Below are positions 1-64,000 of a stretch of 64,000 nucleotides of DNA, piece by piece. The stretch comes from Klebsiella phage KMI7. The notes beneath the pieces were generated by a model. That model did not search any database. It worked only from the letters and a program-made list of their open reading frames with translations, and was not told the origin of the DNA. Position 1 is the first letter of the stretch. The number at the start of each line of letters is the position of its first letter. The position numbers were made by a program, and so were the translations under genes. The DNA lies in sequence record MN101221.1; one strand, given 5' to 3'.

Positions 1-804
1 TGCTTCATTGTCAAGAACCCAGACACGCATATTTTTATACGGAACCTCAGAAAGCGCAAGCTGTCCACCAGTGATAGCGCCAGCATTATCAACAAACAGG
101 CTATCTAATGGCCCCTCAAGAAGATAAACCGTTTTTAGCGGATCTATCGTATCCTGTCCGTAAATCTTAGTTGATTCCTCACAGGCTTTGATTGTGATAT
201 ATTTCGACTTAGCACCATCACGTAAAGCACGGCCCTGGAAAGATTCTATTTTACCTTTCTTATCGAAGATAGGGATCACTAATCTCGGTTCTGGTTTTGC
301 GATCGGATAGGTATCCGGATTCACAGTATTAACCAGTTGTTGCCATTCGCGAGTAAACCACAACCGATCCCACTTGTCACGGGGAATACAACGATTTTGC
401 ACATATTTTATGATCGGATGTTCATCCGGCAAGGTATCTAACCTTTCGCAGAATTGAAGAGTAGGAATAAATTTCTTCTCTTCCTTCGGTTGTTCTGTAT
501 GTGTTGGCTTTAACGAATTGCGATCCTTAAACGATTCCATGAGATAATCACGGTAATCGTCTGGATAATATTCTTTCAGGAATACGCTAAACGGTACACC
601 ATAACCACAGTTAAAACAACCACAATTCATATGATCGCCCTTTTTAGAAGGGTAGATCCAAAATCGTTTTTTGTACTTGTCTTTCATTGAGTCGCCGCAA
701 ATAGGGCAACGCGCATTGATGCTTAATGCCCCTGATTTACGAACGATTTCGCTTTGAGGCAATGATCCCATGATTCGGGTTGCAAATTCTATATCAAGAT
801 ACAT
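1..804 (-). CDS. 61: DNA primase gp61 (partial; C-terminal part runs off the window start)
   Basis: Minus-strand frame open from ATG at 804 to position 1 (hand-translated, not in ORF track). Translation MYLDIEF...CPICGDSMKDKYKKRFWIY...HMNCGCFNCGY shows the zinc-ribbon plus TOPRIM-like region typical of T4 gp61. Synteny: next to gene 41. Confidence 0.8.
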   Translation of the reverse strand, partial: MYLDIEFATRIMGSLPQSEIVRKSGALSINARCPICGDSMKDKYKKRFWIYPSKKGDHMNCGCFNCGYGVPFSVFLKEYYPDDYRDYLMESFKDRNSLKPTHTEQPKEEKKFIPTLQFCERLDTLPDEHPIIKYVQNRCIPRDKWDRLWFTREWQQLVNTVNPDTYPIAKPEPRLVIPIFDKKGKIESFQGRALRDGAKSKYITIKACEESTKIYGQDTIDPLKTVYLLEGPLDSLFVDNAGAITGGQLALSEVPYKNMRVWVLDNEA

Positions 805-807
805 TTC

Positions 808-1068
808 TTACCTCAGTTGACTATCTTTCGATCCTCGTCGATTATACCCGGCGCTGATCATTTCGTCATGTTCTTTTTGGCATTCAATACAATAACGGCA
901 ACCCTTCACGATAGCCCTACGCTTTTCGGGTATCGGATCCCCACAATCAAAACAATGCGTTAATGATTCTCCGTTTCTGATTTGAGAACGTGCAAAATCT
1001 ATCGCATTGTCTATTGTTGTCTGGATGGTATCTTGAACACCGTCAGCAGGGCCAAATCCAACCGCCAT
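808..1068 (-). CDS. DksA/TraR-family C4 zinc-finger protein
   Basis: 86 aa. CFDCGDPIPEKRRAIVKGCRYCIECQ gives CxxC-N17-CxxC spacing as in TraR/DksA C4 fingers. Confidence 0.55.
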   Translation of the reverse strand: MAVGFGPADGVQDTIQTTIDNAIDFARSQIRNGESLTHCFDCGDPIPEKRRAIVKGCRYCIECQKEHDEMISAGYNRRGSKDSQLR

Positions 1069-1123
1069 TGTAAATCCTCCTAATCAAATGATTTGAATAT
1101 CATAGACTAAGAGGATTTTTCTG

Positions 1124-1621
1124 TCAACTGGTTAATTTCTTTTTCTTTTTACCTGCACGGGTAACACCTAATACTTTCGGCCCGATGTTGGTTACTGCTC
1201 CAGTAGTCACACCAGAAGCAATCTTTTCCGGATCGCCGCCAGAATCGCCAGCGACCATATCCTCTAACATACGCCCCTTATCATAATATTCTTTGAGGCG
1301 TGGAACGTTCAGCATGATTTCTTCATGCTCTTGTTCCGTCAGATTGTAGCGATTGCGTAAGGTATCATATGAACTGGTTAAGTTCATAAATCCAGTCATA
1401 TACGGAACAGAATTCATTCGACGCTTGATATGGCGTACTGAACGATGAAAAGGAGAATACGCTTCTAACTCTTCTTTTGTTTTGGGGTTGCGAATTACTT
1501 CGCCTTGTCCATCAAGGATCCCCAGCTTGTAAGCAGTCCATTCAGTCCAGGGCTTTTTGAGTAGCCGGATCATCCGGACGCTATATGTTAAATCCATATT
1601 TTTAACTAATTGATCACTCAT
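1124..1621 (-). CDS. hypothetical protein (lysine-rich C-terminus)
   Basis: 165-aa ORF, tightly spaced with neighbours on the same strand. Confidence 0.45.
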   Translation of the reverse strand: MSDQLVKNMDLTYSVRMIRLLKKPWTEWTAYKLGILDGQGEVIRNPKTKEELEAYSPFHRSVRHIKRRMNSVPYMTGFMNLTSSYDTLRNRYNLTEQEHEEIMLNVPRLKEYYDKGRMLEDMVAGDSGGDPEKIASGVTTGAVTNIGPKVLGVTRAGKKKKKLTS

Positions 1622-1626
1622 GATTA

Positions 1627-2403
1627 TTACTCTATTGTGAAAGTGAATAAATCAGATTTGGTTTCAGGTTCAAACTCCATACAAACAACCTCGCATAGTG
1701 GTTTAACCCCTTTCCAATCCTCCAGGTAATACCCAGTATCTATACCGCATCCAGGATTCATAACAAGGCCAGTTTCATCAAGAAACTTTTTGCATTTACT
1801 TGATGTGGTGCTGTCATCTTGTCGGAAACAATGTGTTTTCGAATACCGGAAATTTGCAGACATTTGAGGGATTATGAAAGTTCCCTGACGCGCGATCTGT
1901 GATGCACGTTCGATTACTTTATACTCAAATTCTGCCCCTGTATACTTACCCTTAAAATCAGAGGTTTTGATTTTACCAAAAGGCGGATTACTGATCGCCA
2001 TATCAAACACCTGATTAAATTCAGTTGTTAAGGCGTCTCCATGCACCCAGGAGGCTTCTGGTACGATACGCTTACCTAACTCATAGTATGTGTGATTTAA
2101 CTCAACACAGACGATTTCACGCGGCGTATTGTACATCATGTAATGAACCATAGCGAAAGATAATCCACCGATACCAGCACACAGGTCAATAACGCTTCCA
2201 CCTGTGCAAGCATCGATTGTGAAATCGCGAGCAAGTCCAATAGGGGTAAAGAACGCCCCTAATTCAGAGTTGTTTGTAAACGCGCCTTCATGAAAGTTTT
2301 CGATAATGAACAACTTCTCTTCGTAAGTTAGCGCTTTGTCAGAGTGAACCAGATCCATTATCTGATTGTGTTTCTTGGTTTCCGCTTTCGTTAACTTTGC
2401 CAT
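1627..2403 (-). CDS. DNA N6-adenine (amino-) methyltransferase, gamma-type
   Basis: SAM motif I VIDLCAGIGGLSF, followed by catalytic motif IV NPPFG (EcoRI-methylase-like NPPF). ORF track extends to 2631; the likely true start is ATG 2403 (MAKLTKAETKK), which overlaps the upstream ORF. Confidence 0.7.
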   Translation of the reverse strand: MAKLTKAETKKHNQIMDLVHSDKALTYEEKLFIIENFHEGAFTNNSELGAFFTPIGLARDFTIDACTGGSVIDLCAGIGGLSFAMVHYMMYNTPREIVCVELNHTYYELGKRIVPEASWVHGDALTTEFNQVFDMAISNPPFGKIKTSDFKGKYTGAEFEYKVIERASQIARQGTFIIPQMSANFRYSKTHCFRQDDSTTSSKCKKFLDETGLVMNPGCGIDTGYYLEDWKGVKPLCEVVCMEFEPETKSDLFTFTIE

Positions 2404-2725
2404 TGTCCCAGCTATACAATAATGTTGATTCATTCGGATAGAATTCCCATCCGTCCACGTATCCGGTTTCCCAGTCAGTAGTTTGTTCAAAACCACAGAT
2501 CCATTCATACACACCCGGAGGCATTTCGATAGAATCAGGAAGCCCGATATCTTCCGCGCTGCGTCCACATTCAAAGAATGCATCGTGAATGAATGGTCGA
2601 GATAATACCGTAACATAACCTTCATCGTCAACAGCTACGATCCAGCGCGAACTGTGAGGACTATCGAACTTCGGTTCTTCGTCCATATCCGCTTTTATTT
2701 CAGCCTTACAAAAATCAATATTCAT
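2339..2725 (-). CDS. hypothetical acidic protein
   Basis: 128-aa ORF; C-terminus overlaps the methyltransferase start by about 65 nt. Confidence 0.45.
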   Translation of the reverse strand: MNIDFCKAEIKADMDEEPKFDSPHSSRWIVAVDDEGYVTVLSRPFIHDAFFECGRSAEDIGLPDSIEMPPGVYEWICGFEQTTDWETGYVDGWEFYPNESTLLYSWDNGKVNESGNQETQSDNGSGSL

Positions 2726-2958
2726 TTCAAACCCTCTTTAACACCCTCTTTCATGGCTTTCCAGGTAGAACCCGCTTCACCATTCAGGGCGGCGAATACA
2801 AATAGTAAGATAGCAAGGACAAGATTCACGCCAGCAATCACCATGATTTTGCTATACACGAAAATGTAAGGCATTGCCACCACCCACCAACTAAAAGAAT
2901 TACCAGTTACGATGTTGAGTGCTGCAAGTAAGAAAGTGATAACGAATGCGATTTTCAT
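2722..2958 (-). CDS. small integral membrane protein
   Basis: Strong SD AAGGAGG 7 nt upstream of ATG 2958 (MKIAFVITFLLAAL...); 2-3 predicted TM helices. Confidence 0.5.
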   Translation of the reverse strand: MKIAFVITFLLAALNIVTGNSFSWWVVAMPYIFVYSKIMVIAGVNLVLAILLFVFAALNGEAGSTWKAMKEGVKEGLK

Positions 2959-3022
2959 AATGTCCTCCTTTGTTATGATTAAGGTATCATCTTTTGTGAA
3001 AGAATGCAATACCTACAGATAC

Positions 3023-3050
3023 AAAAAAGCCCCTTTCGGGGCTTAATTTT
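3023..3050 (-). terminator. rho-independent terminator hairpin (GCCCCTTTCGGGGC plus T-run on minus strand)
   Basis: Perfect 5-bp GC stem with TTTC loop, flanked by A6/T-run. Lies immediately downstream of the 3050-3304 gene. Confidence 0.5.
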
Positions 3051-3304
3051 TATGCGTTATTGATGAGATACCGAAGAACGTTTTTCGCTTGTTCCTCATT
3101 ACAACCAACTTTGAAACCAGGTTCGATAGGGAGGAAGTTCCAGAGGAAATCAACACTTCCTTCAACGTCATCTTTGCCTTTTTCCAGCATCGCTAACAGT
3201 AAACCTTTGTTTTTGATGCTGTTTACGATTGCGTCAAAATAACCATCGCTGAAATCAACATTCGGGTTCAGCATTTCGTTGTAAGGGTTGTTGAATACGT
3301 TCAT
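3050..3304 (-). CDS. hypothetical protein
   Basis: 84-aa ORF. Confidence 0.45.
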   Translation of the reverse strand: MNVFNNPYNEMLNPNVDFSDGYFDAIVNSIKNKGLLLAMLEKGKDDVEGSVDFLWNFLPIEPGFKVGCNEEQAKNVLRYLINNA

Positions 3305-3384
3305 TTTGAATCTCCTTTGTTTAACTCAGTATCTTGTCTACGTGAGTTATATTACCACAATGGAGATTCAGGTCAATACCTTTT

Positions 3385-3654
3385 TTACGATTTTTTGAAA
3401 AATTTTTCGTATTTGGCTTTTACCCAGCGATACATATCTTCGGCCTTGTCACTGGAAATCAGTGAGAACAGCAGATAGATCGCAATACCCACCAACACAA
3501 CGCCTACAACAATGTAGACGGGTAATAGAACTGGGAAGAGAACCCAGAACCATGACATTTGCGAGAAGCCGAACACTTTAGCGGCTGCAAAAATCAGAGT
3601 TAGTCCAGTTAGCAGTTTGATAGCCGGAATCGGAATCGTTATAGTCTTAGTCAT
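3385..3654 (-). CDS. small integral membrane protein
   Basis: 89 aa with 2-3 hydrophobic helices (LLTGLTLIFAAA..., VLLPVYIVVGVVLVGIAIYLLF). Confidence 0.5.
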   Translation of the reverse strand: MTKTITIPIPAIKLLTGLTLIFAAAKVFGFSQMSWFWVLFPVLLPVYIVVGVVLVGIAIYLLFSLISSDKAEDMYRWVKAKYEKFFKKS

Positions 3655-3658
3655 TTCA

Positions 3659-3868
3659 TTACCTTACATTTTTTGCAATAAACAGTGTTAAACGCGGGAA
3701 TACGTTTGATAGAATGATCATTCTCAGTACAAAACCACCTACTAACACCAACAGCGGAGAACAAACCAACCACCAGGAAGCAGTAGCCATAACGCCGATT
3801 GCTGCTAATTTTAGGTATACCATCACACCAAACAAAATAATTAATATAAGTTTCATTTTAGATTCCAT
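3659..3868 (-). CDS. small membrane protein (start uncertain: 3868 or 3856)
   Basis: Hydrophobic 70-78-aa ORF immediately after a stem-loop that follows the gp41 stop. Confidence 0.4.
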   Translation of the reverse strand: MESKMKLILIILFGVMVYLKLAAIGVMATASWWLVCSPLLVLVGGFVLRMIILSNVFPRLTLFIAKNVR

Positions 3869-3895
3869 TGTAGGGGCTTTTTCGCCCCCAGTCAA

Positions 3896-5332
3896 TTAAA
3901 ATTGAATGTCAGATTTTGCAATCTGTGCCATTTTATCACGTCGGGTAGATTCAGCCTGTTTAATCATCGGGCCTTGTGTCTGTTCTACTGTTTTAGGCAT
4001 AGTGTTGCCGTGGTAGTCAGATTTAAACCCGTATTCGCTGTTGTCGGTATCCATCCAGCGCTGATTACCCTTGCGAACTTCCAACTTGAACTTGTTGAAA
4101 GTGTTCTTATCGCCATAACGGGATTTGATTTGCTTGAACAGTTGCATACCCTGATCAGCTAACTCTTCCGTCTCGATTACAGCTAACATAAAATCAGCCG
4201 TAGCAGGTAAACCAGCGGATTCCGCAACATCACCCATACTCACATCCGAACTATCCCATGCAGAACGACCAACCTGTGCGCCTGTCCACATTACGGTATT
4301 AGTTTCAACAGCAAGACCGCGTAGTTCTTCGGCAATTGCTTTAACCAGAATATAGGTATTCTCAGCACCTTTAACACGGGTTGAAGTACAGATCCCCAGG
4401 TAATCGACAATGATCACATCCGGAACAAACTGTTTCTTCAATTTAAGCTCTTTCACAAGCGCTCTAAAGTGGTTTGCACCTGCACCCGATGTAGGGTACT
4501 GCTTAACCACCAAACGCCCAACCTTACCCGCTTTAAGGCGCTCCATTTTGTTCTTATAGTCTGCGTATGTAATGTTCCCTTCGTCGATGTCATCCATAGT
4601 CACATCAAGAAGGTTAGCATCGATACGCTTAGAGCAAACATGCTCTGCCATTTCCATAGAAATGTAAAGAACGTTTTTACCCTGTTGCAGATAATCAGCC
4701 GCAAGAGAACATAAGCCCAGTGATTTACCAACGTTAACACCAGCCATGATGATATTCAGTGTACCACGTTCCGCGCCGCCTTTGGTGATTGCGTTCAGGA
4801 TCGGGATACCAAACGGAATTTTCATCGCCTTCGATTGGTAAAGCATCCACCGTTTTTCATAATCTTCGAAATAGTCATGACCTACTGAACTATCGAATGA
4901 AATTGCTAATGCTTCCTCCATGATTTCAGGGATAGCCCCAACACCAGGAAGTTTCTTGTTCTGTTCTGTCAGTGGTTTTTCTGCGTTCGCCTGGATCTCA
5001 ATTGCGCGAGAAAGAGCACGATACATTGCTTTGTCTTTGCAATATGTTTCCGTTTCCTTCATTAGCCAATCTAAATCTTCTGGCGCATTTTTCAGCGACT
5101 GAATCGCCTTTTTCGTGTCTTCGTAGACTACATCACTTAGATTTCGTTTGTCAAGCGCAACCTCTAAAGCAGTTTTTGACGGAATGCCGTTGAATTCCTG
5201 TACATGTTTATCAATGAGGTCAAACAAAACTTGCGCATTGCCTTCGAAATATTCCTTTTTCAGATGGGGCCATGCTTGGACAAAATATGTCCCGTTATAA
5301 ATCAGGTTAGAAAATATTGTATCAACGATCAT
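3896..5332 (-). CDS. 41: replicative DNA helicase gp41 (DnaB-like)
   Basis: 478 aa (T4 gp41 is 475 aa). Walker A GVNVGKS, RecA-like core; synteny with 61 and uvsX. Confidence 0.9.
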   Translation of the reverse strand: MIVDTIFSNLIYNGTYFVQAWPHLKKEYFEGNAQVLFDLIDKHVQEFNGIPSKTALEVALDKRNLSDVVYEDTKKAIQSLKNAPEDLDWLMKETETYCKDKAMYRALSRAIEIQANAEKPLTEQNKKLPGVGAIPEIMEEALAISFDSSVGHDYFEDYEKRWMLYQSKAMKIPFGIPILNAITKGGAERGTLNIIMAGVNVGKSLGLCSLAADYLQQGKNVLYISMEMAEHVCSKRIDANLLDVTMDDIDEGNITYADYKNKMERLKAGKVGRLVVKQYPTSGAGANHFRALVKELKLKKQFVPDVIIVDYLGICTSTRVKGAENTYILVKAIAEELRGLAVETNTVMWTGAQVGRSAWDSSDVSMGDVAESAGLPATADFMLAVIETEELADQGMQLFKQIKSRYGDKNTFNKFKLEVRKGNQRWMDTDNSEYGFKSDYHGNTMPKTVEQTQGPMIKQAESTRRDKMAQIAKSDIQF

Positions 5333-5341
5333 TGTATTGCC

Positions 5342-5662
5342 TTATACCAGGTTGCTGAACATCATGAAAAAGTTGTAAACCTTTTGTTTGAATACATCCC
5401 ATAATGTCAGTTTAGGCTTTGGGACAACTGAACCCTTTTCAAGCTCTTTAATCTGTGCATAAATTGCATCATGCACCAGCGGGATCAACGCTTCTTTGTC
5501 TTCGTCTGGGGTACTGAATTCTACTTTCAGCCCATGATCCCAAAACACCTTATGAATATAAACCAGATGCGCAACACCTTTTTCATCGTTAATCAGAAGT
5601 TCCTGAATAACATCTTTCATCGCTTCATCAATATAATTCTTTGCTTTGCTCTCGATATCCAT
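5342..5662 (-). CDS. hypothetical protein in the gene-40 position (possible gp40-like)
   Basis: 106 aa between uvsX and 41, as gene 40 is in T4. No sequence motif recognised. Confidence 0.35.
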   Translation of the reverse strand: MDIESKAKNYIDEAMKDVIQELLINDEKGVAHLVYIHKVFWDHGLKVEFSTPDEDKEALIPLVHDAIYAQIKELEKGSVVPKPKLTLWDVFKQKVYNFFMMFSNLV

Positions 5663-5698
5663 ACATTGCCTCGGTTATGGGGCCGAAGCCCCATATTT

Positions 5699-6856
5699 TT
5701 ATAAAATTTCGTCGTTTTCTTCGATATCATCAAATGATTCTGGGATATCGTCATCATCCAGATCAGGATCTGGGATGCTATCAGTGCTGTATAAATCTTC
5801 CAGCGCGGAACCATCGCTGATTTCACGATCTGGGATCTTATACTTTTCTTCGATAGCTTTCAAGAATGGTTGATGAGTAAACAGAGGACGCCAGAATTCA
5901 ACGCTATTTGTTTCTGACTCACGCCATTTCTTTTCTTCAACTTCGAGTTCGCCAGTCTCAGTATTCAGGAAAGCGCGGTTGCGCCATCCTTTGGTTACGG
6001 TCTGTACAAAGTTCATTTCCATTGCCAGATCCAAAAGGCCAGAATACATACTAATACCGCCTTCATAGGTAACATGCAGCGGGAATTTTGATTTCTCTTT
6101 CACGAATCGAGATTTTTCGATGTTCATGATGAAATCATAACCCACTACCTCAGTACCTTCTTTCACCTGTTGTTTACCCAGGATGATCGCAGTATCAGCG
6201 GAATACATTAAACCAGTACCACCGGAAATAACTTTCTTGCTGTACATTTCTTGTGTGTCATAGGTATGACAGATACAAACCATCGGGATATCCAGGTCAG
6301 CCAGATAAGGCGTAACCATACGGAACATACCTTTTAATGCTTTTGCTCGCGTCATATCCTGTTTATCGTTATCAGACAGCGCGTCAGCAAGTTCTTTTTT
6401 ACTTGCCGTGTTGCCTACTGAGTCAACGAATACAATCACCTTATCACCGCGTTCAAGCGCGTTAAGCTGGCTTACAACGTCATTACGCAACTGCTCGACC
6501 GTCGTGATACGAGTATACACAACACGATCCGGATCAACACCCATTGATTTCAGATAGGATTTAGTAACACCTTTTTCTGAATCGTAGAACAGGCACACAG
6601 CATCTTCATACGTTTTGAGATAAGCCGCTACAGTCAGCAAACCTAAGTTGGATTTGAAGTGTTTGGACGGGCCAGCGAAAAGGGTAAGACCAGAAGTTAG
6701 GCCACCGTTAAACGCACCGGACAACGCCAGATTCAGAATCGGCACACGGGTTCGCGTGATGGTAATATTGTTGAATACGTCGCTTTCAGAAAGTACAGAT
6801 GCAGTTTGGCTATTCGAGTTTTTGATCAGTTTTTTTAGTAGTGCTTTGTTTGACAT
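5699..6856 (-). CDS. uvsX: UvsX recombinase (RecA-like)
   Basis: 385 aa (T4 UvsX is 391 aa). RecA-fold motifs, acidic C-terminal tail DDDDIPESFDDIEENDEIL. Confidence 0.9.
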   Translation of the reverse strand: MSNKALLKKLIKNSNSQTASVLSESDVFNNITITRTRVPILNLALSGAFNGGLTSGLTLFAGPSKHFKSNLGLLTVAAYLKTYEDAVCLFYDSEKGVTKSYLKSMGVDPDRVVYTRITTVEQLRNDVVSQLNALERGDKVIVFVDSVGNTASKKELADALSDNDKQDMTRAKALKGMFRMVTPYLADLDIPMVCICHTYDTQEMYSKKVISGGTGLMYSADTAIILGKQQVKEGTEVVGYDFIMNIEKSRFVKEKSKFPLHVTYEGGISMYSGLLDLAMEMNFVQTVTKGWRNRAFLNTETGELEVEEKKWRESETNSVEFWRPLFTHQPFLKAIEEKYKIPDREISDGSALEDLYSTDSIPDPDLDDDDIPESFDDIEENDEIL

Positions 6857-6930
6857 TTAATTTTTCCGATTTATTCATTGTCATTCTATATATCTCACTA
6901 GTTAATGAAAGGGGCCGAAGCCCCTAGAGT

Positions 6931-9630
6931 TTACCAGTCACCAAACAGGTCGTTTAAACTGGCACGTTTTTCATAATCAATTTTACATACTTCTGTGATG
7001 TTAGTCAATGGACTAATAACATGTTTTTCAAACATACCCGGATAATCTACCCATGCGAGAATATCACTTTCGATCTCTGCTGGTAGTCTATTTCCGGATT
7101 GCCACGCGATGCAATCAGCTTGCCACGGGTTTTTATCCCTTAGTGGTAGAACCATTACCTTTTCACCTTCCATGATTGGCGTAACACCATCAATACAAGC
7201 AGTGAAACGGTTAAAGAACAGCACCCCTTTAATATGGTTTGGTGTTCCTTTTATTGGATATCCAGCCCCATCACGATATTTCGAAATGTTGTTGGCAGAT
7301 GATACACCAGCAATTTCCCTGTAGTCAAGTGCCTTATATTCTTCTTCGAACTTTTTATAATGTTCGTGCAAAGATAATTCACCTTCTTGCAGGATACGGC
7401 GGATCGCTTCTTTCAGGAATACTTTCACAGAGGTCGGAGTACTCGATCGCTGTGTTTCCATACCCATGATTTTCAATTTCGGTTTTTCATAGCGGGTTCC
7501 TTCGGAGTCCCACACGTTAGCCGCATATCGTTTTTTAGCAGTCCAGAAACTTCCCAACCCTTCGGAACCCAACGGAGGCCCAGAAATGATTTCACGATCC
7601 ATAAACATCAGGTGTTCCACGTTGTTCATGTATTCGCAAAGTTCACGATACCCTTTATCGATCATCGGTTCCATTCTTTCTTTAGCAAAGCGATCCAGGA
7701 AGTCAACCCAATGGTTATTATCCTTAAATTTAGCCTCACCGCCAACTTTTGCAATCACATTATCCATGCAAACATAAATGGAGTCAGTATCACAGTATCG
7801 AACGTATGCATGATCCGTAGTACCGCACAGGTCGTTAAGGTATTCGTTTACCTTACGTTCAATCCACTGGATAGCCAACTGCCCGAACATGGTGATCGCG
7901 CTGGCGTTTCGTAGATCGAAGTATCGGAAGTGTTCATTACCCAACGCACCATAAAGGGAGTTGATAGAAATCTTACGGTTAAGCTGTGCGGTGTTCGCTT
8001 GTGCGATCTTCTTCTCACACACGCGCTTAACTGCTTTAAGCATTTGTTTAGTAAGAGTTTTCAGAACTGCTTTCGATTCATCACTGAAATCTGTATAGAA
8101 ATCAAAATCAGGATCAACCATTTGGTTATGCGCGTCCGTTAAGTGTTCGAGTTCATGCTTGATGAGTTCAAGATTTCGCTCACCCGCCATCATTCGTTTT
8201 TTCCACATCTTACGCTGATCAAATACTTTCTTGATCTCTACTGGGATCACGCCTTTGATATCACGGCGGAACATCCACCCGTTAGGAGAACAGCTAAATT
8301 CATCGCTAGGGCGCGGCGCGGTCTTATTAATATACTCTTCAAGAGCACGTACCGCAAAACTTCCCATAATCGTTTCAGGGCTTATATTCACCTGTCGGAT
8401 GATGGAAGGGTACAGGCTTGTTAAGTCGAACGATACCATGTATTTGTAAGGCCCAGGAACAGGATCCTTCACAAATGCCCCAGGGTAAGGGGTTTTAGTA
8501 TGGCGTCTGTTTTCCGGAATAACAACCTTATCTTCACGCAGAGAGTTATAAATGATCGCGTCCCACGTTTTCAGTGGAGACATAACCCCAGGGAAGTTAA
8601 TTTTTGCATAGTACGCTACAGACAGAACCAGTTCAATAAAGTTTCGTTTACCATCGATATCAAGTACACGGATAACGTCAACAATGTTGTACGTGATGTA
8701 CAGTTGGTGATCTCGCTGTCGTAGTTCAGACAGGGAACCTTCATACTCAACTTTATTTTTACCAGTTTCGTATTCCGCGATCGCGTCCAGGCGGTAAGAT
8801 GGTTGCGGGGTAAAACTGAATTTCTTATACAGTGCCATACCATCCATTTGAGCAACGCCGGAAATGTCATATCCTAACTGTTCGTTGCCGTAAGCGTCGG
8901 TAGTGGTTCTGGCGGTTACTTTACCAAATGGGCTAAAATGCCTTACTACGTTTTGACCGAAAATGTTCAGGTATCGCGTGATGATATATGCAATATCGAA
9001 TTTGTCAGAGTTCCATCCGGTTACAATAACAGGGGTTCGCTCTTTCCAATCTTTGATATACGCAGACAATAACGACTTCTCGGTCTGGAAAGACCGATAA
9101 ACAATTTTGTTTAAATCTTCTTCGCTAATATCTTTTCGGTCAACGTTTGCCGCGCACCATTCAGCAAGACAACCCTCAACCAGATCGTATACATAGAATT
9201 TATCTTCGATGCTATCGTAATGGGTTATCGCATCGATTGGATATTTTGCTTCACGTGGATCCGGAAATTCTGGGGCGGTCACCTCGATATCGAGAGAAGC
9301 AATACGAATATGTTCGCGGTTGTATTCAATTTCATTCCGGTACATGTCAGAAATGTAAGCCAGTCGGTAATCATCCATACCTAGCGCTTCCATCCCAACA
9401 TCGCGCATACGTTGCATCCAGTTTTTAGCTTCTTTGATGCTGTCAAACTGTTTTTTGAGGCAAGGCTTGCCGTAAATGTCTTTGTAGGGGGTTTCTACGC
9501 CATTCATAGCGTGTTGATACATTACGGGCGCATATTTCGTCTTACGTACCTGTTCGGTGCCGTTAGAGTCAACGAAGCGCTCATAAATGGTATCTCCCAT
9601 TTGTTCAACTGATAGGTAAAATTCATTCAT
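6931..9630 (-). CDS. 43: DNA polymerase gp43 (family B)
   Basis: 899 aa (T4 gp43 is 898 aa). Exo motifs (DIE), polymerase motifs (SLYPS, YGDTDS-like CDTDS). Confidence 0.95.
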   Translation of the reverse strand: MNEFYLSVEQMGDTIYERFVDSNGTEQVRKTKYAPVMYQHAMNGVETPYKDIYGKPCLKKQFDSIKEAKNWMQRMRDVGMEALGMDDYRLAYISDMYRNEIEYNREHIRIASLDIEVTAPEFPDPREAKYPIDAITHYDSIEDKFYVYDLVEGCLAEWCAANVDRKDISEEDLNKIVYRSFQTEKSLLSAYIKDWKERTPVIVTGWNSDKFDIAYIITRYLNIFGQNVVRHFSPFGKVTARTTTDAYGNEQLGYDISGVAQMDGMALYKKFSFTPQPSYRLDAIAEYETGKNKVEYEGSLSELRQRDHQLYITYNIVDVIRVLDIDGKRNFIELVLSVAYYAKINFPGVMSPLKTWDAIIYNSLREDKVVIPENRRHTKTPYPGAFVKDPVPGPYKYMVSFDLTSLYPSIIRQVNISPETIMGSFAVRALEEYINKTAPRPSDEFSCSPNGWMFRRDIKGVIPVEIKKVFDQRKMWKKRMMAGERNLELIKHELEHLTDAHNQMVDPDFDFYTDFSDESKAVLKTLTKQMLKAVKRVCEKKIAQANTAQLNRKISINSLYGALGNEHFRYFDLRNASAITMFGQLAIQWIERKVNEYLNDLCGTTDHAYVRYCDTDSIYVCMDNVIAKVGGEAKFKDNNHWVDFLDRFAKERMEPMIDKGYRELCEYMNNVEHLMFMDREIISGPPLGSEGLGSFWTAKKRYAANVWDSEGTRYEKPKLKIMGMETQRSSTPTSVKVFLKEAIRRILQEGELSLHEHYKKFEEEYKALDYREIAGVSSANNISKYRDGAGYPIKGTPNHIKGVLFFNRFTACIDGVTPIMEGEKVMVLPLRDKNPWQADCIAWQSGNRLPAEIESDILAWVDYPGMFEKHVISPLTNITEVCKIDYEKRASLNDLFGDW

Positions 9631-9676
9631 TGGATCTTGTCTTCTCCATTAATATAATGTTCCATTGTAACACCAC

Positions 9677-10006
9677 CTACAGCAAATTCAAGTTTACTCG
9701 ATGTTCTAAAACCAATAACCCTTCTGCTAACAAGTCACGGATCTTTCTCAGTTGAACAAGCTGGCGTTCAAGTTTAAACCCGTCGAATAACATGCTAAAA
9801 ATACTGGAATTGATACTATGATATTTTGCTTCTGCAATGCCCTGGTTAACCATCATGATAGCTTTGTTAACCAGTAGTTTCCTTTCCGTTACTGTATGTT
9901 CATCCAGTTGACAGGTTGCAAGGGAAACCAGATCATCATAAGCACGTTGATCAATAACGTTATCCATACGGGCCGCGAAAATTTTATTCATGTAAGTGCG
10001 GATCAT
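9677..10006 (-). CDS. hypothetical protein
   Basis: 109-aa ORF between 43 and regA (T4 has no genes here). Confidence 0.4.
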   Translation of the reverse strand: MIRTYMNKIFAARMDNVIDQRAYDDLVSLATCQLDEHTVTERKLLVNKAIMMVNQGIAEAKYHSINSSIFSMLFDGFKLERQLVQLRKIRDLLAEGLLVLEHRVNLNLL

Positions 10007-10290
10007 TGCGCGTCCTCCATTCTTTTCATAAAGACTTCTTTTGCTTGTTGGATCAAGTCCAGAGATTTTTTAATACGCTCATAGAAATGAGTGGTTTCAA
10101 CTTGATTGCATAACAACGTGTACTCTGAAATGTTACGATCGTAAAATCCAGGAAAGTAATGTTGTGCATAGCTGTAAGTGCGGGTATCTGACAGATTGCA
10201 AGTTAACGATAACAAGATGTCATCTTTTACAATCGGGATGATCAAAGTTTCGTTGGATTTGATTGAATCCATGATTTCGTTAATAGTCAT
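10003..10290 (-). CDS. hypothetical protein
   Basis: 95-aa ORF. Start is preceded by the conserved TIR TTGAGAGGGATATATTATG. Confidence 0.45.
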   Translation of the reverse strand: MTINEIMDSIKSNETLIIPIVKDDILLSLTCNLSDTRTYSYAQHYFPGFYDRNISEYTLLCNQVETTHFYERIKKSLDLIQQAKEVFMKRMEDAQ

Positions 10291-10318
10291 AATATATCCC
10301 TCTCAATGGTGTACACCC

Positions 10319-10360
10319 AATATAACAAAGCCCCTGCACGAATGCAAGGGCTTTTTGATT
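10319..10360. repeat. intergenic hairpin repeat copy A (AATATAACAAAGCCCCTGCACGAATGCAAGGGCTTTTTGATT)
   Basis: Near-identical to copies at 35271-35312 and 39682-39720. Confidence 0.8.
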
Positions 10361-10721
10361 AGTGACCGATCCGGTACTTGTACTTGAGGATCCAATCTGC
10401 TTTTTGCGAGTGAGTCAGTACGCGGAAGTTGTTTTCTTCTGCAAACTTCAACCCAGGGGTTACGATCTTAACCATGCCCCACTCTTCGAGAAGTCGCGCA
10501 ATGTTGTTCCGGCGTAGTTCGTCTTCTTCCGTCATATCGACTTGACGACCATCGAGTTTCAACAGTTCTTTAAAATGCACGATAAAATACTTACCTTGCT
10601 TTTTCAGAATGTGACACGATTGCCAGAGCATTTTCTTTTTGTTGTTTGCAATACCAATACGGGTTAGCGTTTCACGGATCTTTAAAAAAGAATCGTCGCT
10701 GATTAGTTGAATTTCTAACAT
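10359..10721 (-). CDS. regA: translational repressor RegA
   Basis: 120 aa (T4 RegA is 122 aa); close match across RETLTRIGIANNK...CHILKKQGKYFIVHFKELLKLDGRQVDMTEEDE. Confidence 0.9.
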   Translation of the reverse strand: MLEIQLISDDSFLKIRETLTRIGIANNKKKMLWQSCHILKKQGKYFIVHFKELLKLDGRQVDMTEEDELRRNNIARLLEEWGMVKIVTPGLKFAEENNFRVLTHSQKADWILKYKYRIGH

Positions 10722-10724
10722 ACA

Positions 10725-11288
10725 TCACCATTGTTTAATCAATTTTTCCAATTTCTTTTGTTCAGCTTTGTTTTTCACAATACCCAACAAAGACAGAGCG
10801 ACCTTTGCGTGTTTTCTTTTCCAATCCTCGAACATTCCGAGGTCTTTAAGTTCCTGCAAATATTCCATCGCTGTACGTGTATTTACACTGTATTTTTCGC
10901 GAAGGATTTCGATAATAATTTTCTCTTCAAAATCTTCCGATAGTTTAGCCCATGCACCGAAGCGTTTAGCCTTCCTAACAGAGTTGAGATAATAGTTATA
11001 GTGCATTTGGTCAGAGATACTACCGCCTACCAGATTCATCACATACGCGTTGTATATCGTGTCTATGTGCTGGCTCATTGCGTTGTCTACAAAGTACTTA
11101 TCATACACTTCATCGATAACCAACGGCGTTTTGCCGTTGTTGATTTCGTCTATGATGTTAAACAAGGTGTTTTCTTTATCCTTGCCGTACTCTTTGACCA
11201 GTTCTTCAACCTTATCCCAATCTTTAGAAAGCCAAGCGGATTCATGCGGGGATAACTCTTCTTCATCCAGAAATTCCGCCAGGCTCAT
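10725..11288 (-). CDS. 62: clamp-loader subunit gp62
   Basis: 187 aa (T4 gp62 is 187 aa); position between regA and 44. Confidence 0.8.
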   Translation of the reverse strand: MSLAEFLDEEELSPHESAWLSKDWDKVEELVKEYGKDKENTLFNIIDEINNGKTPLVIDEVYDKYFVDNAMSQHIDTIYNAYVMNLVGGSISDQMHYNYYLNSVRKAKRFGAWAKLSEDFEEKIIIEILREKYSVNTRTAMEYLQELKDLGMFEDWKRKHAKVALSLLGIVKNKAEQKKLEKLIKQW

Positions 11289-11290
11289 GA

Positions 11291-12289
11291 TTACGCCTCC
11301 CAGACCATAGAAAGCATCAGGTTCATCAACAGATATTGCAGATGAATTTCTTTATTCATCGCCAGCCCGTATTGCGCGTTGTTTTCGCCTACAATCTGGA
11401 TCAGTGCGATTTTCGAATCCTGATTCACGATAGGGTAAATCGTATCAGTCAATTTTCCGATAAAGGTATCGTATTCTGACGCATATTTAATAACCTCAGA
11501 GCGCAACCCTTTATAGTTCTTTTCTTTCAACAGGGTAATGATATGAGACACATCAGAACCAACGATCTCATTTAGGATCCCCGCATCAATTTCACCACGT
11601 TTCGAGTAGAACCCGATCGCTTTGATAATAGAACGCGCATCCGGATAATGCTCTTTAACAAACGCTGCAATGACTTTAGGATCATACTTGATATTCTCGA
11701 TTTCAAGGATACCGAAACAACGCTTGATTAACTGTTTCATCAGTTCGATACGTTCAGCATCAGACGGAACACCGAATTTAACAGGAGGACAACGAGAAAG
11801 CAGAGCACTATGCACACCGTTAATGTTGTTCGCCGTTACAATAACAGAAACGTTTTTACTGTATGCTTCGATAAAGCTACGCAAGTGTTTCTGTGCTTCC
11901 GCCATACCAGAACGATCGAATTCATCAATGATGATAATCTTTCCGCCCGGTTTCTGCGTCATTGATGAAGCAAAACGATCCAGTTCATTACGAATGAAGT
12001 TTACACCACAGTTCGAACCGTTGACAAAGAACACCTCAGCATCAACCTCACGGGCCAACACAAGCGCGAGGGTCGTTTTACCAGTGCCAGGGGAATCAGA
12101 TACAAGGGTCATGTTCTCAACACGCCCAGATTTGATTATGCCCCGCATAGCGGCTTTGTCACCAGAAGGTAAAATACACTCTTCAATCGTTGTTGGGCGA
12201 TAGCGCTGATCCCATGCAAATTCATCAGGAGATCGGGAGATTTTACCGTATTTGGTTTCGATGATTTCAATATTTTCACTAAGTTCCAT
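11291..12289 (-). CDS. 44: clamp-loader ATPase gp44 (RFC-like AAA+)
   Basis: 332 aa. Walker A SPGTGKTT, Walker B IIIIDEFD, SRC motif. Confidence 0.9.
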   Translation of the reverse strand: MELSENIEIIETKYGKISRSPDEFAWDQRYRPTTIEECILPSGDKAAMRGIIKSGRVENMTLVSDSPGTGKTTLALVLAREVDAEVFFVNGSNCGVNFIRNELDRFASSMTQKPGGKIIIIDEFDRSGMAEAQKHLRSFIEAYSKNVSVIVTANNINGVHSALLSRCPPVKFGVPSDAERIELMKQLIKRCFGILEIENIKYDPKVIAAFVKEHYPDARSIIKAIGFYSKRGEIDAGILNEIVGSDVSHIITLLKEKNYKGLRSEVIKYASEYDTFIGKLTDTIYPIVNQDSKIALIQIVGENNAQYGLAMNKEIHLQYLLMNLMLSMVWEA

Positions 12290-12347
12290 AATATACCTTC
12301 AAAATAAATGGTGTAAAAGAAAGGGGCCGTAGCCCCTTAAAACTATC

Positions 12348-13013
12348 TTACTTGAATGTGCTACTTGCTTCAAGTACGACGACGTAAGCAACGCCGTTAT
12401 CAGAAGAGAATTTTGCGGCCCCTTTTGAGGAAATCTCTACTTTGTAATCGCTGTTGATGAACTGCATGTTATCAATCTTCATATCGAAATTGAAAACATT
12501 GTCACCTTCATACTCACCGACTTCAACGGAGAAAGTTGATTGACTTTCTTTGCTTTTCGCGGTGATGACCAGTTTACCATCAATCGGTTCAACGGACAGG
12601 TCGGTCAGTTTCATCATGCGAGACGCTTTGATCAGTTTTTCGAAATCGTTAGCGGTAATCTGGAAAATCAGATCTGCTACTGGCATCACCAGACGTTTTT
12701 TTGGTTTCGGGATCGTTGTTGCGTCTGCTGAACGTTCGATGATCTTCATCTTATCGCCGCGAATCACGATTTCACCAGTGGAAATATCATGAGTGATTTC
12801 CGCGTCAGTGCCGACGATGTTCAGCATGTTCAGGAATGAGTTGAGATCGTAGATACCAACATCTTCATCAATCACATCAGCAATTTCAGCTTCTGCGTAT
12901 ACAACGCTGTTGATTGATTTCGTCATGATGAATGAACCTTTGGTCAGCATGATCGAAGAGTTGATTTGAGAAAAGTTTTTCAGGATATCAATAGTTTGTT
13001 TAGAGAATTTCAT
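12348..13013 (-). CDS. 45: sliding clamp gp45
   Basis: 221 aa (T4 gp45 is 228 aa); N-terminal MKFSKQTIDILKNFSQINSSIML matches T4 MKLSKDTTALLKNFATINSGIML. Confidence 0.9.
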   Translation of the reverse strand: MKFSKQTIDILKNFSQINSSIMLTKGSFIMTKSINSVVYAEAEIADVIDEDVGIYDLNSFLNMLNIVGTDAEITHDISTGEIVIRGDKMKIIERSADATTIPKPKKRLVMPVADLIFQITANDFEKLIKASRMMKLTDLSVEPIDGKLVITAKSKESQSTFSVEVGEYEGDNVFNFDMKIDNMQFINSDYKVEISSKGAAKFSSDNGVAYVVVLEASSTFK

Positions 13014-13039
13014 ATTCAGCCTTTAGTTTTCAATAAGTG

Positions 13040-13309
13040 TTACTTAATAAGTGATTTTACAACGGTTTCCGCTGCGGTGTCAAGCATATCAGCCATTTCT
13101 TTAACGGTTGTACGCTTCGGATCTTCGCGGCGTTCGCTGGTAAGTTTACGATGTTCCGCAACCACTTTTTCATCAATGTCACGATAGTGTTTAAAACGTT
13201 CCTCTTGAGGCATAGCTTTAAACAGTTCTTTGGTTTCGTCCGAGAGTTTAGCAACCCAGGATTTACGGACGCGGTTCATGTAGTCAACAAAAACATTACT
13301 TTCATTCAT
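13040..13309 (-). CDS. hypothetical protein (occupies the rpbA-like position next to 45)
   Basis: 89-aa ORF; no motif recognised. Confidence 0.4.
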   Translation of the reverse strand: MNESNVFVDYMNRVRKSWVAKLSDETKELFKAMPQEERFKHYRDIDEKVVAEHRKLTSERREDPKRTTVKEMADMLDTAAETVVKSLIK

Positions 13310-13364
13310 ATATTTCTTCTCTAACTTAGAATTCTTTGAGTGGGGGCCGAAGCCCCCGCTTGTA

Positions 13365-14336
13365 TTACATGTCTAACAGTTTATCCAGGTCATCATCACC
13401 GGAGCTATCAGAATCATCCAGATCGAACGGTACGCCGTCATCTTCGCCTACCGGAACCGATGCAACACCACCAGATGATTTCACATCAGATGTCTGATTG
13501 TCAAACTTAGCCATTTCGTTATCGAAGTTGCTCAGTTCGCTATCAAGGTCAGCGGAAGCACTGGAACCAGCAGAACCGATCGAACTACCCATAACTTTAT
13601 TGAAGCGAGTAGTCAGGTCAGCCAGCGATTTGAATTCGCTTTCGGCGGTGATCGGGCGGAGATCGCTCATACCTTCGAAAATTGCTTTCTGAACTTCTTC
13701 ATCGTCGATGTTTTTGATCTTAGCCGGAACACCAAACGAGCTATCGTCATAGTTAGGCCAATCACCAACTTTTTTCGCTTTCAGGGTGAAGTTAGCACCA
13801 TCAAACGGACAGGTTACAGCAATACCCGGTTCATCAAGTTCTGGATTACCGTTAATTGCGGCGGTGATCTTGTCCATGATTTTCTTACCGAAGCGATATT
13901 TGAACACCTTACCTTCGTTTTCTGGAGCGCCTGGGTCTTTAACGATCAGGACGTTAGCCCAGAAACTTTGTTTACGACCGATCTGGCTCAGTAGTTTATC
14001 TTCTGGCCCGTTTTTGTTGGCTTTAGCCTTCTCATACAGATCGTTTTCAGAAATGTACTTACATGCAGGACAGCCGTCATAATCGCCGTGGGTAGAGGAA
14101 CAGTTCTCAATGTACCACTGGTTGTTTTTCTTGAAAGAGTGGCTCACGATACGGACGAACGCCAGTTCATCATCGGAACGTGCTGGGAGGAATCGAATAA
14201 CGGCGGAACCGTTTTTCTGTGCGTCCAGGGTCAGTTTCCATTCTTTCTCATCTTTCTGGAAGCCGGAACCACCTTTCAGATTTGCTACCTGTGCCTGGAG
14301 TTTAGCGGGATCTTGACGTTTAAAAATGCTGCTCAT
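13365..14336 (-). CDS. 32: single-stranded DNA-binding protein gp32
   Basis: 323 aa. Strong match to T4 gp32 (KEWKLTLDAQKNGSAVIRFLP, KVFKYRFGKKI, acidic C-terminal DLDDSDSSGDDDLDKLL). Confidence 0.9.
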   Translation of the reverse strand: MSSIFKRQDPAKLQAQVANLKGGSGFQKDEKEWKLTLDAQKNGSAVIRFLPARSDDELAFVRIVSHSFKKNNQWYIENCSSTHGDYDGCPACKYISENDLYEKAKANKNGPEDKLLSQIGRKQSFWANVLIVKDPGAPENEGKVFKYRFGKKIMDKITAAINGNPELDEPGIAVTCPFDGANFTLKAKKVGDWPNYDDSSFGVPAKIKNIDDEEVQKAIFEGMSDLRPITAESEFKSLADLTTRFNKVMGSSIGSAGSSASADLDSELSNFDNEMAKFDNQTSDVKSSGGVASVPVGEDDGVPFDLDDSDSSGDDDLDKLLDM

Positions 14337-14351
14337 ATTCTGTTTTCTCGT

Positions 14352-15011
14352 TTAGTTTAGTTTGATTAACGTTTGTTTCATTAAGTTTCGATATTTTATG
14401 ATATCTTTTTCAGTAAGGTCAAATATTTTTCTGTATGCCTTTAACTTAATGCTAAAGTCAGACCAAATAATATCATCAGCTACTTGATCGTGTTTATTTA
14501 TGATACCTAAAAATGAGTCAAAAATCAAAAACGATTCGTAAGATATCACATTTGACAGGACAAGTTTGCTTATGTAGGACGTTGATGATTTTTCGCTGTA
14601 CTTGAACACCAGAGACACGGGGATCTCTTTCATTTTGGCGAATTCGTACACGTTTTTAACGTCATCCACAAACACGTTATCTAGTCTTTGTAATTTTCCT
14701 ATGTACTGCCTGTAAAAGACAATACTATCTTCATCAACATCGCCTACCCAGAAATCCGGATTGGCTACGAAGTTGGAGAGGAATATAAAATAGATTTCTT
14801 TGAATGTAAAGCGTTGAGCTAATTTTACAAAGAAATATCTATCCTTTCGCTTGTTAAAGGCGTTTTCACTAACTTTGATCTGCCAGTTGTATTGAAGGAC
14901 ATCAAAACGCCCCTGGAAATGAGTTTTCATCGCCAGATATAACTTGTATACAGACAAAGGCACAAGCCGTGAATTCGCCTCACTATCAGCAAACGGAGCT
15001 TTAAATCTCAC
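14352..15011 (-). CDS. 59: helicase loader gp59
   Basis: 219 aa (T4 gp59 is 217 aa). SVYKLYLAMKTHFQGRFDVLQYNW..., FSIKLKAYRKI closely match T4 gp59. Confidence 0.85.
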   Translation of the reverse strand: MRFKAPFADSEANSRLVPLSVYKLYLAMKTHFQGRFDVLQYNWQIKVSENAFNKRKDRYFFVKLAQRFTFKEIYFIFLSNFVANPDFWVGDVDEDSIVFYRQYIGKLQRLDNVFVDDVKNVYEFAKMKEIPVSLVFKYSEKSSTSYISKLVLSNVISYESFLIFDSFLGIINKHDQVADDIIWSDFSIKLKAYRKIFDLTEKDIIKYRNLMKQTLIKLN

Positions 15012-15253
15012 ATGAAGCCGTCCAGAGTGGTTGATGAACTATGTTCAAGCGCAACCGATGGGCGAAGCATGTTTCCTTTGATCGCTTCGTCGCTAATCTT
15101 ATCAAGGATCGCGCGAGGAACCGTTTTATTCAGCATCGCATAATCAATGGAATTTTCATCCATCCATTGTAGCGTTGCTTCCATGTAGGTTGCCCCCTCA
15201 GAGGCAACCAGATTTTCGATATACAAACCGACTTCGGTCTTATTTCCGATCAT
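15008..15253 (-). CDS. hypothetical protein (dsbA/33-region small ORF)
   Basis: 81-aa ORF between 59 and rnh. T4 has dsbA and 33 here; identity not verifiable by eye. Confidence 0.35.
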   Translation of the reverse strand: MIGNKTEVGLYIENLVASEGATYMEATLQWMDENSIDYAMLNKTVPRAILDKISDEAIKGNMLRPSVALEHSSSTTLDGFM

Positions 15254-15256
15254 GCT

Positions 15257-15520
15257 TTACGCCTTATCGATCATATCATACAGTTCGATCAGTTCGTTGT
15301 TTTCTTCTTCGAAAGCGGTACGGGCCTGTTCGTGATACAGTTTGAACAGTTTCCCGAAGGTTTTTCCGTCGATACCGAAATCAGTTTTTGCTTTGGATTT
15401 GATATCCTTGAAAGTACCGTTGAAGATCTCAACTTGAGTTTTCACGTTGGATGCTTCTTTGATCAGTTCTTTTACCTGTTTTGCTACATCAGGGTTTGTT
15501 TGTAAAAATTCTACACTCAT
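15257..15520 (-). CDS. hypothetical protein (possible gp33/DsbA-like late-transcription factor)
   Basis: 87-aa ORF; synteny only. Confidence 0.35.
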   Translation of the reverse strand: MSVEFLQTNPDVAKQVKELIKEASNVKTQVEIFNGTFKDIKSKAKTDFGIDGKTFGKLFKLYHEQARTAFEEENNELIELYDMIDKA

Positions 15521-15529
15521 TTTGTTACC

Positions 15530-16465
15530 TCAAAAATCACTTAGTTTTTCGAACATACGGGAAAGTTTGTTATCCATGAAGTAACGTTCCATTTTGGCTT
15601 TACTTCCGGATTTTGGAGTATTATACGCTTCAATAATCGAATTTTCAATATCTTTTGGTATAAATTCGAAATCACGTAGTTCCTCGTTTTCTTTGTAACG
15701 TGCGGCCCATTCAGGGGTCATCAACGTTGTCGGGTCGTCTGCCTCTAGCCATGCCTCTAACTCAGAGGATTTTACCGCTGGGGCGCGTTCACCTTCAACT
15801 TTCGTCACAATATAATCATTTCTGATTTTAATGCAAGCGATACTATCTTTTTTATCGCCTTTGATATTTTTGTATCGCAGATCGTTACGTGGTGAACCGT
15901 ACTTAGGCGTTACCCATTTTTTCTGGGGAGGCGACCATTGACGAACACCGTTATATTTTTGTAGTTGTGTAAAGTCGCTATCAGCGGAAACCACTAATAC
16001 TCGTCTACCTTCACCAACAGCCTTTTTCGTAACAACAGCAATTATATCATCAGCTTCCGCGAATTCAACCTTTAATCCGAGATAAGGCATATTCTGACGG
16101 ATTTCTTCGAACACCGGATTCAGGAAGTTGTTCAGACGATCCCAATCCCATTCTGATTCTTCGTGTTCGATCTGACGACGTTTTTTGTAGTACCAGGCTT
16201 TTTGCCTACGCCAGTAATTTCTGTCATCGAAGGCAATCACGATTTCTGGATACTCGCCTTTAAATTTTACAACGTTAAACCTTAAAGTGTCAAGCACCAG
16301 ATGACGAATCATTTCGATCGTGATGGATGCTTGTTCCTTTGGTTTGAAGTTATTCATCAGTGTAGCGATGGAAATGTTAGAGATATCGATGACCATAGTA
16401 TCATCGGGTTCCCCTTCATCTTGCATCAGCTTGTTCAAGTTAAACATGCTTGCAAAGCTGCTCAT
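15530..16465 (-). CDS. rnh: RNase H / 5'-3' flap exonuclease
   Basis: 311 aa (T4 Rnh is 305 aa). Matches YWRR, EWDW, ADD, SSDGDFTQL-like SADSDFTQL, GDKKD motifs. Confidence 0.85.
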   Translation of the reverse strand: MSSFASMFNLNKLMQDEGEPDDTMVIDISNISIATLMNNFKPKEQASITIEMIRHLVLDTLRFNVVKFKGEYPEIVIAFDDRNYWRRQKAWYYKKRRQIEHEESEWDWDRLNNFLNPVFEEIRQNMPYLGLKVEFAEADDIIAVVTKKAVGEGRRVLVVSADSDFTQLQKYNGVRQWSPPQKKWVTPKYGSPRNDLRYKNIKGDKKDSIACIKIRNDYIVTKVEGERAPAVKSSELEAWLEADDPTTLMTPEWAARYKENEELRDFEFIPKDIENSIIEAYNTPKSGSKAKMERYFMDNKLSRMFEKLSDF

Positions 16466-16557
16466 ACATACCTCAATTTTTCAAAGAACGGGGTTATTGT
16501 AGTAACTTACGAAATGAAGTCAATACAAAAGATCATAAAATTTTTGATCAATAATAC

Positions 16558-16586
16558 TTGATTTGATCAAATTTATGATCTATAAT
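16558..16586 (+). promoter_or_regulatory. sigma70-like early promoter TTGATT-N17-TATAAT
   Basis: TTGATT at 16558-16563, 17-nt spacer ending ATGATC, TATAAT at 16581-16586. Directed toward gene 55, inside the GATC-rich island. Confidence 0.5.
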
Positions 16587-16728
16587 TTATTAATTAATAA
16601 TTATTTTACTACAATGATCATTGTAGGTCAAGTACTAAAATCAATAAATTTTATATAATTTAGATCTGATCTATAGATCATTAGATCTACTTTAACCTTA
16701 AATAATATAGAATGAAATTTGATTTTGT

Positions 16729-16756
16729 CTACAGTTATTATATAATATTCTTAACT
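16729..16756 (+). promoter_or_regulatory. candidate promoter TTGATT-N16-TATAAT proximal to gene 55
   Basis: TATAAT at 16751-16756, 14 nt upstream of ATG 16770; the RBS AAGAGGAAAT lies between them. Confidence 0.4.
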
Positions 16757-16769
16757 TCAAAGAGGAAAT

Positions 16770-17297
16770 ATGAATACTATGACTAAAGAAACAACCAATA
16801 TCTACGCAGACAATGAAAAATTATACCCTATCCTCTGTGCATGGAAAAAGCAAATCGCCGAAACAGGTGATCGCAAAATGCCTAATGAGTTGGGGGCTGC
16901 TATTATGGATATTGCAAACGGGCTATCACGTCGTTACAACTTCAACCGTTATTCCGAAGATTGGAAAATGGATATGATTGATGACGGAATTTCCGCTGCA
17001 ATCTCAGGACTGCATAACTTCGATGAAACTCGTTATACCAACGTTTACGGTTACATTAACAAAGCATGTTGGCAAGCATTCGTAACACGTATTCTGTACG
17101 AGAAAAAAGAGAACGCGAAGAAATATAAATTCTTCCTTGAGCACGTTTACGACTGCGAAGATTCAGATATGGTTAGTATTGCAGACGAAGGTTTCATTCA
17201 AGATCTACATGACAAACTATCTCAGTACGAGGCTTCCGCCACCAAAACCAAAGACAAGGAAGCGGAAGTATTCCCAACATTGGAAGATTTTCTATGA
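16770..17297 (+). CDS. 55: late sigma factor gp55
   Basis: 175 aa (T4 gp55 is 185 aa). Sigma region-2-like segment, synteny with 47/46. Confidence 0.85.
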   Translation: MNTMTKETTNIYADNEKLYPILCAWKKQIAETGDRKMPNELGAAIMDIANGLSRRYNFNRYSEDWKMDMIDDGISAAISGLHNFDETRYTNVYGYINKACWQAFVTRILYEKKENAKKYKFFLEHVYDCEDSDMVSIADEGFIQDLHDKLSQYEASATKTKDKEAEVFPTLEDFL

Positions 17298-17509
17298 AAG
17301 CAATAATTGACTTAAACAAAATATTAACTGATATCGATTACGAAATTGACTTGCTACCCTACTTCGTAAAATTAGAGTTGCAAAACGTGGGAATCCCGGT
17401 TATCATCGATCCAACTGACGTAAGAAACCCCGATTTCGAAGTAGAAGAAGGGGTTTTGTCTTATATGATAAACGCCGAAACTATGATCATGGAGATCACT
17501 TATGATTGA
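17294..17509 (+). CDS. hypothetical protein
   Basis: 71-aa ORF with start/stop overlaps to neighbours (translational coupling). Confidence 0.4.
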   Translation: MKAIIDLNKILTDIDYEIDLLPYFVKLELQNVGIPVIIDPTDVRNPDFEVEEGVLSYMINAETMIMEITYD

Positions 17510-17828
17510 TGAAGAGAAAGAAGTACTAACCAGTGTGGAAGAAGTGGATCCAGAAGAGGAAATTCAACAAAAGATCCAGGCACGTGTAGAAGCCGACGCA
17601 TTGAAGCGAGCACAAAAATTCATTAAGAAGAACCGGACTGAGATCAAACGCCTCCGTAGACACGCAGAGGAAGCCCTATTCAGGGGTAATAAAGTTCAGT
17701 ATGTGTATGCGGTTAAGAAACTTCGTGATATGCTCAAACAGCCGTATACAGAGGATTTCATTGATACGATGTGGAACACTTCACTAGCATCAATTCGAAA
17801 TATCGTAGCTTCACAACAGAAGCAATAA
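17502..17828 (+). CDS. hypothetical basic coiled-coil protein
   Basis: 108-aa ORF. Confidence 0.45.
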   Translation: MIDEEKEVLTSVEEVDPEEEIQQKIQARVEADALKRAQKFIKKNRTEIKRLRRHAEEALFRGNKVQYVYAVKKLRDMLKQPYTEDFIDTMWNTSLASIRNIVASQQKQ

Positions 17829-17836
17829 CAAACAAG

Positions 17837-17854
17837 TAGCCCCGAAAGGGGCTA
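17837..17854 (+). terminator. stem-loop TAGCCCCGAAAGGGGCTA
   Basis: Perfect GC hairpin between the 108-aa ORF and gene 47. No long T-run follows, so it may act as an RNA-stability element rather than a terminator. Confidence 0.35.
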
Positions 17855-17864
17855 TGAGGGTCTT

Positions 17865-18911
17865 ATGAGAAAGTACTTAATGATCGGGGATACTCACGCT
17901 GGCTTGCGTCAGGACAACCCCTGGAATGAAGAAAACCTATACAATGTATTCGTACAAATCGTAGAACACTGCAAAGCAAACGGCATTACCGAGGCTTTCC
18001 ATGCTGGTGATTTCTTTGATGTGCGCAAGGCCACCACACAAACCACGATGAAATTCATTCGTGAACGTATTGTGCCACTACTGGAAGAAGCCGGATTACA
18101 TATCTATGTTCTGGTTGGGAACCACGATTGCCAGTTTAAAGACAAGATCCGCCCTAACTCACCGCGAGAGATTCTTGATCAGTATGATTGCTTCACGGTT
18201 GTTGATGAACCGATGACAGTAAATCTTGATACTTCTCCGCTGCAATCAATAGATTTGATCCCGTGGATTTGTCAAGAAAACACACAACAGATTTTTGATT
18301 TCATCAAAAAGTCAAAATCTCAATACTGCTTAGGACACTTTGAACTGTCCGGATACTATTTCTATAAGAACAGTAAAGCGGATCATGGGCTTGAACCTGA
18401 TTTCTTAAAGAAATATGATATCGTGTATTCAGGCCACTATCATCACGCTAACGAAGGCGCTAACGTTTTCTATATCGGTACACCTCTTACCATGAGTGCG
18501 AACGATGAGGACGAAACCAGGGGCTTCTATGAGCTATCTTATGGCGACGGTAAACGTGAATTAACTTTCATTGCTAACCCAGTATGCCACCATCGCCGGA
18601 TCACCTATCCGGATCAAAAAGATGTTGATGTTGCAGATTACAAAAATTGCTCTGTTCGCTTGATTGTACGCGAAGTTGATAACGATTTGCCTAAGTTTCA
18701 AACAAAACTGGAAGAAACAGTTTATGAGTTGAACATTGTCGATCGCGTGATCACTGATTCAGAAGTCGATACTGATTTTGAAATCAAAAGTGTATCTGGA
18801 TTGATTAGTGAGTACATCAACAACATGCAGATCACTCCAGAAGAAAAGACCGAAGTATCTGCAATAATGAGTGCATTGTATGCAGAGGTTACGAGCAATG
18901 GAAATAGTTGA
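17865..18911 (+). CDS. 47: recombination endonuclease subunit gp47 (Mre11/SbcD-like)
   Basis: 348 aa (T4 gp47 is 339 aa). Phosphoesterase motifs GDTHAG, GDFFD, GNHD, GHYH. Confidence 0.9.
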   Translation: MRKYLMIGDTHAGLRQDNPWNEENLYNVFVQIVEHCKANGITEAFHAGDFFDVRKATTQTTMKFIRERIVPLLEEAGLHIYVLVGNHDCQFKDKIRPNSPREILDQYDCFTVVDEPMTVNLDTSPLQSIDLIPWICQENTQQIFDFIKKSKSQYCLGHFELSGYYFYKNSKADHGLEPDFLKKYDIVYSGHYHHANEGANVFYIGTPLTMSANDEDETRGFYELSYGDGKRELTFIANPVCHHRRITYPDQKDVDVADYKNCSVRLIVREVDNDLPKFQTKLEETVYELNIVDRVITDSEVDTDFEIKSVSGLISEYINNMQITPEEKTEVSAIMSALYAEVTSNGNS

Positions 18912-19185
18912 TTACGTTAATATTTTAAACGAAGAAGGGCGATATAAAGCCCTTTATAAAATGTTTGGATTTGATGTGATTGTTGCAGTACAGCAGGATT
19001 CCTATAATGAGTATGTGTCATTGGGGTTCACTCTGATTAAAGATAACTATCACGAAACAAAGGTTTGGACATTTACTGTCCTGAATAGCATGGATGAAGA
19101 TTCCGTGATATACTGCTTTGATAGCACGATTACAAACATGATTAGTGATATATCCCAAAGGATAATTGATGAAACTCAAATTTAA
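18898..19185 (+). CDS. hypothetical protein between 47 and 46
   Basis: ORF 18871-19185; probable start MEIVDYVN at 18898. Overlaps both neighbours slightly. Confidence 0.35.
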   Translation: MEIVDYVNILNEEGRYKALYKMFGFDVIVAVQQDSYNEYVSLGFTLIKDNYHETKVWTFTVLNSMDEDSVIYCFDSTITNMISDISQRIIDETQI

Positions 19186-20860
19186 AACATTGACTTATCA
19201 AAATATCTTGTCGGTTGGTAACGTACCGATCGTCATTGATTTTGATTCAGCAAAGAAAACCCTCATTACGGGTAAAAACGGCGGTGGTAAATCCACCATG
19301 ATCGAAGCGCTTACATATGCTCTCTTTGGTAAGTCATTTCGCGATCTGAAAGTCGGACAACTGGTGAACAGTATCAACAAGAAAAAATGTCTGGTTGAAC
19401 TGTTGATCGAATACGGTAATGATGAATATAAAATCATCCGTGGACAAAAGCCGAAAGTATTTGAGATCTGGAAGAATGGCGAAAAACTGCCGGAAGATTC
19501 AGCCGCTGGTGATTATCAGTCACAGCTTGAATCAATGTTGAATATTAATCTGGTGGGCTTTAAACAGGTTATCGTTCTGGGTACTGCTGGTTATGTACCT
19601 TTCATGGAACTGAAAACACCAGATCGCCGTAAACTGGTTGAAGATTTGTTGTCTTTGTCTATCATCAGTGAAATGGACAAACTGAACAAATCATACATCC
19701 GTGGTGTTAACCGCGAACTGGATACGCTTTCAATGCAGATTGGACACGTACAACAGCAGATCGCAACACATCAAAAGTTCATTGACGAACAACGGGCAAA
19801 AGCAAATCAGAATACGGCGCGTTACCAGGATATCTACGATTCCCACGTAGAAACAGCAAAACAGATTAAAGCGCAATTAGTTGAACTTCAAACCCAGATC
19901 GCAGAATGTGTGATCAATGGTGAAGACCAAACAGCAAATATTCAAAAACTGCGTGATGGCTATACACGCCTCTCAATGAACGTAGAACAGTTGCAGCGTC
20001 TTGAGGTGATGTATCGCAAGGGTGGTGAATGTCCGGCCTGTAAACAGCCAATTAGCCCCACTCCTGAACGCATGGAAGAGATTGCCGAGAATATTAAAAA
20101 CGGTACTCAGAAACTTACGCTGATTAAGAACAAGCAAGATCAGCTACAGAAAATCATGGATGATTTACTAACACAACAACGTACACTAAATGGGCTGAAA
20201 TCCAAATACGAATCACTACGCGGTACACTTCAAAACGAAGTTGCAGCGGCTAAACGTGTTCGGGCTGTCATGGATAAAGCACAGGAAGACGTGGTGATCG
20301 ACGAATCCCCAGTTGAAAAACTCCGTGAAGATGAAAAGGAACTTGATTCTAAACGTTCTGGATTTGTCAAGGAAAAATATTTCAGAGGTATTGTTACGGA
20401 TCTGCTGAAAGATTCCGGCGTTAAAGCGAGCATCGTTAAACGTTATATTCCTTACTTCAATAAACAGATTGCGTACTATCTGGATCTGTTGGGTGCTGAT
20501 TATCAGTTCACTCTGGATGATGAATTTAACGAATCGATTAAATCGCTGGGTCGTAATGATTTTAGTTACGCATCGTTCAGTCAAGGAGAAAGAGCACGTA
20601 TCAACCTTGCTTTACTTTTCACCTGGCGCGATGTAACCAGTAAAATTTCTGGTGTTGATTTATCCCTTCTGATCCTGGATGAAGTGTACGATGGTGCAAT
20701 TGATCGTGATGGTAGTTTTGCTGTAAAAGCACTATTGGATGGGATAAATGGTAACGTAATTGTTATCAGTCATCAGGATTTGGATCCGGAAGATTTCGAC
20801 CGACATATTGTTATGTCAAAAGTCGGTCGATTCTCTAAAATGGAAGTTAAGAAGTCTTAA
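19166..20860 (+). CDS. 46: recombination endonuclease subunit gp46 (Rad50/SbcC-like ATPase)
   Basis: 564 aa (T4 gp46 is 560 aa). Walker A GKNGGGKST, CxxC zinc hook CPACKQP, signature/Walker B LLILDEVYD. Confidence 0.9.
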   Translation: MMKLKFKTLTYQNILSVGNVPIVIDFDSAKKTLITGKNGGGKSTMIEALTYALFGKSFRDLKVGQLVNSINKKKCLVELLIEYGNDEYKIIRGQKPKVFEIWKNGEKLPEDSAAGDYQSQLESMLNINLVGFKQVIVLGTAGYVPFMELKTPDRRKLVEDLLSLSIISEMDKLNKSYIRGVNRELDTLSMQIGHVQQQIATHQKFIDEQRAKANQNTARYQDIYDSHVETAKQIKAQLVELQTQIAECVINGEDQTANIQKLRDGYTRLSMNVEQLQRLEVMYRKGGECPACKQPISPTPERMEEIAENIKNGTQKLTLIKNKQDQLQKIMDDLLTQQRTLNGLKSKYESLRGTLQNEVAAAKRVRAVMDKAQEDVVIDESPVEKLREDEKELDSKRSGFVKEKYFRGIVTDLLKDSGVKASIVKRYIPYFNKQIAYYLDLLGADYQFTLDDEFNESIKSLGRNDFSYASFSQGERARINLALLFTWRDVTSKISGVDLSLLILDEVYDGAIDRDGSFAVKALLDGINGNVIVISHQDLDPEDFDRHIVMSKVGRFSKMEVKKS

Positions 20861-21572
20861 ACTTGCAGTTATCAAAATGCCAGCGATTCATATTGCTGGC
20901 ATCACCAGATTTATTGCAATATGGACAAATCAACTGCTTCCTTTTTGCTGGCGTCTTTCTATTTGGGTTATTTCTGCAATACGGTATATGTGAACGCAGA
21001 TAATGTAATGACGATTCTGTTCCGCAATATGGACAATTGCCCCGTTCTTTAGGTACGTTTCCGTTCTTATGGGAACACGGGATACCCTCGAACTTATGTT
21101 TCAACCCTTCATTACCTGGTTTCAGTTTGCAGTTGTCGAAGTGCCAACGAGTCATATTTCCAATTATACCTGATTTTCCGCAATGAGGACACACAACCCT
21201 TTCTTGTTGCTTTTTGGCTTTACTCATTCGCTGTCTGGTTTCTTCGGTGAACTCTCTATTCCTATGTGCTTCTGACGCTTTTTTCTTTAACCATTCATAG
21301 CGGCGGTTAGCTGTTCTTTCCTTTGATCTATTGGAACCAACTGTTAACATATGCGCTGCAAAAACAAGTTTGTTATTTCCTGGGTACATCTTGACTAATA
21401 ACAGATGCGCAATATAATGTTGACGCGCTGTAAGATTAACCAAATTATCATCAGAATCTGTTCCACCTATGCACTTAGGTATGATATGGTGTGATTCTGT
21501 ATATCCATCATACTGCGTTTGTTTAGCATGTTCTATGATAGAGTTATAAATTTTGTTATAGTTCATAAACAT
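20847..21572 (-). mobile_element. freestanding HNH homing endonuclease with three C-terminal zinc-ribbon repeats
   Basis: 241 aa. HNH motif HHIIPKCIGGTDSDDNLVNLTARQHYIAH. Three repeats: CPHCGKSG...WHFDNCK, CPYCGTESS...HIPYCRNN, CPYCNKSG...WHFDNCK. Its 3' end overlaps the gene 46 stop by 14 nt on the opposite strand. Confidence 0.8.
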
Positions 21573-21622
21573 ATCTCTTGTTTGATGGGCCGTTAGATAC
21601 CCCTATTTAAGAGGATGAAATT

Positions 21623-21817
21623 ATGTTATTAGAAAAATCTTTTGAATTAGAAACCGCTCTGGAAATAGAGCGGTTTTATCTCCACAACAATTTTCTTGAA
21701 GAAAAACATATAGTTACTATGAAAGATGTTGAGGAAGCATTCAAAAATAATCCTATAGAGTTGACGCGAATCAAGAACAACAAAAGTTCTGTTTGGTTCC
21801 TCGAAAAAATCTATTGA
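21623..21817 (+). CDS. hypothetical small protein
   Basis: 64-aa ORF followed by terminator-like hairpin 21843-21876. Confidence 0.3.
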   Translation: MLLEKSFELETALEIERFYLHNNFLEEKHIVTMKDVEEAFKNNPIELTRIKNNKSSVWFLEKIY

Positions 21818-21890
21818 CCGAAATCCATAAATACAGTAAAGTAGCCCATGTAACGAAACGTGGGCTTTGTTTTTATTTGAGGAACAATAA

Positions 21891-22127
21891 ATGATCACCG
21901 AATCCAAAATGACTTATCAGGAAGCACTGAAAGTTTTGGGCGCAACTGGTAGCGAAACCAGCGCCGAAATGTCCAGACTCTTCAAACGTGCATCCTTACG
22001 CAATCACCCCGACCGTGGTGGTAGCAATGAATTAATGCAGAAAATTAACCAGGCTTACGACGTCGTTACAAAAACTGGGCCTAGTGGCGCACGTTCTGAG
22101 ACTGCTGGTGACGTTCGCGCACGTTAG
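21891..22127 (+). CDS. J-domain (DnaJ-like) protein
   Basis: 78 aa. YQEALKVLG...LFKRASLRNHPDRGGSNELMQKINQAYDVV is a canonical J-domain helix II-loop-helix III with an HPD motif. SD-like GAGGAACAATAAATG upstream. Confidence 0.7.
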   Translation: MITESKMTYQEALKVLGATGSETSAEMSRLFKRASLRNHPDRGGSNELMQKINQAYDVVTKTGPSGARSETAGDVRAR

Positions 22128-22185
22128 CGGAAACGATATCTTTGTTGAAGTTGGTACACTGAAAGTTCGTTTCTATCGTCACGTG

Positions 22186-22575
22186 TTCATGCGCAAAGGT
22201 GCTTATGTGTTTAGCGCGGTGTATGATCCTGCTGTATCTAAGTATCGTCCGGCTGCACAACTTCGCGGAACCATGTTCGAAGACGAAGACGGCGCTTGCC
22301 TGGATATGATCGTTGATACGTTCAAAGAGTTGCAGAAACTGAAACCGAGTGTTCAAGGCGTTGTGAACGCGATCGATAAGATGAACGCAGAGTTTGCAGC
22401 GGGACATCGTTCAGCATCTTTTGTTAAACGTGTAGCTGCTCAGGAAGCCGCGCCGAAGCCAGAAGAGAAGCCAAAACGCACTGTTAATCGTATCGGTAAA
22501 GAGGCACTGGAAGAACGATATTCCAACATCACGGGGATCTTTTCCCCGTCCTTGACGTTGTTAATGATATCCTGA
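22186..22575 (+). CDS. hypothetical protein (ORF track 22084-22575 starts with GTG; first ATG at 22186)
   Basis: The +1 frame opens 44 nt before the J-domain gene stop. This could be an independent gene from ATG 22186 or a frameshifted continuation of the J-domain protein. Confidence 0.35.
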   Translation, partial: FMRKGAYVFSAVYDPAVSKYRPAAQLRGTMFEDEDGACLDMIVDTFKELQKLKPSVQGVVNAIDKMNAEFAAGHRSASFVKRVAAQEAAPKPEEKPKRTVNRIGKEALEERYSNITGIFSPSLTLLMIS

Positions 22576-22715
22576 TCGATGAGTTCAATCAGGTCTCTTT
22601 TCTCCTTGATCAAGGTAGAAATTTCTTCTTGCAGCGGGGCTATCTGTGCATGAAGTTCTTTGATCCGTTGATCAATTACGGTCACTTCGAACGCTAAGTT
22701 TCTCATTGTACCCAT
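22440..22715 (-). CDS. hypothetical coiled-coil protein
   Basis: 91-aa ORF with heptad-like KELHAQIAPLQEEISTLIKEKRDLIELI. Overlaps the 3' end of the plus ORF. Confidence 0.35.
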   Translation of the reverse strand: MGTMRNLAFEVTVIDQRIKELHAQIAPLQEEISTLIKEKRDLIELIDQDIINNVKDGEKIPVMLEYRSSSASLPIRLTVRFGFSSGFGAAS

Positions 22716-22849
22716 TCCCCGTTTTTATCAATGTACATGATCCAATCAGCAACCGCCCAATGGGAAGTATTGCCTTTCGGAGTAGCTACGATGTAGGAAC
22801 CAGCTTTAAACAGTACGCGTTTAGTTTCGTTCAGGGTCAGGTCGCTCAT
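22703..22849 (-). CDS. hypothetical small protein
   Basis: Start at 22849 is preceded by the conserved TIR GAGGAATACATTATG (ORF track start is 22909). Confidence 0.35.
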   Translation of the reverse strand: MSDLTLNETKRVLFKAGSYIVATPKGNTSHWAVADWIMYIDKNGEWVQ

Positions 22850-22859
22850 AATGTATTCC

Positions 22860-23255
22860 TCATTTAACCAAAGTGAATCGTGATTCATAAGCATCGTTCG
22901 GGCGCTCATACACGGTATCCGAACTTGTAATGACAGTGTACACGGTTTCTTTCACAAGATCCATGATTTTCTGTGATTCTCCCCAGACATTGATACTAAA
23001 ATAAATCCCATTTTTAGGAATAGGATTGTATTCCATATCATAATACATATCCATGAGTTCACAAATGAACAGGCGGCGCTGTTCGTTATCATATGTGAAA
23101 TAAATGTTAAAACAATCGAGAGATTTACTCAAAGTAATCTCTTTGATAACGATGTTGTCTTGTTTGCTAAAATGATCGCGGATTGCTTGCACACAACGCA
23201 ACAGGTTAGGGTAATCATATTTTTGTGAAACAATGACTTGATGTGAAACGCTCAT
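22860..23255 (-). CDS. hypothetical protein
   Basis: 131 aa; TIR TTGAGAGGAATACATTATG. Confidence 0.5.
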   Translation of the reverse strand: MSVSHQVIVSQKYDYPNLLRCVQAIRDHFSKQDNIVIKEITLSKSLDCFNIYFTYDNEQRRLFICELMDMYYDMEYNPIPKNGIYFSINVWGESQKIMDLVKETVYTVITSSDTVYERPNDAYESRFTLVK

Positions 23256-23322
23256 AATGTATTCCTCTCAATTAGATACACTCATAATAAAAAAGCCCCC
23301 GACCGAAGTCAAGGGCTTTTTG

Positions 23323-23964
23323 TCAAATGATTTGTTTTTCTTCTAACAGCTTCGCGGTTGTATTAACCATACGAGCATAATCACGGGCTTCTTTCTTTGT
23401 ATACTTGAAACCAGCGTTATAGCTCGCAAGCGCCTTTTTCAAGTCGCCTTTGTGGTAATCAAGCCAGTACTCCAGTTCATAGATCGCATACTTCGATCCA
23501 CCTTGAAGAGTTTCGAGCTTTTTGATTACTACGCGTTTAGGATATGACTTATCCATTCGTGCGCTGGCGCTCCTTGCGGTAACTTGCCAGCATCCATAAG
23601 CGTGATGGCCTTTTTTACCTTTACCGACATTCTCACATGCGCGAGACTCAATCCAGGCAATAGCCGCTAAATGATAGCCTAAACGTTTAGCCTTATCTTT
23701 TTCTACAGGTTTTGCAGTCTTCAAATCATAGTTGTGTCCAACTCGATAAGCATACTCCAAAACCTCTTTCTGCTTCGGTGTGATATTATCCAAATCCTTG
23801 ATGTAGGATGGAGAATTTTTGTTTGCCGGAGGCTTTACAGTAGCCTTTTGTAAAGGCAATTGATGAGTAGGCAAATCCGCAATGAAATCCCCTAGCGGAT
23901 CCGTCGCAGCGTTGCCAGAAAAAGAGCACAAGAAAATGCTGGCAGCAATAATAATTTTCTTCAT
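23323..23964 (-). CDS. secreted lytic transglycosylase (SLT domain)
   Basis: Signal peptide MKKIIIAASIFLCSFSGNAA; SLT catalytic motif AIAWIESR. Likely start is MKK at 23964 (ORF track start is 24003). Confidence 0.7.
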   Translation of the reverse strand: MKKIIIAASIFLCSFSGNAATDPLGDFIADLPTHQLPLQKATVKPPANKNSPSYIKDLDNITPKQKEVLEYAYRVGHNYDLKTAKPVEKDKAKRLGYHLAAIAWIESRACENVGKGKKGHHAYGCWQVTARSASARMDKSYPKRVVIKKLETLQGGSKYAIYELEYWLDYHKGDLKKALASYNAGFKYTKKEARDYARMVNTTAKLLEEKQII

Positions 23965-24028
23965 TTTAATACCTATGTTGCAAAAAGAGGGGCAATAATA
24001 CACCCCACTTTATATTTATGCAACTATT

Positions 24029-24583
24029 TTAGATAGTTTTCGCGTCACGTAGTTTATCGTTGATAAACTCAGCAATGTTATAATTTGAAATAGCCTTGTT
24101 AGGATCGTATAGTGCAACAATTTCATCTAATGATACCATAACGGCATGTTTAAAATAGACACTCCAGCTAGTAGTAAAGATTTCTCTGTTGTCAAATCCA
24201 CAATCAGGGCTGAACAATGCGCGGTATTTGTACCCACTGTATTTCGTCAGACGATTCGTGCTGTGTGCATCACTGGTGATCAGAAATTTTCCCTGGTGAG
24301 TTTGAATGACGAAAAAGTATCCGAGGCGTTCTTTGTTGTCCAGCATCTTTTCAAACTTGCGATCGGTTTCTTCGCGAAAAATACGAGAAGTCAGCATTTC
24401 CAACACTTTATCGTATTCGGGCCAATCATTCTCGATCACGATCGCATCAAATGGTTTCTTACCATTAATCCCGCGCCCGATTTCGATTTTCGTGCAAATT
24501 TCGTTGAACGTTTTCAAATCTTCTGGCGTCAGTTCTTTAAGATCGCTCAATTTTGCTACATAATAACGTTTTTCTAGTTTCAT
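24029..24583 (-). CDS. hypothetical protein
   Basis: 184-aa ORF. Confidence 0.5.
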   Translation of the reverse strand: MKLEKRYYVAKLSDLKELTPEDLKTFNEICTKIEIGRGINGKKPFDAIVIENDWPEYDKVLEMLTSRIFREETDRKFEKMLDNKERLGYFFVIQTHQGKFLITSDAHSTNRLTKYSGYKYRALFSPDCGFDNREIFTTSWSVYFKHAVMVSLDEIVALYDPNKAISNYNIAEFINDKLRDAKTI

Positions 24584-24594
24584 TTATAGAAACC

Positions 24595-24798
24595 TCAATT
24601 CAAAAATAATTTCACAGAGTTACCACATTTGGGACATGTGATAAATTTTTTCACGACATAATCAGCAGCAGAGAAAAATCCATTGTAAATCGATTCTCTC
24701 TTTTGCTGTATATCAGATAGTTCATATTCTAACCCACTTTTACAGCAACTGCAAACAGTAATTAGTTTTGGGCTATGGATAACAGTAATCATATACAC
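24595..24798 (-). CDS. small zinc-ribbon protein
   Basis: 67 aa with CSCC...CPKCG cysteine pairs. Confidence 0.4.
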   Translation of the reverse strand: MYMITVIHSPKLITVCSCCKSGLEYELSDIQQKRESIYNGFFSAADYVVKKFITCPKCGNSVKLFLN

Positions 24799-24828
24799 CT
24801 CACAAAAAGGGGGCTTTCGCCCCCATCA

Positions 24829-26172
24829 TTAGAAATTGTCTTCGACAAACGCCGCGAGACGGGAACGATACACTGTATCAAGAATGATATGGCTTGAGTG
24901 TTCGTATTCTTTCAGCTTTTCAACAGCCCATACAAACCCGTTGTTAACGGCAGTGTTTCGAGGGTTGTCGATCTGCTTAATGTTCCCGCATAGTATCAGA
25001 AGTGTGTTCTCTCCGCAACGAGAAATGATAGATTTAATTTCGTGGTTGCTAAGGTTTTGACATTCATCAACAATCAGCACAGAACCTTTGCCCGGATCCG
25101 GATGTCCGATACTGCGACCACGGAAGTAATACAGGCTAGGGAATTGCACCACCCCTTTTTCAATCAAACCTTCAATGTATTTTTCAGATTCCGGATTATC
25201 CTTAAACAGAATATTCAGGCTAGTAATACAAGGTTCGATAGAAGGCCGGAGTTTTTCGCCCAATGTACCAGGAAGGAAGCCGATTTCACTTGATAACGGG
25301 CTATCTGACTTCACATACATCAAGTTAGCGTAATGTCCACTATTAACCAGGTGCATAGCACCGGAAACAGCAAGCATTGTTTTACCAGAACCAGCGCCGC
25401 CCATAATGGTAGCAACATCGATTTCATTGCTCATAATGGATTCGACAAAAGCCGCTTGCAGAGAATCACGGGGCTGAATAGCTTTCATGAGTTTGCGTTT
25501 CATAGCCTGTTCGTGCTTAACAGGTAAGACATTCAAGCAAATCTCATCAGCAGTCACCACACGCCCGACTAACTCACCATTTGAGGTAATGTACTGGTTA
25601 GGATAAAAATCTTCGTCAGGAAGCGAACTGTAAGTGATTTGGGCTACATTATCTGTATATCCCAACACTTCTACGGTATCCCAGAAATCAGGGATCTCTA
25701 CATAACCGGAATACAATACATCGCTATCTTTTAACGTATCGTCGCCAGTATACTGTTCTACCTTACACCCACGGGACATTGCGATCAGCAACATCATAAT
25801 ATCGCGAGTAACTAAGGTTGCATCCTGTTGCATACAAGTTTCAATGATTCGTTCGTCTTGCTTGTCAAGAGCAAACGTTTTGTTTCCGACATAATCAACC
25901 ACTTTAAGGGTGATAGTGTCAGACAGTGCTGGGTTTGTCAGGTTTAAAGGAATACCTGATTTCGTAATCGCATCATATGACTGACCGAAAATAACTTTTG
26001 ACAGAAGCCGGATCGCCAATCGTGCTTCGTGCGCTGTTCGTTCTTTCGTTTTCAGGTGATCTAATTCACCCATAGTAGCAGAGGTAATAATGATTTCTGT
26101 ACCAGGTTGAGTGAATGAATAGATTGAATAGGGGTTCGAGACTAAAACGTTAGTGTCTAAAACATATTTCAT
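24829..26172 (-). CDS. phoH: PIN-domain / PhoH-like ATPase fusion (PhoH2-type)
   Basis: N-terminal MKYVLDTNVLV PIN signature; C-terminal Walker A GGAGSGKT and Walker B LIVDECQN. Confidence 0.85.
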   Translation of the reverse strand: MKYVLDTNVLVSNPYSIYSFTQPGTEIIITSATMGELDHLKTKERTAHEARLAIRLLSKVIFGQSYDAITKSGIPLNLTNPALSDTITLKVVDYVGNKTFALDKQDERIIETCMQQDATLVTRDIMMLLIAMSRGCKVEQYTGDDTLKDSDVLYSGYVEIPDFWDTVEVLGYTDNVAQITYSSLPDEDFYPNQYITSNGELVGRVVTADEICLNVLPVKHEQAMKRKLMKAIQPRDSLQAAFVESIMSNEIDVATIMGGAGSGKTMLAVSGAMHLVNSGHYANLMYVKSDSPLSSEIGFLPGTLGEKLRPSIEPCITSLNILFKDNPESEKYIEGLIEKGVVQFPSLYYFRGRSIGHPDPGKGSVLIVDECQNLSNHEIKSIISRCGENTLLILCGNIKQIDNPRNTAVNNGFVWAVEKLKEYEHSSHIILDTVYRSRLAAFVEDNF

Positions 26173-26227
26173 AGAAAATTCCTGATTTGATTACGGGGTA
26201 CGCGGATTCGCACCCCGCGTACTGCAA

Positions 26228-26686
26228 TCACATACCCAGCGAAATTACGTGAATATATGCTAATGGGTGTCTCTTTTGTACACAATGCATGATTGTATTA
26301 TATACAATGTCCATGCGTTCATTGTGTGTGAGATCACACTCATCAAAAATAAGGTTTATTGCCTGGTGCTCTATTCGACGTCCACGGAAATGATTAAGAA
26401 TCGCCCCTTTACTGGTCAATACATCACATCCGGTAGCACCGTGTAGCCGTTTGGCTTCTTGTGCTGCATTTAACGTATGCGCTACGTAAATGTTAAGGGA
26501 ACTATGGGAACGTTTCATAAAATCAAACGCACCTTTAGTCTTTTGTGTTCTTCTACCCAGATCCAACCTGGTTTCAAATACCATAAAATCGTTAGGGCCG
26601 TAATTATGCGTTGGTTCTTCCAACTCTCGCATAAGATGCATCTTACGACATTCTTCAATTGTCTTTACATAAAATTCACTATTCAT
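26228..26686 (-). CDS. hypothetical protein
   Basis: 152-aa ORF; no motif recognised. Confidence 0.5.
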   Translation of the reverse strand: MNSEFYVKTIEECRKMHLMRELEEPTHNYGPNDFMVFETRLDLGRRTQKTKGAFDFMKRSHSSLNIYVAHTLNAAQEAKRLHGATGCDVLTSKGAILNHFRGRRIEHQAINLIFDECDLTHNERMDIVYNTIMHCVQKRHPLAYIHVISLGM

Positions 26687-26717
26687 GTTTTACCTTTAAG
26701 GGGCCAAAGCCCCTTTG

Positions 26718-27113
26718 TTACGCTAATTCCACATGCGGGGCATCAATGAATTTTGTTTCGATCGGAAGGTTCGGATCATTTTTCCAGTTGATACCAAAAC
26801 GCAGTTTAACACCCAGTTCATCACCTGCTTGTTTAACAGCATTCAGGACAGGCAACCACACTTTAGGGTTTGTTTGCCAGCCTTGAGGCAATACGCTAGG
26901 ATACAGATCCACAGCATCACCAGTGATGTGTTTTGAGTTCATTGTTTGAGATACACCCTTACGGACGTTCTCGCGCTGTTGTTCAACAGTACGCAGACCT
27001 TCACGTACACCAAAATCAACAGGAGACAGTTGCAGAGCACGTTCTACAACTTTCACCAGTTGAGGTTTAACACCTTTAAGGTTGTTAAGGCTTTTTTGAC
27101 TGAATTTAAACAT
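26718..27113 (-). CDS. peptidase M15-family (L-Ala-D-Glu / D-Ala-D-Ala-type) peptidoglycan hydrolase; candidate endolysin
   Basis: 131 aa. Zinc ligand pattern H-x6-D (SKHITGDAVDL) plus C-terminal DAPHVEL, as in VanY/T5-endolysin-like enzymes. Confidence 0.65.
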   Translation of the reverse strand: MFKFSQKSLNNLKGVKPQLVKVVERALQLSPVDFGVREGLRTVEQQRENVRKGVSQTMNSKHITGDAVDLYPSVLPQGWQTNPKVWLPVLNAVKQAGDELGVKLRFGINWKNDPNLPIETKFIDAPHVELA

Positions 27114-27180
27114 AAATCACCTCTTGTAAAAATACCCTGTTTGGGTACACAGGGTATTTATGGTTTAAGAGGTTCGATAA

Positions 27181-27582
27181 TTAATAATCGTAAAGATCAC
27201 CGAAGCATAATTCAAATTCACGTTTACGTTTCATCTGTTCTTCTTTTCTCTCTTTCATATCAGAAGGGAGACGATCTTCATTGACTTCATCAATGTACGC
27301 TTGTGCATCCTCTTTTGTTAGAAAGAATGCATGGAAGTTATATCTGTTACGCCCATTCATACTACGGTCGTCAAGAGAGAATTGAGTGTGACAGTCCCAG
27401 TCATCAAACAGGGTGATGCATTTTGCAAACAGCCCTATACCGCGATTCATATAAGGGAAGCCAGTAACAATCATCTTGTTACCCATTTCCGCTTTTTCAC
27501 CGTCCACGCAGAATACTTCATACATGATCGCACCTGGTTTAACATCTTTCTTAACAGCACGTTTTTCAAAAGCACTTTTCAT
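27181..27582 (-). CDS. hypothetical protein
   Basis: 133 aa; TIR TTGAGAGGAATATATTATG. Confidence 0.5.
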   Translation of the reverse strand: MKSAFEKRAVKKDVKPGAIMYEVFCVDGEKAEMGNKMIVTGFPYMNRGIGLFAKCITLFDDWDCHTQFSLDDRSMNGRNRYNFHAFFLTKEDAQAYIDEVNEDRLPSDMKERKEEQMKRKREFELCFGDLYDY

Positions 27583-27636
27583 AATATATTCCTCTCAATT
27601 GGTGTAACTACAGGTTACTTGTTTATTTTCTGGATG

Positions 27637-27960
27637 TCAACAAGGTTTATCGTTTTTTGACGGAAAAGTTAGAGTGAACAAACGATCGTGAAGGTTGTCT
27701 ATCCGTTCACAAGCCTGTTTCAGTATGGTTTTATCACCATCATTTGTTGTTTCAATGCATCCAAGTTCATCGGCGTCAATGTTCACTACATCGCTCATCA
27801 ATGAAGCAAACACGTTAGCATCAGGATGTAACAGTTCTTCGATTTCGGCCTTCATGCCGTCGTGTTCAGAAAGGATATCAATAATATCGCGGGTTAAGTC
27901 TCCCTGGTACGGGAACCCCGTTTCTAAATGATTAATGATCCTTTGTGCTTTCGTAATCAT
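27637..27960 (-). CDS. hypothetical acidic protein
   Basis: 107-aa ORF. Confidence 0.45.
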   Translation of the reverse strand: MITKAQRIINHLETGFPYQGDLTRDIIDILSEHDGMKAEIEELLHPDANVFASLMSDVVNIDADELGCIETTNDGDKTILKQACERIDNLHDRLFTLTFPSKNDKPC

Positions 27961-27973
27961 AATTTTACCTACA

Positions 27974-27994
27974 AAAAAGCCCCTTTCGGGGCTA
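27974..27994 (-). terminator. hairpin AAAAAAGCCCCTTTCGGGGCT (same core as 3023-3050)
   Basis: Perfect GC stem flanked by an A-run, giving a U-run on the minus transcript. Confidence 0.45.
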
Positions 27995-27999
27995 GTTAA

Positions 28000-28263
28000 T
28001 TAAAGTTCACAGCAACGGCACACACCGTATTTTGTAAATGGAGCATCACCGCTAACATAGGCCCAGAAATCACATGCTTCTTCGGCAGTATCGAAGATTG
28101 CAGCATCATAGAACCCGTGGGCTTCGTTACCGTTCTCATCGATGAAAACCGGAGTCCAGATATTAGGATTGAAGCAATCGTCAACAACAACCCAACCTTC
28201 TTTAGCTTTCATTGCTTCTTTGTTGGCTTCGATGTGAGCTAAGATTTCGTTCATGATGTCCAT
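28000..28263 (-). CDS. hypothetical protein
   Basis: 87 aa; preceded by the CGAAACGAAAC leader motif. Confidence 0.5.
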   Translation of the reverse strand: MDIMNEILAHIEANKEAMKAKEGWVVVDDCFNPNIWTPVFIDENGNEAHGFYDAAIFDTAEEACDFWAYVSGDAPFTKYGVCRCCEL

Positions 28264-28332
28264 TTTTCTCTCCTAAAGTGCGTTTCGTTTCGACAGGGCT
28301 ATAGTCTCATAACCCCGTATCTACGTCAACAC

Positions 28333-28593
28333 TTATTTGAAGCGAATTGTGCTATTTTTGAAAAATAATCCAGAGCACACAGCACCTTCAATTTTCACCC
28401 CTGTAGGACTTTTAGCAACGAACCCTGTTGCATAGGTGTCTTTCTCATCACATGCAAACCAGGCGTGGCCTGTGTACGTGATATCGGTAAACCCGTTAGC
28501 AGTCAGAATACGTTCGGCTTCTTTCTCATCGGTGCATCCGGCTTGTGCTAAAACGACAATGACGACTAACACCAAAGCAATAATATATTTCAT
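28333..28593 (-). CDS. small lipoprotein
   Basis: Signal peptide plus lipobox LAQAGC; mature part about 65 aa. Confidence 0.55.
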   Translation of the reverse strand: MKYIIALVLVVIVVLAQAGCTDEKEAERILTANGFTDITYTGHAWFACDEKDTYATGFVAKSPTGVKIEGAVCSGLFFKNSTIRFK

Positions 28594-28594
28594 G

Positions 28595-29026
28595 TTAAAC
28601 TCTTTTTAAGTTGGTTTTACTGGCTTCAATCCAGTACACGGGATCAGAATAGTTACCGCACATACCCAGTAACACAGTTGTACATCCTAAATGATCGGAA
28701 GGTCTCAATCCATCAGGATGAAAAGGCAATTCGTTAACACCGATACTGGTAGCAAAAAGAGCACCTCCAGTACTGTAAAATGTTTTGATATGATCGTATG
28801 CATCATCAGGCCACTGAAAACGATAAGTTTTATTGTCAATGGTTACTGTATACATATCATATTCCGTAAACAACGGATCTTTTCCTTGTGTTGCCCCATA
28901 CAGAGCGCCGCGCCATTCAACCAGATTTGCTTCAATGTCGCTTACACAAATTTTGTTACCCATACGCAAATCATGAAGGATCCCTTCAATGGTACGAATA
29001 GCCCCGCTAAGTTCATTAGTTAACAT
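28595..29026 (-). CDS. hypothetical protein
   Basis: ORF track 28595-29077; probable start MLTNELSG at 29026, adjacent to the upstream stop. Confidence 0.45.
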   Translation of the reverse strand: MLTNELSGAIRTIEGILHDLRMGNKICVSDIEANLVEWRGALYGATQGKDPLFTEYDMYTVTIDNKTYRFQWPDDAYDHIKTFYSTGGALFATSIGVNELPFHPDGLRPSDHLGCTTVLLGMCGNYSDPVYWIEASKTNLKRV

Positions 29027-29036
29027 AGAGTTTCCT

Positions 29037-29291
29037 TTAAAGTCTTTCCAGCATATCAGGCCCGAATGCCATAACAAAAGAACCCCTCAACGCTTGCCAC
29101 TTTTTATGGAGGCGCTTAGGTACGTTTACTTGCAAACGATCCATTTTACGAATAAGTTCTAATGCATCGTTGCTTGTGATTTCATTGTAACCTGGATTTA
29201 TTGTTGCGATCCCATATCTAAACGCCATTCCAGCTTCGGTATTTCCAACAAAAACAGAGGCTTTCATTTCATCAAAAGATTGTTCAAACAT
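29037..29291 (-). CDS. hypothetical protein
   Basis: 84-aa ORF. Confidence 0.4.
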   Translation of the reverse strand: MFEQSFDEMKASVFVGNTEAGMAFRYGIATINPGYNEITSNDALELIRKMDRLQVNVPKRLHKKWQALRGSFVMAFGPDMLERL

Positions 29292-29474
29292 GAGATCAGT
29301 TCCTTTAAATTGGTTTAATGGTTTTCAGGTGTAGTTTAGCATAAGAAGAACCAAATGAGTTACCATTATGATCAAACTTATGTTCTTCACTCTTCCAGTA
29401 TTTCCCCGATTTCATCAAGGGTATACGCTTCTTACCTGCTGTTATCGTTTCAACCATTCCGGTATGTGTAAAAA

Positions 29475-29828
29475 TCATACAAATCCCTCTTCTTCAAGCA
29501 CTTCCCAGATCAGCTTATCAAGGTGCATCAGGTTCCACATAACAGAGTCATAAGAACCAAGTGAGCGGGAGTAAATCACTCCCCATGAACGATACGCCTT
29601 TTGGAATCCCTCTGCACTATCTACATCATACGGCATATCATCACCGGAAGCAATCAAAAGTTTTAGGATCATCAGACTATTGATCGCCTTTGGCGTGAAT
29701 TCTTGCTCGCTTAACTTCATAGCATATCGTTCAATAATTTCTATTGACTTTGATTCTTTGATACGAGAATCTTCTTTGCGTTTGTAGTAGCGACTCATCA
29801 ATTCATCAACGGCGGCTGTGCATTTCAT
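29475..29828 (-). CDS. hypothetical protein
   Basis: 117-aa ORF. Confidence 0.45.
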   Translation of the reverse strand: MKCTAAVDELMSRYYKRKEDSRIKESKSIEIIERYAMKLSEQEFTPKAINSLMILKLLIASGDDMPYDVDSAEGFQKAYRSWGVIYSRSLGSYDSVMWNLMHLDKLIWEVLEEEGFV

Positions 29829-30156
29829 ACATTCTTTCCTTCTGTTCTGTGCTCATACCATACAACTGAGAGCGTATACGGTCTTGTATGCGGCGTGTTT
29901 CGTTTTGCATCAGTTGGTTTGAAAGAATCAAATCGACTACCGCGCCGCGAACTTTCCATAGATAATCAATCATCGCCATATCTTCATCGGTATGGAAACC
30001 CTTCGCATCACATTCATAGATAATGCTTTGCCTTTCCGCCATTGCCATTTCTGCTGTTGCCGGAGTAGCCAGAGAATATTCATACTTCTCGATCAACGAT
30101 TCCAGTGTACGCGGTTTTTCGGGAATGTCAACCACTAAAGGATTAATTGGGTTCAT
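29806..30156 (-). CDS. hypothetical protein
   Basis: 116-aa ORF; start overlaps the upstream stop (ATGA). Confidence 0.45.
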   Translation of the reverse strand: MNPINPLVVDIPEKPRTLESLIEKYEYSLATPATAEMAMAERQSIIYECDAKGFHTDEDMAMIDYLWKVRGAVVDLILSNQLMQNETRRIQDRIRSQLYGMSTEQKERMYEMHSRR

Positions 30157-31415
30157 TTCAATTCCACCGCGTATACATCCAATTCAGGGGCTTTGTGTAC
30201 GCGCATATCTTTACCACATACCGCATAAGCCGGACAGTTACGGCAACCGTTATGATCCTTGTTACCGATCAATTCCTGACGGAATTTCTTAGTTTTCGGA
30301 TGTTCCCAGATATCTTTGATAAAATCACTGGCTTCCAGGACGTTAAGCCCTTCTGACCATCCACCCTCGACCCAACGTTCGGTAAATGAACAAGGGAAGA
30401 ATTCACCCTTCTCGTTGATGTACGAGCTAAACATAGTAGCTTCACAATCTTCCGCATACTGTTTGTATTGTTCAAAATTTTCATGCCCTTCCATAGCCTC
30501 TACAAAGGCCGGAGCGGAACAGGAATCAAAACCGAACCCTACACCGGATTCAAGGCAATAATCTACCAGCGCTTTATACTGCTCGCGTGTAACGGTATCC
30601 CAGTTCTTCCCACGGCCTTTTTGTTTCAGACCCAGGAATACGATCGCGTTAACTTGCTTCAAGCGCGGATCATTCTTCACAGCATCAACCACGTTAAACG
30701 CGTCATCATAGGTTTTAGAGCTAACCATGAAATGAAGGTTGATTTGCTGTTGTCCGGCTTCTGCCAGATTAGCCACTGAATTAAACGCTACATCGAATCC
30801 AGCATGTTTGTATACTGATACCGCAACAGCCCCAGCAACAGCCGCTAAACGCGCTGCAACGTCTTTTGATACATCAGCAATGGTAAGGTTTGGTACAATG
30901 CCTTTAGAACGCGCATAGGCCATCATATCAAACATATCAGGGTTTGTTTGTCCCTGTGCATCAGCACCGAGGGCGCATTGTGTTAACCAGGGCATTTTAT
31001 CAATGATAGATTTGAATGTATCAAGATCCATATTGAAGCCGTTAGGGTTATTAGACTTGTAGCAGAAACCGCAAAGTTTACCAGCGGGGCCATTGCATTT
31101 AGTTGTGATCTCGATATCGAGAATTTCGGGGAATGGGGCATAGGTAGGATCAGTTTCAAACGATGTTCCCCAGCGAGCAAACTCACCAGTTTTAACGTTG
31201 AAATTGTAGTTATACCACTTAGAGCGAGCGTAACGGATATCACCATCTTGATAGATGAACAGGGTAGGAGCTTTCAGAACAGTTTGTGCGTTATTCATAA
31301 TATAATTCTCAAAATCTAACATGGGATTGGAAGACAGCGCGAGCGAGACTTTCATTATCAAACGGTATTGATTGGTGTTGCCCTTTGCTATCGATGTTAA
31401 CGCGCCAAAATTCAC
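30153..31415 (-). CDS. putative Fe-S enzyme (radical-SAM/SPASM-like cysteine clusters); start uncertain (31415 or about 31298)
   Basis: Up to 420 aa. N-proximal cluster TTKCNGPAGKLCGFCY (C-x8-C-x2-C); C-terminal CRNCPAYAVC plus FDSCSAP, resembling an auxiliary 4Fe-4S (SPASM/twitch) cluster. No canonical CxxxCxxC. Confidence 0.45.
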   Translation of the reverse strand: MNFGALTSIAKGNTNQYRLIMKVSLALSSNPMLDFENYIMNNAQTVLKAPTLFIYQDGDIRYARSKWYNYNFNVKTGEFARWGTSFETDPTYAPFPEILDIEITTKCNGPAGKLCGFCYKSNNPNGFNMDLDTFKSIIDKMPWLTQCALGADAQGQTNPDMFDMMAYARSKGIVPNLTIADVSKDVAARLAAVAGAVAVSVYKHAGFDVAFNSVANLAEAGQQQINLHFMVSSKTYDDAFNVVDAVKNDPRLKQVNAIVFLGLKQKGRGKNWDTVTREQYKALVDYCLESGVGFGFDSCSAPAFVEAMEGHENFEQYKQYAEDCEATMFSSYINEKGEFFPCSFTERWVEGGWSEGLNVLEASDFIKDIWEHPKTKKFRQELIGNKDHNGCRNCPAYAVCGKDMRVHKAPELDVYAVELK

Positions 31416-31524
31416 TAGAACAATTTTCAGTGGAGTAGTTCAACAGCGTTACCGTTTTATTCTTTTCCAAAAATACGCGTTTGTCAATCTCTGTTTTGAT
31501 TACGTGTTCCATCATTTTACCCAC
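31309..31524 (-). CDS. hypothetical small protein
   Basis: 71-aa ORF overlapping the 5' extension of the Fe-S ORF; only one of the two readings can be correct. Confidence 0.3.
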   Translation of the reverse strand: MGKMMEHVIKTEIDKRVFLEKNKTVTLLNYSTENCSSEFWRVNIDSKGQHQSIPFDNESLARAVFQSHVRF

Positions 31525-31769
31525 CGTTGTTTGCGTTCGTCAGCCAGTTCTTTTTTGTACACCTTGATGTATTCGCCGTTCAAGGCACGGAGATTTGAAA
31601 ATACACGATTGAAAAGATTTTTCTTTTCTTTGTATGCCGGAGACATACGGATCGATTCAATAGTCATACCCATTTCATTTTTAGGATACGCTCTTAACTC
31701 TGCGCCGATCTCATCAATCCATTTTTGGTACTGATCGCGCTGTGCTTTGTACTGTTCAAAAGTCAACAT
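31512..31769 (-). CDS. hypothetical protein
   Basis: 85-aa ORF. Confidence 0.45.
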   Translation of the reverse strand: MLTFEQYKAQRDQYQKWIDEIGAELRAYPKNEMGMTIESIRMSPAYKEKKNLFNRVFSNLRALNGEYIKVYKKELADERKQRWVK

Positions 31770-32015
31770 AACAACCTCACTTCATTTTAGCAATGTATTT
31801 GTCAATACTCATGTAAACGCGGGTATACATTACAGCAGCGTGACGGTCGAAGAATCTTTCCCACCATTCCAGCGCTTCCGCTTTAGAAGGTTTCGCGCCC
31901 AGGGCATCGTGCATTTTGGCTTTGATTTCTGTTACTGTCAACATGTCCATTTTTATCCCCGTTTCGTTTCGGTATGGGTGTAAGATAACATCATCCTACA
32001 CCCAGCGCAAGCATT

Positions 32016-32222
32016 TTATTCTTCTTCATCAAAATTATTTTGCGCGTAGTATTCACACACTGCATCTTCTGGGGTGCAACCGTCCGAGTAAAGAGCATAC
32101 ATCAGATCTTCGTCATAATCAGAAGAACCCAGCATATGTTGAACAGAGCGTTTCCATTTGTTGTAATCTTTTTCGCCCTGGGTTTCGCTGTTTTCTGATT
32201 TAAGCATTTCGTACATGTTCAT
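32016..32222 (-). CDS. hypothetical acidic protein
   Basis: 68-aa ORF. Confidence 0.4.
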   Translation of the reverse strand: MNMYEMLKSENSETQGEKDYNKWKRSVQHMLGSSDYDEDLMYALYSDGCTPEDAVCEYYAQNNFDEEE

Positions 32223-32364
32223 AGGAATCTCCCGTAGTCGGTTGCAGCATCTTCCGGATCCGCATCAAGTTCGTACAGTTCGCGAGCTAGTGCGCTGGGT
32301 TTAATATCGCGCCCTAAGTGGGCGCTAACATTACGTAGCCATTTCATATAGGGTTCGAATTTGT

Positions 32365-32616
32365 TCATTTTATACGTACCGCGTTAAAAGCCTGGTTCCG
32401 GAGATCATACGCTTTTTCAAGCTGTTCTGTAGTGAACAGATCACTATCCGAGTTTACTGTGAAACTGCAAATGGTTTTGTTGTCGGCGTTGACTTCTTCA
32501 ACAACGATATCATAACCCCAAATACCACTTAGTTCACATTTCACGTTACGGTACTTGATATAAACCGCAACAACATCTTCTTTTTTGTAGTTACGGCTTT
32601 TGTATAAAATTTCCAT
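32365..32616 (-). CDS. hypothetical protein
   Basis: 83 aa; preceded by a CGAAACGAAGC leader. Confidence 0.45.
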   Translation of the reverse strand: MEILYKSRNYKKEDVVAVYIKYRNVKCELSGIWGYDIVVEEVNADNKTICSFTVNSDSDLFTTEQLEKAYDLRNQAFNAVRIK

Positions 32617-32861
32617 TTCAAACTCCCTCTGCTTCGTTTCGATGGGGTAACAATACCAAATTCAAACCAGGATTGTTTAGCAATTAGTGCTATAACACAA
32701 ACGAACGCCCATCTTTTATAGATCGTTCCAGCGATGAAGCGGTTACTGTAAACTCAGGAAACCAGCACCCAAGATTACTTGACCACCACCAGACATTCAC
32801 GCCGTCTGTTTTAAATTCGATGTTAAGGTAAGTATTGAAAACGTGTTTCATGTTGTTCCCC

Positions 32862-33140
32862 TTACGCCATTTTCTTAGCGATTTTCCAGGAGGCTTTGAA
32901 CGCCGGAACGTCTTCAATATCAATCCAGAAACCAGATCCGAAACCATCACTATAGCAAGGGCAACCGTCGCAGTAGTTTTCCCAGGTCATCACTTCACCA
33001 CCAACAGAAGCACCAGTTTCCATAGCACGTAATGCATCTTCAACTTTTTCCAGTTTTTCGGCGTTGTCGTCGTAAATGACAAAGTACCATTTACCGTTGT
33101 ATTCGTTACCCAGTTTGATTGATTCGCGAACAAGTTTCAT
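32862..33140 (-). CDS. hypothetical protein
   Basis: ORF track start is 33188; probable start MKLVRES at 33140, downstream of the CGAAACGAAAC leader. Confidence 0.45.
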   Translation of the reverse strand: MKLVRESIKLGNEYNGKWYFVIYDDNAEKLEKVEDALRAMETGASVGGEVMTWENYCDGCPCYSDGFGSGFWIDIEDVPAFKASWKIAKKMA

Positions 33141-33209
33141 GATGATTTCCTTTTTGTCTGTTTCGTTTCTATGTGTGTAATATACCACAACCAGAATTTA
33201 ATGCAACAT

Positions 33210-33542
33210 TTATTTTGCTTCGAGTTCAATATTTTTCCATGTTTTCATCGGAACCCCTATCGCATCCCAAAACTTAACATCTTCCGCTGCAATCAGAGTA
33301 AAGAAGATCCCAGTTTTCCAGTATTTCCCGTTTCTGATTTCGTTTGCGATCTCATTCAACTGGTCGCAAAAATGTTCAGTCCAACTAACATCACCATCCC
33401 AACGAGTTTTCCCGTTGTACAGAGAGAATATGAAACTATCAATATAAGAAGATTTTCCGGTAGAGATACCCATCAAAACAGCCAGGATTGTGCGAACTGC
33501 ATATAAATTCTGAACCTCAACACTTCTCGTTTTAATAGTCAT
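33210..33542 (-). CDS. hypothetical protein
   Basis: ORF track start 33617 reads through the hairpin repeat; probable start MTIKTRSV at 33542. Confidence 0.45.
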   Translation of the reverse strand: MTIKTRSVEVQNLYAVRTILAVLMGISTGKSSYIDSFIFSLYNGKTRWDGDVSWTEHFCDQLNEIANEIRNGKYWKTGIFFTLIAAEDVKFWDAIGVPMKTWKNIELEAK

Positions 33543-33575
33543 TTCATGATTCCTCTGTTTTGTTTCGATGAATGC

Positions 33576-33615
33576 AATATAACAAAACCCCTCACCATAG
33601 GCAAGGGGTTTTTGC
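33576..33615. repeat. divergent copy of the intergenic hairpin repeat (AATATAACAAAACCCCTCACCATAGGCAAGGGGTTTTTGC)
   Basis: Same architecture (ATATAAC plus GC hairpin plus T-run) as copies A-C; loop and stem are diverged. Confidence 0.6.
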
Positions 33616-33620
33616 AAAAA

Positions 33621-33878
33621 TCATCGTTTGATTGGGGTATTATCTATAACCCTTTGAATTTCCGAACGCATCGTAGAATACTGACACAATTCGGTAAGCG
33701 CCCGATCCAGGTGCATCATAGCGTAAGAAAACTCCTTTCCGCATTTGTCACATCGAGCGTATAAATGTAAATGGATGCGCCCGATCCCATCTACCTGACT
33801 ATATTTCTGGAATATGTAAGGATCTGCACCCCGATAACCAGTTGCTTGATGCTTACACTCTCGTTTGAACCATGACAT
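33621..33878 (-). CDS. hypothetical Cys/His-rich protein
   Basis: 85-aa ORF. Confidence 0.45.
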   Translation of the reverse strand: MSWFKRECKHQATGYRGADPYIFQKYSQVDGIGRIHLHLYARCDKCGKEFSYAMMHLDRALTELCQYSTMRSEIQRVIDNTPIKR

Positions 33879-34453
33879 TAATAATATCCTTGTACGTTGA
33901 AGCGATCACATAACAATTTTCTTGTTTGGTTAGTATCGCTTTGGATAGAATTCAACATAGCGCTGATCATGTTTAAGTTATTTTGCATCATTTCCGCGCT
34001 CATGAGAACTTCCATACGCGCACGTAAGCGTTTATTTTCTTCTTCCAACTCAACCATACGGTCATATGCTTTTATGCGCTCTAAGGGCATATCAGGGCGC
34101 TCTTTGAGTACGCGAGCACGTTCAACCTCACAAGCATGATTTGCTTTCCAGTGGTTCGATTCCGCTTCAAATTTATTGAGGCGGCGGATCTCTTCAACCA
34201 GCTTTTTGATCATGTGTGGATCCATCATGTCGATGAATTTCATCAAGCAATTGGATTTTGTTTGGTTGTCAGCAACAGACCAAGACGAATTATACGTAAC
34301 CGTAAACGTGCGGCCCATTTCATCAACAACCCCGATCTTGTTATCATCGGTGATTGCAGCCGCCCATTTCTCCCGCATGGCTGTACAGGTTCCGCTGGCT
34401 ACACTGTGCAACTTGTTTAATGTTGCATCATCAAACACAATTTCATCACTCAT
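33878..34453 (-). CDS. hypothetical protein with C-terminal coiled coil
   Basis: 191-aa ORF. Confidence 0.5.
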   Translation of the reverse strand: MSDEIVFDDATLNKLHSVASGTCTAMREKWAAAITDDNKIGVVDEMGRTFTVTYNSSWSVADNQTKSNCLMKFIDMMDPHMIKKLVEEIRRLNKFEAESNHWKANHACEVERARVLKERPDMPLERIKAYDRMVELEEENKRLRARMEVLMSAEMMQNNLNMISAMLNSIQSDTNQTRKLLCDRFNVQGYY

Positions 34454-34460
34454 ATATGCC

Positions 34461-34859
34461 TCACATAGATTTCAAAATACGCAGAAGTGCGTTAGTAAAG
34501 ATATCAGGAACACAACCACCAAACAACTTATGATTCATCAGCGCTAATTTCATGCTGTGATTTTCAGTATATCGCCCGTTCTGGATCCCCCAGGCAACGA
34601 CATTACCAGGTTCATGAATAACTAAGTTGGTGAGAGTAACGGTCATGCGCTCTTTATCATTGATAGAAAATGAATAGCAGTAACCGGATCCGATGTCGCC
34701 GTAAAGGTTAAGGTCTTTCAATTTCCCTTGCTCATGCAAGCGTTTCATATGAACTGCACATGCATGATTAATAGTCATTTCGTCATCCCTAGCCCAGTCA
34801 TCAATACCAGAGGTATAACGAATATTGAAATAGTTAGTCAGTTCATTTGATACGCTCAT
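34461..34859 (-). CDS. hypothetical protein
   Basis: ORF track start 34961 overlaps the upstream gene; probable start MSVSNEL at 34859. Confidence 0.4.
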   Translation of the reverse strand: MSVSNELTNYFNIRYTSGIDDWARDDEMTINHACAVHMKRLHEQGKLKDLNLYGDIGSGYCYSFSINDKERMTVTLTNLVIHEPGNVVAWGIQNGRYTENHSMKLALMNHKLFGGCVPDIFTNALLRILKSM

Positions 34860-35061
34860 TAGAAACCTCACTTTTATAAAATTCTTTACCAGTCCCATTA
34901 CAGCTACTGCATTTGGGGGAACGGTTGTTATCATACCGCCCCGATCCGTTACATGCAACACATTTCCTTAATTTCCAGCCATACACGAACCTCATGTAAT
35001 AATCGGTTCGTGCGGCCTTGCGTTCATGGAAATTCATGCTTTGTAAACCTGAACCAACCAC
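34843..35061 (-). CDS. small protein with two DnaJ CR-type zinc-finger repeats
   Basis: CVACNGSG and CSSCNGTG (CxxCxGxG x2). Confidence 0.45.
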   Translation of the reverse strand: MVGSGLQSMNFHERKAARTDYYMRFVYGWKLRKCVACNGSGRYDNNRSPKCSSCNGTGKEFYKSEVSNERIK

Positions 35062-35234
35062 ATTTCGATGTTAGGCGCGTAAGTAACGTTTACCTTATGC
35101 ATAGTGCGGTATTTGTAAGCGGCTTTGTACGCATCGAGTTCAGTCGGAACACAGAAAGAGAAACCGTTATCATAGCGTTCTGCGTTAGAAACTTCACAAC
35201 CAACTACAGCGGCAATGTTTTTATTCATGTTCAT
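35034..35234 (-). CDS. hypothetical small protein
   Basis: ORF track start 35291 reads through the hairpin repeat; probable start MNMNKNIAAV at 35234. Confidence 0.4.
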   Translation of the reverse strand: MNMNKNIAAVVGCEVSNAERYDNGFSFCVPTELDAYKAAYKYRTMHKVNVTYAPNIEMWLVQVYKA

Positions 35235-35270
35235 GATGTTTTCCTTTCTCTGTTTCGTTTCGATGTGTGT

Positions 35271-35312
35271 AATATAACAAAGCCCCTGCACGAATGCAAG
35301 GGCTTTTTGATT
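35271..35312. repeat. intergenic hairpin repeat copy B
   Basis: Identical 42-mer to copy A; preceded by the CGAAACGAAAC leader on the minus sense. Confidence 0.8.
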
Positions 35313-36225
35313 ATTTTGGTAATTTTTCGATGGTTGCTTTCAACTCATTGATTTTATTAAAGAGTTCATCGCTATATTTCATCAACTCAGTACGGCGCTT
35401 TTCGGCCCACTTGATCAGGAATTCAGGAGAATCTACACCATACGTGTAACCGTCGGCACTTAGTTGAATACGAGCACGGGAACCATAATCAACAGAACTT
35501 TGTTCAATGAGAAACTTAACCGCATCAAGCAGGGCTAAATCTTCATGACTTACCATGATTCCTTCTGCCTTTGGAAGATCCACAACTTCATCCTGAATGA
35601 GTTCACGGCGGGTTGTTTCTTCCAGTGTTTCATGATTCTGGATCATCGTTTCGACCGGATCCTTTGCCACGACTGGTTTATTTTCACCTACTTCTTCCAA
35701 AAACATCAACATCCATCCAGGAATTTTAGTCCGGAAAGAACTTTGCACTTCACTGGTGCATGAATTTCCCAGAATGTGGATCGCGTTGCCATGCATATCA
35801 ACTTTATTGATATAGATAACGTTCTGCTGTTCCTGTCGGTTGCTACCATAAGAAAGGAAGCGGCGTAACGATGTGTTATGACCATACTTCCCTAAATCGA
35901 TTTCAGCCAGGCAATCAATGATCCCACGGTTAGAAACCTTGTAGCGCTTACCCTGTTTGAAAAATAACGATTCTTCCATGTGAGTAGGGTTAAACTCTTC
36001 ATAAAGCACATAGAATTCTTTAGGAATTTTGCGCTGAACCAGACTCAGTTTACAATTATTAGAAGGAACGATAACAGAGTGAATGTTTCCTTCTGTATCA
36101 CACATAGCTTGCATTACTTGCGGATAGTAAAGATGGTCTTTCTTGCAAGTATAGCTATGGATACGACTCTGACGTTTTTTGAAGTACCATTTACCAGTTT
36201 CAAAAGGCGCTGTTGTAAAATTCAT
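35311..36225 (-). CDS. hypothetical protein, translationally coupled partner of the DUF262 protein
   Basis: 304 aa; ATG at 36225 overlaps the upstream stop (ATGA at 36222-36225). Confidence 0.55.
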   Translation of the reverse strand: MNFTTAPFETGKWYFKKRQSRIHSYTCKKDHLYYPQVMQAMCDTEGNIHSVIVPSNNCKLSLVQRKIPKEFYVLYEEFNPTHMEESLFFKQGKRYKVSNRGIIDCLAEIDLGKYGHNTSLRRFLSYGSNRQEQQNVIYINKVDMHGNAIHILGNSCTSEVQSSFRTKIPGWMLMFLEEVGENKPVVAKDPVETMIQNHETLEETTRRELIQDEVVDLPKAEGIMVSHEDLALLDAVKFLIEQSSVDYGSRARIQLSADGYTYGVDSPEFLIKWAEKRRTELMKYSDELFNKINELKATIEKLPK

Positions 36226-36749
36226 TTTGCATTCTCATACATAGTTAAAATTGCTTGCATATGTTCCGGTGATTGTGGAACCCCTGCAAAGTTCACTTTC
36301 AAAAAGAAATTCAACCGATCTTTTATGTTGCACTCATCGAGTCCAAGCGCTGGTAATGAAATGTTTTCAAAAGCACGTTGTTCATGTCTTTCCATTTCAC
36401 CCCAAAACAAACGGGAACCGTTAGGCATCGGTATTCCAATTTCATTGTTCCAGAATTTCATGATAGTTGTCAAGCGCTGTTTTCCGTCAATGACTTCTAC
36501 CCATCGAGATTCGTTGAATTCACTATCAACCGCGATCGCAATGATACCGCAAGGAAACCCAGTAATCAAAGTTTTCATGAAAGCATCTTGCTCTTTCTGC
36601 TTCCACACGTAGGGCCGCTGATAGGACGGATTCAGATCCAGATCGTTGTTCTTGAACCAGTGAATGTAACTACCAACCATGATCGCATGATCGCGACTTT
36701 GGAAAGTTTTTAACTCACGAATACGGTTTCTTACAATTTCATCCGACAT
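36222..36749 (-). CDS. DUF262 / ParB-like nuclease-NTPase domain protein (GmrSD N-terminal-domain-like)
   Basis: 175 aa. NPSYQRPYVWKQKEQDAFMKTLITGFPCG...VIDGKQRLTTI matches the DUF262 QR...DGQQR signature. Confidence 0.6.
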   Translation of the reverse strand: MSDEIVRNRIRELKTFQSRDHAIMVGSYIHWFKNNDLDLNPSYQRPYVWKQKEQDAFMKTLITGFPCGIIAIAVDSEFNESRWVEVIDGKQRLTTIMKFWNNEIGIPMPNGSRLFWGEMERHEQRAFENISLPALGLDECNIKDRLNFFLKVNFAGVPQSPEHMQAILTMYENAK

Positions 36750-37071
36750 TATGTATCACCCACAGCAATAAAAAAGAATTGATAAATGCAAAAGTGGTAC
36801 AGATTGCAGCAAAAACACGCGCATTATGAACCTGTGTTTTCAATTCTGCGATCTCTTGATCCTTTTCGCTTTCAAACTCTTCGCGAGTACCATAATACCC
36901 AGGATCGTTAGCCGTTGCCAATCTAACCGCATCTTTTTCAACCAGCGTTGCGTAACCGCTTTTTATTTGTGTCGCCCCGTACCATCCACCCCGATCGTTG
37001 TTAATGATCAGATGATCGCCCTTTTCGTTATGCTTTGATTCGCCAACAACAATAACCCGCTTACCATTCAT
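36739..37071 (-). CDS. hypothetical C-terminally membrane-anchored protein
   Basis: 110 aa; C-terminal hydrophobic AAICTTFAFINSFLLLWVI. Confidence 0.45.
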   Translation of the reverse strand: MNGKRVIVVGESKHNEKGDHLIINNDRGGWYGATQIKSGYATLVEKDAVRLATANDPGYYGTREEFESEKDQEIAELKTQVHNARVFAAICTTFAFINSFLLLWVIHNVG

Positions 37072-37099
37072 AATATGATCCTCAAAGGGGCCGAAGCCC

Positions 37100-37357
37100 C
37101 TATTTCGCGTTCTTCTGTAGATAATATAACAGATTTCCGCTTTGATGTAAATCTAAAACTTTAGAAAACTTCTCTGCGTTTCTTTCGTTTGTGAGTTCGT
37201 CGAAATGCCATACACCATCATCAGCTATTAACGCGCCAGGTGATGAACCTGTTTCTACATCACGGGAAAGCGCAAGCCCCAGAGGGTGTAAGATTTCGCG
37301 GTTAATGCGCCAAACAAGGCCCATTTCAGATAGAGTATTAAAATCGACGTATCTCAT
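37100..37357 (-). CDS. hypothetical protein
   Basis: 85-aa ORF. Confidence 0.45.
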   Translation of the reverse strand: MRYVDFNTLSEMGLVWRINREILHPLGLALSRDVETGSSPGALIADDGVWHFDELTNERNAEKFSKVLDLHQSGNLLYYLQKNAK

Positions 37358-37358
37358 A

Positions 37359-37742
37359 TTATGCCTTTGGTTTCACACCGTAGGCCAACATACCGAAACG
37401 ATGATCATTATCTGCATCTTTAAACAGAACTTCGTTACCATCAATGCAGATGACCTTTGCTTCCGGATCGATGTATGGTAACAACCATAAAGGGATCAGG
37501 CGTAGGCCGCTATGTTCATCCCAGCGACTGAAATTGAGTTCTTCCAGTTCATCAAGGGAAAGATCATTAGGATCGATATAACGGAACCATTTGGTATTTT
37601 TGAGGCGGTCGGGGAAGTTTACGATTTCTTCATAGCCGAATTCAGCACTCCATGAAGAGTAAACAGTGACTTCGGATGCTTTGGTTAAAACAGCATCACG
37701 AATTGATTTGCAGATATCGATTAAAGTCAGTTGATTTTCCAT
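37359..37742 (-). CDS. hypothetical protein
   Basis: 127-aa ORF. Confidence 0.45.
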   Translation of the reverse strand: MENQLTLIDICKSIRDAVLTKASEVTVYSSWSAEFGYEEIVNFPDRLKNTKWFRYIDPNDLSLDELEELNFSRWDEHSGLRLIPLWLLPYIDPEAKVICIDGNEVLFKDADNDHRFGMLAYGVKPKA

Positions 37743-37752
37743 GATATATTTC

Positions 37753-38160
37753 TCATCTTGCTAAAATTTTAGGCAGTAGTTGCCCCATCGTTTTACGTGC
37801 ATGTGACGGAATCTGTGAGATCGGGACATATTTAAAATCATCCATTTCACGTATAGTCCGTCCGTTCTTAACGAAAGTTGATGCACAATAGCATTCTTCC
37901 GCTACTGGGTAATCTTGCCCTACATAGAGGAATAAAGCAAGGTTTTTTGTTTTCGTGTAATCGAGAACACCCAGACTAACCAATTCCTCCGCGAACACTT
38001 CAAATCCTGTTTCTTCGAAGCATTCGCGGATCGCCGCGTCAATGTGAGTTTCGCCCTTTTCAACATGCCCCTTCGGAATATCCCAATGGGGCGTTTCAGT
38101 GGCATGGCCCATCAACACGGCACCATCTTTAACAAAGATAATACCCGCTGATAGTTCCAT
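37753..38160 (-). CDS. Nudix hydrolase
   Basis: Nudix box GHVEKGETHIDAAIRECFEETG (Gx5Ex7REUxEExGU). Confidence 0.8.
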   Translation of the reverse strand: MELSAGIIFVKDGAVLMGHATETPHWDIPKGHVEKGETHIDAAIRECFEETGFEVFAEELVSLGVLDYTKTKNLALFLYVGQDYPVAEECYCASTFVKNGRTIREMDDFKYVPISQIPSHARKTMGQLLPKILAR

Positions 38161-38406
38161 TTATTCACCTTCAAAAGCGTTATCAAATGCTTCAAGTGCT
38201 TTGTTAGCGCGAGCACTGGCTTTTGTCACACCAGCAGAAAGGTTTTCGAAGAAAGTATGTTTCCACACTTCGCGGCGACTGGATTCATGTTCCAGAAGGT
38301 TTTTGTGATTACCGCGAATCTGTTCTTCCATGTTGTAACGGTACAGATCGAGTTCTGTGTTTAATTCCTGTTCTAATGCCTGTGCAAATACTTGATCAAT
38401 ATTCAT
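38161..38406 (-). CDS. hypothetical protein
   Basis: 81-aa ORF abutting the Nudix gene. Confidence 0.4.
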   Translation of the reverse strand: MNIDQVFAQALEQELNTELDLYRYNMEEQIRGNHKNLLEHESSRREVWKHTFFENLSAGVTKASARANKALEAFDNAFEGE

Positions 38407-38654
38407 TTTGTATAGCCTATTTCAGATTTAAGGTTTTCGAGGGTAGAATGATAAACAACATTCCCTTCGTGTCGAGTATACCATACTTTTCCGTTCTGGT
38501 TACACTCATTCATTACATTTTCATCTAAACCAGGGTTCGGCTTCATGCTGGGAGAAAACGCGATAGACATCATTTGTTCTGCACTATCAGCAAACCCACA
38601 AGGGAAAACAGATCCAGTTGGTTTATCAAGATACATCAACTCTACTTTAGCCAT
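38403..38654 (-). CDS. hypothetical protein
   Basis: ORF track start is 38774; probable start MAKVEL at 38654. Confidence 0.4.
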   Translation of the reverse strand: MAKVELMYLDKPTGSVFPCGFADSAEQMMSIAFSPSMKPNPGLDENVMNECNQNGKVWYTRHEGNVVYHSTLENLKSEIGYTK

Positions 38655-38940
38655 AGATTTCTTCGAAATCCTCACAATCAGGCAAATACGTTTCACAGAA
38701 GGTGCAAAGCGTAAAGAATGCAGGTTGACGAATACCAGGATTATCCGGTAGATACATCCAGAAGGTGTTAGCAAACACGATGAATGTTTTCAGGTTTTCG
38801 GTGGTGATTTCGCTAACACCATCATACCCGGATTGATTGATCGCGCGTTGCAGTGGCACCTCATACTGTTCGCAATAGTCGGCATAATGATCGCTTGTTA
38901 CAAGGCCATTAGCCATTTTAATCAAATCGACGATTTTCAT
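38647..38940 (-). CDS. hypothetical Cys-rich protein
   Basis: 97-aa ORF. Confidence 0.4.
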   Translation of the reverse strand: MKIVDLIKMANGLVTSDHYADYCEQYEVPLQRAINQSGYDGVSEITTENLKTFIVFANTFWMYLPDNPGIRQPAFFTLCTFCETYLPDCEDFEEIYG

Positions 38941-39272
38941 GATTTTACATATTCCACTTTAACAGGTTTTGCAACAAATTTATCTTTGGTGCGCCCATGA
39001 CCATTACACAGGTCACATTCTTTGTTGAAATCTTTCATATCTTCAACCCATCCAGAATCTGGCAACCCAGACGGATATGCGTTATAACGAATGGTTTCAT
39101 AACCTTTTCCGTTGCACTTCGGGCAAACATGAGGACGTTCTTTTTTAGCAGACTCTGCCAGTTCGCGAAGGGTGGTAGAACTACCATAAGCCCGACACAT
39201 GTTTTCAAAGTCTTTTAAAGTCATTCTATAAACATCAATGACGTTATATTTTTTGCCGGATGGTTTAGCCAT
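38937..39272 (-). CDS. protein with two DnaJ CR-type zinc-finger repeats
   Basis: CPKCNGKG and CDLCNGHG. Probable start MAKPSGKK at 39272 with TIR GAGAAATATATTATG (ORF track start is 39392). Confidence 0.45.
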   Translation of the reverse strand: MAKPSGKKYNVIDVYRMTLKDFENMCRAYGSSTTLRELAESAKKERPHVCPKCNGKGYETIRYNAYPSGLPDSGWVEDMKDFNKECDLCNGHGRTKDKFVAKPVKVEYVKS

Positions 39273-39681
39273 AATATATTTCTCACTTAAAGAATTTTTT
39301 GATGAAAGAGATAGCAAGGCCGATACCAAAGAAAACCCAATATGCTTTACCATCACCATTTGCCAACACATAAACTGCGTTACCGTATGCAAAGATTTCC
39401 GCGATGTTCATTAAGTTTCTCATGATATCCTCCTTTTTCTATATTAAGTATCTTACCATAATATAAACCAAAGTCAACAACAAAGTTTTATCAACCCACT
39501 TATCACCAGTCATTAGTAATCCCCTACAGGTTGAGACGCCGCAACACTCAGGATCTTGAAAGTGCAATTGTTCCACTCACAATACGTTTTTGCACAGTGA
39601 ACACTTCCTTTCATAACAAACCCGTTTGAGAAAATTAACCAGTAAAGTTTCATGATAGCCTCCTTTGTTTCGACAAGGCCA

Positions 39682-39720
39682 ATATAACAAAGCCCCTGCA
39701 CGAATGCAAGGGCTTTTTTC
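39682..39720. repeat. intergenic hairpin repeat copy C
   Basis: AATATAACAAAGCCCCTGCACGAATGCAAGGGCTTTTTT; identical core to copies A and B. Confidence 0.8.
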
Positions 39721-40258
39721 AGTTTTTCAACATCCAAAGTTGCGGAGGACAATCTTTAGAAGCGATTAGACGATCCAGGCGGGACATAACCCGACGATAA
39801 CCGTCGTATTCAAAATTAATTTTTGGTGGAACGTAGTTTACCTGGATTGTTTTTCTGTTAGCTAAAGAAACATACTCAGGGATCACTGTTCGCAACCGTA
39901 TAGCGATGACTGGCTTCTCTTCGCCTTCGTTAAAGAACATTTGAACAGTGATAGGACAGGCAAAAATTTTACCATTTACCCGACGATAAACAATAACTTC
40001 CTGTGTCCCTTCTGTTTTGGCCTTCACAGCGTAGGTTAGAACATAACACGAATAATGATTTGCTAGACTCATCATGATATCGCGATAAGTTTCAATATCT
40101 TTTTTAATCGATACTGAACGGTCTTTAAAGCGATCTGCAATGTGGTCAGCAGTAGCCGCTACCTTGATTGTATACCAGTCACCTAACGCGCTAGTAAACG
40201 CCTCGCTAACTTCTTTTCGTACACTGTTAACAAGATACATTAAACGTGTTCTGTTCAT
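39719..40258 (-). CDS. hypothetical protein
   Basis: ORF track start is 40336; probable start MNRTRLMYL at 40258, adjacent to the upstream stop. Confidence 0.45.
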   Translation of the reverse strand: MNRTRLMYLVNSVRKEVSEAFTSALGDWYTIKVAATADHIADRFKDRSVSIKKDIETYRDIMMSLANHYSCYVLTYAVKAKTEGTQEVIVYRRVNGKIFACPITVQMFFNEGEEKPVIAIRLRTVIPEYVSLANRKTIQVNYVPPKINFEYDGYRRVMSRLDRLIASKDCPPQLWMLKN

Positions 40259-40265
40259 ATAATCC

Positions 40266-40889
40266 TCACTGATTTTTGAAGTATTCGATCTGACGCAAAC
40301 GCTTTTCAGCGGCGGCTTTCGAATCGTATTCACCAAGTTCTTTTGTGCGATCGTGATTCAAAACAACCCACTTGTCGCCACGCTGTTCAATGTGTTCTGT
40401 AATGTCTTTTAACGACTTATCCAGATCCAGTGATTCAGCCTCTTCGCAGATAATAGTCAAATCCACTGGTAGTGTCAACAACCTTTTCACTCCGGTGATA
40501 TCATCAATCATAGAATCATATGCAAGGGTTACGTGCGGCTTGTAATCCGGGTAATCGTATGTTGCGCCAGCATCAATTGAATCTTTGAAACGGCTATGCA
40601 GGTATTCAGATTCCAGGATCCCTACGATAGTGCTACCGTATTTTGTGTCCCACTTTTCAACATCAACCAGTTTAGCAGGTTCTGTGATGTCCTGTTGCGG
40701 GAACAAATCAACCGTTTTCCGGCTGTATACGATCGTTGTATGCATCTTTTCGGCTGAAACAGCATTCTTTGTGATACCTAATGTCTTTTGAACATTTTTC
40801 AAAGCCTCACATGAAGCCTGATCGAATTTAGCACACATGTAGATACCAGGATCTACAACAGGTTTTGTGATTTCAAGAAATGATTTCAT
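40266..40889 (-). CDS. 2H phosphoesterase-family protein, Acb1/57B-like (candidate cyclic-nucleotide phosphodiesterase)
   Basis: Two HxTx motifs (HTTIV, HVTLA) define the 2H superfamily. It sits where T4 has 57B (upstream of 57A-1-3); T4 57B encodes anti-CBASS Acb1, which is a 2H-fold enzyme. Confidence 0.5.
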   Translation of the reverse strand: MKSFLEITKPVVDPGIYMCAKFDQASCEALKNVQKTLGITKNAVSAEKMHTTIVYSRKTVDLFPQQDITEPAKLVDVEKWDTKYGSTIVGILESEYLHSRFKDSIDAGATYDYPDYKPHVTLAYDSMIDDITGVKRLLTLPVDLTIICEEAESLDLDKSLKDITEHIEQRGDKWVVLNHDRTKELGEYDSKAAAEKRLRQIEYFKNQ

Positions 40890-40902
40890 AAAACACCCCA
40901 AT

Positions 40903-40926
40903 AAAAAAGGGGCCGAAGCCCCTTTG
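40903..40926 (-). terminator. hairpin AAAAAAGGGGCCGAAGCCCCTTTG
   Basis: Member of the GGGGCCGAAGCCCC stem-loop family with flanking A/T runs. Confidence 0.45.
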
Positions 40927-40940
40927 TAATAAATTTGTTT

Positions 40941-41213
40941 TTACGCTTCTTCGCCAAAGGCGGCTTCATCTTCCGCGACTTTTTCGACTTCAACGGAAGG
41001 GATCAGAGCGGATACCGCGCCAATCACTGCTTCTGGGGTTACTGGCTGGCTTGCGTCAATACCCAGTACCGAACACAGGTCGGACAGAAGTTGACGATGA
41101 ACAGAGAGTTCACTTTCTTTTTGCGCGATCACTTCGTTCAGATCGAATGCGCGGCCTTTCAGTACCAGTACTTCATTTTGCAGTTTTTGAATATCAGACA
41201 TTTTATTACCCAT
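40941..41213 (-). CDS. coiled-coil protein in the 57A position (possible tail-fibre assembly chaperone gp57A-like)
   Basis: 90 aa, predicted all-helical coiled coil; synteny 57B-57A-1-3 as in T4. Confidence 0.4.
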   Translation of the reverse strand: MGNKMSDIQKLQNEVLVLKGRAFDLNEVIAQKESELSVHRQLLSDLCSVLGIDASQPVTPEAVIGAVSALIPSVEVEKVAEDEAAFGEEA

Positions 41214-41215
41214 TG

Positions 41216-41911
41216 TTAAAATTTAAAAGTATCGAGCACTTTGCTCTTTAGTTGTTTCAAAGTACCTTCGTTAGTGATGATACTATCTCCCGGTTGAGGT
41301 GTCAAACCTTTTTCCGTGGAATGTTCATCAACAATTCCGGTATCCTTTACAATAAACACAAACTTAGCACCCAAGCGTTTCAGGTATTTATATTCGTGTT
41401 CCTGACGACAGTCAGTTACCAGAAGATGATTGTATTCATCACCAGCATATTTATTGACGAATCTTTCCAGTGTGTAACGAACCCAAACCGTGTTATCATA
41501 CTTGCATACGATATCAGTTCCAAACACTTGCATCAAGCGTCTGATACTCCAGGGGGTATCGTTACGCATAATCAGGTTATGAATATCATCCGGACTGTAA
41601 ACAATATTGTATCCGCGTTCTTTGAGGATTTCAAGCCCGATTCTGAAAATATTTAGGACATCTTCATTAGAAATCACAAGAGGTTTCTCTCGATCGCCTT
41701 CATAAAAAATAGCATCCGGATCAGAATATTTTCCTTCAACCAGATTGCGAATGTATGGTTTATCGTAACCATATCGCTGCATTGCTACTCTTAGCGTTCT
41801 TTTGATACCAAATGCCAGTGCTTCACACTGAACATCATTGTACGCCTCTTGAATAAATTTAGCAACCGTATCTTTACCAGTTCGCTTTTTTCCACTAATC
41901 ACATAAATCAT
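41216..41911 (-). CDS. 1: deoxynucleoside monophosphate kinase gp1
   Basis: 231 aa (T4 gp1 is 241 aa). P-loop GKKRTGKDT; WSIRRLMQVFGTD matches T4 WSVRRLMQALGTD; VTDCRQEHE matches VPDTRQDHE. Confidence 0.85.
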   Translation of the reverse strand: MIYVISGKKRTGKDTVAKFIQEAYNDVQCEALAFGIKRTLRVAMQRYGYDKPYIRNLVEGKYSDPDAIFYEGDREKPLVISNEDVLNIFRIGLEILKERGYNIVYSPDDIHNLIMRNDTPWSIRRLMQVFGTDIVCKYDNTVWVRYTLERFVNKYAGDEYNHLLVTDCRQEHEYKYLKRLGAKFVFIVKDTGIVDEHSTEKGLTPQPGDSIITNEGTLKQLKSKVLDTFKF

Positions 41912-42441
41912 TAGCTCATTCTCTTTTGAGAAGTGACTACTTTTCCGTCAATTTCAACTTCCATATGAAGGAAGCCAAAAGTTGCCATACACGTAACCGC
42001 TTCATCACTATCGTTAGTATAACCCAATTCAACCTCACCCAAGTTTGTTGGGAAGGCACCATAAAATCTAAATGTGGCGATCGTTTTCATCTGGGAGTTA
42101 TCCAGGATATGCACAGCGAATGATTGCTTAGGATCATCCCACGCAACAGAGTTAAACTCGTTATAATCGTTTGTGCTCAACATCCATATGTAAATCCCAA
42201 GATACGATCTCATTTCCTCATCGACTACAAAGCGGATCATCAAAGGATCAAACTCAAAAGCCGAACCAGGTACTTTACCTCGAACCATCATATTTGCAGG
42301 AATATCAACTGCTGGGAGGTTCATTGATGGTAGTGTAACCCCTTGAACTTGTAAAGTCAAACCTTTCATGTAACTGTTATCAGGAATATCAACCCGAAAG
42401 TTTGTAGGTGAGATTTGGTTTAAAATCATTTCTGTAGACAT
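41911..42441 (-). CDS. 3: tail sheath stabiliser/completion protein gp3
   Basis: 176 aa (T4 gp3 is 176 aa); synteny after gene 1; similar-looking LPS..GKVPG..HILDN segments. Confidence 0.75.
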   Translation of the reverse strand: MSTEMILNQISPTNFRVDIPDNSYMKGLTLQVQGVTLPSMNLPAVDIPANMMVRGKVPGSAFEFDPLMIRFVVDEEMRSYLGIYIWMLSTNDYNEFNSVAWDDPKQSFAVHILDNSQMKTIATFRFYGAFPTNLGEVELGYTNDSDEAVTCMATFGFLHMEVEIDGKVVTSQKRMS

Positions 42442-42520
42442 AGGATCTCCTTTCCTCTATTTAGCGGGGAACGGGATCAAAGCGGCCTGACGGGGTAATA
42501 TAAAAATTTGAAGAAAATGC

Positions 42521-42549
42521 TTGACCTTTTAAAATCTTTGATCTATAAT
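42521..42549 (+). promoter_or_regulatory. consensus sigma70 promoter TTGACC-N17-TATAAT
   Basis: TTGACC at 42521-42526, 17-nt spacer ending TTGATC, TATAAT at 42544-42549. Lies in the GATC-rich AT island. Confidence 0.55.
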
Positions 42550-42636
42550 AATTTTTAATTAAAATTTTATCAAAAAGATCTAACAAGATCAAGTAAAATT
42601 TAATAAATAATTTATCAAAAATTTTTAGATCTGATC

Positions 42637-42665
42637 TTGAATTCATAAATTTTATGATCTATAAT
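42637..42665 (+). promoter_or_regulatory. sigma70-like promoter TTGAAT-N17-TATAAT
   Basis: Spacer ends ATGATC as in the 16558 promoter; TATAAT at 42660-42665. Confidence 0.5.
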
Positions 42666-42810
42666 ATATTAATATTTTATTTTATCATAAATTTTTATGA
42701 AGATCAATACTTAGATCTAATAAATTTTATGCTTTTTCTGAAAACTTTTCCTTTACCCCGTCACTAAATACTGGTACTATGTTCCCATATTGGAAATCAG
42801 GAAAAACAAA

Positions 42811-43755
42811 ATGACTCACTTGAAAAAATTCAAAGAATTTCTGACCGAAGGTAAAACCCTCGCTCGTACCGTAGCACGTGGTCAACGCGCTAAAACTTCC
42901 GATAAACATTCAATCGGTTTTCTTCACTTCAAACATGGTTCTGATTTCGAAGTTTTAGCACCGGATTCTCACGATCTGGCATACTTCGGTAAAAACATTG
43001 TACGTTTGAAAGGTATGACTACTGGTAAAGTTCAAGCGGCTTATGTCGATTGGGCTAAAGGTACTGTTTCTTTCTACAGTGGTAATCCGGATAATGATAT
43101 GGATTTCGATAAACCAGAAAAATTCAAAGCTGCTACTCTGTATGAAGAGGCGGAAGAAAATCTGGATCTGTATAACCAGTTAGCAGAAGATTTCGAAATC
43201 GAGATCCCTATGGATGAAGCTCTGGTGAAAGGTAAAGTTTACAAACTCCCAAGCAACGATATGCGTCTTCTGTACACTGGGCGTTCTAAAACTAAAGCAA
43301 GCGGTGAATATGCAGTGTTTACCGTAGTCGATGCTTCCGGTAAACCTCGCCTGGTATCTGGTAAAAAATTCACCCAGGAATATAAAGGCGATATGGTTTC
43401 TAAACTGGTTCTGGCTGAATCGGAGGAAATCAATGAAGCTGTTGTGGGGAAGTCCTCACCTAATGTTAAAAAATTGGTTGCTGCACTAAAGAAAAAGTTT
43501 GATGTTTACGTGGAAGTAGAAAAAAAGAAATTTTACAACGAAAAGACTGAATCATTCGAATATGAAACCGTCGTTAGTGTTGAATACTACGAAAAAGGCG
43601 AAGATTCAGAACCGATCGGCGTATTCCGTACATCAGACGACCAGAAATTTACATTTGGTCATATCTACAGTAAAGCGGGTTCTGATCATGGTAAAGCGTT
43701 TGATGTAGCACATATTGTTTCCGGAATTAAAACCGGACATTACGATCCTAAGTAA
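42811..43755 (+). CDS. hypothetical lysine-rich protein (inserted between genes 3 and 2 on the opposite strand)
   Basis: 314 aa from ATG 42811 with SD AGGAAAAACAAAATG (ORF track uses TTG at 42790). A terminator follows it. Confidence 0.55.
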   Translation: MTHLKKFKEFLTEGKTLARTVARGQRAKTSDKHSIGFLHFKHGSDFEVLAPDSHDLAYFGKNIVRLKGMTTGKVQAAYVDWAKGTVSFYSGNPDNDMDFDKPEKFKAATLYEEAEENLDLYNQLAEDFEIEIPMDEALVKGKVYKLPSNDMRLLYTGRSKTKASGEYAVFTVVDASGKPRLVSGKKFTQEYKGDMVSKLVLAESEEINEAVVGKSSPNVKKLVAALKKKFDVYVEVEKKKFYNEKTESFEYETVVSVEYYEKGEDSEPIGVFRTSDDQKFTFGHIYSKAGSDHGKAFDVAHIVSGIKTGHYDPK

Positions 43756-43759
43756 AAAT

Positions 43760-43789
43760 AAAGCCCCTTCCTTTCGGTTGGGGCTTTTT
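43760..43789 (+). terminator. rho-independent terminator AAAGCCCC-loop-GGGGCTTTTTG
   Basis: GC stem followed by T5, 5 nt after the stop at 43755. Confidence 0.55.
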
Positions 43790-43791
43790 GA

Positions 43792-44646
43792 TTAGTATTT
43801 GCTCCAGACTTTTTTCGCGCCGTAAGGTTTCCCTTTGGACATAAATTGCTGAGTCGGTAGCCAAACAGCTTTCGCCCAATCTTTAGGGGCAATCTCTGCT
43901 AATGGTGATTTGAGGTGTGATGGTAGATATGCTTTGATCATTTCTGTTGCGCCTCGCATACCTTTCACGTTACCCCAGTTAATTTTAAGCACGGTCTTGT
44001 TAGAGAGGCGTTTAGTGGATCCGTACCCTCGCTTCAATAACTCTTCTAAAAACTCCTGTCGTGCTCTGGGTGGCGCATAGTGCAAGTTCAAACCATAGAA
44101 CACCAAGTTACCCGCTTTCGATCTTCCGGATCCTAAGAAAATGATCAGTGGAAATCTATCCCAGTACGGCAGGGTGTCTTTATATTTTGCATCATATGCA
44201 AACGTGTACAGGCGACCCGTTGCTGGTTTTGCCACACGGTGTGTTTTGATACTGGTTTTGATGAAATTACCAAACCATTCTGTTGAATCTTTCTGTCGCT
44301 TTGCCGCTGATACACCAACAGTGATCTTTTTCAGACTATTACGGAAATCGTTGATGATCTCGATCCCGTGTTTTTTACGGTAGTCATTACGTTTTTTACG
44401 GGCTTCTGTTTCTGCTGTACGTCGTTCAATCTCATCATCAATCTGTTTTTTGTAACGATGCATTGACTTTGTGAACGTTGCGTAGTTTAATCCCTCAGAA
44501 TCGGCAAAACGTTTAGCAGAAACACCTTTCGTTTTTGCCTTACGGAATTTGATCCCAAGTTCAACCCAATCACTCAATTTGCGTTTGGGTGGTGCTTTGG
44601 GTTTATCCTCTTCCGCGATGATCTCAAACTCAAAAATAAAACTCAT
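43792..44646 (-). CDS. 2: DNA end-protector protein gp2 (by synteny and composition)
   Basis: 284 aa, basic (T4 gp2 is 274 aa); located between 3 and 4 as in T4. Confidence 0.5.
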   Translation of the reverse strand: MSFIFEFEIIAEEDKPKAPPKRKLSDWVELGIKFRKAKTKGVSAKRFADSEGLNYATFTKSMHRYKKQIDDEIERRTAETEARKKRNDYRKKHGIEIINDFRNSLKKITVGVSAAKRQKDSTEWFGNFIKTSIKTHRVAKPATGRLYTFAYDAKYKDTLPYWDRFPLIIFLGSGRSKAGNLVFYGLNLHYAPPRARQEFLEELLKRGYGSTKRLSNKTVLKINWGNVKGMRGATEMIKAYLPSHLKSPLAEIAPKDWAKAVWLPTQQFMSKGKPYGAKKVWSKY

Positions 44647-44661
44647 GTTTCCCTCCAGGGA

Positions 44662-45129
44662 TTACTGACCTCGCCACCCAAAAACTTTTTTGAGTGATTC
44701 TTCTGTTACTATTTTGAACTGCCAGCCTTTTTGACGGCATAGCTCATTTGCGGCTTTCCACTTATCAATATTAACTGTATAGGTGTAAAGAGCATCAATA
44801 AATTTCTTTTTATTGTGTACGTTGTTGTTTACTGGCTTCGGTGGAGGCATGGTTTCTTTAAGGGGCTTAACCTCCCAAAGATATGTAGTACCATTTTCCA
44901 TTTCCACATAGAAATCCATGTAATAGCGCCTTCTCTTACCGTCTGCGTTGCAGAAATACGGGATCACTATACATTCAGAATTCCAACGTTTTACGTGTGG
45001 GTTTTTATCCAGCCACTTCATAACGTAGCGCTCCCACGATGACCTATACGTAATCTTTCGCGGATCGCCTTTATACTTCTGTATGTTTTCGGGTACAAAC
45101 GACCCTTTATACGTCTGTCTTCCAGCCAT
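44662..45129 (-). CDS. 4: head completion protein gp4
   Basis: 155 aa (T4 gp4 is 150 aa). PD-(D/E)xK-like D-F...E-V-K segment (YYMDFYVEM...YLWEVKP); synteny. Confidence 0.55.
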   Translation of the reverse strand: MAGRQTYKGSFVPENIQKYKGDPRKITYRSSWERYVMKWLDKNPHVKRWNSECIVIPYFCNADGKRRRYYMDFYVEMENGTTYLWEVKPLKETMPPPKPVNNNVHNKKKFIDALYTYTVNIDKWKAANELCRQKGWQFKIVTEESLKKVFGWRGQ

Positions 45130-45179
45130 TGCGTAAATCCTAAATAGAATAATATAACGTTTAGATAGGGGAACTTACC

Positions 45180-45734
45180 GTGCTATTTTCATACTTCCCG
45201 CCTGTTGATTACAAAGGCACCCAGACAACTGATATTTTCCGAGACTATCGATTTTATTTTAATCGTGTGATTGGAAAATATAAAACCCGTAGTTACCAGA
45301 TAACAGGCACACTACGACCTGAACAACTTGCAGAATCATTATATGGAAACCAGCAATACTACTGGATCCTGTTGATGCTTAACTCTGTTTATGACCCTTT
45401 CTATGGTTGGATCAGCGATCAGGAAGCCGCGTATCAGTGCGCTATACAGCGTTATTCTGAGGTTGGCGGTGAACAGGTTCTGTATCATGTAGATGAAAAC
45501 AACAACAAGTATTATAACCTTGTCGAAGACCCCAATAACCCTGGTCATTGGTATGACAAAGGCGACAAACCAATGCTGTATTTACAGTATCAAGGTGTAT
45601 TAGCTCCTGTAGATATTTATGAAGATGCAGTGTTGCAAAATGAAGCAAAACGAACAATAAAAATCATTAGTCCGTCTGACATCCAGGCGTTTCTGAATGA
45701 TTTTATTAAAGAAATGGAAAAGGCTAACTCATGA
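45180..45734 (+). CDS. 53: baseplate wedge protein gp53
   Basis: 184 aa (T4 gp53 is 196 aa). YYWILLMLNSVYDPFYGWISDQEAAYQ matches T4 LYWVLLMCNDNYDPYYGWITSQEAAYQ. Confidence 0.85.
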   Translation: MLFSYFPPVDYKGTQTTDIFRDYRFYFNRVIGKYKTRSYQITGTLRPEQLAESLYGNQQYYWILLMLNSVYDPFYGWISDQEAAYQCAIQRYSEVGGEQVLYHVDENNNKYYNLVEDPNNPGHWYDKGDKPMLYLQYQGVLAPVDIYEDAVLQNEAKRTIKIISPSDIQAFLNDFIKEMEKANS

Positions 45735-47500
45735 AATTAGGCGGAAATTTACACTCACCTTTCTTTGATGGGGTGGTTGAAAACGTTGATGATCCGCGCG
45801 GGTTGGGCCGTGTTCAAGTCCGTGTATTTGGACAACACCCAGCCCAAAAACAAAAATCCGATGCAATCGGTGTTCCTGTTGAAGATTTACCCTGGATGAT
45901 GCCTATTCAGGATATTAGAAGCGCTGCGATCTCTGGTGTGGGCTTCTCTCCAACTGGTATCACTCGCGGATCCTTTGTTGTTGGTTATTGGCGTGACAAA
46001 TGGCACCAAGATGGTATGATAATCGGTACTGTCGCTGGTGAATATGTCGAACAACCAGACACACAGAAAGGTTTTTGCGATCCTATGGGTGAATACCCTC
46101 GCTATGTTGGTAACGATGTTAACTCCCTTGCATTAGGTGGTTTGAAAGGCAAAGGATCATCAAGTGTCATCATTCGTGATTCAAACACAAGCATAGCAGT
46201 AAACCCAGACGATCGCCCACTGGATGAGATACCAGAAGATAACCGCCCTGATACGGGTGGATTTACGATCGAAAAGATGCTCAAACAGGATGAGGGGATC
46301 CGCACACGCTGGTATACAGACAGTGAAGGATATCCGACAATTGGGATCGGGCATTTGCTTATCCGCGAAAAGACTCGCGACACTGCAAAAATTAACGCTG
46401 CGATCAGTAAAGCGGTAGGTCGAGAAGTAACAAACGGAACAATCACGGCAGAAGAGGTATCAACCTTATTTGCTCAAGATTTAGCCAAAGTAAGATCTGA
46501 TATTCAGAGAACCGCTAACGTCCGTGAAGTGTATGTGAACCTCAACCGTCCTCGTCAAATGGCGATCGAAAACATGTCGTTTCAAATGGGCGTCGGCGGT
46601 GTTGCTAAATTCACCAATACCCTAAAAGCGATGAAAAATGAAGATTGGCAAGCGGCTTATAATGGTCTTCGAAATTCACTGTGGGCTAGTCAAACTCCAG
46701 GCCGTTCTTCTCGCGTGTCTAAAATCGTCCTCACGGGCAACCTTGAATCATATGGGGTGCAAGTACCAGATCCGGAAGGGCGCTCTCTGAGTGCTGCTTA
46801 CGCTGCGTATAACGGTGCTACATTGTTGGCTGCTAGTCCGGAAGATCCGTTTACTCCTGGTGATACCCGTGTGATGTTTGAAGAACCAGCATCATCTTAT
46901 AATGCGGAATATCCGTATAACATGGTGTTTGAATCGAGATCCGGACACATTCAGGAATTCGATGATACCCCAGGATACGAACGATATAACCGTGTTCACC
47001 CAGCAGGGAGTTACGAAGAAATTCGCCCGGATGGAACCCGCGTTGTTAAAATCGTAGGGGATGATTATCAGATTGTGATGCAGGGCCGGAAACTCAACGT
47101 TAAAGGCAACTTGCAGGTAGTTATTGAAGGCGATGCGTTCATTTACAACATGGGTAACGTTCAACAAACGGTTGATGGTAACGTAACTGAATTTGTTCGT
47201 GGAAACGTTCAACAAACGGTTGAAGGTGAGTACGTTGGCCTTATTAAAGGCAATGCTGAACTAACTGTAAACAAAGATGCAACAGTTAACGTTGATCAGA
47301 ATCTTACCGCAAATGTGAAACAGAATGCAACCGTGGCTGTAACAGAAGACGCAACGGTCAGTGCAAAAAATGCGAAAATTGAGATTGAAGAAACGATGGA
47401 TATCGGTGCTAAAGATATCAATATCAAAGCAACGAATAACACGTTTATTGACTCTGGCGCATTAACAAAAATCACTGGCGGCACCGTCCAAGTGGGGTAA
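45731..47500 (+). CDS. 5: baseplate hub/spike plus cell-puncturing lysozyme gp5
   Basis: 589 aa (T4 gp5 is 575 aa). OB-fold N-terminus; T4-lysozyme-like domain (EGIRTRWYTDSEGYPTIGIGHLL) from about 46253; C-terminal beta-helix repeats (VQQTVDGNV.../VQQTVEGEY...). Confidence 0.9.
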   Translation: MKLGGNLHSPFFDGVVENVDDPRGLGRVQVRVFGQHPAQKQKSDAIGVPVEDLPWMMPIQDIRSAAISGVGFSPTGITRGSFVVGYWRDKWHQDGMIIGTVAGEYVEQPDTQKGFCDPMGEYPRYVGNDVNSLALGGLKGKGSSSVIIRDSNTSIAVNPDDRPLDEIPEDNRPDTGGFTIEKMLKQDEGIRTRWYTDSEGYPTIGIGHLLIREKTRDTAKINAAISKAVGREVTNGTITAEEVSTLFAQDLAKVRSDIQRTANVREVYVNLNRPRQMAIENMSFQMGVGGVAKFTNTLKAMKNEDWQAAYNGLRNSLWASQTPGRSSRVSKIVLTGNLESYGVQVPDPEGRSLSAAYAAYNGATLLAASPEDPFTPGDTRVMFEEPASSYNAEYPYNMVFESRSGHIQEFDDTPGYERYNRVHPAGSYEEIRPDGTRVVKIVGDDYQIVMQGRKLNVKGNLQVVIEGDAFIYNMGNVQQTVDGNVTEFVRGNVQQTVEGEYVGLIKGNAELTVNKDATVNVDQNLTANVKQNATVAVTEDATVSAKNAKIEIEETMDIGAKDINIKATNNTFIDSGALTKITGGTVQVG

Positions 47501-47504
47501 TTAA

Positions 47505-49571
47505 ATGATTATGGATTATGAATCAATAATTGATGGAATTATGCAAAATTATCAACATCCTTGTGATGCTGAGATCCCCGCTGGCTATTATCGGCGGGTT
47601 ATCTGGCAAGGGCATACAGAAAATTATCCGGCTGTTGGGGTTGAGTGGGATACCGAGATAATCAAAATCGGTACTCATCTTTATACTCAAGAACCGTTCG
47701 GACATAGAAGCACGGATCTACCTGTTGTCAATTCACCAGGAACAGATCCAAATACCGGACAACCAACAGGGATCCTTGTTCCAAAGATTGGTTATTATTT
47801 CAACACTCAAGCAGAAATTGATGCTTACATTACATCTATTGGTGCAACTAAAATCAATGGTGGTAATGATTGGTATGGCGCGGATCTGTCAAAATCAAAC
47901 CTATACAAAAACCCTGGCGAACTGGCTATGTATAAGGTCGAAAACAGTGGTGGATATCTTTCCGGAACAAACCCTGTATGTGATGCTCGCATACGTCAGA
48001 CGTATAATCAGGACACTGGCGCATTCACCAATATTGATTATTATTGGAACGGTAATCGTATAGCCTATATGAAGCATGATGAAACAGGGGCGCACCAGTG
48101 CAAATATACGGGTATGCAGGTTAACACCAACGCAGATACAAGCATTCCTCCTGTTCCTCCTGCAATGCCTTCCACTTATGGGGCATTACCGAGTGAATTA
48201 AGCCGTGCTGATATTTCGTGCATTCCGGCAACTGTTGGTTTCGCATATACAAATATCAGTGATGCTATGTTACAGGCATGGAATGAAACCCGTCATACGT
48301 TCAAGCTACAGTTTAACATGTTAACGGGTGCTGTACAGAATGGATTCGGGATCGCGACGATGTTTGATGGTTTATCCGTATCGATGGAAGAAGTAATGGC
48401 GGGGGCGCTCGCATTGTCACAGCAAGCATGGCAAACTGCTATGAAAGTTTTCAGACAAGTGATTAGCGCTGCATTTAACATTATCGGTGGTGCATGGGGA
48501 TTGATTAATCAGTTCTTGCCTCAAGTAACCATCTTAGGTGTTGCGATCAACATTTACGATCTGGTGTTTGGTGATAATTCTGTTCAGACTTTGAAAGATG
48601 CTTTTAATGCAATCATCAAATCCGGACAACAAACATATGAAACCGTCATAAACGCAATATACGGGGCCATAGGAAGCGCATACAATTACTCTGTGGAATA
48701 TGTCAAAGCTGGCGCTCGCGACCTTGTGGATGCGTGTAGCGCGTTATTTGATTGGTGTTTAACGATGTTCCAAAACGGTTGCGTTGCATTAATCGACTTA
48801 TACGGTCGGATCATGCAAACATGGGCTATCCCTCCGGAAGTCCCAAACCCGTTATGGTCTGCGGTGCTGGCTATCCGTAACATCATGATGCAAATCAAAC
48901 CACTTGATATAATTCTGGGCGGTAACTTCCCTGGATTCACTGCAATGGATTTGTATCAACAAGCACAGGAAAAAGTCAAGGCTTTTGTTGATGAGTCATA
49001 CGAACAGATCCGAGGGCTTTATGAACAGGGGCAGGAACTTTACAAAACGTTAAAAAATCAGATTTTCGAACGTGATGCAATTCAGAGAAAATTCAACCAG
49101 TACTTAAACTGGATGTGGGGCGCTGTAACAGACGAAGCAACAGCGGCTTATCAATCTGCATTGGATGCTGCAAACGCTGCTGTAGCTGCAACACAGGCCG
49201 CGTATGACGCTATACAGGAACAGATTGGATCTCTACAAGATGCAATGAAAGATACATACAGCATGGCGATGGAAGAATTAAAGAAATTGCCTTTGATGAG
49301 TACAATAAACGAGTTTTTAGGCTTCTGTGGTGTCGCATTTGACGATCTTCTCAAGTCATATGAAAATGCGATTACTGGTGCTCAGTCGCTGTACAAAAAT
49401 TTCATTGATAGTTCGCGCTCGTTTAAAGATCACTGCAAAGTAATCTATAACCAAATTTGTACGTTGGCGTTGAGTAAAGTCACACAATATGTGAATAAAT
49501 TGCTGTCTCTCATAGGATTAGCAATCAACTTTGGTTCGATTAGTGTATGTGTTCCAGTACTGAAATACTAA
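47505..49571 (+). CDS. hypothetical 688-aa protein between gp5 and gp6 (N-terminal globular domain plus long Ala/Gln-rich helical and hydrophobic C-terminal region)
   Basis: Complete ORF in baseplate operon context. Residues about 300-688 are predicted helical with amphipathic/hydrophobic stretches (GGAWGLINQFLPQVTILGVAINIYDLVFG; LSLIGLAINFGSISVCVPVL). No PAAR motif seen. Confidence 0.6.
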   Translation: MIMDYESIIDGIMQNYQHPCDAEIPAGYYRRVIWQGHTENYPAVGVEWDTEIIKIGTHLYTQEPFGHRSTDLPVVNSPGTDPNTGQPTGILVPKIGYYFNTQAEIDAYITSIGATKINGGNDWYGADLSKSNLYKNPGELAMYKVENSGGYLSGTNPVCDARIRQTYNQDTGAFTNIDYYWNGNRIAYMKHDETGAHQCKYTGMQVNTNADTSIPPVPPAMPSTYGALPSELSRADISCIPATVGFAYTNISDAMLQAWNETRHTFKLQFNMLTGAVQNGFGIATMFDGLSVSMEEVMAGALALSQQAWQTAMKVFRQVISAAFNIIGGAWGLINQFLPQVTILGVAINIYDLVFGDNSVQTLKDAFNAIIKSGQQTYETVINAIYGAIGSAYNYSVEYVKAGARDLVDACSALFDWCLTMFQNGCVALIDLYGRIMQTWAIPPEVPNPLWSAVLAIRNIMMQIKPLDIILGGNFPGFTAMDLYQQAQEKVKAFVDESYEQIRGLYEQGQELYKTLKNQIFERDAIQRKFNQYLNWMWGAVTDEATAAYQSALDAANAAVAATQAAYDAIQEQIGSLQDAMKDTYSMAMEELKKLPLMSTINEFLGFCGVAFDDLLKSYENAITGAQSLYKNFIDSSRSFKDHCKVIYNQICTLALSKVTQYVNKLLSLIGLAINFGSISVCVPVLKY

Positions 49572-49602
49572 ATAGTCGAATGATCAAGAGGAATTTATAA
49601 TA

Positions 49603-51528
49603 ATGGCTACTGCTAAGACTAAGACTGTCAAAAAACAGATTAACCAAATCCCCGATATCTTTATCGGGGGTACTTTCGAAGAAATTAAATCGGATCTGAT
49701 TGATTGGCTGGGTGGACAAGAAGAGTTTAAGGATTACGATTTTTCCGGCTCACGAATGAACGTACTGATCGACCTTCTGTCGTATGCTACTCTTTATATT
49801 CAGCAGATGGGTAACACGGCTCTATTTGAATCGTTTATTCGCACGGCTGCGTTGCGTAGTTCTGTTGTACAGTCTGCTCAAGAACTGGGATATATGCCAG
49901 ATTCGCGCACGGCTGCAAGCACAGCAGTTATGATTACGGCTGCTAACCCACTGACCCCAACATCGATCCGTATCCCGCGCGGTACAAAATTCATCGGTAC
50001 TGTAAAGAATACAGACAGTTATTCTTTTGTTGTATCAGATGACGTTGTTATCGTTCGTGATAGTAATAACAACTATACATCAATGCTGAACCTGGTGCAA
50101 GGCCGTTTAGTTCGTACTGAACTAATTTATGACGGTTCGAGTATCTTGATCCGAGATCCAAACATTGACCGTAGTCAGGTACGTTTAACTGTAAACGGCG
50201 CACAATGGGAAGACTGGACAAACGAAAGCATTGTAAACGCAACAGGCGCAAGCACGATTTACTACATGCGTGAAACTGTTGATGGACATACCGAAGTTTA
50301 TTTCGGTGAAGGTGAAGCAAGTCAACAAGTGGCTGGTGGCGCACTAACCGCTGAATATATCGGGGGCTTGAAACCTGCTAATGGTTCGACTATCGTTATT
50401 GAGTACCTGTCAACCGATGGGGAAGCGGCTAACGGTGCAAAAGATTTTATCTATGTCGATACATTAACCAATATTAGCATCACTAACATCGAAGAAAACC
50501 CGACTAAATCCCCTGATTATGTTGGTGCTGATGGTGGTGGTGATCCGGAAGATATCGAGCGTATTCGAGAACTGGCCCCTGTTATGCGTGAAACACAACG
50601 CCGTTGTGTAACTGCATCGGATTATGAATCATTCCTGTCTCACAGATTTGGTTCTATCATCCAGGCGGTACAGTGCTTTACTGATAACGAAAAACCTGGT
50701 TATGCTTTCATTTCTGTTAAACCAAAGTCAGGTTTACGCCTAACATCGGTACAGAAAGAAGATATGCAAACGTATCTTTCGAAATATAACCTAGCGACGA
50801 TCACCCCGTCGATTATGGATCCTAACTATCTGTATATTGTGCAATCTGTCAAAGTAACGTATGATATCAGTAAGTTGACGGAATCAGAGGAATGGTTACG
50901 CGGTCAGGTTATTTCGTCGATCGACTCTTACTATACTGACAACGTTGAAATTTTCAACAAATCTTTCAGTGTATCTAAGATGTTGACTTATGTCGATCAG
51001 TCTGATACTTCTATTATCGGTTCGGAAGCAGATATTAAATTGCTCCGTGAAATTGACAACTATTACAGCGCCCCTATGTCTGGGATCCATTTCTTGAACC
51101 AAGTGGAATCTAAATCAATCATTTCCAGTACGTTCAAGTTCACCAACGAAGAAGACGAAAGTTATGATGTTCGTTATGCTTCTACGGAAATGGATCAGGA
51201 TGGTAACGCAAAAATTGTAATAGGCCCGTTCAAGGATGGGGATATTTCGATCGCTGCTTATACAGGCGATGACTTTGAAAAATTAACAGATGCAGGAACC
51301 CGTAATAAATATTACGAAGTTGGATCGGTTTCTCATTACACCGATTTCATTAGTTTTGACCTGGGCGTTCTGAACGTATCCGCCGATAGTTTCAGCGCTG
51401 CTTATATCGAGCTAAATGCAAAACCTCTCGAAGAAACCATTTTTACTCGCGATGGTTCGTTGATCGTGTTTGAAAATGACCTGCGTCCTCAATATACCAC
51501 ATTGACTATGAATCCTATCAGTCAATAA
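49603..51528 (+). CDS. 6: baseplate wedge protein gp6
   Basis: 641 aa (T4 gp6 is 660 aa); gpJ-like; synteny. Confidence 0.85.
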   Translation: MATAKTKTVKKQINQIPDIFIGGTFEEIKSDLIDWLGGQEEFKDYDFSGSRMNVLIDLLSYATLYIQQMGNTALFESFIRTAALRSSVVQSAQELGYMPDSRTAASTAVMITAANPLTPTSIRIPRGTKFIGTVKNTDSYSFVVSDDVVIVRDSNNNYTSMLNLVQGRLVRTELIYDGSSILIRDPNIDRSQVRLTVNGAQWEDWTNESIVNATGASTIYYMRETVDGHTEVYFGEGEASQQVAGGALTAEYIGGLKPANGSTIVIEYLSTDGEAANGAKDFIYVDTLTNISITNIEENPTKSPDYVGADGGGDPEDIERIRELAPVMRETQRRCVTASDYESFLSHRFGSIIQAVQCFTDNEKPGYAFISVKPKSGLRLTSVQKEDMQTYLSKYNLATITPSIMDPNYLYIVQSVKVTYDISKLTESEEWLRGQVISSIDSYYTDNVEIFNKSFSVSKMLTYVDQSDTSIIGSEADIKLLREIDNYYSAPMSGIHFLNQVESKSIISSTFKFTNEEDESYDVRYASTEMDQDGNAKIVIGPFKDGDISIAAYTGDDFEKLTDAGTRNKYYEVGSVSHYTDFISFDLGVLNVSADSFSAAYIELNAKPLEETIFTRDGSLIVFENDLRPQYTTLTMNPISQ

Positions 51529-51535
51529 TCTTTAA

Positions 51536-51568
51536 CCCCTGTCTTCGGATAGGGGTTTTTCTTTTTAT
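51536..51568 (+). terminator. rho-independent terminator AACCCCTGTCTTCGGATAGGGGTTTTTCTTTTT
   Basis: GC stem plus long T-run immediately after the gp6 stop. Confidence 0.55.
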
Positions 51569-51608
51569 AAATACGTGATATACATAACCGCAAATTTGGA
51601 GAAATATA

Positions 51609-54600
51609 ATGATTAAAGCGCCTTCGATTACGAGTTTGCGCGTTGATAAGCTGGCTGCTAACTTCGTTTACCTTAAATGGGATGATGTTGGCATGGATTT
51701 CTATTATGTGGTTGAATTGGCCCGTAGCCGTGATATGGACGGAACTATTATCCCAGATGAAAATTTAATCTGGAGTCAGTTGGGCTATAGCTACGAAAAC
51801 GAATGGTTTAGCGATCAGGTTGCCCCAAATACACGTTATAAATTCCGTATTCAAACAACTCATGAAGGGTTTGAACCTTCTGATTGGGTGATCAGCGATG
51901 AATTATGGACGTTTGATGAGAACGCCTACGCATATACAACCATGCGTGAATTCACCCCTGCTGATTCGTTTATCAATGAAAAATTCGCCAAAAACAATCG
52001 TGATTACGTCGATTTTAACGATGATGTTATTATGGCTTCTCTGATGGTTGAGGATTTTGTATACTCTCCCCTGTATTCTGATGTAAGCCAGATCAGCGAT
52101 AAGATCCTGAAACAAGAAAGCTACCACGAAATTCAAGATCACATCGAACACGTTTGTAATGACATAGATCGCACGTTCCTGGTATACTCAAACGGATTGC
52201 TTTACCTGTTTGAACGTTTTCAGAATATGGCTAAAGTGTCAAATGACAAAGGCCAAACGTGGTATTACTACAAAGCATTAAACGATCGCGTAGGCAATCC
52301 GGTTTCCCGTACCGTTGCTTATCAGAGCGCTAACACTACGTATGTGTTAGGATACGATCGCATATTTTACGGGCGCACGTCAACAGATATTCGTTGGTCT
52401 TCTGATGAAGTTCGTTTTTCTGCTGATGATGTAACGTTTGCGAAGCTGGGGAACCAGTCAGGGTTAGATTTTGATGTTGACTCATACAACACGTATGCGC
52501 GTCTACCGGGCGGAGTGTCGAAGTATGCCGAAGCTATGGCTTGTTCTAGTGACTGGCTCTACGTGGCTGCTAAGAACGTTATGCGCCGTATTGCGTTACG
52601 TAACACACCAATTGATACTGATCCTGGTTCGCCGACCTTTGGTGAACGTATTTTTGATGAAGTTTCATATACCATCGTACCAGGAAATGATAAAATTGTT
52701 GTTAAAAAAATGGACGTGCTAAATGACCGTCTGTACGTTCTGGTAACTGGTGAAGTTAAAACGGCGATGATGGATCCGACTGTCAAGGCTAACGTGATCC
52801 CGTCAAACGATGCTGGCGTTTATCTGTGGGATGAGACTGCAAAGACGTTTACCCGTGTTTATGGTAAAACCGAAGAGGAACGTTTTTATATCACTCATGA
52901 ATATACCAATATGTCAACCAATGGCGATGAAGTTTACATTTCTGTTGGTAACTACAAATATCCAGGCACTTTGCCAGATCCAGATCTGGTTGAAAAGTAT
53001 CCGGAAGATGTGCATTCAGCGGTGAAATACGATCTTGTTCCTGGTTATACTGCGAGCATTTCGATTAACTTTGCTACAGTTCGTGCAAATCAGAACGATC
53101 CTACAGTATGGAACTTTGGGCCGCAAGAGTACTACAATGAAGCAAACTTTAGCTGGCATTTCCGCGATAAGGTTAGCACATGGATCACCAATGATAACCG
53201 TCCTCTGGTGGTTTATCCGGAAACCCTATATACTCTGGTTACTGATAGCGCGTCTCCTGCGTCAACGATTCGTGTAAACCATGAAGTTTGGGACAAAGGA
53301 ACAGTTACTATCTACTTGAATAATATCAAGTTTACTGGGTTTACGAAGTACACAAACGGTGTTCTGTTGTATCGCTCAGGTGGTAGGATAATTGGATTCT
53401 ATGAACTGTCATACCGCGCAAGGGATGAACTCACTATTTTCTGGAAACCTGATAACACTTTAATGGTGGCAAGTCTGGTTAATCAGGAACGTGAAAACCC
53501 ATACACGCCGGATATTGAACCTGGACTAATCGACCCTGATCTGAGTCACATGATCACTCGTTTTGCTCCGCAAAGCTATCTGGACAACCAACAGTTTGAA
53601 AAATTTGGTGAATACTATCTGCAATATATTTCGTTGGGAAGCAACAGTTACTATAACAAATTGCTGAACCTCATCCGGAACAAGTATCCGAGAGAGAAAA
53701 ACAACGTTGAATATTTGTGGTCTGAAATTAACCGCCGTAACATTTACCTGGATAAAACCAAACGTGAGGCAGTGGTTAGATTTTTTGAATCACGTGCAAG
53801 CGATTTCTATTCAACAAAAGGGATCGAAGCAAGTTATACGTTCCTGTTTAAATTGCTGTATAACGAAGATGTTTCCGTTGAGATCGAAAGCTCCAACAGT
53901 CTCGAATATGATATTTTGGTTAGTTCAACAAATATCAGTCAGGATATCGTAGGCCGGACGATCTATACACCAACTGGACGCGCTAACGTTACATACATCG
54001 AACGTGACTATGAAAATGGTCAATTGCGTTGGTCAATGACTCTGCATAATGCTCAAGGTAACTTTATCGAAGGGCAGGTTGTCAAGTCAGAAAAAACCAA
54101 TTTCACCGGAATGGTAATTCGTGGTGTTCGCGGTAAACAAATGGCTAACAACTCGATCGACTATATCAACCGTGGACGATCTTACTATGTGATGAAAATT
54201 CGTTCAAATCTACCAACTTCCCGTTATAAGGATGACGTATTGAGGTTTGTTCATCCGGTAGGATTCGGCTTTATGGGTATCACGATGTTAACAGTATTCA
54301 TCAACTCTGGTTTGTCAATGACTCATAACGAGACAATCATTGATATTCTGAGAAACTACCGTTTCGATAGTGGTTATCCTAAGTTCTGGCCTGATCGCAT
54401 TGCGAGTATGGACGGTAACGGAAACCAACAATTCGACCTGGTTACTGGTGAACCTCTGTACACCGCACACCCGCGAGCGGGGGAACCTTTTGATGTACCT
54501 CCGGAATATGACATTGAAGAAAAACCACTTAACGGTGTTCTTCCTTCTGCGCGACGGTTCGATCAAAGTCCGTTGTTCGATTGCTCAGGCGTTAAATATT

Positions 54601-54695
54601 CACAGTTCCGTAATTTGGTGGATAAACGACTGAAAGATGATGCAGGAAACCCACGTGATCCAAATCCTCCATCACAGATTAAGGTAGGAAATTAA
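51609..54695 (+). CDS. 7: baseplate wedge protein gp7
   Basis: 1028 aa (T4 gp7 is 1032 aa); synteny. Confidence 0.85.
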   Translation: MIKAPSITSLRVDKLAANFVYLKWDDVGMDFYYVVELARSRDMDGTIIPDENLIWSQLGYSYENEWFSDQVAPNTRYKFRIQTTHEGFEPSDWVISDELWTFDENAYAYTTMREFTPADSFINEKFAKNNRDYVDFNDDVIMASLMVEDFVYSPLYSDVSQISDKILKQESYHEIQDHIEHVCNDIDRTFLVYSNGLLYLFERFQNMAKVSNDKGQTWYYYKALNDRVGNPVSRTVAYQSANTTYVLGYDRIFYGRTSTDIRWSSDEVRFSADDVTFAKLGNQSGLDFDVDSYNTYARLPGGVSKYAEAMACSSDWLYVAAKNVMRRIALRNTPIDTDPGSPTFGERIFDEVSYTIVPGNDKIVVKKMDVLNDRLYVLVTGEVKTAMMDPTVKANVIPSNDAGVYLWDETAKTFTRVYGKTEEERFYITHEYTNMSTNGDEVYISVGNYKYPGTLPDPDLVEKYPEDVHSAVKYDLVPGYTASISINFATVRANQNDPTVWNFGPQEYYNEANFSWHFRDKVSTWITNDNRPLVVYPETLYTLVTDSASPASTIRVNHEVWDKGTVTIYLNNIKFTGFTKYTNGVLLYRSGGRIIGFYELSYRARDELTIFWKPDNTLMVASLVNQERENPYTPDIEPGLIDPDLSHMITRFAPQSYLDNQQFEKFGEYYLQYISLGSNSYYNKLLNLIRNKYPREKNNVEYLWSEINRRNIYLDKTKREAVVRFFESRASDFYSTKGIEASYTFLFKLLYNEDVSVEIESSNSLEYDILVSSTNISQDIVGRTIYTPTGRANVTYIERDYENGQLRWSMTLHNAQGNFIEGQVVKSEKTNFTGMVIRGVRGKQMANNSIDYINRGRSYYVMKIRSNLPTSRYKDDVLRFVHPVGFGFMGITMLTVFINSGLSMTHNETIIDILRNYRFDSGYPKFWPDRIASMDGNGNQQFDLVTGEPLYTAHPRAGEPFDVPPEYDIEEKPLNGVLPSARRFDQSPLFDCSGVKYSQFRNLVDKRLKDDAGNPRDPNPPSQIKVGN

Positions 54696-55688
54696 ATGGC
54701 ACAACAAAACTTGTATCGGTCGGTAATTACTGCAAAATTCCGAACCGAAAACTTGATGAACTTCAAAGATATGATCGGCGATGCCGCCGATCTAAACACG
54801 ATTTATATGTCTATTGGGCGAACTGAATCATGGGCGGATAACGAATCCGACCCTAACTTCGCCCCGCCATATCCAAATGATAGCACCGATGGTGTTAGTG
54901 ATATGTGGACGCATATGATCGGGGCTACTAAAGTTCCTGGTGATATGATAGATGCAATTTTACCACGTAAAGACTGGGGTGATACTCGTTATCCAAACCC
55001 GAAAATCTTTTACTTTAACGATATTGTCGTTGTAAACACCGCACCATATAACCGTACTGATCCGGGTAAAGGTTGGATGGTTTATCGTGTAGTTGATGTT
55101 CCTGATATCGGTTCTTGCTCCATTTCGAGCATTACCGGAAAACTTGAATGTATCAGGATCGGCGGTATCTGGAGTCCGTCTCATGAATCTAGTGAACCTC
55201 CACGCGGAGAAGCTAACGGGATCGACATGGGCGACGGTTATAAATGGGAATACCTCTACACAATCCCGCCAGATGTCGTGATCAACCGCTGTACAAACGA
55301 ACATATCGTAGTTCCTTTCCCTGGCGAACTGGAAGAGGATCCGGTACGTTGGGGTTATGATAACGTGATTCAATGGTATCCAGGGCAATACGATCTAGTG
55401 TATCGGTTGAAGGTGAATTCAATGCGTTTTCGTGCATACATGGATTCTCTTTTCTTCCCGCAATCTACGCTTCCTGGTAACAAAGGGTTCCGTCAGATAA
55501 GTATTATTGTAAACCCGTTGATTAAAAAGGCAAGCCCGACCGAACCTGAAAAGAAAGCAACTGGTGATTACTATAATGCTAACGCGCTTGAACCTGATTC
55601 CGGACGTATGATTTACATGGAAAACAGACAACCTATTATTCGCTCCCTTGATCAGACTGAGGAAGTGAGTATTGTATTCGAATTCTAA
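54696..55688 (+). CDS. 8: baseplate wedge protein gp8
   Basis: 330 aa (T4 gp8 is 334 aa); synteny. Confidence 0.8.
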   Translation: MAQQNLYRSVITAKFRTENLMNFKDMIGDAADLNTIYMSIGRTESWADNESDPNFAPPYPNDSTDGVSDMWTHMIGATKVPGDMIDAILPRKDWGDTRYPNPKIFYFNDIVVVNTAPYNRTDPGKGWMVYRVVDVPDIGSCSISSITGKLECIRIGGIWSPSHESSEPPRGEANGIDMGDGYKWEYLYTIPPDVVINRCTNEHIVVPFPGELEEDPVRWGYDNVIQWYPGQYDLVYRLKVNSMRFRAYMDSLFFPQSTLPGNKGFRQISIIVNPLIKKASPTEPEKKATGDYYNANALEPDSGRMIYMENRQPIIRSLDQTEEVSIVFEF

Positions 55689-55697
55689 GGAAAAACA

Positions 55698-56561
55698 ATG
55701 GCTTACCAAACAGCAAAAAAACTAATTGATGTCGGTGAAATCGGCAACCCATCAACAGGCGACCCGCTTTATGATGGTGGTGTTAAACTGAACGAAATGA
55801 TCACCAACGTTTATAATGCGTTTGGTGATGTGCGTATGCTGTCTGCAAACGAAGGTGTCGGTAACATGGTGATCCATGCTACCGGATACTATCAGAAACT
55901 ACCACGCACTTACTATTCAAGCACACCGATCGAACTGGGTTCCTTGCATGACATGGATACTTCAACAGGTTCGATTACCGTTGTTCTTCCTTCTGGTAAG
56001 GTTGGCGAAGGTTGCTACTTCATAAATAGTACGGGTAGTGTCTCTGTTGATCGTCCTATCGCGTTTCGTCCTCAAGTTGGCGATACTATCGCGGGGGTTG
56101 CAGACCAGTTGTATATCACGTCACCTTACACCTTTGTAAAAATCTGGTGTACCAAAAAAGAAGGTGCGGTAACAACATGGGATTATTCTGTAGAATCTAT
56201 GTTCGGTTCTAAAACGATGCCTGTTGACACTACGGCGCTTGTACTGAAAGCAAACCCGACTGCTATTCCTATGTTCGGATATAGCGAATTTAGCGGGGCT
56301 AAGGTGCTCGTATACGCAGAAAACGTAGCTGGTACAGTTACCAAAATGGCGGAAGTTTTAATGACCGTAGATCGTGTAAACAAAGCGATTTATTCAACGG
56401 AATACGCTATTTTGAAAAACAGTGAAGATGAAATGTTTACATTAAACTTTACTGTCGGTGCTGGTGATGTCGTATACGCTAACGTGCAAGCGATCAAAGA
56501 AGATCGAATTAAATTCACGATTAAAGCAATCGATACGATTAAATCAGGGATCGCGTCATGA
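55698..56561 (+). CDS. 9: baseplate wedge / long-tail-fibre socket protein gp9
   Basis: 287 aa (T4 gp9 is 288 aa); synteny. Confidence 0.8.
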   Translation: MAYQTAKKLIDVGEIGNPSTGDPLYDGGVKLNEMITNVYNAFGDVRMLSANEGVGNMVIHATGYYQKLPRTYYSSTPIELGSLHDMDTSTGSITVVLPSGKVGEGCYFINSTGSVSVDRPIAFRPQVGDTIAGVADQLYITSPYTFVKIWCTKKEGAVTTWDYSVESMFGSKTMPVDTTALVLKANPTAIPMFGYSEFSGAKVLVYAENVAGTVTKMAEVLMTVDRVNKAIYSTEYAILKNSEDEMFTLNFTVGAGDVVYANVQAIKEDRIKFTIKAIDTIKSGIAS

Positions 56562-58375
56562 AACAAGAAATTTTAATAGGTCAGGTTGTAGACGATGGTA
56601 CAGGCGATTACCTGCGTCGAGGTGGTCAAAAGACTAACAGCAACTTTACAGAATTGTATAACATGCTGGGGGATGGTGAGATCCCCCATCCAGCAGGTGC
56701 CTGGAAAACTTTTGCGGGTACGACGCTATCACCAAAATTTGGTGAATCATGGGCGTTGAATACCAGTGCAAACAAAATCACTGTAAACCTCCCGAAAGGC
56801 GGCGTAGGCGATTATAACAAAGTTATTCGTCTGCGTGATGTGTGGTCGCGTTGGGCTACCAACAACGTTAGACTGATCCCCGCAACTGGTGATACTATCA
56901 AAGGTTCCCCAACTCCTAAAGATCTGTTTAAAGATTTTATGGATGTGGAATTGGTGTATTGTTCTCCGGGCCGTTGGGAATACGTCGAAAACAAACAGAT
57001 TGACAAAATCACAACTTCGGATCTGGCAACAGTAGCAAAAGAAACGTATATTGCTACTCAGGGACAAACTGACTTCCCTAACGTATTCGGTGTTGGTAAT
57101 GAATACAACCTGCAATCGTTCGAAGTTTACTATCGCGGTAACTTGCTGTTCATCGATGAGAAAGACGGATTCAATGCTGATAACTCAGACTATGGATCGA
57201 TTGGTTCTGCTCCTGGTGAACTGGTTGCACTTGATGGTAATTCAGTACGTCTTAAAAACCCGTGTAACGCTGGTGACACGCTTCAATTTGTTACCTATCT
57301 AGATGGGTTAGCAACATGGCGATCGAGCTATGAAGCGTATGTGATGCGCATGTATCAGACTGGCGATACTTCTCTGGAAACCGTTCCTGGTGAACAGTGG
57401 GTAGGTGATCTGACAACCAAAAAAGAGTTTACACCTGCTGAATTTGGTGTTAACCCTCGCGTGTTGATTAACCCTAACTCGTTTGAACTGCTTCTCAACG
57501 GTAAACAACTGGTTAAAGGCGGTGACGCTGACTATCCGGCGTTTTCCTGTGAAGGTGCGGAAGGTGTTGATGAAAGTACGTGTGTTGGTAACTCTGGTGT
57601 ATGGGTTCCGTCAGGACAGGATTATAGTTTAGTATTCACTGATTCTGTAGTGACTTCAATCAAGTTTGCTCAGGAACTGGAATCCGGCGACGTTGTAACG
57701 ATCCGTTGGTTTAACAATGATATTGGTACTCTGATGGATTGGGAAGGAACTGGCGGTATTAAAGAAAAAGCTGATAAGGTTTATCTCAATAACGAAGAAG
57801 AAGTTATATTGACGAACCGTATCGAATATACCGATTATAATAACCCTTCTCAGAAAACAATGCGTAATACAGGGGAAACCTATCAGGGACGTATTCTGGA
57901 TATTCAGGCTATGTTTGATATTATCCACCCGATCGGAACCATCTATGAAAACGCACACAACCCGGCAAACCCTGCTGATTATATGGGATTTGGTGGTTGG
58001 AAACGTTACGCAGAAGGTTATTTCCTGGCTGGCTGGACATCAAATGCAGCGGATCCTGATTTCGCATTAAACAATAATGATTTAGATAGTGGTGGTCAAC
58101 CGAGTCATACGGCAGGTGGTACTGGTGGCGATCGTGGTACAGAAATTAAAATCATCAACGTTCCTGAACTTGTATCAAAAGATAAAGTTCTGATTGCTGA
58201 TGAAAATGGTGCTGTGATCATTGGTGGTTGTCAGTTAGATCCTGATGCTTCTGGCCCTGGATACACTAAATACCGTGAGGATACATTGAAAGTGAATCAG
58301 GGTAACACATTACCTGATAAAATCAAAACTATTCCACCGTATATGACTGCACATCGCTGGATAAGGGTTGCATAA
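56558..58375 (+). CDS. 10: baseplate wedge protein gp10
   Basis: 605 aa (T4 gp10 is 602 aa); synteny. Confidence 0.85.
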   Translation: MKQEILIGQVVDDGTGDYLRRGGQKTNSNFTELYNMLGDGEIPHPAGAWKTFAGTTLSPKFGESWALNTSANKITVNLPKGGVGDYNKVIRLRDVWSRWATNNVRLIPATGDTIKGSPTPKDLFKDFMDVELVYCSPGRWEYVENKQIDKITTSDLATVAKETYIATQGQTDFPNVFGVGNEYNLQSFEVYYRGNLLFIDEKDGFNADNSDYGSIGSAPGELVALDGNSVRLKNPCNAGDTLQFVTYLDGLATWRSSYEAYVMRMYQTGDTSLETVPGEQWVGDLTTKKEFTPAEFGVNPRVLINPNSFELLLNGKQLVKGGDADYPAFSCEGAEGVDESTCVGNSGVWVPSGQDYSLVFTDSVVTSIKFAQELESGDVVTIRWFNNDIGTLMDWEGTGGIKEKADKVYLNNEEEVILTNRIEYTDYNNPSQKTMRNTGETYQGRILDIQAMFDIIHPIGTIYENAHNPANPADYMGFGGWKRYAEGYFLAGWTSNAADPDFALNNNDLDSGGQPSHTAGGTGGDRGTEIKIINVPELVSKDKVLIADENGAVIIGGCQLDPDASGPGYTKYREDTLKVNQGNTLPDKIKTIPPYMTAHRWIRVA

Positions 58376-59043
58376 TGGCTTACAACAATATTTCAAAAAC
58401 AAGGGAGGGCGCTCGCGTCCTCTCTAAAGAAGCAGATTACTTACAGTATGATACTTATGGTAAGTTGCCTCTGATCGGCGGTAAACGTTCGATCGGCGAA
58501 CCAAACATTGACCAAACAAAACGCGGTGTTCTGTATGGAAACGTACAATCCGCAATTGATGACCTGTATACGCTTATCGAGCAAATCCCGATTAACGGCG
58601 TTGTTACCATGACTGAGGATGCCCCTCCAATCGCTGTACAGCAGGTTGAGAGCGTTTCTTTTGATGGTATTGTACAGAACATCGATTCAGACCAAGAACA
58701 AGCTGTAGTTCACGTATATGGCTTCCCTTTCATCTTTGATAATGGGACTAACGCCGCAACCGTTTGTGAAACTGCATACAATAAATTTATTGAATTCGTT
58801 GCAGCGGAAAAATATTTCGCAGAAGTTAACCGCAAAGGTGTTGATGGTACGATCCTTGAATGTCGATTTATTGATAGTGTTCCGCACCCGGCAACAAATA
58901 TCTCAGAAAACGGCATTCGTCAAATCGGAACCATCGACGTAGCCGCAAAAAGTGGCTATGGTTCATGGGTTAAATTGGGTTCTGGTTTCTTACCTGATGT
59001 TACTCCGCAAGTAACCGTGTATTACTTCAAACGAATTGCATAA
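58375..59043 (+). CDS. 11: baseplate wedge / short-tail-fibre connector gp11
   Basis: 222 aa (T4 gp11 is 219 aa); synteny. Confidence 0.8.
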   Translation: MAYNNISKTREGARVLSKEADYLQYDTYGKLPLIGGKRSIGEPNIDQTKRGVLYGNVQSAIDDLYTLIEQIPINGVVTMTEDAPPIAVQQVESVSFDGIVQNIDSDQEQAVVHVYGFPFIFDNGTNAATVCETAYNKFIEFVAAEKYFAEVNRKGVDGTILECRFIDSVPHPATNISENGIRQIGTIDVAAKSGYGSWVKLGSGFLPDVTPQVTVYYFKRIA

Positions 59044-59052
59044 GGATAACAC

Positions 59053-60438
59053 ATGAGTAACAATACAATCAACCACGTAAGTGATAAATCCATTTACGTG
59101 ACATTTGACCCAACAGGTACTGATTGGCCTGATACCATAACCAACGTACAAGATGCGTTGGAAAAAATAGGTAGTTGGGCGCGTACTGATACTGGGCTTC
59201 CTATCGCAACAACTTCTGTTCGTGGTATTGCTCAGATCGCAACCGAAGCTGATATTGACGCTGGCACGGATAACACTAAGATTGTTACTCCGAAACTGTT
59301 AGCATACCGTATGCAGAACCCTAAAGCATCACAAACCGTATGGGGTTATACGAAGTATTCGACTGATGCGGAATCTACAACCGTAACTAACGATGCATCG
59401 TCTATTACTCCGCGATCGCTGAACTATGTGTTCAATAACCGCAAAGGTACAGAATCGGTTTGGGGTTCTTCTAAAATTGCTACCACTGCACAGGCGGTTG
59501 CTGGTACAGATAACACTGTAACTATGACTCCGCTTAAAGTCAAGCAAGCGATCGCGTCTCTGGTTCCTGTTCAGTCAAGTGCGACCGAAAGCTCGCAAGG
59601 TTTGGTACAACTGGCAACAGTTGCACAGGTTCAGGCTGGTACGATCCGTGAAGGGTATGCAATTTCACCTTATACGTTTATTCGTTTAACTGCAAATGAA
59701 AGCAACCTGGGCGTTATTCGTATTGCAACACAAGCAGAAGCAAACGCGGGTACTGATGATACAAAAGCAATTACCGCGAGGAAAATGAACAACACTCGCG
59801 CAACAAATGCTCAATTTGGTGTTGTTAAACTTTCAACCACTGTTGGGAATGCTGCAAATACTGCACTTTCTTCAAACGCTGCGGTATTACCTAGTGATCG
59901 AAATGCGATTATTACTGGTTCCGTTTATGAGAATAGCGCAATTTATAACAACAAATATCAGACGTGGACAGATCTTGATTGGCATTTCCCAGTAGGTGCT
60001 ATTGTCATGACTGGTTTCCAGACTGACCACGGTAGTTTGTATATTTGTGATGGTCGCTCACTGAATAAAAATAACTATCCGTTACTTTTTGAGCGTATAG
60101 GTTATACATTTGGTGGTGGCGGTGATTGGTTTAACCTTCCAGATTGTCGAGGCGTTGCAGTACGTGGTCATGACCGTGGACGCGGATTAAACCCTAATCG
60201 TGGGTATGGTACATATGAAGGCGATATGTTGGGTTGGCACGAACACCCATTACAGCTTATCTACCAGAACGGCGGCAACATTCCGAAATGGCAAGCAGTT
60301 TACGAACTGAAAAGCGCCGAGAAGAATGACCAAAGCGCTCGCGTATTTGATGCTTCTATAACTAAAGCTACTGGTGTGGGCGGTGAAGAAACCCGCATGA
60401 AAAACATCGCATTAAACTACGTAATTCGTACTCAATAG
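59053..60438 (+). CDS. 12: short tail fibre gp12
   Basis: 461 aa. Repeated motifs VRGIAQIATEADIDAGTDNTKIVTPKLL, QGLVQLATVAQVQAGT, GVIRIATQAEANAGTDDTKAIT typical of gp12. C-terminal receptor-binding region is shorter than T4 (527 aa). Confidence 0.85.
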   Translation: MSNNTINHVSDKSIYVTFDPTGTDWPDTITNVQDALEKIGSWARTDTGLPIATTSVRGIAQIATEADIDAGTDNTKIVTPKLLAYRMQNPKASQTVWGYTKYSTDAESTTVTNDASSITPRSLNYVFNNRKGTESVWGSSKIATTAQAVAGTDNTVTMTPLKVKQAIASLVPVQSSATESSQGLVQLATVAQVQAGTIREGYAISPYTFIRLTANESNLGVIRIATQAEANAGTDDTKAITARKMNNTRATNAQFGVVKLSTTVGNAANTALSSNAAVLPSDRNAIITGSVYENSAIYNNKYQTWTDLDWHFPVGAIVMTGFQTDHGSLYICDGRSLNKNNYPLLFERIGYTFGGGGDWFNLPDCRGVAVRGHDRGRGLNPNRGYGTYEGDMLGWHEHPLQLIYQNGGNIPKWQAVYELKSAEKNDQSARVFDASITKATGVGGEETRMKNIALNYVIRTQ

Positions 60439-60448
60439 AGGTTATTAA

Positions 60449-62200
60449 ATGATCATCGACAAATTAAATCCGTTGCCGAAGATCCCGTTTGTTGATGGCG
60501 TCCCAGATGACGCCACGACTCAAACGAAGATTCTTTGGATCAAAAACGGTGAAACTCTGGACGGTTCGCCAGATAAAGTGTCAAACACTGGTAGTCTTAA
60601 CCGAACTGGTGTAAACATCCAGCAGAACGCGGTTCAGTTAGAACAAAATACCATCACCCATAATGATAAAATCAACGAAGTAATCGATCAGGTTAACTTG
60701 ATTACTGAAAACATTGATGCTATTGGTGATGAAAGCGTAATCAAAAAAGTTAACCAGTTGGATCAGGATGTTCAGGCATTAACTTTATCTAACACCCAAA
60801 CACAGAACAAGGTAGCACAGTTAACCCTTTCTGTAAATGCTCAAAACGATGAAATTGGTGAATACGATCCAGAAAAGGATCCTAAACACCGCACAATTCG
60901 TAATGATATCATTTACATTAAGAAAGAAGTTGGTTCATATCCTGGATTTAACGTTGATGGTGATGTTGACCCCTCTTCTACTGGTACTGGCCTTAAATAC
61001 CGCGTACTGAGTAACCAACGTGCTATTTCTATGCAGGAAACTCGCATAACCAAACTGGAAGATGATTGGGCGCTTTCCGAAGTAGGACAACTGACAGAAG
61101 AGGTAAAAGAACTTCGTGCTGAAATGGGTGATTCTGGTCTTGCCACAACCCGATCAATCTATGCGCGAATTAAGATCCTTGAGGATGGTTCTGTTGTAAT
61201 GCAAAATGAACTTGATGCGATTAATAGTTATATAGGACGCACGTCAGGTTCAACCAGTTCCATTAACGATCGTGTGAACAGTCTGGAAAACTCCGTTAGT
61301 TCTCTGGCTACACAAATCAACGATCCGGTAACTGGTATCACTGCACAAATTGCAACCATCAATGGTCAAATCGGTACGGTTTCTGTTCAGGGTAGTATCC
61401 GTTATGATATTGCGGAAAACAAACGCAGATTGATGGATATGGAAATGATTCTGGGTGAATCCGGTGATGAAGGATTGCAGGGACAAGTTGCGATCTTAAC
61501 TGGTGACATTGGCGAAGATTCAGATCCTACCAGTATCAAAGGCCGTTTGAGTGTTGTTGAAGGTGAATTACGCACCAACACTAGCGCACTCTGGGAACTG
61601 CAAGGCGTTGTAGGTAACTCTTCTAGTGGCCTCGTTGCAACTAGCCAGCAGGTTAACAAAGAAATCTATGGCGATGGTGTTAGTTCCGATCCTGTTACTC
61701 GCGCTGGTTTGAAAACGACAACCCGCAACCTGTTCACTCAGGTAGGGGATAACGCAGAAGGTAACGAAACGGGCATTTATGCACTGATTGCCGACCTTAA
61801 TAAACGTGTTGAGGATTTAGAAGCGTTGAACATTGCACAGGCACTTGCAGATCGCGTAACTATCGAAGATCTGAATGCTAAACTGGCTCTGTACATCAAA
61901 GAAGCTGACGCTGATCTCCGTTATGAGAGCAAAAACCCGCCTCTGTCATTCGGTACTAACCTAACTGGTGATACTGAATACACTACTGGCGATCCATTGT
62001 CTCTAAGCGTAACTATGACAGGTGGTGTTTCTCCGCTGTCTTATCAGTGGACTAAAAACGGTGTAAACATTGGTACTAATGCTAACACATTTACCATTGA
62101 TTCGCTACAGCCTTCTGATTCCGGAACCTACAAAGTAACGGTAACTGATGCAAGCCATAAAGTCATCGTTTCTGATGAACTGGCGATCACTGTCGCTTAA
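60449..62200 (+). CDS. wac: fibritin (wac) with C-terminal Ig-like domain
   Basis: 583 aa. N-terminus LPKIPFVDGVPDD...ILWIKNGE...LNR matches T4 Wac LPFVDGPP...WIKNGE...MNR. Long coiled-coil middle; last about 90 aa are an I-set Ig-like fold (LSYQWTKNG...DSGTYKVTV), not a foldon. Confidence 0.8.
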   Translation: MIIDKLNPLPKIPFVDGVPDDATTQTKILWIKNGETLDGSPDKVSNTGSLNRTGVNIQQNAVQLEQNTITHNDKINEVIDQVNLITENIDAIGDESVIKKVNQLDQDVQALTLSNTQTQNKVAQLTLSVNAQNDEIGEYDPEKDPKHRTIRNDIIYIKKEVGSYPGFNVDGDVDPSSTGTGLKYRVLSNQRAISMQETRITKLEDDWALSEVGQLTEEVKELRAEMGDSGLATTRSIYARIKILEDGSVVMQNELDAINSYIGRTSGSTSSINDRVNSLENSVSSLATQINDPVTGITAQIATINGQIGTVSVQGSIRYDIAENKRRLMDMEMILGESGDEGLQGQVAILTGDIGEDSDPTSIKGRLSVVEGELRTNTSALWELQGVVGNSSSGLVATSQQVNKEIYGDGVSSDPVTRAGLKTTTRNLFTQVGDNAEGNETGIYALIADLNKRVEDLEALNIAQALADRVTIEDLNAKLALYIKEADADLRYESKNPPLSFGTNLTGDTEYTTGDPLSLSVTMTGGVSPLSYQWTKNGVNIGTNANTFTIDSLQPSDSGTYKVTVTDASHKVIVSDELAITVA

Positions 62201-62208
62201 CGATTAAC

Positions 62209-62230
62209 AAGGGGCTTCGGCCCCTTTTGA
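62209..62230 (+). terminator. hairpin AAGGGGCTTCGGCCCCTTTTGA
   Basis: GC stem with UUCG loop plus T-run after the wac stop. Confidence 0.45.
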
Positions 62231-62238
62231 GGATCTTT

Positions 62239-63165
62239 ATGATTACGAACAACCCAGCACAATTAAAAGATGAAATTCTGCGCCGCTTAGGTGCTCCGAT
62301 CGTCAAAATCGAAGTGACAACAGATCAGGTTTATGACTGCATTCAACGAGCATTAGACCTATATGCAGAATATCATTACAATGGATCTAACAAAGGGTAT
62401 ATCATTCTTACCCTGGGGCCGGATAACCCGAAAAATATTTTCGATCTGAGTAAAGAACACATTTTCGCAATTACTAAAGTGTTGCGTACTAACATGGGTT
62501 CCCTTGTATCGATGGATGGTACTGCGGTTTATCCGTGGTTTACTGATTTCCTGATGGGCCTTACTGGTGGTTCTCTGGGCGGTGGTGGTTGTGCATCACG
62601 TACCTACGGAATGAACGCATATGGCGCGGATATGGGCTATTTTACCCAGATGATGAGCTATCAGCGGTCAATGCAAGATCTCCTGTCTCCGCTTCCGGAT
62701 TACTGGTATAACGACGACACAGGACAGTTTGCAGTATACGGAACTGTTAAAGATGGTGATATTGTTGTTATCGAAGCAATGATCAGATCCTTTGTTGATG
62801 TACCCAGTATGGTCGGTAACGTCGCTGGATACGCTACAGCGGGTTCTGATGGTGAAGATAAGCCAACTATAGCAGATATATACAATAACCCCTACAAAGC
62901 CGTCTCAGGCGGTGTGAAGGCTGGTCAAGGTACAAGCGTTCAGGGTTCATCCTCTGCGTATAACAACCGTTGGGTGAAAGATTACGCAACTGCTCTTGTT
63001 AAAGAGGTAAACGGTCAGGTGCTGGCTAAGTTTCAGGGTATGCAATTGCCTGGTGGTGTTGCTCCGGATGGAACCCGACTGATACAGGAAGCTATGCAAG
63101 AAAAAGAAAACCTCCGTCAAGAACTTCTGTTACTGTCTGATGCACTTCCAGTGTTGATGATGTAA
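62239..63165 (+). CDS. 13: neck protein gp13
   Basis: 308 aa from ATG 62239 with SD GAGG (ORF track uses TTG at 62227); T4 gp13 is 309 aa; synteny. Confidence 0.8.
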   Translation: MITNNPAQLKDEILRRLGAPIVKIEVTTDQVYDCIQRALDLYAEYHYNGSNKGYIILTLGPDNPKNIFDLSKEHIFAITKVLRTNMGSLVSMDGTAVYPWFTDFLMGLTGGSLGGGGCASRTYGMNAYGADMGYFTQMMSYQRSMQDLLSPLPDYWYNDDTGQFAVYGTVKDGDIVVIEAMIRSFVDVPSMVGNVAGYATAGSDGEDKPTIADIYNNPYKAVSGGVKAGQGTSVQGSSSAYNNRWVKDYATALVKEVNGQVLAKFQGMQLPGGVAPDGTRLIQEAMQEKENLRQELLLLSDALPVLMM

Positions 63166-63174
63166 GGAGGAAAA

Positions 63175-63921
63175 ATGCAAAATTGGGATGAAAGTCTGTT
63201 TGCACAGTTAGAAGATGGTTCCGGCGTCGATCGGAACCTAAGACAAGAAGTAACAAACCCGTATGTTAACTGGTACAAGTATAACCCTACTCAACAGTTA
63301 CATGATTCACTAACAGCCGAAGCAATTCAAATGAAATCTCCGGATATGTATTACGTCCGTCGAGAATTTGTTAATATTGATAAAATTTTGGGTGAAGACC
63401 GTGAATCAAAGTTTACAAAATCGTGGAAAATTGCAGCATACATCGATTCGTATGCAAACTACGAAGGGCAGAGAGACTTTTACAGCAAATTCGGTATGAT
63501 GTCAAACGATGAAATGACACTTGTGATCAATCCTCGTTTATTTGCACATCAAACTGATGGCGGGATCCCTGTTCTAGGAGATTTGATTTATTTCCCTATG
63601 GATAACAGCCTGTTTGAAATTACATGGATTGAGTTTGACCCGTTCTTCCAGTTCGGCGATCGTCCTCAACGTAAAATCAACCTCGTTAAATTTATCTATA
63701 CTGGTGAAGAATTGGATCCTAAACTGCAACGAAATGAAGGGATTAACCTTGCTCCCGATGCTGATCTGGATCTCGAACCTATTCGAAATCTTGATGGGTT
63801 GGCGGATACCAATATTGAACAATACGAAGAAGATCAAGCCTTTGAAGATGAAGGTGATGAATTCATTGAATCGTTTGATGTTGTTAACGGGCGCGGATCA
63901 CCGTTCGCACAGTTCCCATAA
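63175..63921 (+). CDS. 14: neck protein gp14
   Basis: 248 aa (T4 gp14 is 256 aa); SD GGAGGAAAAATG; synteny. Confidence 0.8.
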   Translation: MQNWDESLFAQLEDGSGVDRNLRQEVTNPYVNWYKYNPTQQLHDSLTAEAIQMKSPDMYYVRREFVNIDKILGEDRESKFTKSWKIAAYIDSYANYEGQRDFYSKFGMMSNDEMTLVINPRLFAHQTDGGIPVLGDLIYFPMDNSLFEITWIEFDPFFQFGDRPQRKINLVKFIYTGEELDPKLQRNEGINLAPDADLDLEPIRNLDGLADTNIEQYEEDQAFEDEGDEFIESFDVVNGRGSPFAQFP

Positions 63922-64000
63922 ATATAACCAGGGGAAACCCTATACATGTAGGGTATAGGATAAATCTTATACCCGCTTTAACCCATACAGGAAAAAGAAA

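Follow-up and report, generated by a model that had tools for sequence, protein, structure and literature searches.

Repeated intergenic units in a Slopekvirus

What are the short, near-identical sequences that recur ahead of minus-strand genes in this DNA, and what could they do there? The window, i.e. the whole 64,000-nucleotide stretch that was analysed, is 98–99% identical to Slopekvirus genomes and therefore comes from a Slopekvirus, a T4-like phage of Klebsiella. About ten short intergenic units are reused in it, each of which, judging from its sequence, would terminate one transcript and initiate the next at a host-type promoter. We regard it as probable that they are composite transcription-unit boundaries of the PeSL (promoter-early stem-loop) type, a judgement that applies jointly to the whole explanation, recombination included. 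The units (cassettes) and their putative elements, all on the minus strand, are as follows.

10288..10354 (-): cassette 1, separating regA (10359-10721) from gene 10003-10290; hairpin 10327-10354; -35 TTGCAT 10342-10347; -10 TATATT 10319-10324, extended by TGt; +1 predicted at the A near 10312; translation start of type B, TTGAGAGGGATATATTATG 10288-10306
23253..23321 (-): cassette 2, ahead of gene 22860-23255; variant hairpin AAAAAGCCCTTGACTTCGGTCGGGGGCTTTTT 23290-23321; -35 TTGACT 23307-23312; -10 TATTAT 23284-23289; type-B start region 23253-23271
27580..27640 (-): cassette 3, hairpin-less, gene 27181-27582; TTGACA 27635-27640; 17-nt spacer; TAACCT 27612-27617; type-B start region 27580-27598
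28261..28355 (-): cassette 4, hairpin-less; upstream ATAGCAC 28349-28355; -35 TTGACG 28324-28329; weak -10 GACTAT 28301-28306; CGAAACGAAAC 28282-28292; ATG 28263
31948..32010 (-): cassette 5; -35 TTGCGC 32005-32010; -10 TATCTT 31982-31987 in the loop of a 7-bp stem (31976-32003); CGAAACGAAAC 31961-31971, 10 nt after the -10; ATG 31950
32614..32693 (-): cassette 6, T1-phage-type build; ATAGCACtaaTTGCTAAA 32676-32693; no canonical -35; -10 TATTGT 32650-32655; taccccAT, then CGAAACGAAGC 32631-32641; ATG 32616
33138..33206 (-): cassette 7, hairpin-less form of the same promoter, frd.1-like gene 32862-33140; TTGCAT 33201-33206; 16-nt spacer; TATATT 33179-33184; acacacAT, then AGAAACGAAAC 33160-33170; ATG 33140
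33540..33612 (-): cassette 8; hairpin AAAACCCCTTGCCTATGGTGAGGGGTTTT 33584-33612; -35 TTGCCT 33599-33604; -10 TATATT 33576-33581; leader CGAAACAAAAC 33557-33567; ATG 33542
35232..35306 (-): cassette 9, the most complete copy; hairpin 35279-35306; -35 TTGCAT 35294-35299; -10 TATATT 35271-35276; acacac; predicted +1 A at about 35264; CGAAACGAAAC 35252-35262; AGAG AAAGGA Shine-Dalgarno; ATG 35234
39651..39716 (-): cassette 10; hairpin 39689-39716; -35 TTGCAT 39704-39709; -10 TATATT 39681-39686; half leader CGAAAC 39667-39672 merging into AAGGAGG; ATG 39653

The repeats are genuine and non-random. A 38-nt hairpin core is present in three identical copies (10319, 35271 and 39681), with diverged relatives at 33576 and 23284. 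The 42-mer of the original prediction is exact at 10319-10360 and 35271-35312 (0 expected in shuffles); in its supposed third near-identical copy the core (39681-39718) is identical and the last four bases differ, which placed it outside a 3-mismatch search of the 42-mer. The diverged copy was recovered at 33576-33613, where 8 of the 38 bases differ, and a fifth member of the same build, missed in the first reading, lies at 23284-23321. As to the motif said to follow each hairpin, TTATATT does stand after every copy, but ACACACAT is found only after the copy at 35271 and in the unit at 33179, which has no hairpin. The window also holds many other hairpin terminators, of the GGGGCTTCGGCCCC type, without promoter features.

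Promoter and terminator anatomy

Read on the minus strand, each hairpin has the form of an intrinsic-terminator stem-loop whose 5' arm holds a sigma-70 -35 hexamer (TTGCAT, TTGACT or TTGCCT), with an extended -10 (TGtTATATT) 17 nt further on. The promoter had earlier been placed after the hairpin; the -35 hexamer is in fact inside the 5' arm, and the spacer is made up of the loop, the 3' arm and the U-tract. All five hairpin units share the -35 TTGnnn, the 17-nt spacer and the -10, and the same promoter also occurs without a hairpin at 33179-33206. Folded as RNA, the sense strand reached -19.3 to -22.7 kcal/mol (z -4 to -6.7), compared with -15 to -16 when the antisense strand was folded. Among 20 distinct cassettes from several genera the stem covaries (GC/AU/CG, CG/AU/UA, AU/CG/GC), and the TTG of the -35, itself invariant, is paired by U.G or U-A, wobbles that work in sense-strand RNA only. 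This anatomy, with its spacing, strand specificity and covariation, is a direct observation.

The -35 hexamers match TTGACA at only 3–5 of 6 positions, the -10 hexamers of some units are weak (GACTAT, TATTGT, TAACCT), and cassette 6 is without a canonical -35. Since a generic sigma-70 scan of the region revealed no enrichment over shuffles (53 versus 49.7), what carries the case is where the elements lie and how well they are conserved, not their fit to the consensus. Comparison with the late consensus and with the MotA box spoke against both a late-promoter and a MotA-type middle-promoter reading, there being no TATAAATA and no box at the right distance at the cassettes. The broader idea of modular terminator plus promoter/leader units reused before minus-strand genes agrees with this anatomy and with the published PeSL concept.

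Leader and translation-start motifs

The CGAAACGAAAC-type motifs number six, all of them intergenic and on the minus (coding) strand. A search for the leader motif GTTTCGTTTCG with up to one mismatch gave 8 matches against 2.1 expected, a number reached in no shuffle. These include the six sites originally predicted (28282, 31961, 32631, 33160, 33557 and 35252); the remaining two (22819 and 29897) lie within ORFs and equal the chance expectation in number. A stricter regular expression returned exactly the six intergenic, minus-strand sites, and the partial leader suspected near 39667 is a true half copy (39667-39672).

The leader does not immediately precede the ATG, as had been thought: the CGAAAC motif begins 20–30 nt upstream of it in the window, a range taken from the scan and, for two units which the scan missed, counted from the cassette coordinates. 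Its position is fixed at 8 nt after the -10 hexamer. The distance from -10 to CGAAA was 8 nt in 4 of the 5 genuine window cassettes picked up by the scan, in 11 of 17 scan hits in KP15, in 4 of 5 in RB16 and in 5 of 6 in Rtp, whereas that from CGAAA to the ATG varied from 17 to 31 nt. Because the former is fixed and the latter variable, the leader appears to be anchored to the transcription start and not to the start codon; beginning 8 nt after the -10, CGAAACGAAAC would therefore represent +3 to +13 of the new transcript. The leaders are almost unstructured (MFE 0 to -4.1 kcal/mol; z > 0 in 7 of 8).

A second translation-initiation region had been claimed at four genes. Its motif, TTGAGAGGRATAYATTATG, gave 3 matches against 0.03 expected, at the ATGs of 10290, 23255 and 27582; the fourth gene, at 22849, has only AGGAATACATTATG in common with them.

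Distribution among phages

Cassettes were found in 8–13 places per genome in Slopekvirus and Pseudotevenvirus. Unexpectedly, the block comprising the -10 and +1 to +13 recurs in T1-like phages, Aeromonas T4-like phages and the PL-like promoters of lambdoid prophages, and the upstream aaATAGCACnnnTTGnTAAA element is likewise common to these three; the motif class can thus not be called specific to this phage, as first suggested. Conservation across genera, again observed directly, extends to TATATT/TATTAT and the 8-nt spacing to CGAAA, also in phages without the hairpin (Aeh1, Rtp and the lambdoid prophages). Between Slopekvirus and Aeromonas phage Aeh1 the -10-to-ATG block of cassette 9, its Shine-Dalgarno region included, has hardly changed, unlike its flanks, which have diverged. 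In the lambdoid prophages the same +1 to +13 sequence precedes a leader of about 250 nt that is free of ORFs, far from start codons. An Rfam search with the conserved leader block returned no family.

Recombination and gene content

Gene 33210-33542, which has a cassette at either end, is present in 53 of 160 related records. The polymorphic segment, which AYL has too, is:

33192..33554 (-): polymorphic unit, gene 33210-33542 together with sequence amounting to one cassette

It is absent from KP15, Miro, mtp5 and RB16. KP15 carries in place of the gene one chimeric cassette, the hairpin of cassette 8 joined to the leader of cassette 7; RB16 has the same single-cassette arrangement, and the breakpoints given by blastn agree between KP15 and both Miro and mtp5, down to the 36-nt overlap. 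A single chimeric cassette replacing a gene is, as read from these sequences, the signature of a PeSL indel. An ORF swap relative to AYL and KP15 pivots on cassette 5, a 170-bp small-ORF indel abuts the 5' edge of cassette 6 (32692/32862), and a homing-endonuclease indel (26169-26227) touches no cassette.

The suggested recombination hot spot has in its favour at least one presence/absence polymorphism with a cassette at each end and a chimera left behind. The association with indels as a whole is suggestive but does not reach statistical significance: of 8 structural differences among Slopekviruses, 3 touch a cassette, and 9 of the 49 gene junctions are occupied by one (P ~0.17). Because units of 60–100 bp are near-identical at several places, we propose that homologous recombination between them may occasionally remove, insert or swap the small genes which they flank. 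Strong selection instead of recombination could also account for the identity of paralogous copies.

Proposed mechanism and alternative explanations

RNA polymerase coming from the upstream gene would transcribe the GC-rich stem-loop (about -19 to -23 kcal/mol) and then UUUGUUAUAUU, and would terminate. The same DNA would serve as a promoter, with the -35 in the 5' stem arm, the loop, 3' arm and T-tract as the 17-nt spacer, and TGtTATATT as the extended -10. From it the unmodified host sigma-70 holoenzyme would initiate a new early transcript at the A of cAT, about 7 nt downstream of the -10, and the initial transcribed sequence, CGAAACGAAAC, would be followed by a purine-rich, essentially unstructured 5' UTR ending in a Shine-Dalgarno sequence and ATG. 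The second motif, TTGAGAGGAATAYATTATG, would be an alternative 3' ending of the same cassettes, with Shine-Dalgarno GAGG, an AU-rich spacer and ATG. We infer terminator and promoter activity and early timing from the sequence and from experiments made on the PeSLs of RB49 instead of the present units; the precise point of initiation and whatever particular function the +3 to +13 bases have are likewise predictions, our best guess for that function being efficient initiation and promoter escape together with an open leader.

It is possible though doubtful that the CGAAACGAAAC block is mainly an RNA element governing how early messages are expressed or decay, either as a binding site for a factor such as ribosomal protein S1, Hfq or a RegA/RegB-type regulator or by enhancing translation, and that it is not selected for transcription initiation. 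The block is strand-specific, purine-rich and located in an unstructured leader; RegA is encoded in the window (10359-10721), a RegB-like endoribonuclease is annotated beside cassette 2 in Matisse and Miro, and the conservation of cassette 9 down to Aeh1 takes in the whole block up to the ATG. Against this, the block keeps its distance from the -10 and not from the ATG, stands far from any start codon in the lambdoid prophages, and has no Rfam family. This reading does not exclude the main explanation, since it concerns only what the +3 to +13 bases are selected for. It is improbable that the hairpins are mere intrinsic terminators copied around the genome, their hexamers by-products of a GC stem and T-tract and the true promoters elsewhere. 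Matisse and Miro annotate them simply as terminators, and the many other hairpin terminators of the window, of the GGGGCTTCGGCCCC type, lack promoter features; yet a TTGCAT-N16-TATATT-acacacat-AGAAACGAAAC unit exists without a hairpin at 33160-33206, all 20 cassette variants keep the TTG of the -35 whereas the bases paired with it and the remaining stem vary, and the -10 with its fixed 8 nt to CGAAA is kept even in hairpin-less phages.

Middle-mode promoters dependent on a phage activator (MotA/AsiA-type sigma appropriation), with hairpins that only terminate early transcripts, are quite improbable. The -35 hexamers are imperfect, CTTGCATTC loosely resembles a MotA box, and the KP15 record labels these sites 'putative middle promoter; discovered using MEME'; the label, however, goes back in the available text to a MEME motif search only (PMC5219037). 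Of the 4 matches to TGCTTnA-N11-13-TAnnnT in the window, where 2.3 were expected, none falls at a cassette, and TTGnnn lies exactly 17 nt from the -10, which is sigma-70 spacing and 2–4 nt too far for a MotA box. The relative RB43 has neither motA nor a middle-promoter consensus (PMC1524935), and the five KP15 ORFs after the holin, the location of asiA/motA in T4 and the only ones covered, gave no MotA/AsiA Pfam match. Highly improbable, finally, is a role at the level of DNA, in which a site-specific recombinase or homing endonuclease would act on the units, or the units would be MITE-like small mobile elements, their transcription signals being incidental. Near-identical copies are dispersed, relatives have homing endonuclease genes in this region, and a stem-loop-binding recombination protein was speculated upon in the available text of Arbiol et al. 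(PMC2839356); but the units lack terminal inverted repeats and target duplications, are always intergenic and oriented with the downstream gene, and are missed by the homing-endonuclease indel. Nor is a symmetrical DNA site conserved, because the stem tolerates G.U pairs and these would become A.C mismatches on the opposite strand.

Comparison with known systems

The PeSL-type cassettes favoured here share a subfamily-level transcription programme and a TAnnnT -10 with the MotA-dependent middle and late promoters of T4, which differ in having a MotA box at -30 or TATAAATA. The 'putative middle promoter' and ARNold 'terminator' features of KP15 and KP27 (Maciejewska et al. 2017, PMC5219037) are the orthologous sites themselves: KP15 25635-25667 corresponds to cassette 1, annotated there as overlapping promoter and terminator, and 82918-82955 to cassette 2, a promoter and terminator in KP15 and a terminator in Matisse. 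As far as the available text goes, a motif search alone underlies their annotation, the label given is middle-mode, and neither the overlap of promoter and terminator nor the leader nor a link to PeSLs is discussed.

PeSLs were described in RB49/phi1 as stem-loops between or overlapping the -35 and -10 boxes, with promoter and terminator activity tested (Arbiol et al. 2010, PMC2839356), and in other T4-like phages including T4/PST and KVP40/nt-1 (Comeau et al. 2014, PMC4122927). On the available text of these papers, both PeSLs and the window cassettes are intergenic, about 60–100 bp long and located in hyperplastic regions; both have a sigma-70-like promoter (N17), an AT-rich upstream part, a GC-rich stem-loop able to lie between or overlap the boxes, and a terminal Shine-Dalgarno sequence and ATG, and both adjoin ORF gains, losses and swaps between close relatives. 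The window cassettes differ in belonging to Slopekvirus, a genus absent from those analyses as available, in a stem of the form GCCC-TTGCA.../...TGCAGGGGC, whose 5' arm always contains the -35, and in a -35 less consensus-like than that of RB49. They have in addition cAT-CGAAACGAAAC, the conserved block at the predicted start of the transcript, and some units also have the upstream ATAGCAC; the available text of the two papers mentions neither.

The T1-like phages TLS, T1 and Rtp possess a 21-nt direct repeat, aaATAGCACnnnTTGnTAAAA, described in Drexlerviridae only, where it has been proposed to be a stoperator, enhancer or UP element (German et al. 2024, PMC11447400). In the window the repeat lies, in the same orientation, upstream of cassettes 4 and 6, most of the others being without it; several cassettes of KP15 and RB16 also have it upstream. 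KP15 (L004, about 10085) and Rtp (about 3459) both have ATAGCACttttt.TTAAAA ... TATAGTTACCCCATCGAAAC with unrelated sequence between, and PMC11447400 draws no link from the repeat to the downstream -10/ATCGAAAC block or to T4-like phages. The strong early promoters A1 and A3 of T7, which use host RNA polymerase, resemble the cassettes in a pyrimidine-rich discriminator ending in C and a start with A; from the start sites annotated in the record, they begin ATCGAG... and ATGAAACGACAG... after a C-rich discriminator. A1 begins ATCGAGAGG and A3 as given, compared with ATCGAAACGAAACAG in the cassettes, a likeness that covers only the first 5–12 transcribed bases; unlike the hairpin cassettes, A1 and A3 have no embedded terminator hairpin, and T7 belongs to an unrelated family. 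The PeSL type of element is thus already known, and the surprise is a conserved transcript start common to unrelated phage families.

Intergenic cassettes of the accessory region

Ten minus-strand intergenic units, referred to as cassettes 1 to 10, have the following lower coordinates in the window:

10288, minus strand: cassette 1
23253, minus strand: cassette 2
27580, minus strand: cassette 3
28261, minus strand: cassette 4
31948, minus strand: cassette 5
32614, minus strand: cassette 6
33138, minus strand: cassette 7
33540, minus strand: cassette 8
35232, minus strand: cassette 9
39651, minus strand: cassette 10

The best-supported account is that these are boundaries of the PeSL (promoter-early stem-loop) type, in which a putative intrinsic terminator of the upstream message is fused to a predicted host-type early promoter that would lead to a conserved start and an open leader.

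Megablast placed the window in Slopekvirus, i.e. among the T4-like Klebsiella phages of the Straboviridae, with the segment 33000–36000 showing 98–99% identity to many isolates (e.g. AYL, pR7_1 and mtp7) and a T4-like gene order around it (lys ... gene 1, gene 3, 53, 5, 6, 7). The cassettes lie mostly within the block of small minus-strand ORFs from the endolysin to the dNMP kinase gene, a classical hyperplastic region; nine of the ten fall in the small-ORF region between lys and gene 1, and one follows regA. Every one of them has a stop codon on one side and an ATG on the other. Judged from the KP15 annotation, the repeat copy at 10319 belongs to the cluster of replication genes, where it directly follows regA.

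The 42-nt hairpin repeat of the original prediction was recovered exactly at 10319–10360 and 35271–35312, with no copy expected by chance. Its third copy is identical over a 38-nt core (39681–39718) and differs in the last four bases, while the diverged copy was confirmed at 33576–33613 with mismatches at 8 of 38 positions. An additional member of the same build was found at 23284–23321. The six leader sites were all retrieved using GTTTCGTTTCG with at most one mismatch (8 matches against 2.1 expected); the other two matches, at 22819 and 29897, fall within ORFs and are as many as chance would give. The stricter pattern [CA]GAAAC[GA]AA[AG]C matched exactly the same six sites, each of them intergenic and on the minus strand. 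The second motif (type-B), TTGAGAGGRATAYATTATG, gave three matches against 0.03 expected, and the fourth site claimed for it, at 22849, shares just the final 14 bases. Two details were inexact: ACACACAT, given as following each hairpin, is seen behind one copy only, and the CGAAAC motif does not adjoin the ATG, the distance between them varying from 17 to 31 nt.

Promoter and hairpin anatomy

On the minus strand the hairpin units follow the plan AAAAAGCCC-TTGCAT-TCG-TGCAGGGGC-TTTG-TTATATT. The 5' arm and loop contain a sigma-70-like -35 box (TTGCAT, TTGACT or TTGCCT), and exactly 17 nt past it stands TATATT or TATTAT with TGt in front, which constitutes an extended -10. Across the whole set, nine of the ten units possess TTGCAT, TTGACT, TTGCCT, TTGACA or TTGCGC, a spacer of N16–17, and TATATT, TATTAT or TATCTT, pointing to the downstream ORF; among the ten, a canonical -35 is absent from cassette 6. 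Stems of 12–14 bp with a trailing U-rich tract occur in five units, cassette 5 has a weaker stem around the -10, and the four other units have no hairpin. The U-rich tract that would complete the intrinsic terminator is thus also the promoter spacer and -10. A hairpin-less version of the promoter at 33179–33206 (TTGCAT-N16-TATATT-acacacat-AGAAACGAAAC) makes the promoter reading independent of the stem. A generic sigma-70 consensus scan gave 53 matches against 49.7 in shuffles and, since it showed no enrichment, was not relied upon.

The sense-strand RNAs fold at -19.3 to -22.7 kcal/mol (z -4.0 to -6.7) and the antisense strands at -15 to -16. Covariation was examined in a set of 20 different cassettes drawn from Slopekvirus, Pseudotevenvirus and one Aeromonas phage. 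A MAFFT/RNAalifold alignment of the 20 hairpins called 6 pairs only, the stem being under-called through register shifts, and stem pairs from single-sequence folds were instead tabulated relative to the invariant CTTG. Stem positions were found to covary (GC/AU/CG, CG/AU/UA and AU/CG/GC); the TTG of the -35 is constant in all 20 variants while its pairing partners switch between G/A and C/U. The frequent U.G pairs fit a hairpin in the sense-strand RNA only, and therefore point to a terminator for the upstream gene. Predicted termination of the upstream message would place 3' ends within the UUUGUUAUAUU tract. Rfam scans of the window returned no family.

A separate promoter-like unit was seen at 3857–3895 (minus strand), TTGACT-gggggcgaaaaagcccc-TACAAT, in which a hairpin lies entirely within the 17-nt spacer. 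The ATG of the gene at 3659–3856 is just 10 nt past this unit, and a transcript from the predicted promoter would be nearly leaderless.

Leader and transcript start

In most cases the -10 and CGAAA are 8 nt apart: in four of the five genuine window cassettes picked up by the scan, in 11 of 17 scan hits in KP15, in four of five in the segment from RB16 and in five of six in phage Rtp. Given the usual 7 nt between -10 and start, transcription is predicted to begin at the A of cAT, which makes the CGAAAC motif positions +3 to +13. From +1 to about +50, the predicted 5' regions are nearly unstructured (0 to -4.1 kcal/mol), seven of eight being less stable than their own shuffles. The anchoring of the motif to the -10, and the fact that in lambdoid prophages it stands ahead of an extended non-coding leader, lead us to favour for +3 to +13 a role in promoter escape or initiation, or one exerted at the nascent 5' end, over a role at the ribosome-binding site; a combined role would be possible.

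The type-B motif TTGAGAGGAATAYATTATG comprises a Shine-Dalgarno sequence, a spacer and the ATG, and its position is fixed to the start codon. A mixed cassette of KP15 has a TTGACT hairpin followed by TATATT, CGAAAC and TGAGAGAATATATTATG, and such mixed cassettes make the units mosaics of a few interchangeable modules. The proposal of modular terminator-plus-promoter/leader units is supported.

RegA, a translational repressor of early genes, is encoded at 10359–10721. The AU-rich type-B start regions of the form GAGGAAUAYAUUAUG at 10288–10306, 23253–23271 and 27580–27598 are candidate RegA targets.

Distribution and conservation

With the 87-nt cassette 9 as query, genomes of Slopekvirus and Pseudotevenvirus (RB16, RB43, Lw1, Miller, GAP161 and Enterobacter phages) gave 8–13 matching places apiece, and Aeromonas T4-like phages gave single, weaker matches; contrary to one suggestion of the original prediction, the family is not specific to KMI7. 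In an alignment of cassette 9 orthologues, the stretch from TGTTAT to ATGAACATG is near-invariant from Slopekvirus to Aeromonas phage Aeh1, and the upstream gene and hairpin are strongly diverged, as is the downstream gene in Aeh1. Non-orthologous copies within one genome can be identical, as are the three 38-nt cores in the window, whereas the orthologous copies of RB16 show 5–7 differences in 38 positions (ungapped comparison) or a different hairpin subtype. This fits exchange between copies or very strong selection.

Structural variation and recombination

The 22.5–42.5 kb region of the window was compared with KP15, AYL, Miro, mtp5, mtp7, W11-4 and two Pseudotevenvirus genomes. The clearest indel is 33192–33554, where the gene at 33210–33542 is flanked by cassettes 8 and 7. 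At this site the flanking matches to KP15 overlap by 36 nt, and KP15 has a single chimeric cassette consisting of the hairpin of cassette 8 and acacacat-AGAAACGAAAC from cassette 7. The blastn breakpoints and 36-nt overlap in Miro and mtp5 are the same as in KP15, and RB16 has the same single-cassette arrangement. The gene is present in 53 of 160 related records, and in many of the others the match is split in two, with about 400 bp collapsed. One clean chimeric-cassette polymorphism thus segregates among sequenced isolates.

Two further events touch cassettes. At cassette 5 the order in AYL is [ORF x][cassette][gene D] against [cassette][ORF y][gene D] in the window, with ATGGACATGTTGAC in common at the joints. 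A 170-bp indel corresponds to a small ORF of about 53 codons (32690–32862, minus strand) that separates cassette 6 from the frd.1-like gene. This ORF is found in the window and in only 22 phage records (e.g. M1, phiEap-3, RB16 and RB43) and is cleanly missing in most Slopekviruses; its two endpoints coincide precisely with the stop codon of frd.1 and with the first base of cassette 6. Five structural differences lie away from cassettes:

26169–26227: homing-endonuclease gene
near 29–30 kb: two variable segments
31.1–31.5 kb: a difference in Miro
W11-4: one difference

At 26169–26227 an AP2/HNH homing endonuclease gene of about 540 bp (KP15, AYL, Miro and mtp5) is replaced in the window by a 57-nt intergenic stretch. 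On this sequence comparison, recombination between cassettes may be regarded as demonstrated in kind because of the chimeric joint at 33192–33554. The further idea of a recombination hot spot is not demonstrated: three of eight events touch cassettes, which occupy 9 of 49 gene junctions, and the excess is not significant (P ~0.17).

An unusual junction at 22499–22504, with a 6-nt overlap, is spanned by none of 176 related records. It joins KP15 position 37554 (inside KP15_51) to 82133 (inside KP15_118), skipping about 44.6 kb that in KP15 contain frd, td, nrdA/B, DNA ligase, tRNAs and baseplate hub genes. A second deletion relative to KP15, of 489 bp, is located at 22121–22126. The junction may be genuine, as a deletion or rearrangement, or else the product of a chimeric assembly. 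Deletion mediated by cassettes was considered and rejected, the junction lying inside two ORFs with the 6-nt overlap only and no cassette. Normally the 10319 copy is about 45 kb further from the other copies; the conclusions on cassettes are unaffected by the junction.

The start block and ATAGCAC element in other phages

A viral contig collection was scanned for TATWWT-N5-CATCGAAACGAAAC, for which less than one chance match is expected assuming about 10^11 bases. At least 120 loci from several unrelated groups were obtained. Among the matches listed, T4-like contigs form one group; another has about 27 sites with ATAGCAC upstream, mostly in contigs of 45–53 kb, and includes the T1-like phage Rtp (Drexlerviridae); and about 60 are lambdoid prophage-like sites in which the motif is preceded by diverse promoters with operators, downstream of a gene for a cI-like repressor. 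In the lambdoid sites the motif is followed by an ORF-free leader of about 250 nt and then by recombination genes, a PL-like position. In 185,579 bacterial species genomes the pattern occurred only 20 times against about 4 expected by chance, mostly in Enterobacterales prophages or probable phage contamination contigs; it is therefore a phage signal and not a host promoter signal.

Locus L012 (6085–6370) and about 60 similar loci (L010–L124, among the matches listed) have the ATCGAAACGAAAC start followed by a conserved GC-rich leader. The lambdoid leader could be a nut- or put-like antitermination RNA; an Rfam scan of seven motif-bearing loci found no family, and HK022 was rejected as the source of a mapped PL/put leader with the motif, which is absent there. 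Two contigs in assemblies of non-enteric species, one of 178,077 bp (T4-like phage size) from Flagellimonas marina with three copies of the pattern (L141/L142/L145), and one of 46,669 bp (T1-like phage size) from Nitratidesulfovibrio liaohensis with two (L136/L139), are probably enterobacterial phage contamination.

Rtp (L130) carries about 20 copies of ATAGCAC(nnn)TTGnTAAA followed by TATAgT-TACCcc-ATCGAAAC. The upstream part of this arrangement is aaATAGCACnnnTTGnTAAAA, a direct repeat of 21 nt that was described, with function unknown, from the T1-like phage TLS in 2024 (PMC11447400). In T1-like phages such as Rtp the ATAGCACnnnTTGnTAAA repeat is separated by a fixed 31–32 nt from TATAgT, which is followed by TACCccATCGAAA, and there is no canonical -35. 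This arrangement suggests that the 'orphan' TLS repeats are parts of promoters. A TLS-type element occurs upstream of window cassette 6 and, in partial form (ATAGCAC at 28349–28355), of window cassette 4, as well as of several KP15 and RB16 cassettes; it is absent from the other eight window cassettes. In cassette 6, ATAGCACtaaTTGCTAAA (32676–32693) is 77 nt before the ATG, compared with about 76 nt between the TLS repeat and the start codon, in the direction of transcription. The sequence TATAGTTACCCCATCGAAAC is exact in both KP15 (L004, 10085) and Rtp, and the sequence between the elements is unrelated. In a set of 51 distinct sequences, ATAGCAC and the -10 are 31–32 nt (n=42) or 41–42 nt (n=8) apart, with one outlier at 49 nt; the two classes differ by one helical turn, and the longer contains the hairpin with its -35.

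A tentative reading, to which we give less than even weight, is that the cAT-CGAAACGAAAC start and the aaATAGCACnnnTTGnTAAA upstream element belong to one promoter architecture with rigid spacing, in which +1 to +13 would itself be selected and ATAGCAC would be the site of a factor or polymerase. The architecture is common, wholly or partly, to unrelated phages of Enterobacterales and Aeromonas, namely T4-like Straboviridae (several genera), T1-like Drexlerviridae and, for the transcript start only, lambdoid PL-like promoters. The +1 to +13 block could, for example, help host RNA polymerase to initiate or escape, or be a target for a host factor at the nascent 5' end, and ATAGCAC would be a putative recognition site for a factor or a polymerase contact. 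The early promoters A1 and A3 of T7 begin, at their annotated starts, with ATCGAGAGG and ATGAAACGACAG after a C-rich discriminator, which is a resemblance and not a test. Literature searches found no phage paper for the literal CGAAACGAAAC and were unproductive for T1-like transcript-start data.

That the start block and ATAGCAC element are shared across families is the part that specialists might not expect. The same first 13 transcribed bases after the -10 in T4-like, T1-like and lambdoid phages, together with ATAGCAC at helically phased distances in T4-like cassettes, are a testable lead and suggest how virulent enterobacterial phages may build very strong early promoters. If true, the ATAGCAC site would explain 'promoter-less' T1-like genomes, a suggested reason why standard promoter finders detect almost none there.

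Alternative promoter classes

The original prediction had also considered a middle or late promoter class, and in the KP15 RefSeq record the same sites are indeed labelled 'putative middle promoter; discovered using MEME', overlapping 'putative terminator; discovered using Arnold'. The accompanying paper gives 17 and 41 putative middle promoters in KP15 and KP27, respectively (PMC5219037). The sequence gives no support to the 'middle' label. The T4 MotA box, (a/t)(a/t)(a/t)TGCTTtA, is centred at -30 and 11–13 nt from the -10, whereas the TTG hexamer of the cassettes (TTGCAT) is 17 nt away, at sigma-70 spacing, and no cassette has a MotA box at the proper distance; TGCTTnA-N11–13-TAnnnT had 4 matches in the window against 2.3 expected and none at cassettes. 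In RB43, motA and the middle consensus are reported absent (PMC1524935), and none of the five KP15 ORFs that follow the holin, the asiA/motA position in T4, had a Pfam match to MotA or AsiA. Late promoters are excluded, the T4 octamer TATAAATA being found only at 41385 and 51566 in 64 kb, in neither case in a cassette. A sigma-32 reading of TTGAA-N12-CCCCAT in cassette 6 was likewise rejected: CCCCAT is one variant of the pyrimidine-rich discriminator, and the other units are without a correctly spaced TTGAA. For this phage group the database label would be corrected from middle promoters of the MotA type to early promoters of the host type, joined to terminators.

The two octamers in 64 kb compare with about four expected, although late genes for the baseplate are encoded at 45–64 kb; Slopekvirus may have a consensus for late promoters that differs from that of T4.

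Comparison with known PeSL cassettes

The PeSLs of T4-type phages are described as intergenic cassettes with a strong sigma-70-like promoter and AT-rich upstream part, a stem-loop between or overlapping the boxes, and a Shine-Dalgarno sequence and ATG downstream; for examples in RB49/phi1 promoter and terminator activity is given as shown and a role in modular gene shuffling as proposed (PMC2839356; PMC4122927). Work on RB49/phi1 used reporter fusions, transcript-end mapping and inverse PCR, and the PeSL concept also includes mini-circles formed when neighbouring units recombine, and insertions, deletions and replacements between close relatives that leave chimeric cassettes at the joints. Slopekvirus and Pseudotevenvirus would join the lineages with PeSL-type cassettes at points of gene gain and loss. 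In the accessory region one cassette would insulate one to a few small genes as a transcription-unit rule, and compact terminator-promoter-leader units may serve as insulated expression parts in phage engineering.

The window cassettes resemble PeSLs in having sigma-70-like boxes about 17 nt apart, oriented to the downstream ORF; in the stable predicted terminator stem-loop that overlaps the promoter boxes in five units; and in their intergenic location in a hyperplastic region, where each runs up to the Shine-Dalgarno sequence and start codon that open a small ORF. The hairpins are annotated as terminators in the Matisse and Miro records. The cassettes are of the known PeSL kind and partly annotated already.

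Follow-up and report, generated by a model that had tools for sequence, protein, structure and literature searches.

A GATC-dense, AT-rich island of predicted divergent promoters between rnh and gene 55 of Klebsiella phage KMI7, and its counterparts elsewhere in Slopekvirus genomes

The window analysed here, a stretch of 64,000 nucleotides from Klebsiella phage KMI7 (MN101221.1), is Slopekvirus DNA of the KP15/KP27/Matisse type (about 99% identity). Between the RNase H gene rnh (15530–16465, minus strand), which opens the leftward rnh-dsbA-33-59-32 block, and gene 55 for the late sigma factor (16770–17297, plus strand), which opens the rightward block, lies a 304-bp non-coding spacer (16466–16769, island 1) with a GC content of 21% and nine GATC sites. 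RNase H and gp55 were named from 99% identity to the annotated genes of Klebsiella phages KP27, Matisse and Miro, and the same identities bear out the spacer limits and flanking genes given in a preliminary description of this DNA. The divergence of transcription proposed there also agrees with KP27, in which the minus strand carries everything from rIIA to rnh and the plus strand everything from 55-47-46 onward. The sequence of island 1 is nearly unchanged across 10 Slopekvirus genomes. A search of the Rfam families gave no match at E ≤ 1 in 16300–16900, which rules out a known structured RNA for this region.

Two sigma-70-like promoters had been quoted for the spacer and both are present: TTGATT-17-TATAAT at 16558–16586 (P1) and TTGATT-16-TATAAT at 16719–16746 (P2), both on the plus strand and aimed at gene 55. 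Two further predicted promoters on the minus strand, TTGACC-17-TAAAAT (P4, 16631 to 16603) and TTGACT-16-TACAAT (P5, 16523 to 16496), are aimed leftward at rnh-dsbA-33-59-32, giving two per direction, each matching 10 of the 12 consensus positions; the KP27 annotation carries the same four. A sigma-70 scan of the whole 601-bp region returned 8 sites, against 3.9 ± 2.0 in shuffled sequences. The earlier reading of the spacer as a divergent sigma-70 promoter region is backed by these consensus scans and by the KP27 annotation, all of them in silico, and the promoters of island 1 are very probably functional.

Read from the rnh side, the island begins with P5, the promoter nearest rnh, which has no internal GATC, the site at 16531 lying roughly 40–45 bp upstream of its predicted start. 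A 52-bp imperfect palindrome follows (palindrome A, 16530–16581), holding the GATC sites at 16531, 16546, 16565 and 16577 and two TTGATCAA octamers; its single-strand fold has a z of −5.5 relative to shuffles. P1 has two GATC sites in its spacer, the second of which abuts the −10 hexamer to form the island-specific word TGATCTATAAT. GATC had been described as overlapping the −10 elements, which is not the case as the site abuts the hexamer instead. Directly downstream of the P1 −10 are 22 nucleotides of pure A/T (16587–16608), a candidate unwinding element, the right end of which overlaps the −10 of P4. P4 (16603–16631) faces P1, with predicted starts that nearly coincide, and its spacer lies inside the perfect 18-bp palindrome CTACAATGATCATTGTAG (16609–16626), which has a GATC at its centre. 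Block B (16662–16688) has the form AGATCT-GATCTATAGATC-ATT-AGATCT, a set of nested palindromes with four GATC sites that belong to no good promoter; the predicted starts of P4 (minus strand) and P2 (plus strand) flank this block at equal distances of about 78 bp. P2, the promoter nearest gene 55, resembles P5 in carrying no GATC, and the absence of the site from both proximal promoters counts against GATC-based control.

The nine GATC sites of island 1 (16531, 16546, 16565, 16577, 16616, 16663, 16668, 16676 and 16684) are packed into 157 bp (16531–16687), about one per 17 bp, at spacings of 15, 19, 12, 39, 47, 5, 8 and 8 bp that have no helical phasing. About ten sites against roughly one expected had been claimed; the excess stands, the count itself being nine. 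Mononucleotide composition predicts 0.54 sites, so that the observed number is about 17 times the composition-predicted one; shuffles that preserve dinucleotides give an expectation of 1.09, and at the mean density of the window, 7.3 per kb, 2.2 would be expected. Nine or more sites occurred in none of 5000 shuffles of the island, whether mono- or dinucleotide. GATC is also the sole G/C-containing 4-bp palindrome found more than once in island 1, and the bases beside island GATC sites are nearly always A or T. The KP27 genome as a whole has 1130 GATC sites against 1146 expected from a trinucleotide Markov model, which rules out genome-wide over-representation and confines the excess to the islands.

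The complete KP27 genome contains exactly three long AT-rich spacers (370–413 bp), all of them GATC-dense (9, 9 and 7 sites) and situated at rnh/55, gp3/KP27_206 and gp24/uvsY; they are the most AT-rich long segments of that genome, and GATC enrichment is significant separately in each. Island 2 of the KMI7 window is the paralogous 369-bp spacer between gp3 (minus strand) and the KP27_206 orthologue (plus strand), at 42442–42810 with 10 GATC sites. It has one rightward promoter at 42521–42549 (plus strand, TTGACC-17-TATAAT with TTGATCTATAAT), whose −35 is overlapped by the MotA-box-like TGCTTGAC and which is a ‘middle’ promoter in the KP27 annotation, and another at 42637–42665 (plus strand, TTGAAT-17-TATAAT with ATGATCTATAAT) that is preceded by TAGATCTGATCT. 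The recurrence of a motif in a second island, noted in the preliminary description, is confirmed by the copy of ATGATCTATAAT at 42654. The KP27_206 orthologue downstream of island 2 has no Pfam match, and the one PHROG family that it matches is of unknown function; it was rejected on these grounds as an initiator of the T4 RepEA/RepEB kind. Island 3 has two leftward TGATCTATAAT sites, one with a recognisable −35, which point at the end of late gene 24 and have no ORF to express.

These features set the islands apart from the remainder of the genome. The 34 annotated KP27 promoters outside the islands (19 sigma-70-like and 15 ‘middle’) carry one GATC in total, which rules out GATC as a general promoter feature and makes it a mark of the islands. 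All five occurrences of TGATCTATAA in the KP27 genome are inside islands, and in four of the five the −10 is followed by about 20 nucleotides of pure A/T; the words TATAGATCA and AGATCTAA fall within islands in 7 of 7 and 7 of 8 occurrences, respectively. Sequence common to different islands is limited to short stretches (at most 23 bp), so one duplicated block fails to explain the GATC sites.

In the sister genus Pseudotevenvirus (RB43, RB16 and Miller) the same three orthologous spacers are found (rnh/55, gp3/206 orthologue and gp24/uvsY), at a similar length of 264–321 bp, and they hold exactly three copies of an unannotated, partly palindromic repeat in which the GC-rich inverted repeats GAGCGAAGCGAA ... 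TTCGCTTCGCT flank a 35-nt A/T core. The loci, the spacer lengths and the presence of an A/T core are thus shared with the islands, but the sequence is unrelated, the inverted repeats are GC-rich and each spacer has only one or two GATC sites. The GATC cluster is thus not conserved there: spacer length was kept and the sequence replaced. Because the outgroup Pantoea phage Phynn carries the RB43-type element, replacement appears to have occurred in concert at three loci, which suggests one shared function. A search of IMG/VR with gp55 for more diverse relatives yielded eight loci, none of them intermediate between the two genera.

The preliminary description had also stated that the phage encodes its own N6-adenine methyltransferase, and this holds for the genus: KP27_267, which lies outside the KMI7 window, is a Dam-family protein (147.6 bits for TIGR00571, where the cut-off is 114.85) conserved in the genus; it shares 55% identity with T4 Dam, from which we infer its GATC specificity. 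The candidate inside the window, an ORF at 1630–2403 (minus strand), is only a borderline N6_Mtase/MTS match. Possession of Dam does not by itself call for GATC clusters, since the Pseudotevenviruses encode a Dam that is 87% identical and yet have one or two GATC sites in each corresponding spacer. In Escherichia coli, 11 GATC sites lie within 246 bp at oriC (PMC5145175) and six in the dnaA promoter. The binding of SeqA goes with the density of GATC, and a SeqA homologue is present in Klebsiella (PMC5145175, PMC2912659). The island resembles oriC and the dnaA promoter in GATC density, AT-rich context, embedded promoters and a host genus with SeqA, and oriC also in the lack of helical phasing of its GATC sites; unlike oriC, it has no DnaA boxes, IHF site or 13-mer enrichment, and it lies in a lytic T4-like phage with its own replisome, in three copies per genome. 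A second comparison is with the Dam-sensitive promoters IS10 pIN, P1 cre, dnaA 2p and trpR, in which GATC lies in or beside the −10 or −35, and with the lambda promoters that SeqA stimulates. In the islands GATC similarly lies in promoter spacers, against the −10 and roughly 65–90 bp upstream, and the logic would be the same, replication-coupled promoter control. The Dam-sensitive promoters, however, have one to three GATC sites each and the islands 9–10 per 300 bp, and to our knowledge none of that group is from a T4-type phage or belongs to a three-member genome-wide set.

Our tentative preference, held with slightly less than even confidence, is that the islands are Dam/SeqA-responsive bidirectional sigma-70 early-promoter islands, possibly also transcription-primed origins. 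Island 1, one of a related set of three in each Slopekvirus genome, would be a compound bidirectional promoter block for the host RNA polymerase (sigma-70), built around three GATC-bearing palindromes, in which P4 and P5 would drive the leftward replication genes rnh-dsbA-33-59-32 and P1 and P2 would drive gene 55. Its GATC sites, placed in promoter spacers, in TTGATC −35-like hexamers and in the palindromic block between the divergent promoter pair, would be targets of both host Dam and the phage Dam-family enzyme. The phage DNA would be injected in the fully methylated state and its GATC cluster left hemimethylated once a replication fork had passed for the first time; a dense hemimethylated cluster would be a preferred substrate of host SeqA, so that promoter activity in the island would be coupled to the state of replication. 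Against this, early-made phage Dam could re-methylate the sites fast and so shorten the hemimethylated window. Island transcripts may also prime replication, in the manner of a T4 ‘promoter plus unwinding element’ origin whose re-use SeqA would limit, because about 20 nucleotides of A/T follow the TGATCTATAAT promoters and the islands sit at or near the positions of oriF, oriE and oriG. What the analysis establishes is the anatomy of the DNA, its statistics, the singularity of the islands within the genome and the orthology of the three loci. From these we infer, to different degrees, that the promoters are active, the sites methylated and bound by SeqA, and the islands used as origins: a meaningful, Dam/SeqA-related role for the GATC cluster is plausible, the chances that island GATC acts through Dam and SeqA seem to us evenly balanced, and origin function is possible but more doubtful than that.

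Island 3, at the uvsY promoter, matches exactly the position of T4 oriF, which is at the start of uvsY. The T4 cluster 3-2-4-53-5 holds oriE, as the 1-3-2-4-53-5 cluster holds island 2, and oriG and rnh, the neighbour of island 1, are 2.2 kb apart. For oriE and oriG the agreement is approximate, the origins being 2–4 kb away and inside different genes (5 and 34), whereas the islands are in spacers. All three islands are at switches in transcription direction, and T4 oriF and oriG share with them this location and the placing of an A+T-rich stretch after a promoter. The promoters themselves differ, as those of oriF and oriG are MotA-dependent middle promoters and those of the islands follow the sigma-70 consensus; a MotA box is absent from island 1, a TGCTT-like box being found only at the first island-2 promoter (TGCTTGAC), and Pfam searches for MotA and AsiA gave no matches in four proteins chosen by map position. 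The earlier statement that T4 origins sit in comparable early-promoter regions is not upheld, since the promoters of oriF and oriG are of the middle mode and GATC clusters are missing there. With zero or one GATC per 300 bp at T4 origins, the cluster falls outside the T4 origin paradigm. The T4 unwinding element is roughly 50 bp, whereas the A/T stretch of island 1 is 22 nt. Other kinds of origin were also considered. DnaA boxes are no more frequent in island 1 than in shuffles, IHF sites are absent and GATCTnTTnTTTT 13-mers are not enriched, which disposes of an oriC-like origin; Tandem Repeats Finder detected nothing in island 1 and there are no iterons, as an iteron-type origin (P1 oriR, the T4 oriE iterons) would have; and a borrowed plasmid origin was rejected for want of meaningful plasmid similarity. 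The oriR and pac elements of P1 show that clustered GATC in a short AT-rich element can have a function dependent on Dam methylation, but the heptamer repeats of oriR are regular and accompanied by RepA iterons and DnaA boxes, whereas island 1 has neither tandem repeats nor DnaA boxes.

If island 1 were primarily a replication origin, one of three, its promoters would make primer or activating transcripts, the A/T stretch would be the unwinding element, GATC would serve licensing, sequestration or melting as at oriC and P1 oriR, and expression of rnh and gene 55 would be secondary. This is somewhat unlikely in our judgement, although it would account for the triplicated A/T-core element at the same three loci in the sister genus and for the concerted replacement suggested by Phynn, for the exact (oriF) and rough (oriE, oriG) positions at transcription-direction switches, for the module of promoter and A/T stretch, for the leftward promoter sites of island 3 that have nothing to express and for the islands being the most AT-rich long segments of the genome. 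The absence of DnaA boxes, IHF sites, 13-mer enrichment and iterons argues against it, as do the lack of common motifs or GATC clusters at T4 origins and the displacement of oriE and oriG by 2–4 kb into different genes, and strong promoters would be expected at switches in transcription direction even without an origin. A more specific proposal, which we regard as unlikely, is that the three islands are the replication origins of Slopekvirus, their firing licensed by adenine methylation through host SeqA, and that by co-opting host oriC control they replaced in concert an ancestral triplicated element kept in RB43-like phages and Phynn; if so, a T4-type phage would possess a replication-coupled switch-off of both origin and early transcription.

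The palindromes TTGATCAA, CTACAATGATCATTGTAG and AGATCT-GATCTATAGATC-ATT-AGATCT could instead be operators for a dimeric phage or host DNA-binding protein, the Dam site being incidental or secondary. The organisation of GATC in three palindromes with the strong fold of palindrome A, the near-exclusive longer words TATAGATCA and AGATCTAA and the A/T flanks are in keeping with operators, and the different word set of the sister genus would fit a joint swap of cis-element and binding factor. We nevertheless consider operators quite improbable: there is no extended motif, the GATC core alone being common to at least six hexamer contexts, GATC is itself palindromic so that symmetric arrangements arise easily, the A/T flanks follow from the 21% GC composition, and no candidate binding protein was found, the neighbouring small ORFs being of unknown function. 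It is less probable still, and very much so, that the GATC excess has no function and is a by-product of a promoter module (TTGATC-type −35, GATC-TATAAT −10) spread among the three spacers by duplication or gene conversion. Some GATC sites do occur in inter-island words (the window has three copies of TGATCTATAAT and two of TAGATCTGATCT), TTGATC matches the −35 consensus at four of six positions and recurs as a predicted −35, and the one close comparison at hand, of the window with nine other genomes, has one GATC lost and another gained in the window. Only about three of the nine sites of island 1, however, are in shared words of 12 bp or more, in line with the 23-bp ceiling on similarity; the other 34 promoters manage almost without GATC, the four sites of block B belong to no good promoter, and enrichment is independently significant in all three islands. 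Least probable of all, to the point of being scarcely credible, is a packaging initiation site like P1 pac, at which Dam methylation of the two GATC clusters on either side would govern cleavage. The layout does recall pac, in which four and three TGATCA/G hexamers lie within 162 bp, as two clusters of four GATC sites flank about 80 bp around a central palindrome (157 bp in total), but TGATCA is found at only three of the nine sites and three dispersed copies would be unexpected. The packaging machinery of the phage is moreover T4-type, with terminase genes 16 and 17, and T4-type packaging is headful with no unique pac site.

The KP15/KP27 genome paper, a comparative preprint on slopekviruses and a review of the genomes of T4 relatives make no mention of GATC or of the islands. 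Replication origins have been defined experimentally only for T4 itself, where they share no motif, and what sets their location and use is still an open question (PMC3016281). The islands differ from the T4 origins in that they do share words among themselves. As three genus-specific elements at orthologous loci in two sister genera they offer clonable origin or regulator candidates for the RB43/KP15 group, which includes many Klebsiella, Enterobacter and Cronobacter phages in therapy development. Should control by Dam and SeqA be real, a T4-type lytic phage would be using host origin sequestration to link early transcription, or the firing of origins, with the first replication round, and the phage-encoded Dam, for which we know of no clear phenotype in T4, would gain a regulatory role. 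Should it not, the genome would still have its strongest predicted early promoters in the islands, which could serve as parts in phage engineering.

Comparison of sequence records gave two minor observations. Differences between the KMI7 window and KP27 are in no more than trivial excess at GATC sites (4.4% against 3.2%), which gives no sign of fast GATC turnover or of a sequencing artefact. The error-prone CPRSA record has 39 discrepancies, 11 of them at GATC, a site accounting for 3.8% of positions, and the others are mostly homopolymer indels; this pattern resembles nanopore miscalling at methylated adenine and may indicate methylation, the platform being unconfirmed.

The spacer between rnh (RNase H; 15530-16465, minus strand) and gene 55 (late sigma factor gp55; 16770-17297, plus strand), as these genes are annotated in Slopekvirus relatives, is 304 bp long (island 1, 16466-16769), has 21% GC and carries nine GATC sites (16531, 16546, 16565, 16577, 16616, 16663, 16668, 16676 and 16684). 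The number expected is 0.54 from composition, 1.09 ± 0.94 from dinucleotide-preserving shuffles and 2.2 from the window mean (466 in 64 kb), and nine or more were found in none of 5000 shuffles of either type, so that the excess noted in the preliminary description (about ten sites) is real. Among 4-bp palindromes with G/C in them, GATC alone occurs more than once in the island. Phages KP15, KP27, Matisse and Miro (Slopekvirus, Straboviridae, infecting Klebsiella) are 99% identical to the region, and in KP27, our complete reference, the genes from rIIA to rnh all run leftward and those from 55-47-46 onward rightward, which makes the spacer a major site from which transcription diverges, as had been proposed.

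Four predicted sigma-70-type promoters, each matching the consensus at 10 of 12 positions and all present in the KP27 annotation, lie within island 1: the two rightward ones already quoted in the preliminary description, P1 (TTGATT-17-TATAAT, 16558-16586) and P2 (TTGATT-16-TATAAT, 16719-16746, nearest gene 55), and two leftward ones, P4 (TTGACC-17-TAAAAT, 16631..16603) and P5 (TTGACT-16-TACAAT, 16523..16496, nearest rnh). Palindrome A (16530-16581) has four GATC sites, including two TTGATCAA octamers; the GATC at the end of the P1 spacer abuts the −10 hexamer, which is followed by a 22-nt pure A/T tract (16587-16608). The P4 spacer lies inside a perfect 18-bp palindrome (16609-16626) with GATC at its centre and, judging from the hexamer positions, P1 and P4 would face each other with almost coincident starts. 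Block B (AGATCT-GATCTATAGATC-ATT-AGATCT, 16662-16688) supplies four more GATC sites and is separated from the predicted P4 start, as from that of P2, by about 78 bp. Because of the three palindromes the single strand folds strongly (16520-16700, −26.1 versus −12.2 ± 2.5 kcal/mol for shuffles, z = −5.5); scans of the island for tandem repeats, Rfam matches, DnaA boxes and IHF sites found none. It is almost invariant across ten Slopekvirus genomes. Relative to the other nine, the window has gained a GATC at 16531 (GACC to GATC), which improves the symmetry of palindrome A, and lost one at 16561-16564 (GATC to GATT), leaving the total at nine.

For genome-wide scans the complete KP27 genome was assembled from four fetched pieces. 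A count of GATC across the genome, which had been suggested as a check, bears out a local excess and not a general one: the KP27 total is 1130 against 1146 expected from trinucleotide frequencies, so the excess is local to the islands. After correction for composition three islands stand out (Poisson p-values 3e-8 to 4e-10), namely rnh|55 (nine sites), gp3|KP27_206 (ten; island 2, 42442-42810 in the window) and gp24|uvsY (seven; island 3, 17.6% GC, upstream of uvsY at KP27 134943-135255, outside the window). KP27 has no other AT-rich segments of 370-413 bp, and six shorter ones have 0-2 GATC. Recurrence of an island 1 motif in the second island, also noted earlier, was found again (ATGATCTATAAT at 42654). 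All five KP27 occurrences of TGATCTATAA, all seven of TATAGATCA and seven of the eight of AGATCTAA fall inside islands; in four of the five TGATCTATAA cases a TTGAnn −35 hexamer lies at 17 bp and the −10 runs on into pure A/T for about 20 nt. Two of the five lie in island 3 as leftward TGATCTATAAT sites, only one with a recognisable −35 hexamer; they point to where late gene 24 ends, and no annotated ORF is there for them to express. The KP27 promoters annotated outside the islands (19 sigma-70-like and 15 'middle') contain one GATC in total, indicating that GATC is a property of the islands and not of the phage's promoters in general. They are of a different type, with a GC-rich terminator-like hairpin within the spacer (aaaaagcccTTGAC/TTGCA ... 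ggggcttttgtTATATT; for example KP27 24998-25026, 93265-93293 and 153971-154000).

The rnh|55 arrangement, with a spacer of about 300-320 bp, is kept in Pseudotevenvirus (RB43, Miller, leE and HMGUkp1) and in the more distant Pantoea phage Phynn, where the spacer has only 1-2 GATC and is unrelated in sequence to island 1. In RB43 (HE981739.1) it is a repeat also present in the gp3|206-orthologue and gp24|uvsY spacers, with orthology of the flanking genes confirmed by tblastn. A core of about 110 bp is common to the three copies (fetched-piece coordinates L007 1237-1557 and L025 8214-8495 and 42925-43188), and the element is unannotated and partly palindromic (GAGCGAAGCGAA ... CACGAACGAAGTGAGTG ... 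AACTACA, 35 nt of A/T, TGTAGTT ... TTCGCTTCGCT). Most of the element is present in 63 of 65 matching records, mostly Pseudotevenvirus, and the near-full-length records among the matches listed have exactly three copies each; it is a candidate origin or regulatory cassette. By sequence, then, each of the two sister genera has its own triplicated element, and the three loci are the same in both. The outgroup Phynn carries the RB43-type element at rnh|55, which suggests that the GATC islands arose as an innovation of Slopekvirus, put in at all three loci. This coincidence is the strongest argument for one shared cis function beyond expression of the neighbouring genes.

Island 1 is almost certainly a compound early-promoter region, and its GATC cluster would likely work by way of the Dam methylation state and of SeqA, the host sequestration protein, tying promoter use to the first DNA replication. 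In E. coli there are 11 GATC in the 246 bp of oriC and six in the dnaA promoter (PMC5145175), SeqA occupancy tracks the density of GATC, and a seqA homologue exists in Klebsiella (PMC5145175, PMC2912659); by analogy, nine GATC in 157 bp of island 1 is exactly the kind of substrate that the host sequestration system recognises. The phage-encoded N6-adenine methyltransferase of the preliminary description holds for the genus, in the form of the Dam-family KP27_267 (scoring above the cut-off of TIGR00571, with 55% identity to T4 Dam, and outside the window); a Dam-family enzyme is found in Pseudotevenviruses too. The methyltransferase-like ORF in the window (1630-2403, minus strand; KP27_035 orthologue) has only borderline Pfam matches (MTS, N6_Mtase) and was rejected as that enzyme. 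In the Slopekvirus genome CPRSA (OM971648.1), an error-prone deposit with fragmented genes and homopolymer indels, GATC makes up 3.8% of bases but accounts for 11 of the 39 differences from KP27 in this region. This is probably the pattern expected of nanopore miscalls at methylated adenine, presuming that platform, and would then be indirect evidence of Dam-methylated phage DNA.

Alternatively, a sequence-specific protein may recognise the GATC-bearing palindromes, or the spread of a promoter module may have left the excess of GATC as a by-product; islands resemble each other only over stretches of at most 23 bp, so the excess does not stem from one duplicated block. A pac-like site is unlikely. 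That the islands also serve as transcription-primed origins is plausible from the three-locus set and its orthology with the RB43-type triplicated element, from island 3's leftward promoter sites with nothing to express, and from the positions relative to T4 origins together with the promoter-plus-A/T module. The oriE, oriF and oriG origins of T4 lie at strand switches of transcription and share no common motif, oriF and oriG each combining a middle-mode promoter with an A+T-rich unwinding element (Kreuzer and Brister, PMC3016281). In the T4 record oriF is at the start of uvsY, a position equivalent to that of island 3, whereas islands 1 and 2 are only near the equivalents of oriG (within gene 34, 2.2 kb from rnh) and oriE (within gene 5, in the 1-3-2-4-53-5 cluster). 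T4 origins have 0-1 GATC per 300 bp, so the cluster was not inherited from their design; overall T4 has 1.4 GATC per kb versus 6.5 here. No description of these islands was found in the literature searched.

It should be noted that no deposited Slopekvirus is collinear with the window, which jumps at about 22,499-22,504 from KP27 36,917 to 81,608. The skipped 44.7 kb carries frd, td, nrdAB, DNA ligase and baseplate genes 27, 28, 29, 48, 54, 51, 26 and 25, essential genes of the baseplate and of nucleotide metabolism among them. No homology marks the join, and not one of 142 matching phage records crosses it; it is a deletion, chimera or assembly join. Given this jump, islands 1 and 2, which are 26 kb apart in the window, lie about 69 kb from each other in intact genomes. 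Downstream of island 2, the KP27_206 orthologue, which belongs to a PHROG family of unknown function, has an exchanged 3′ end, the 313 bp at 43439-43752 being non-alignable with the 157 bp of KP27, and the product is 314 aa in the window versus 262 aa in KP27.
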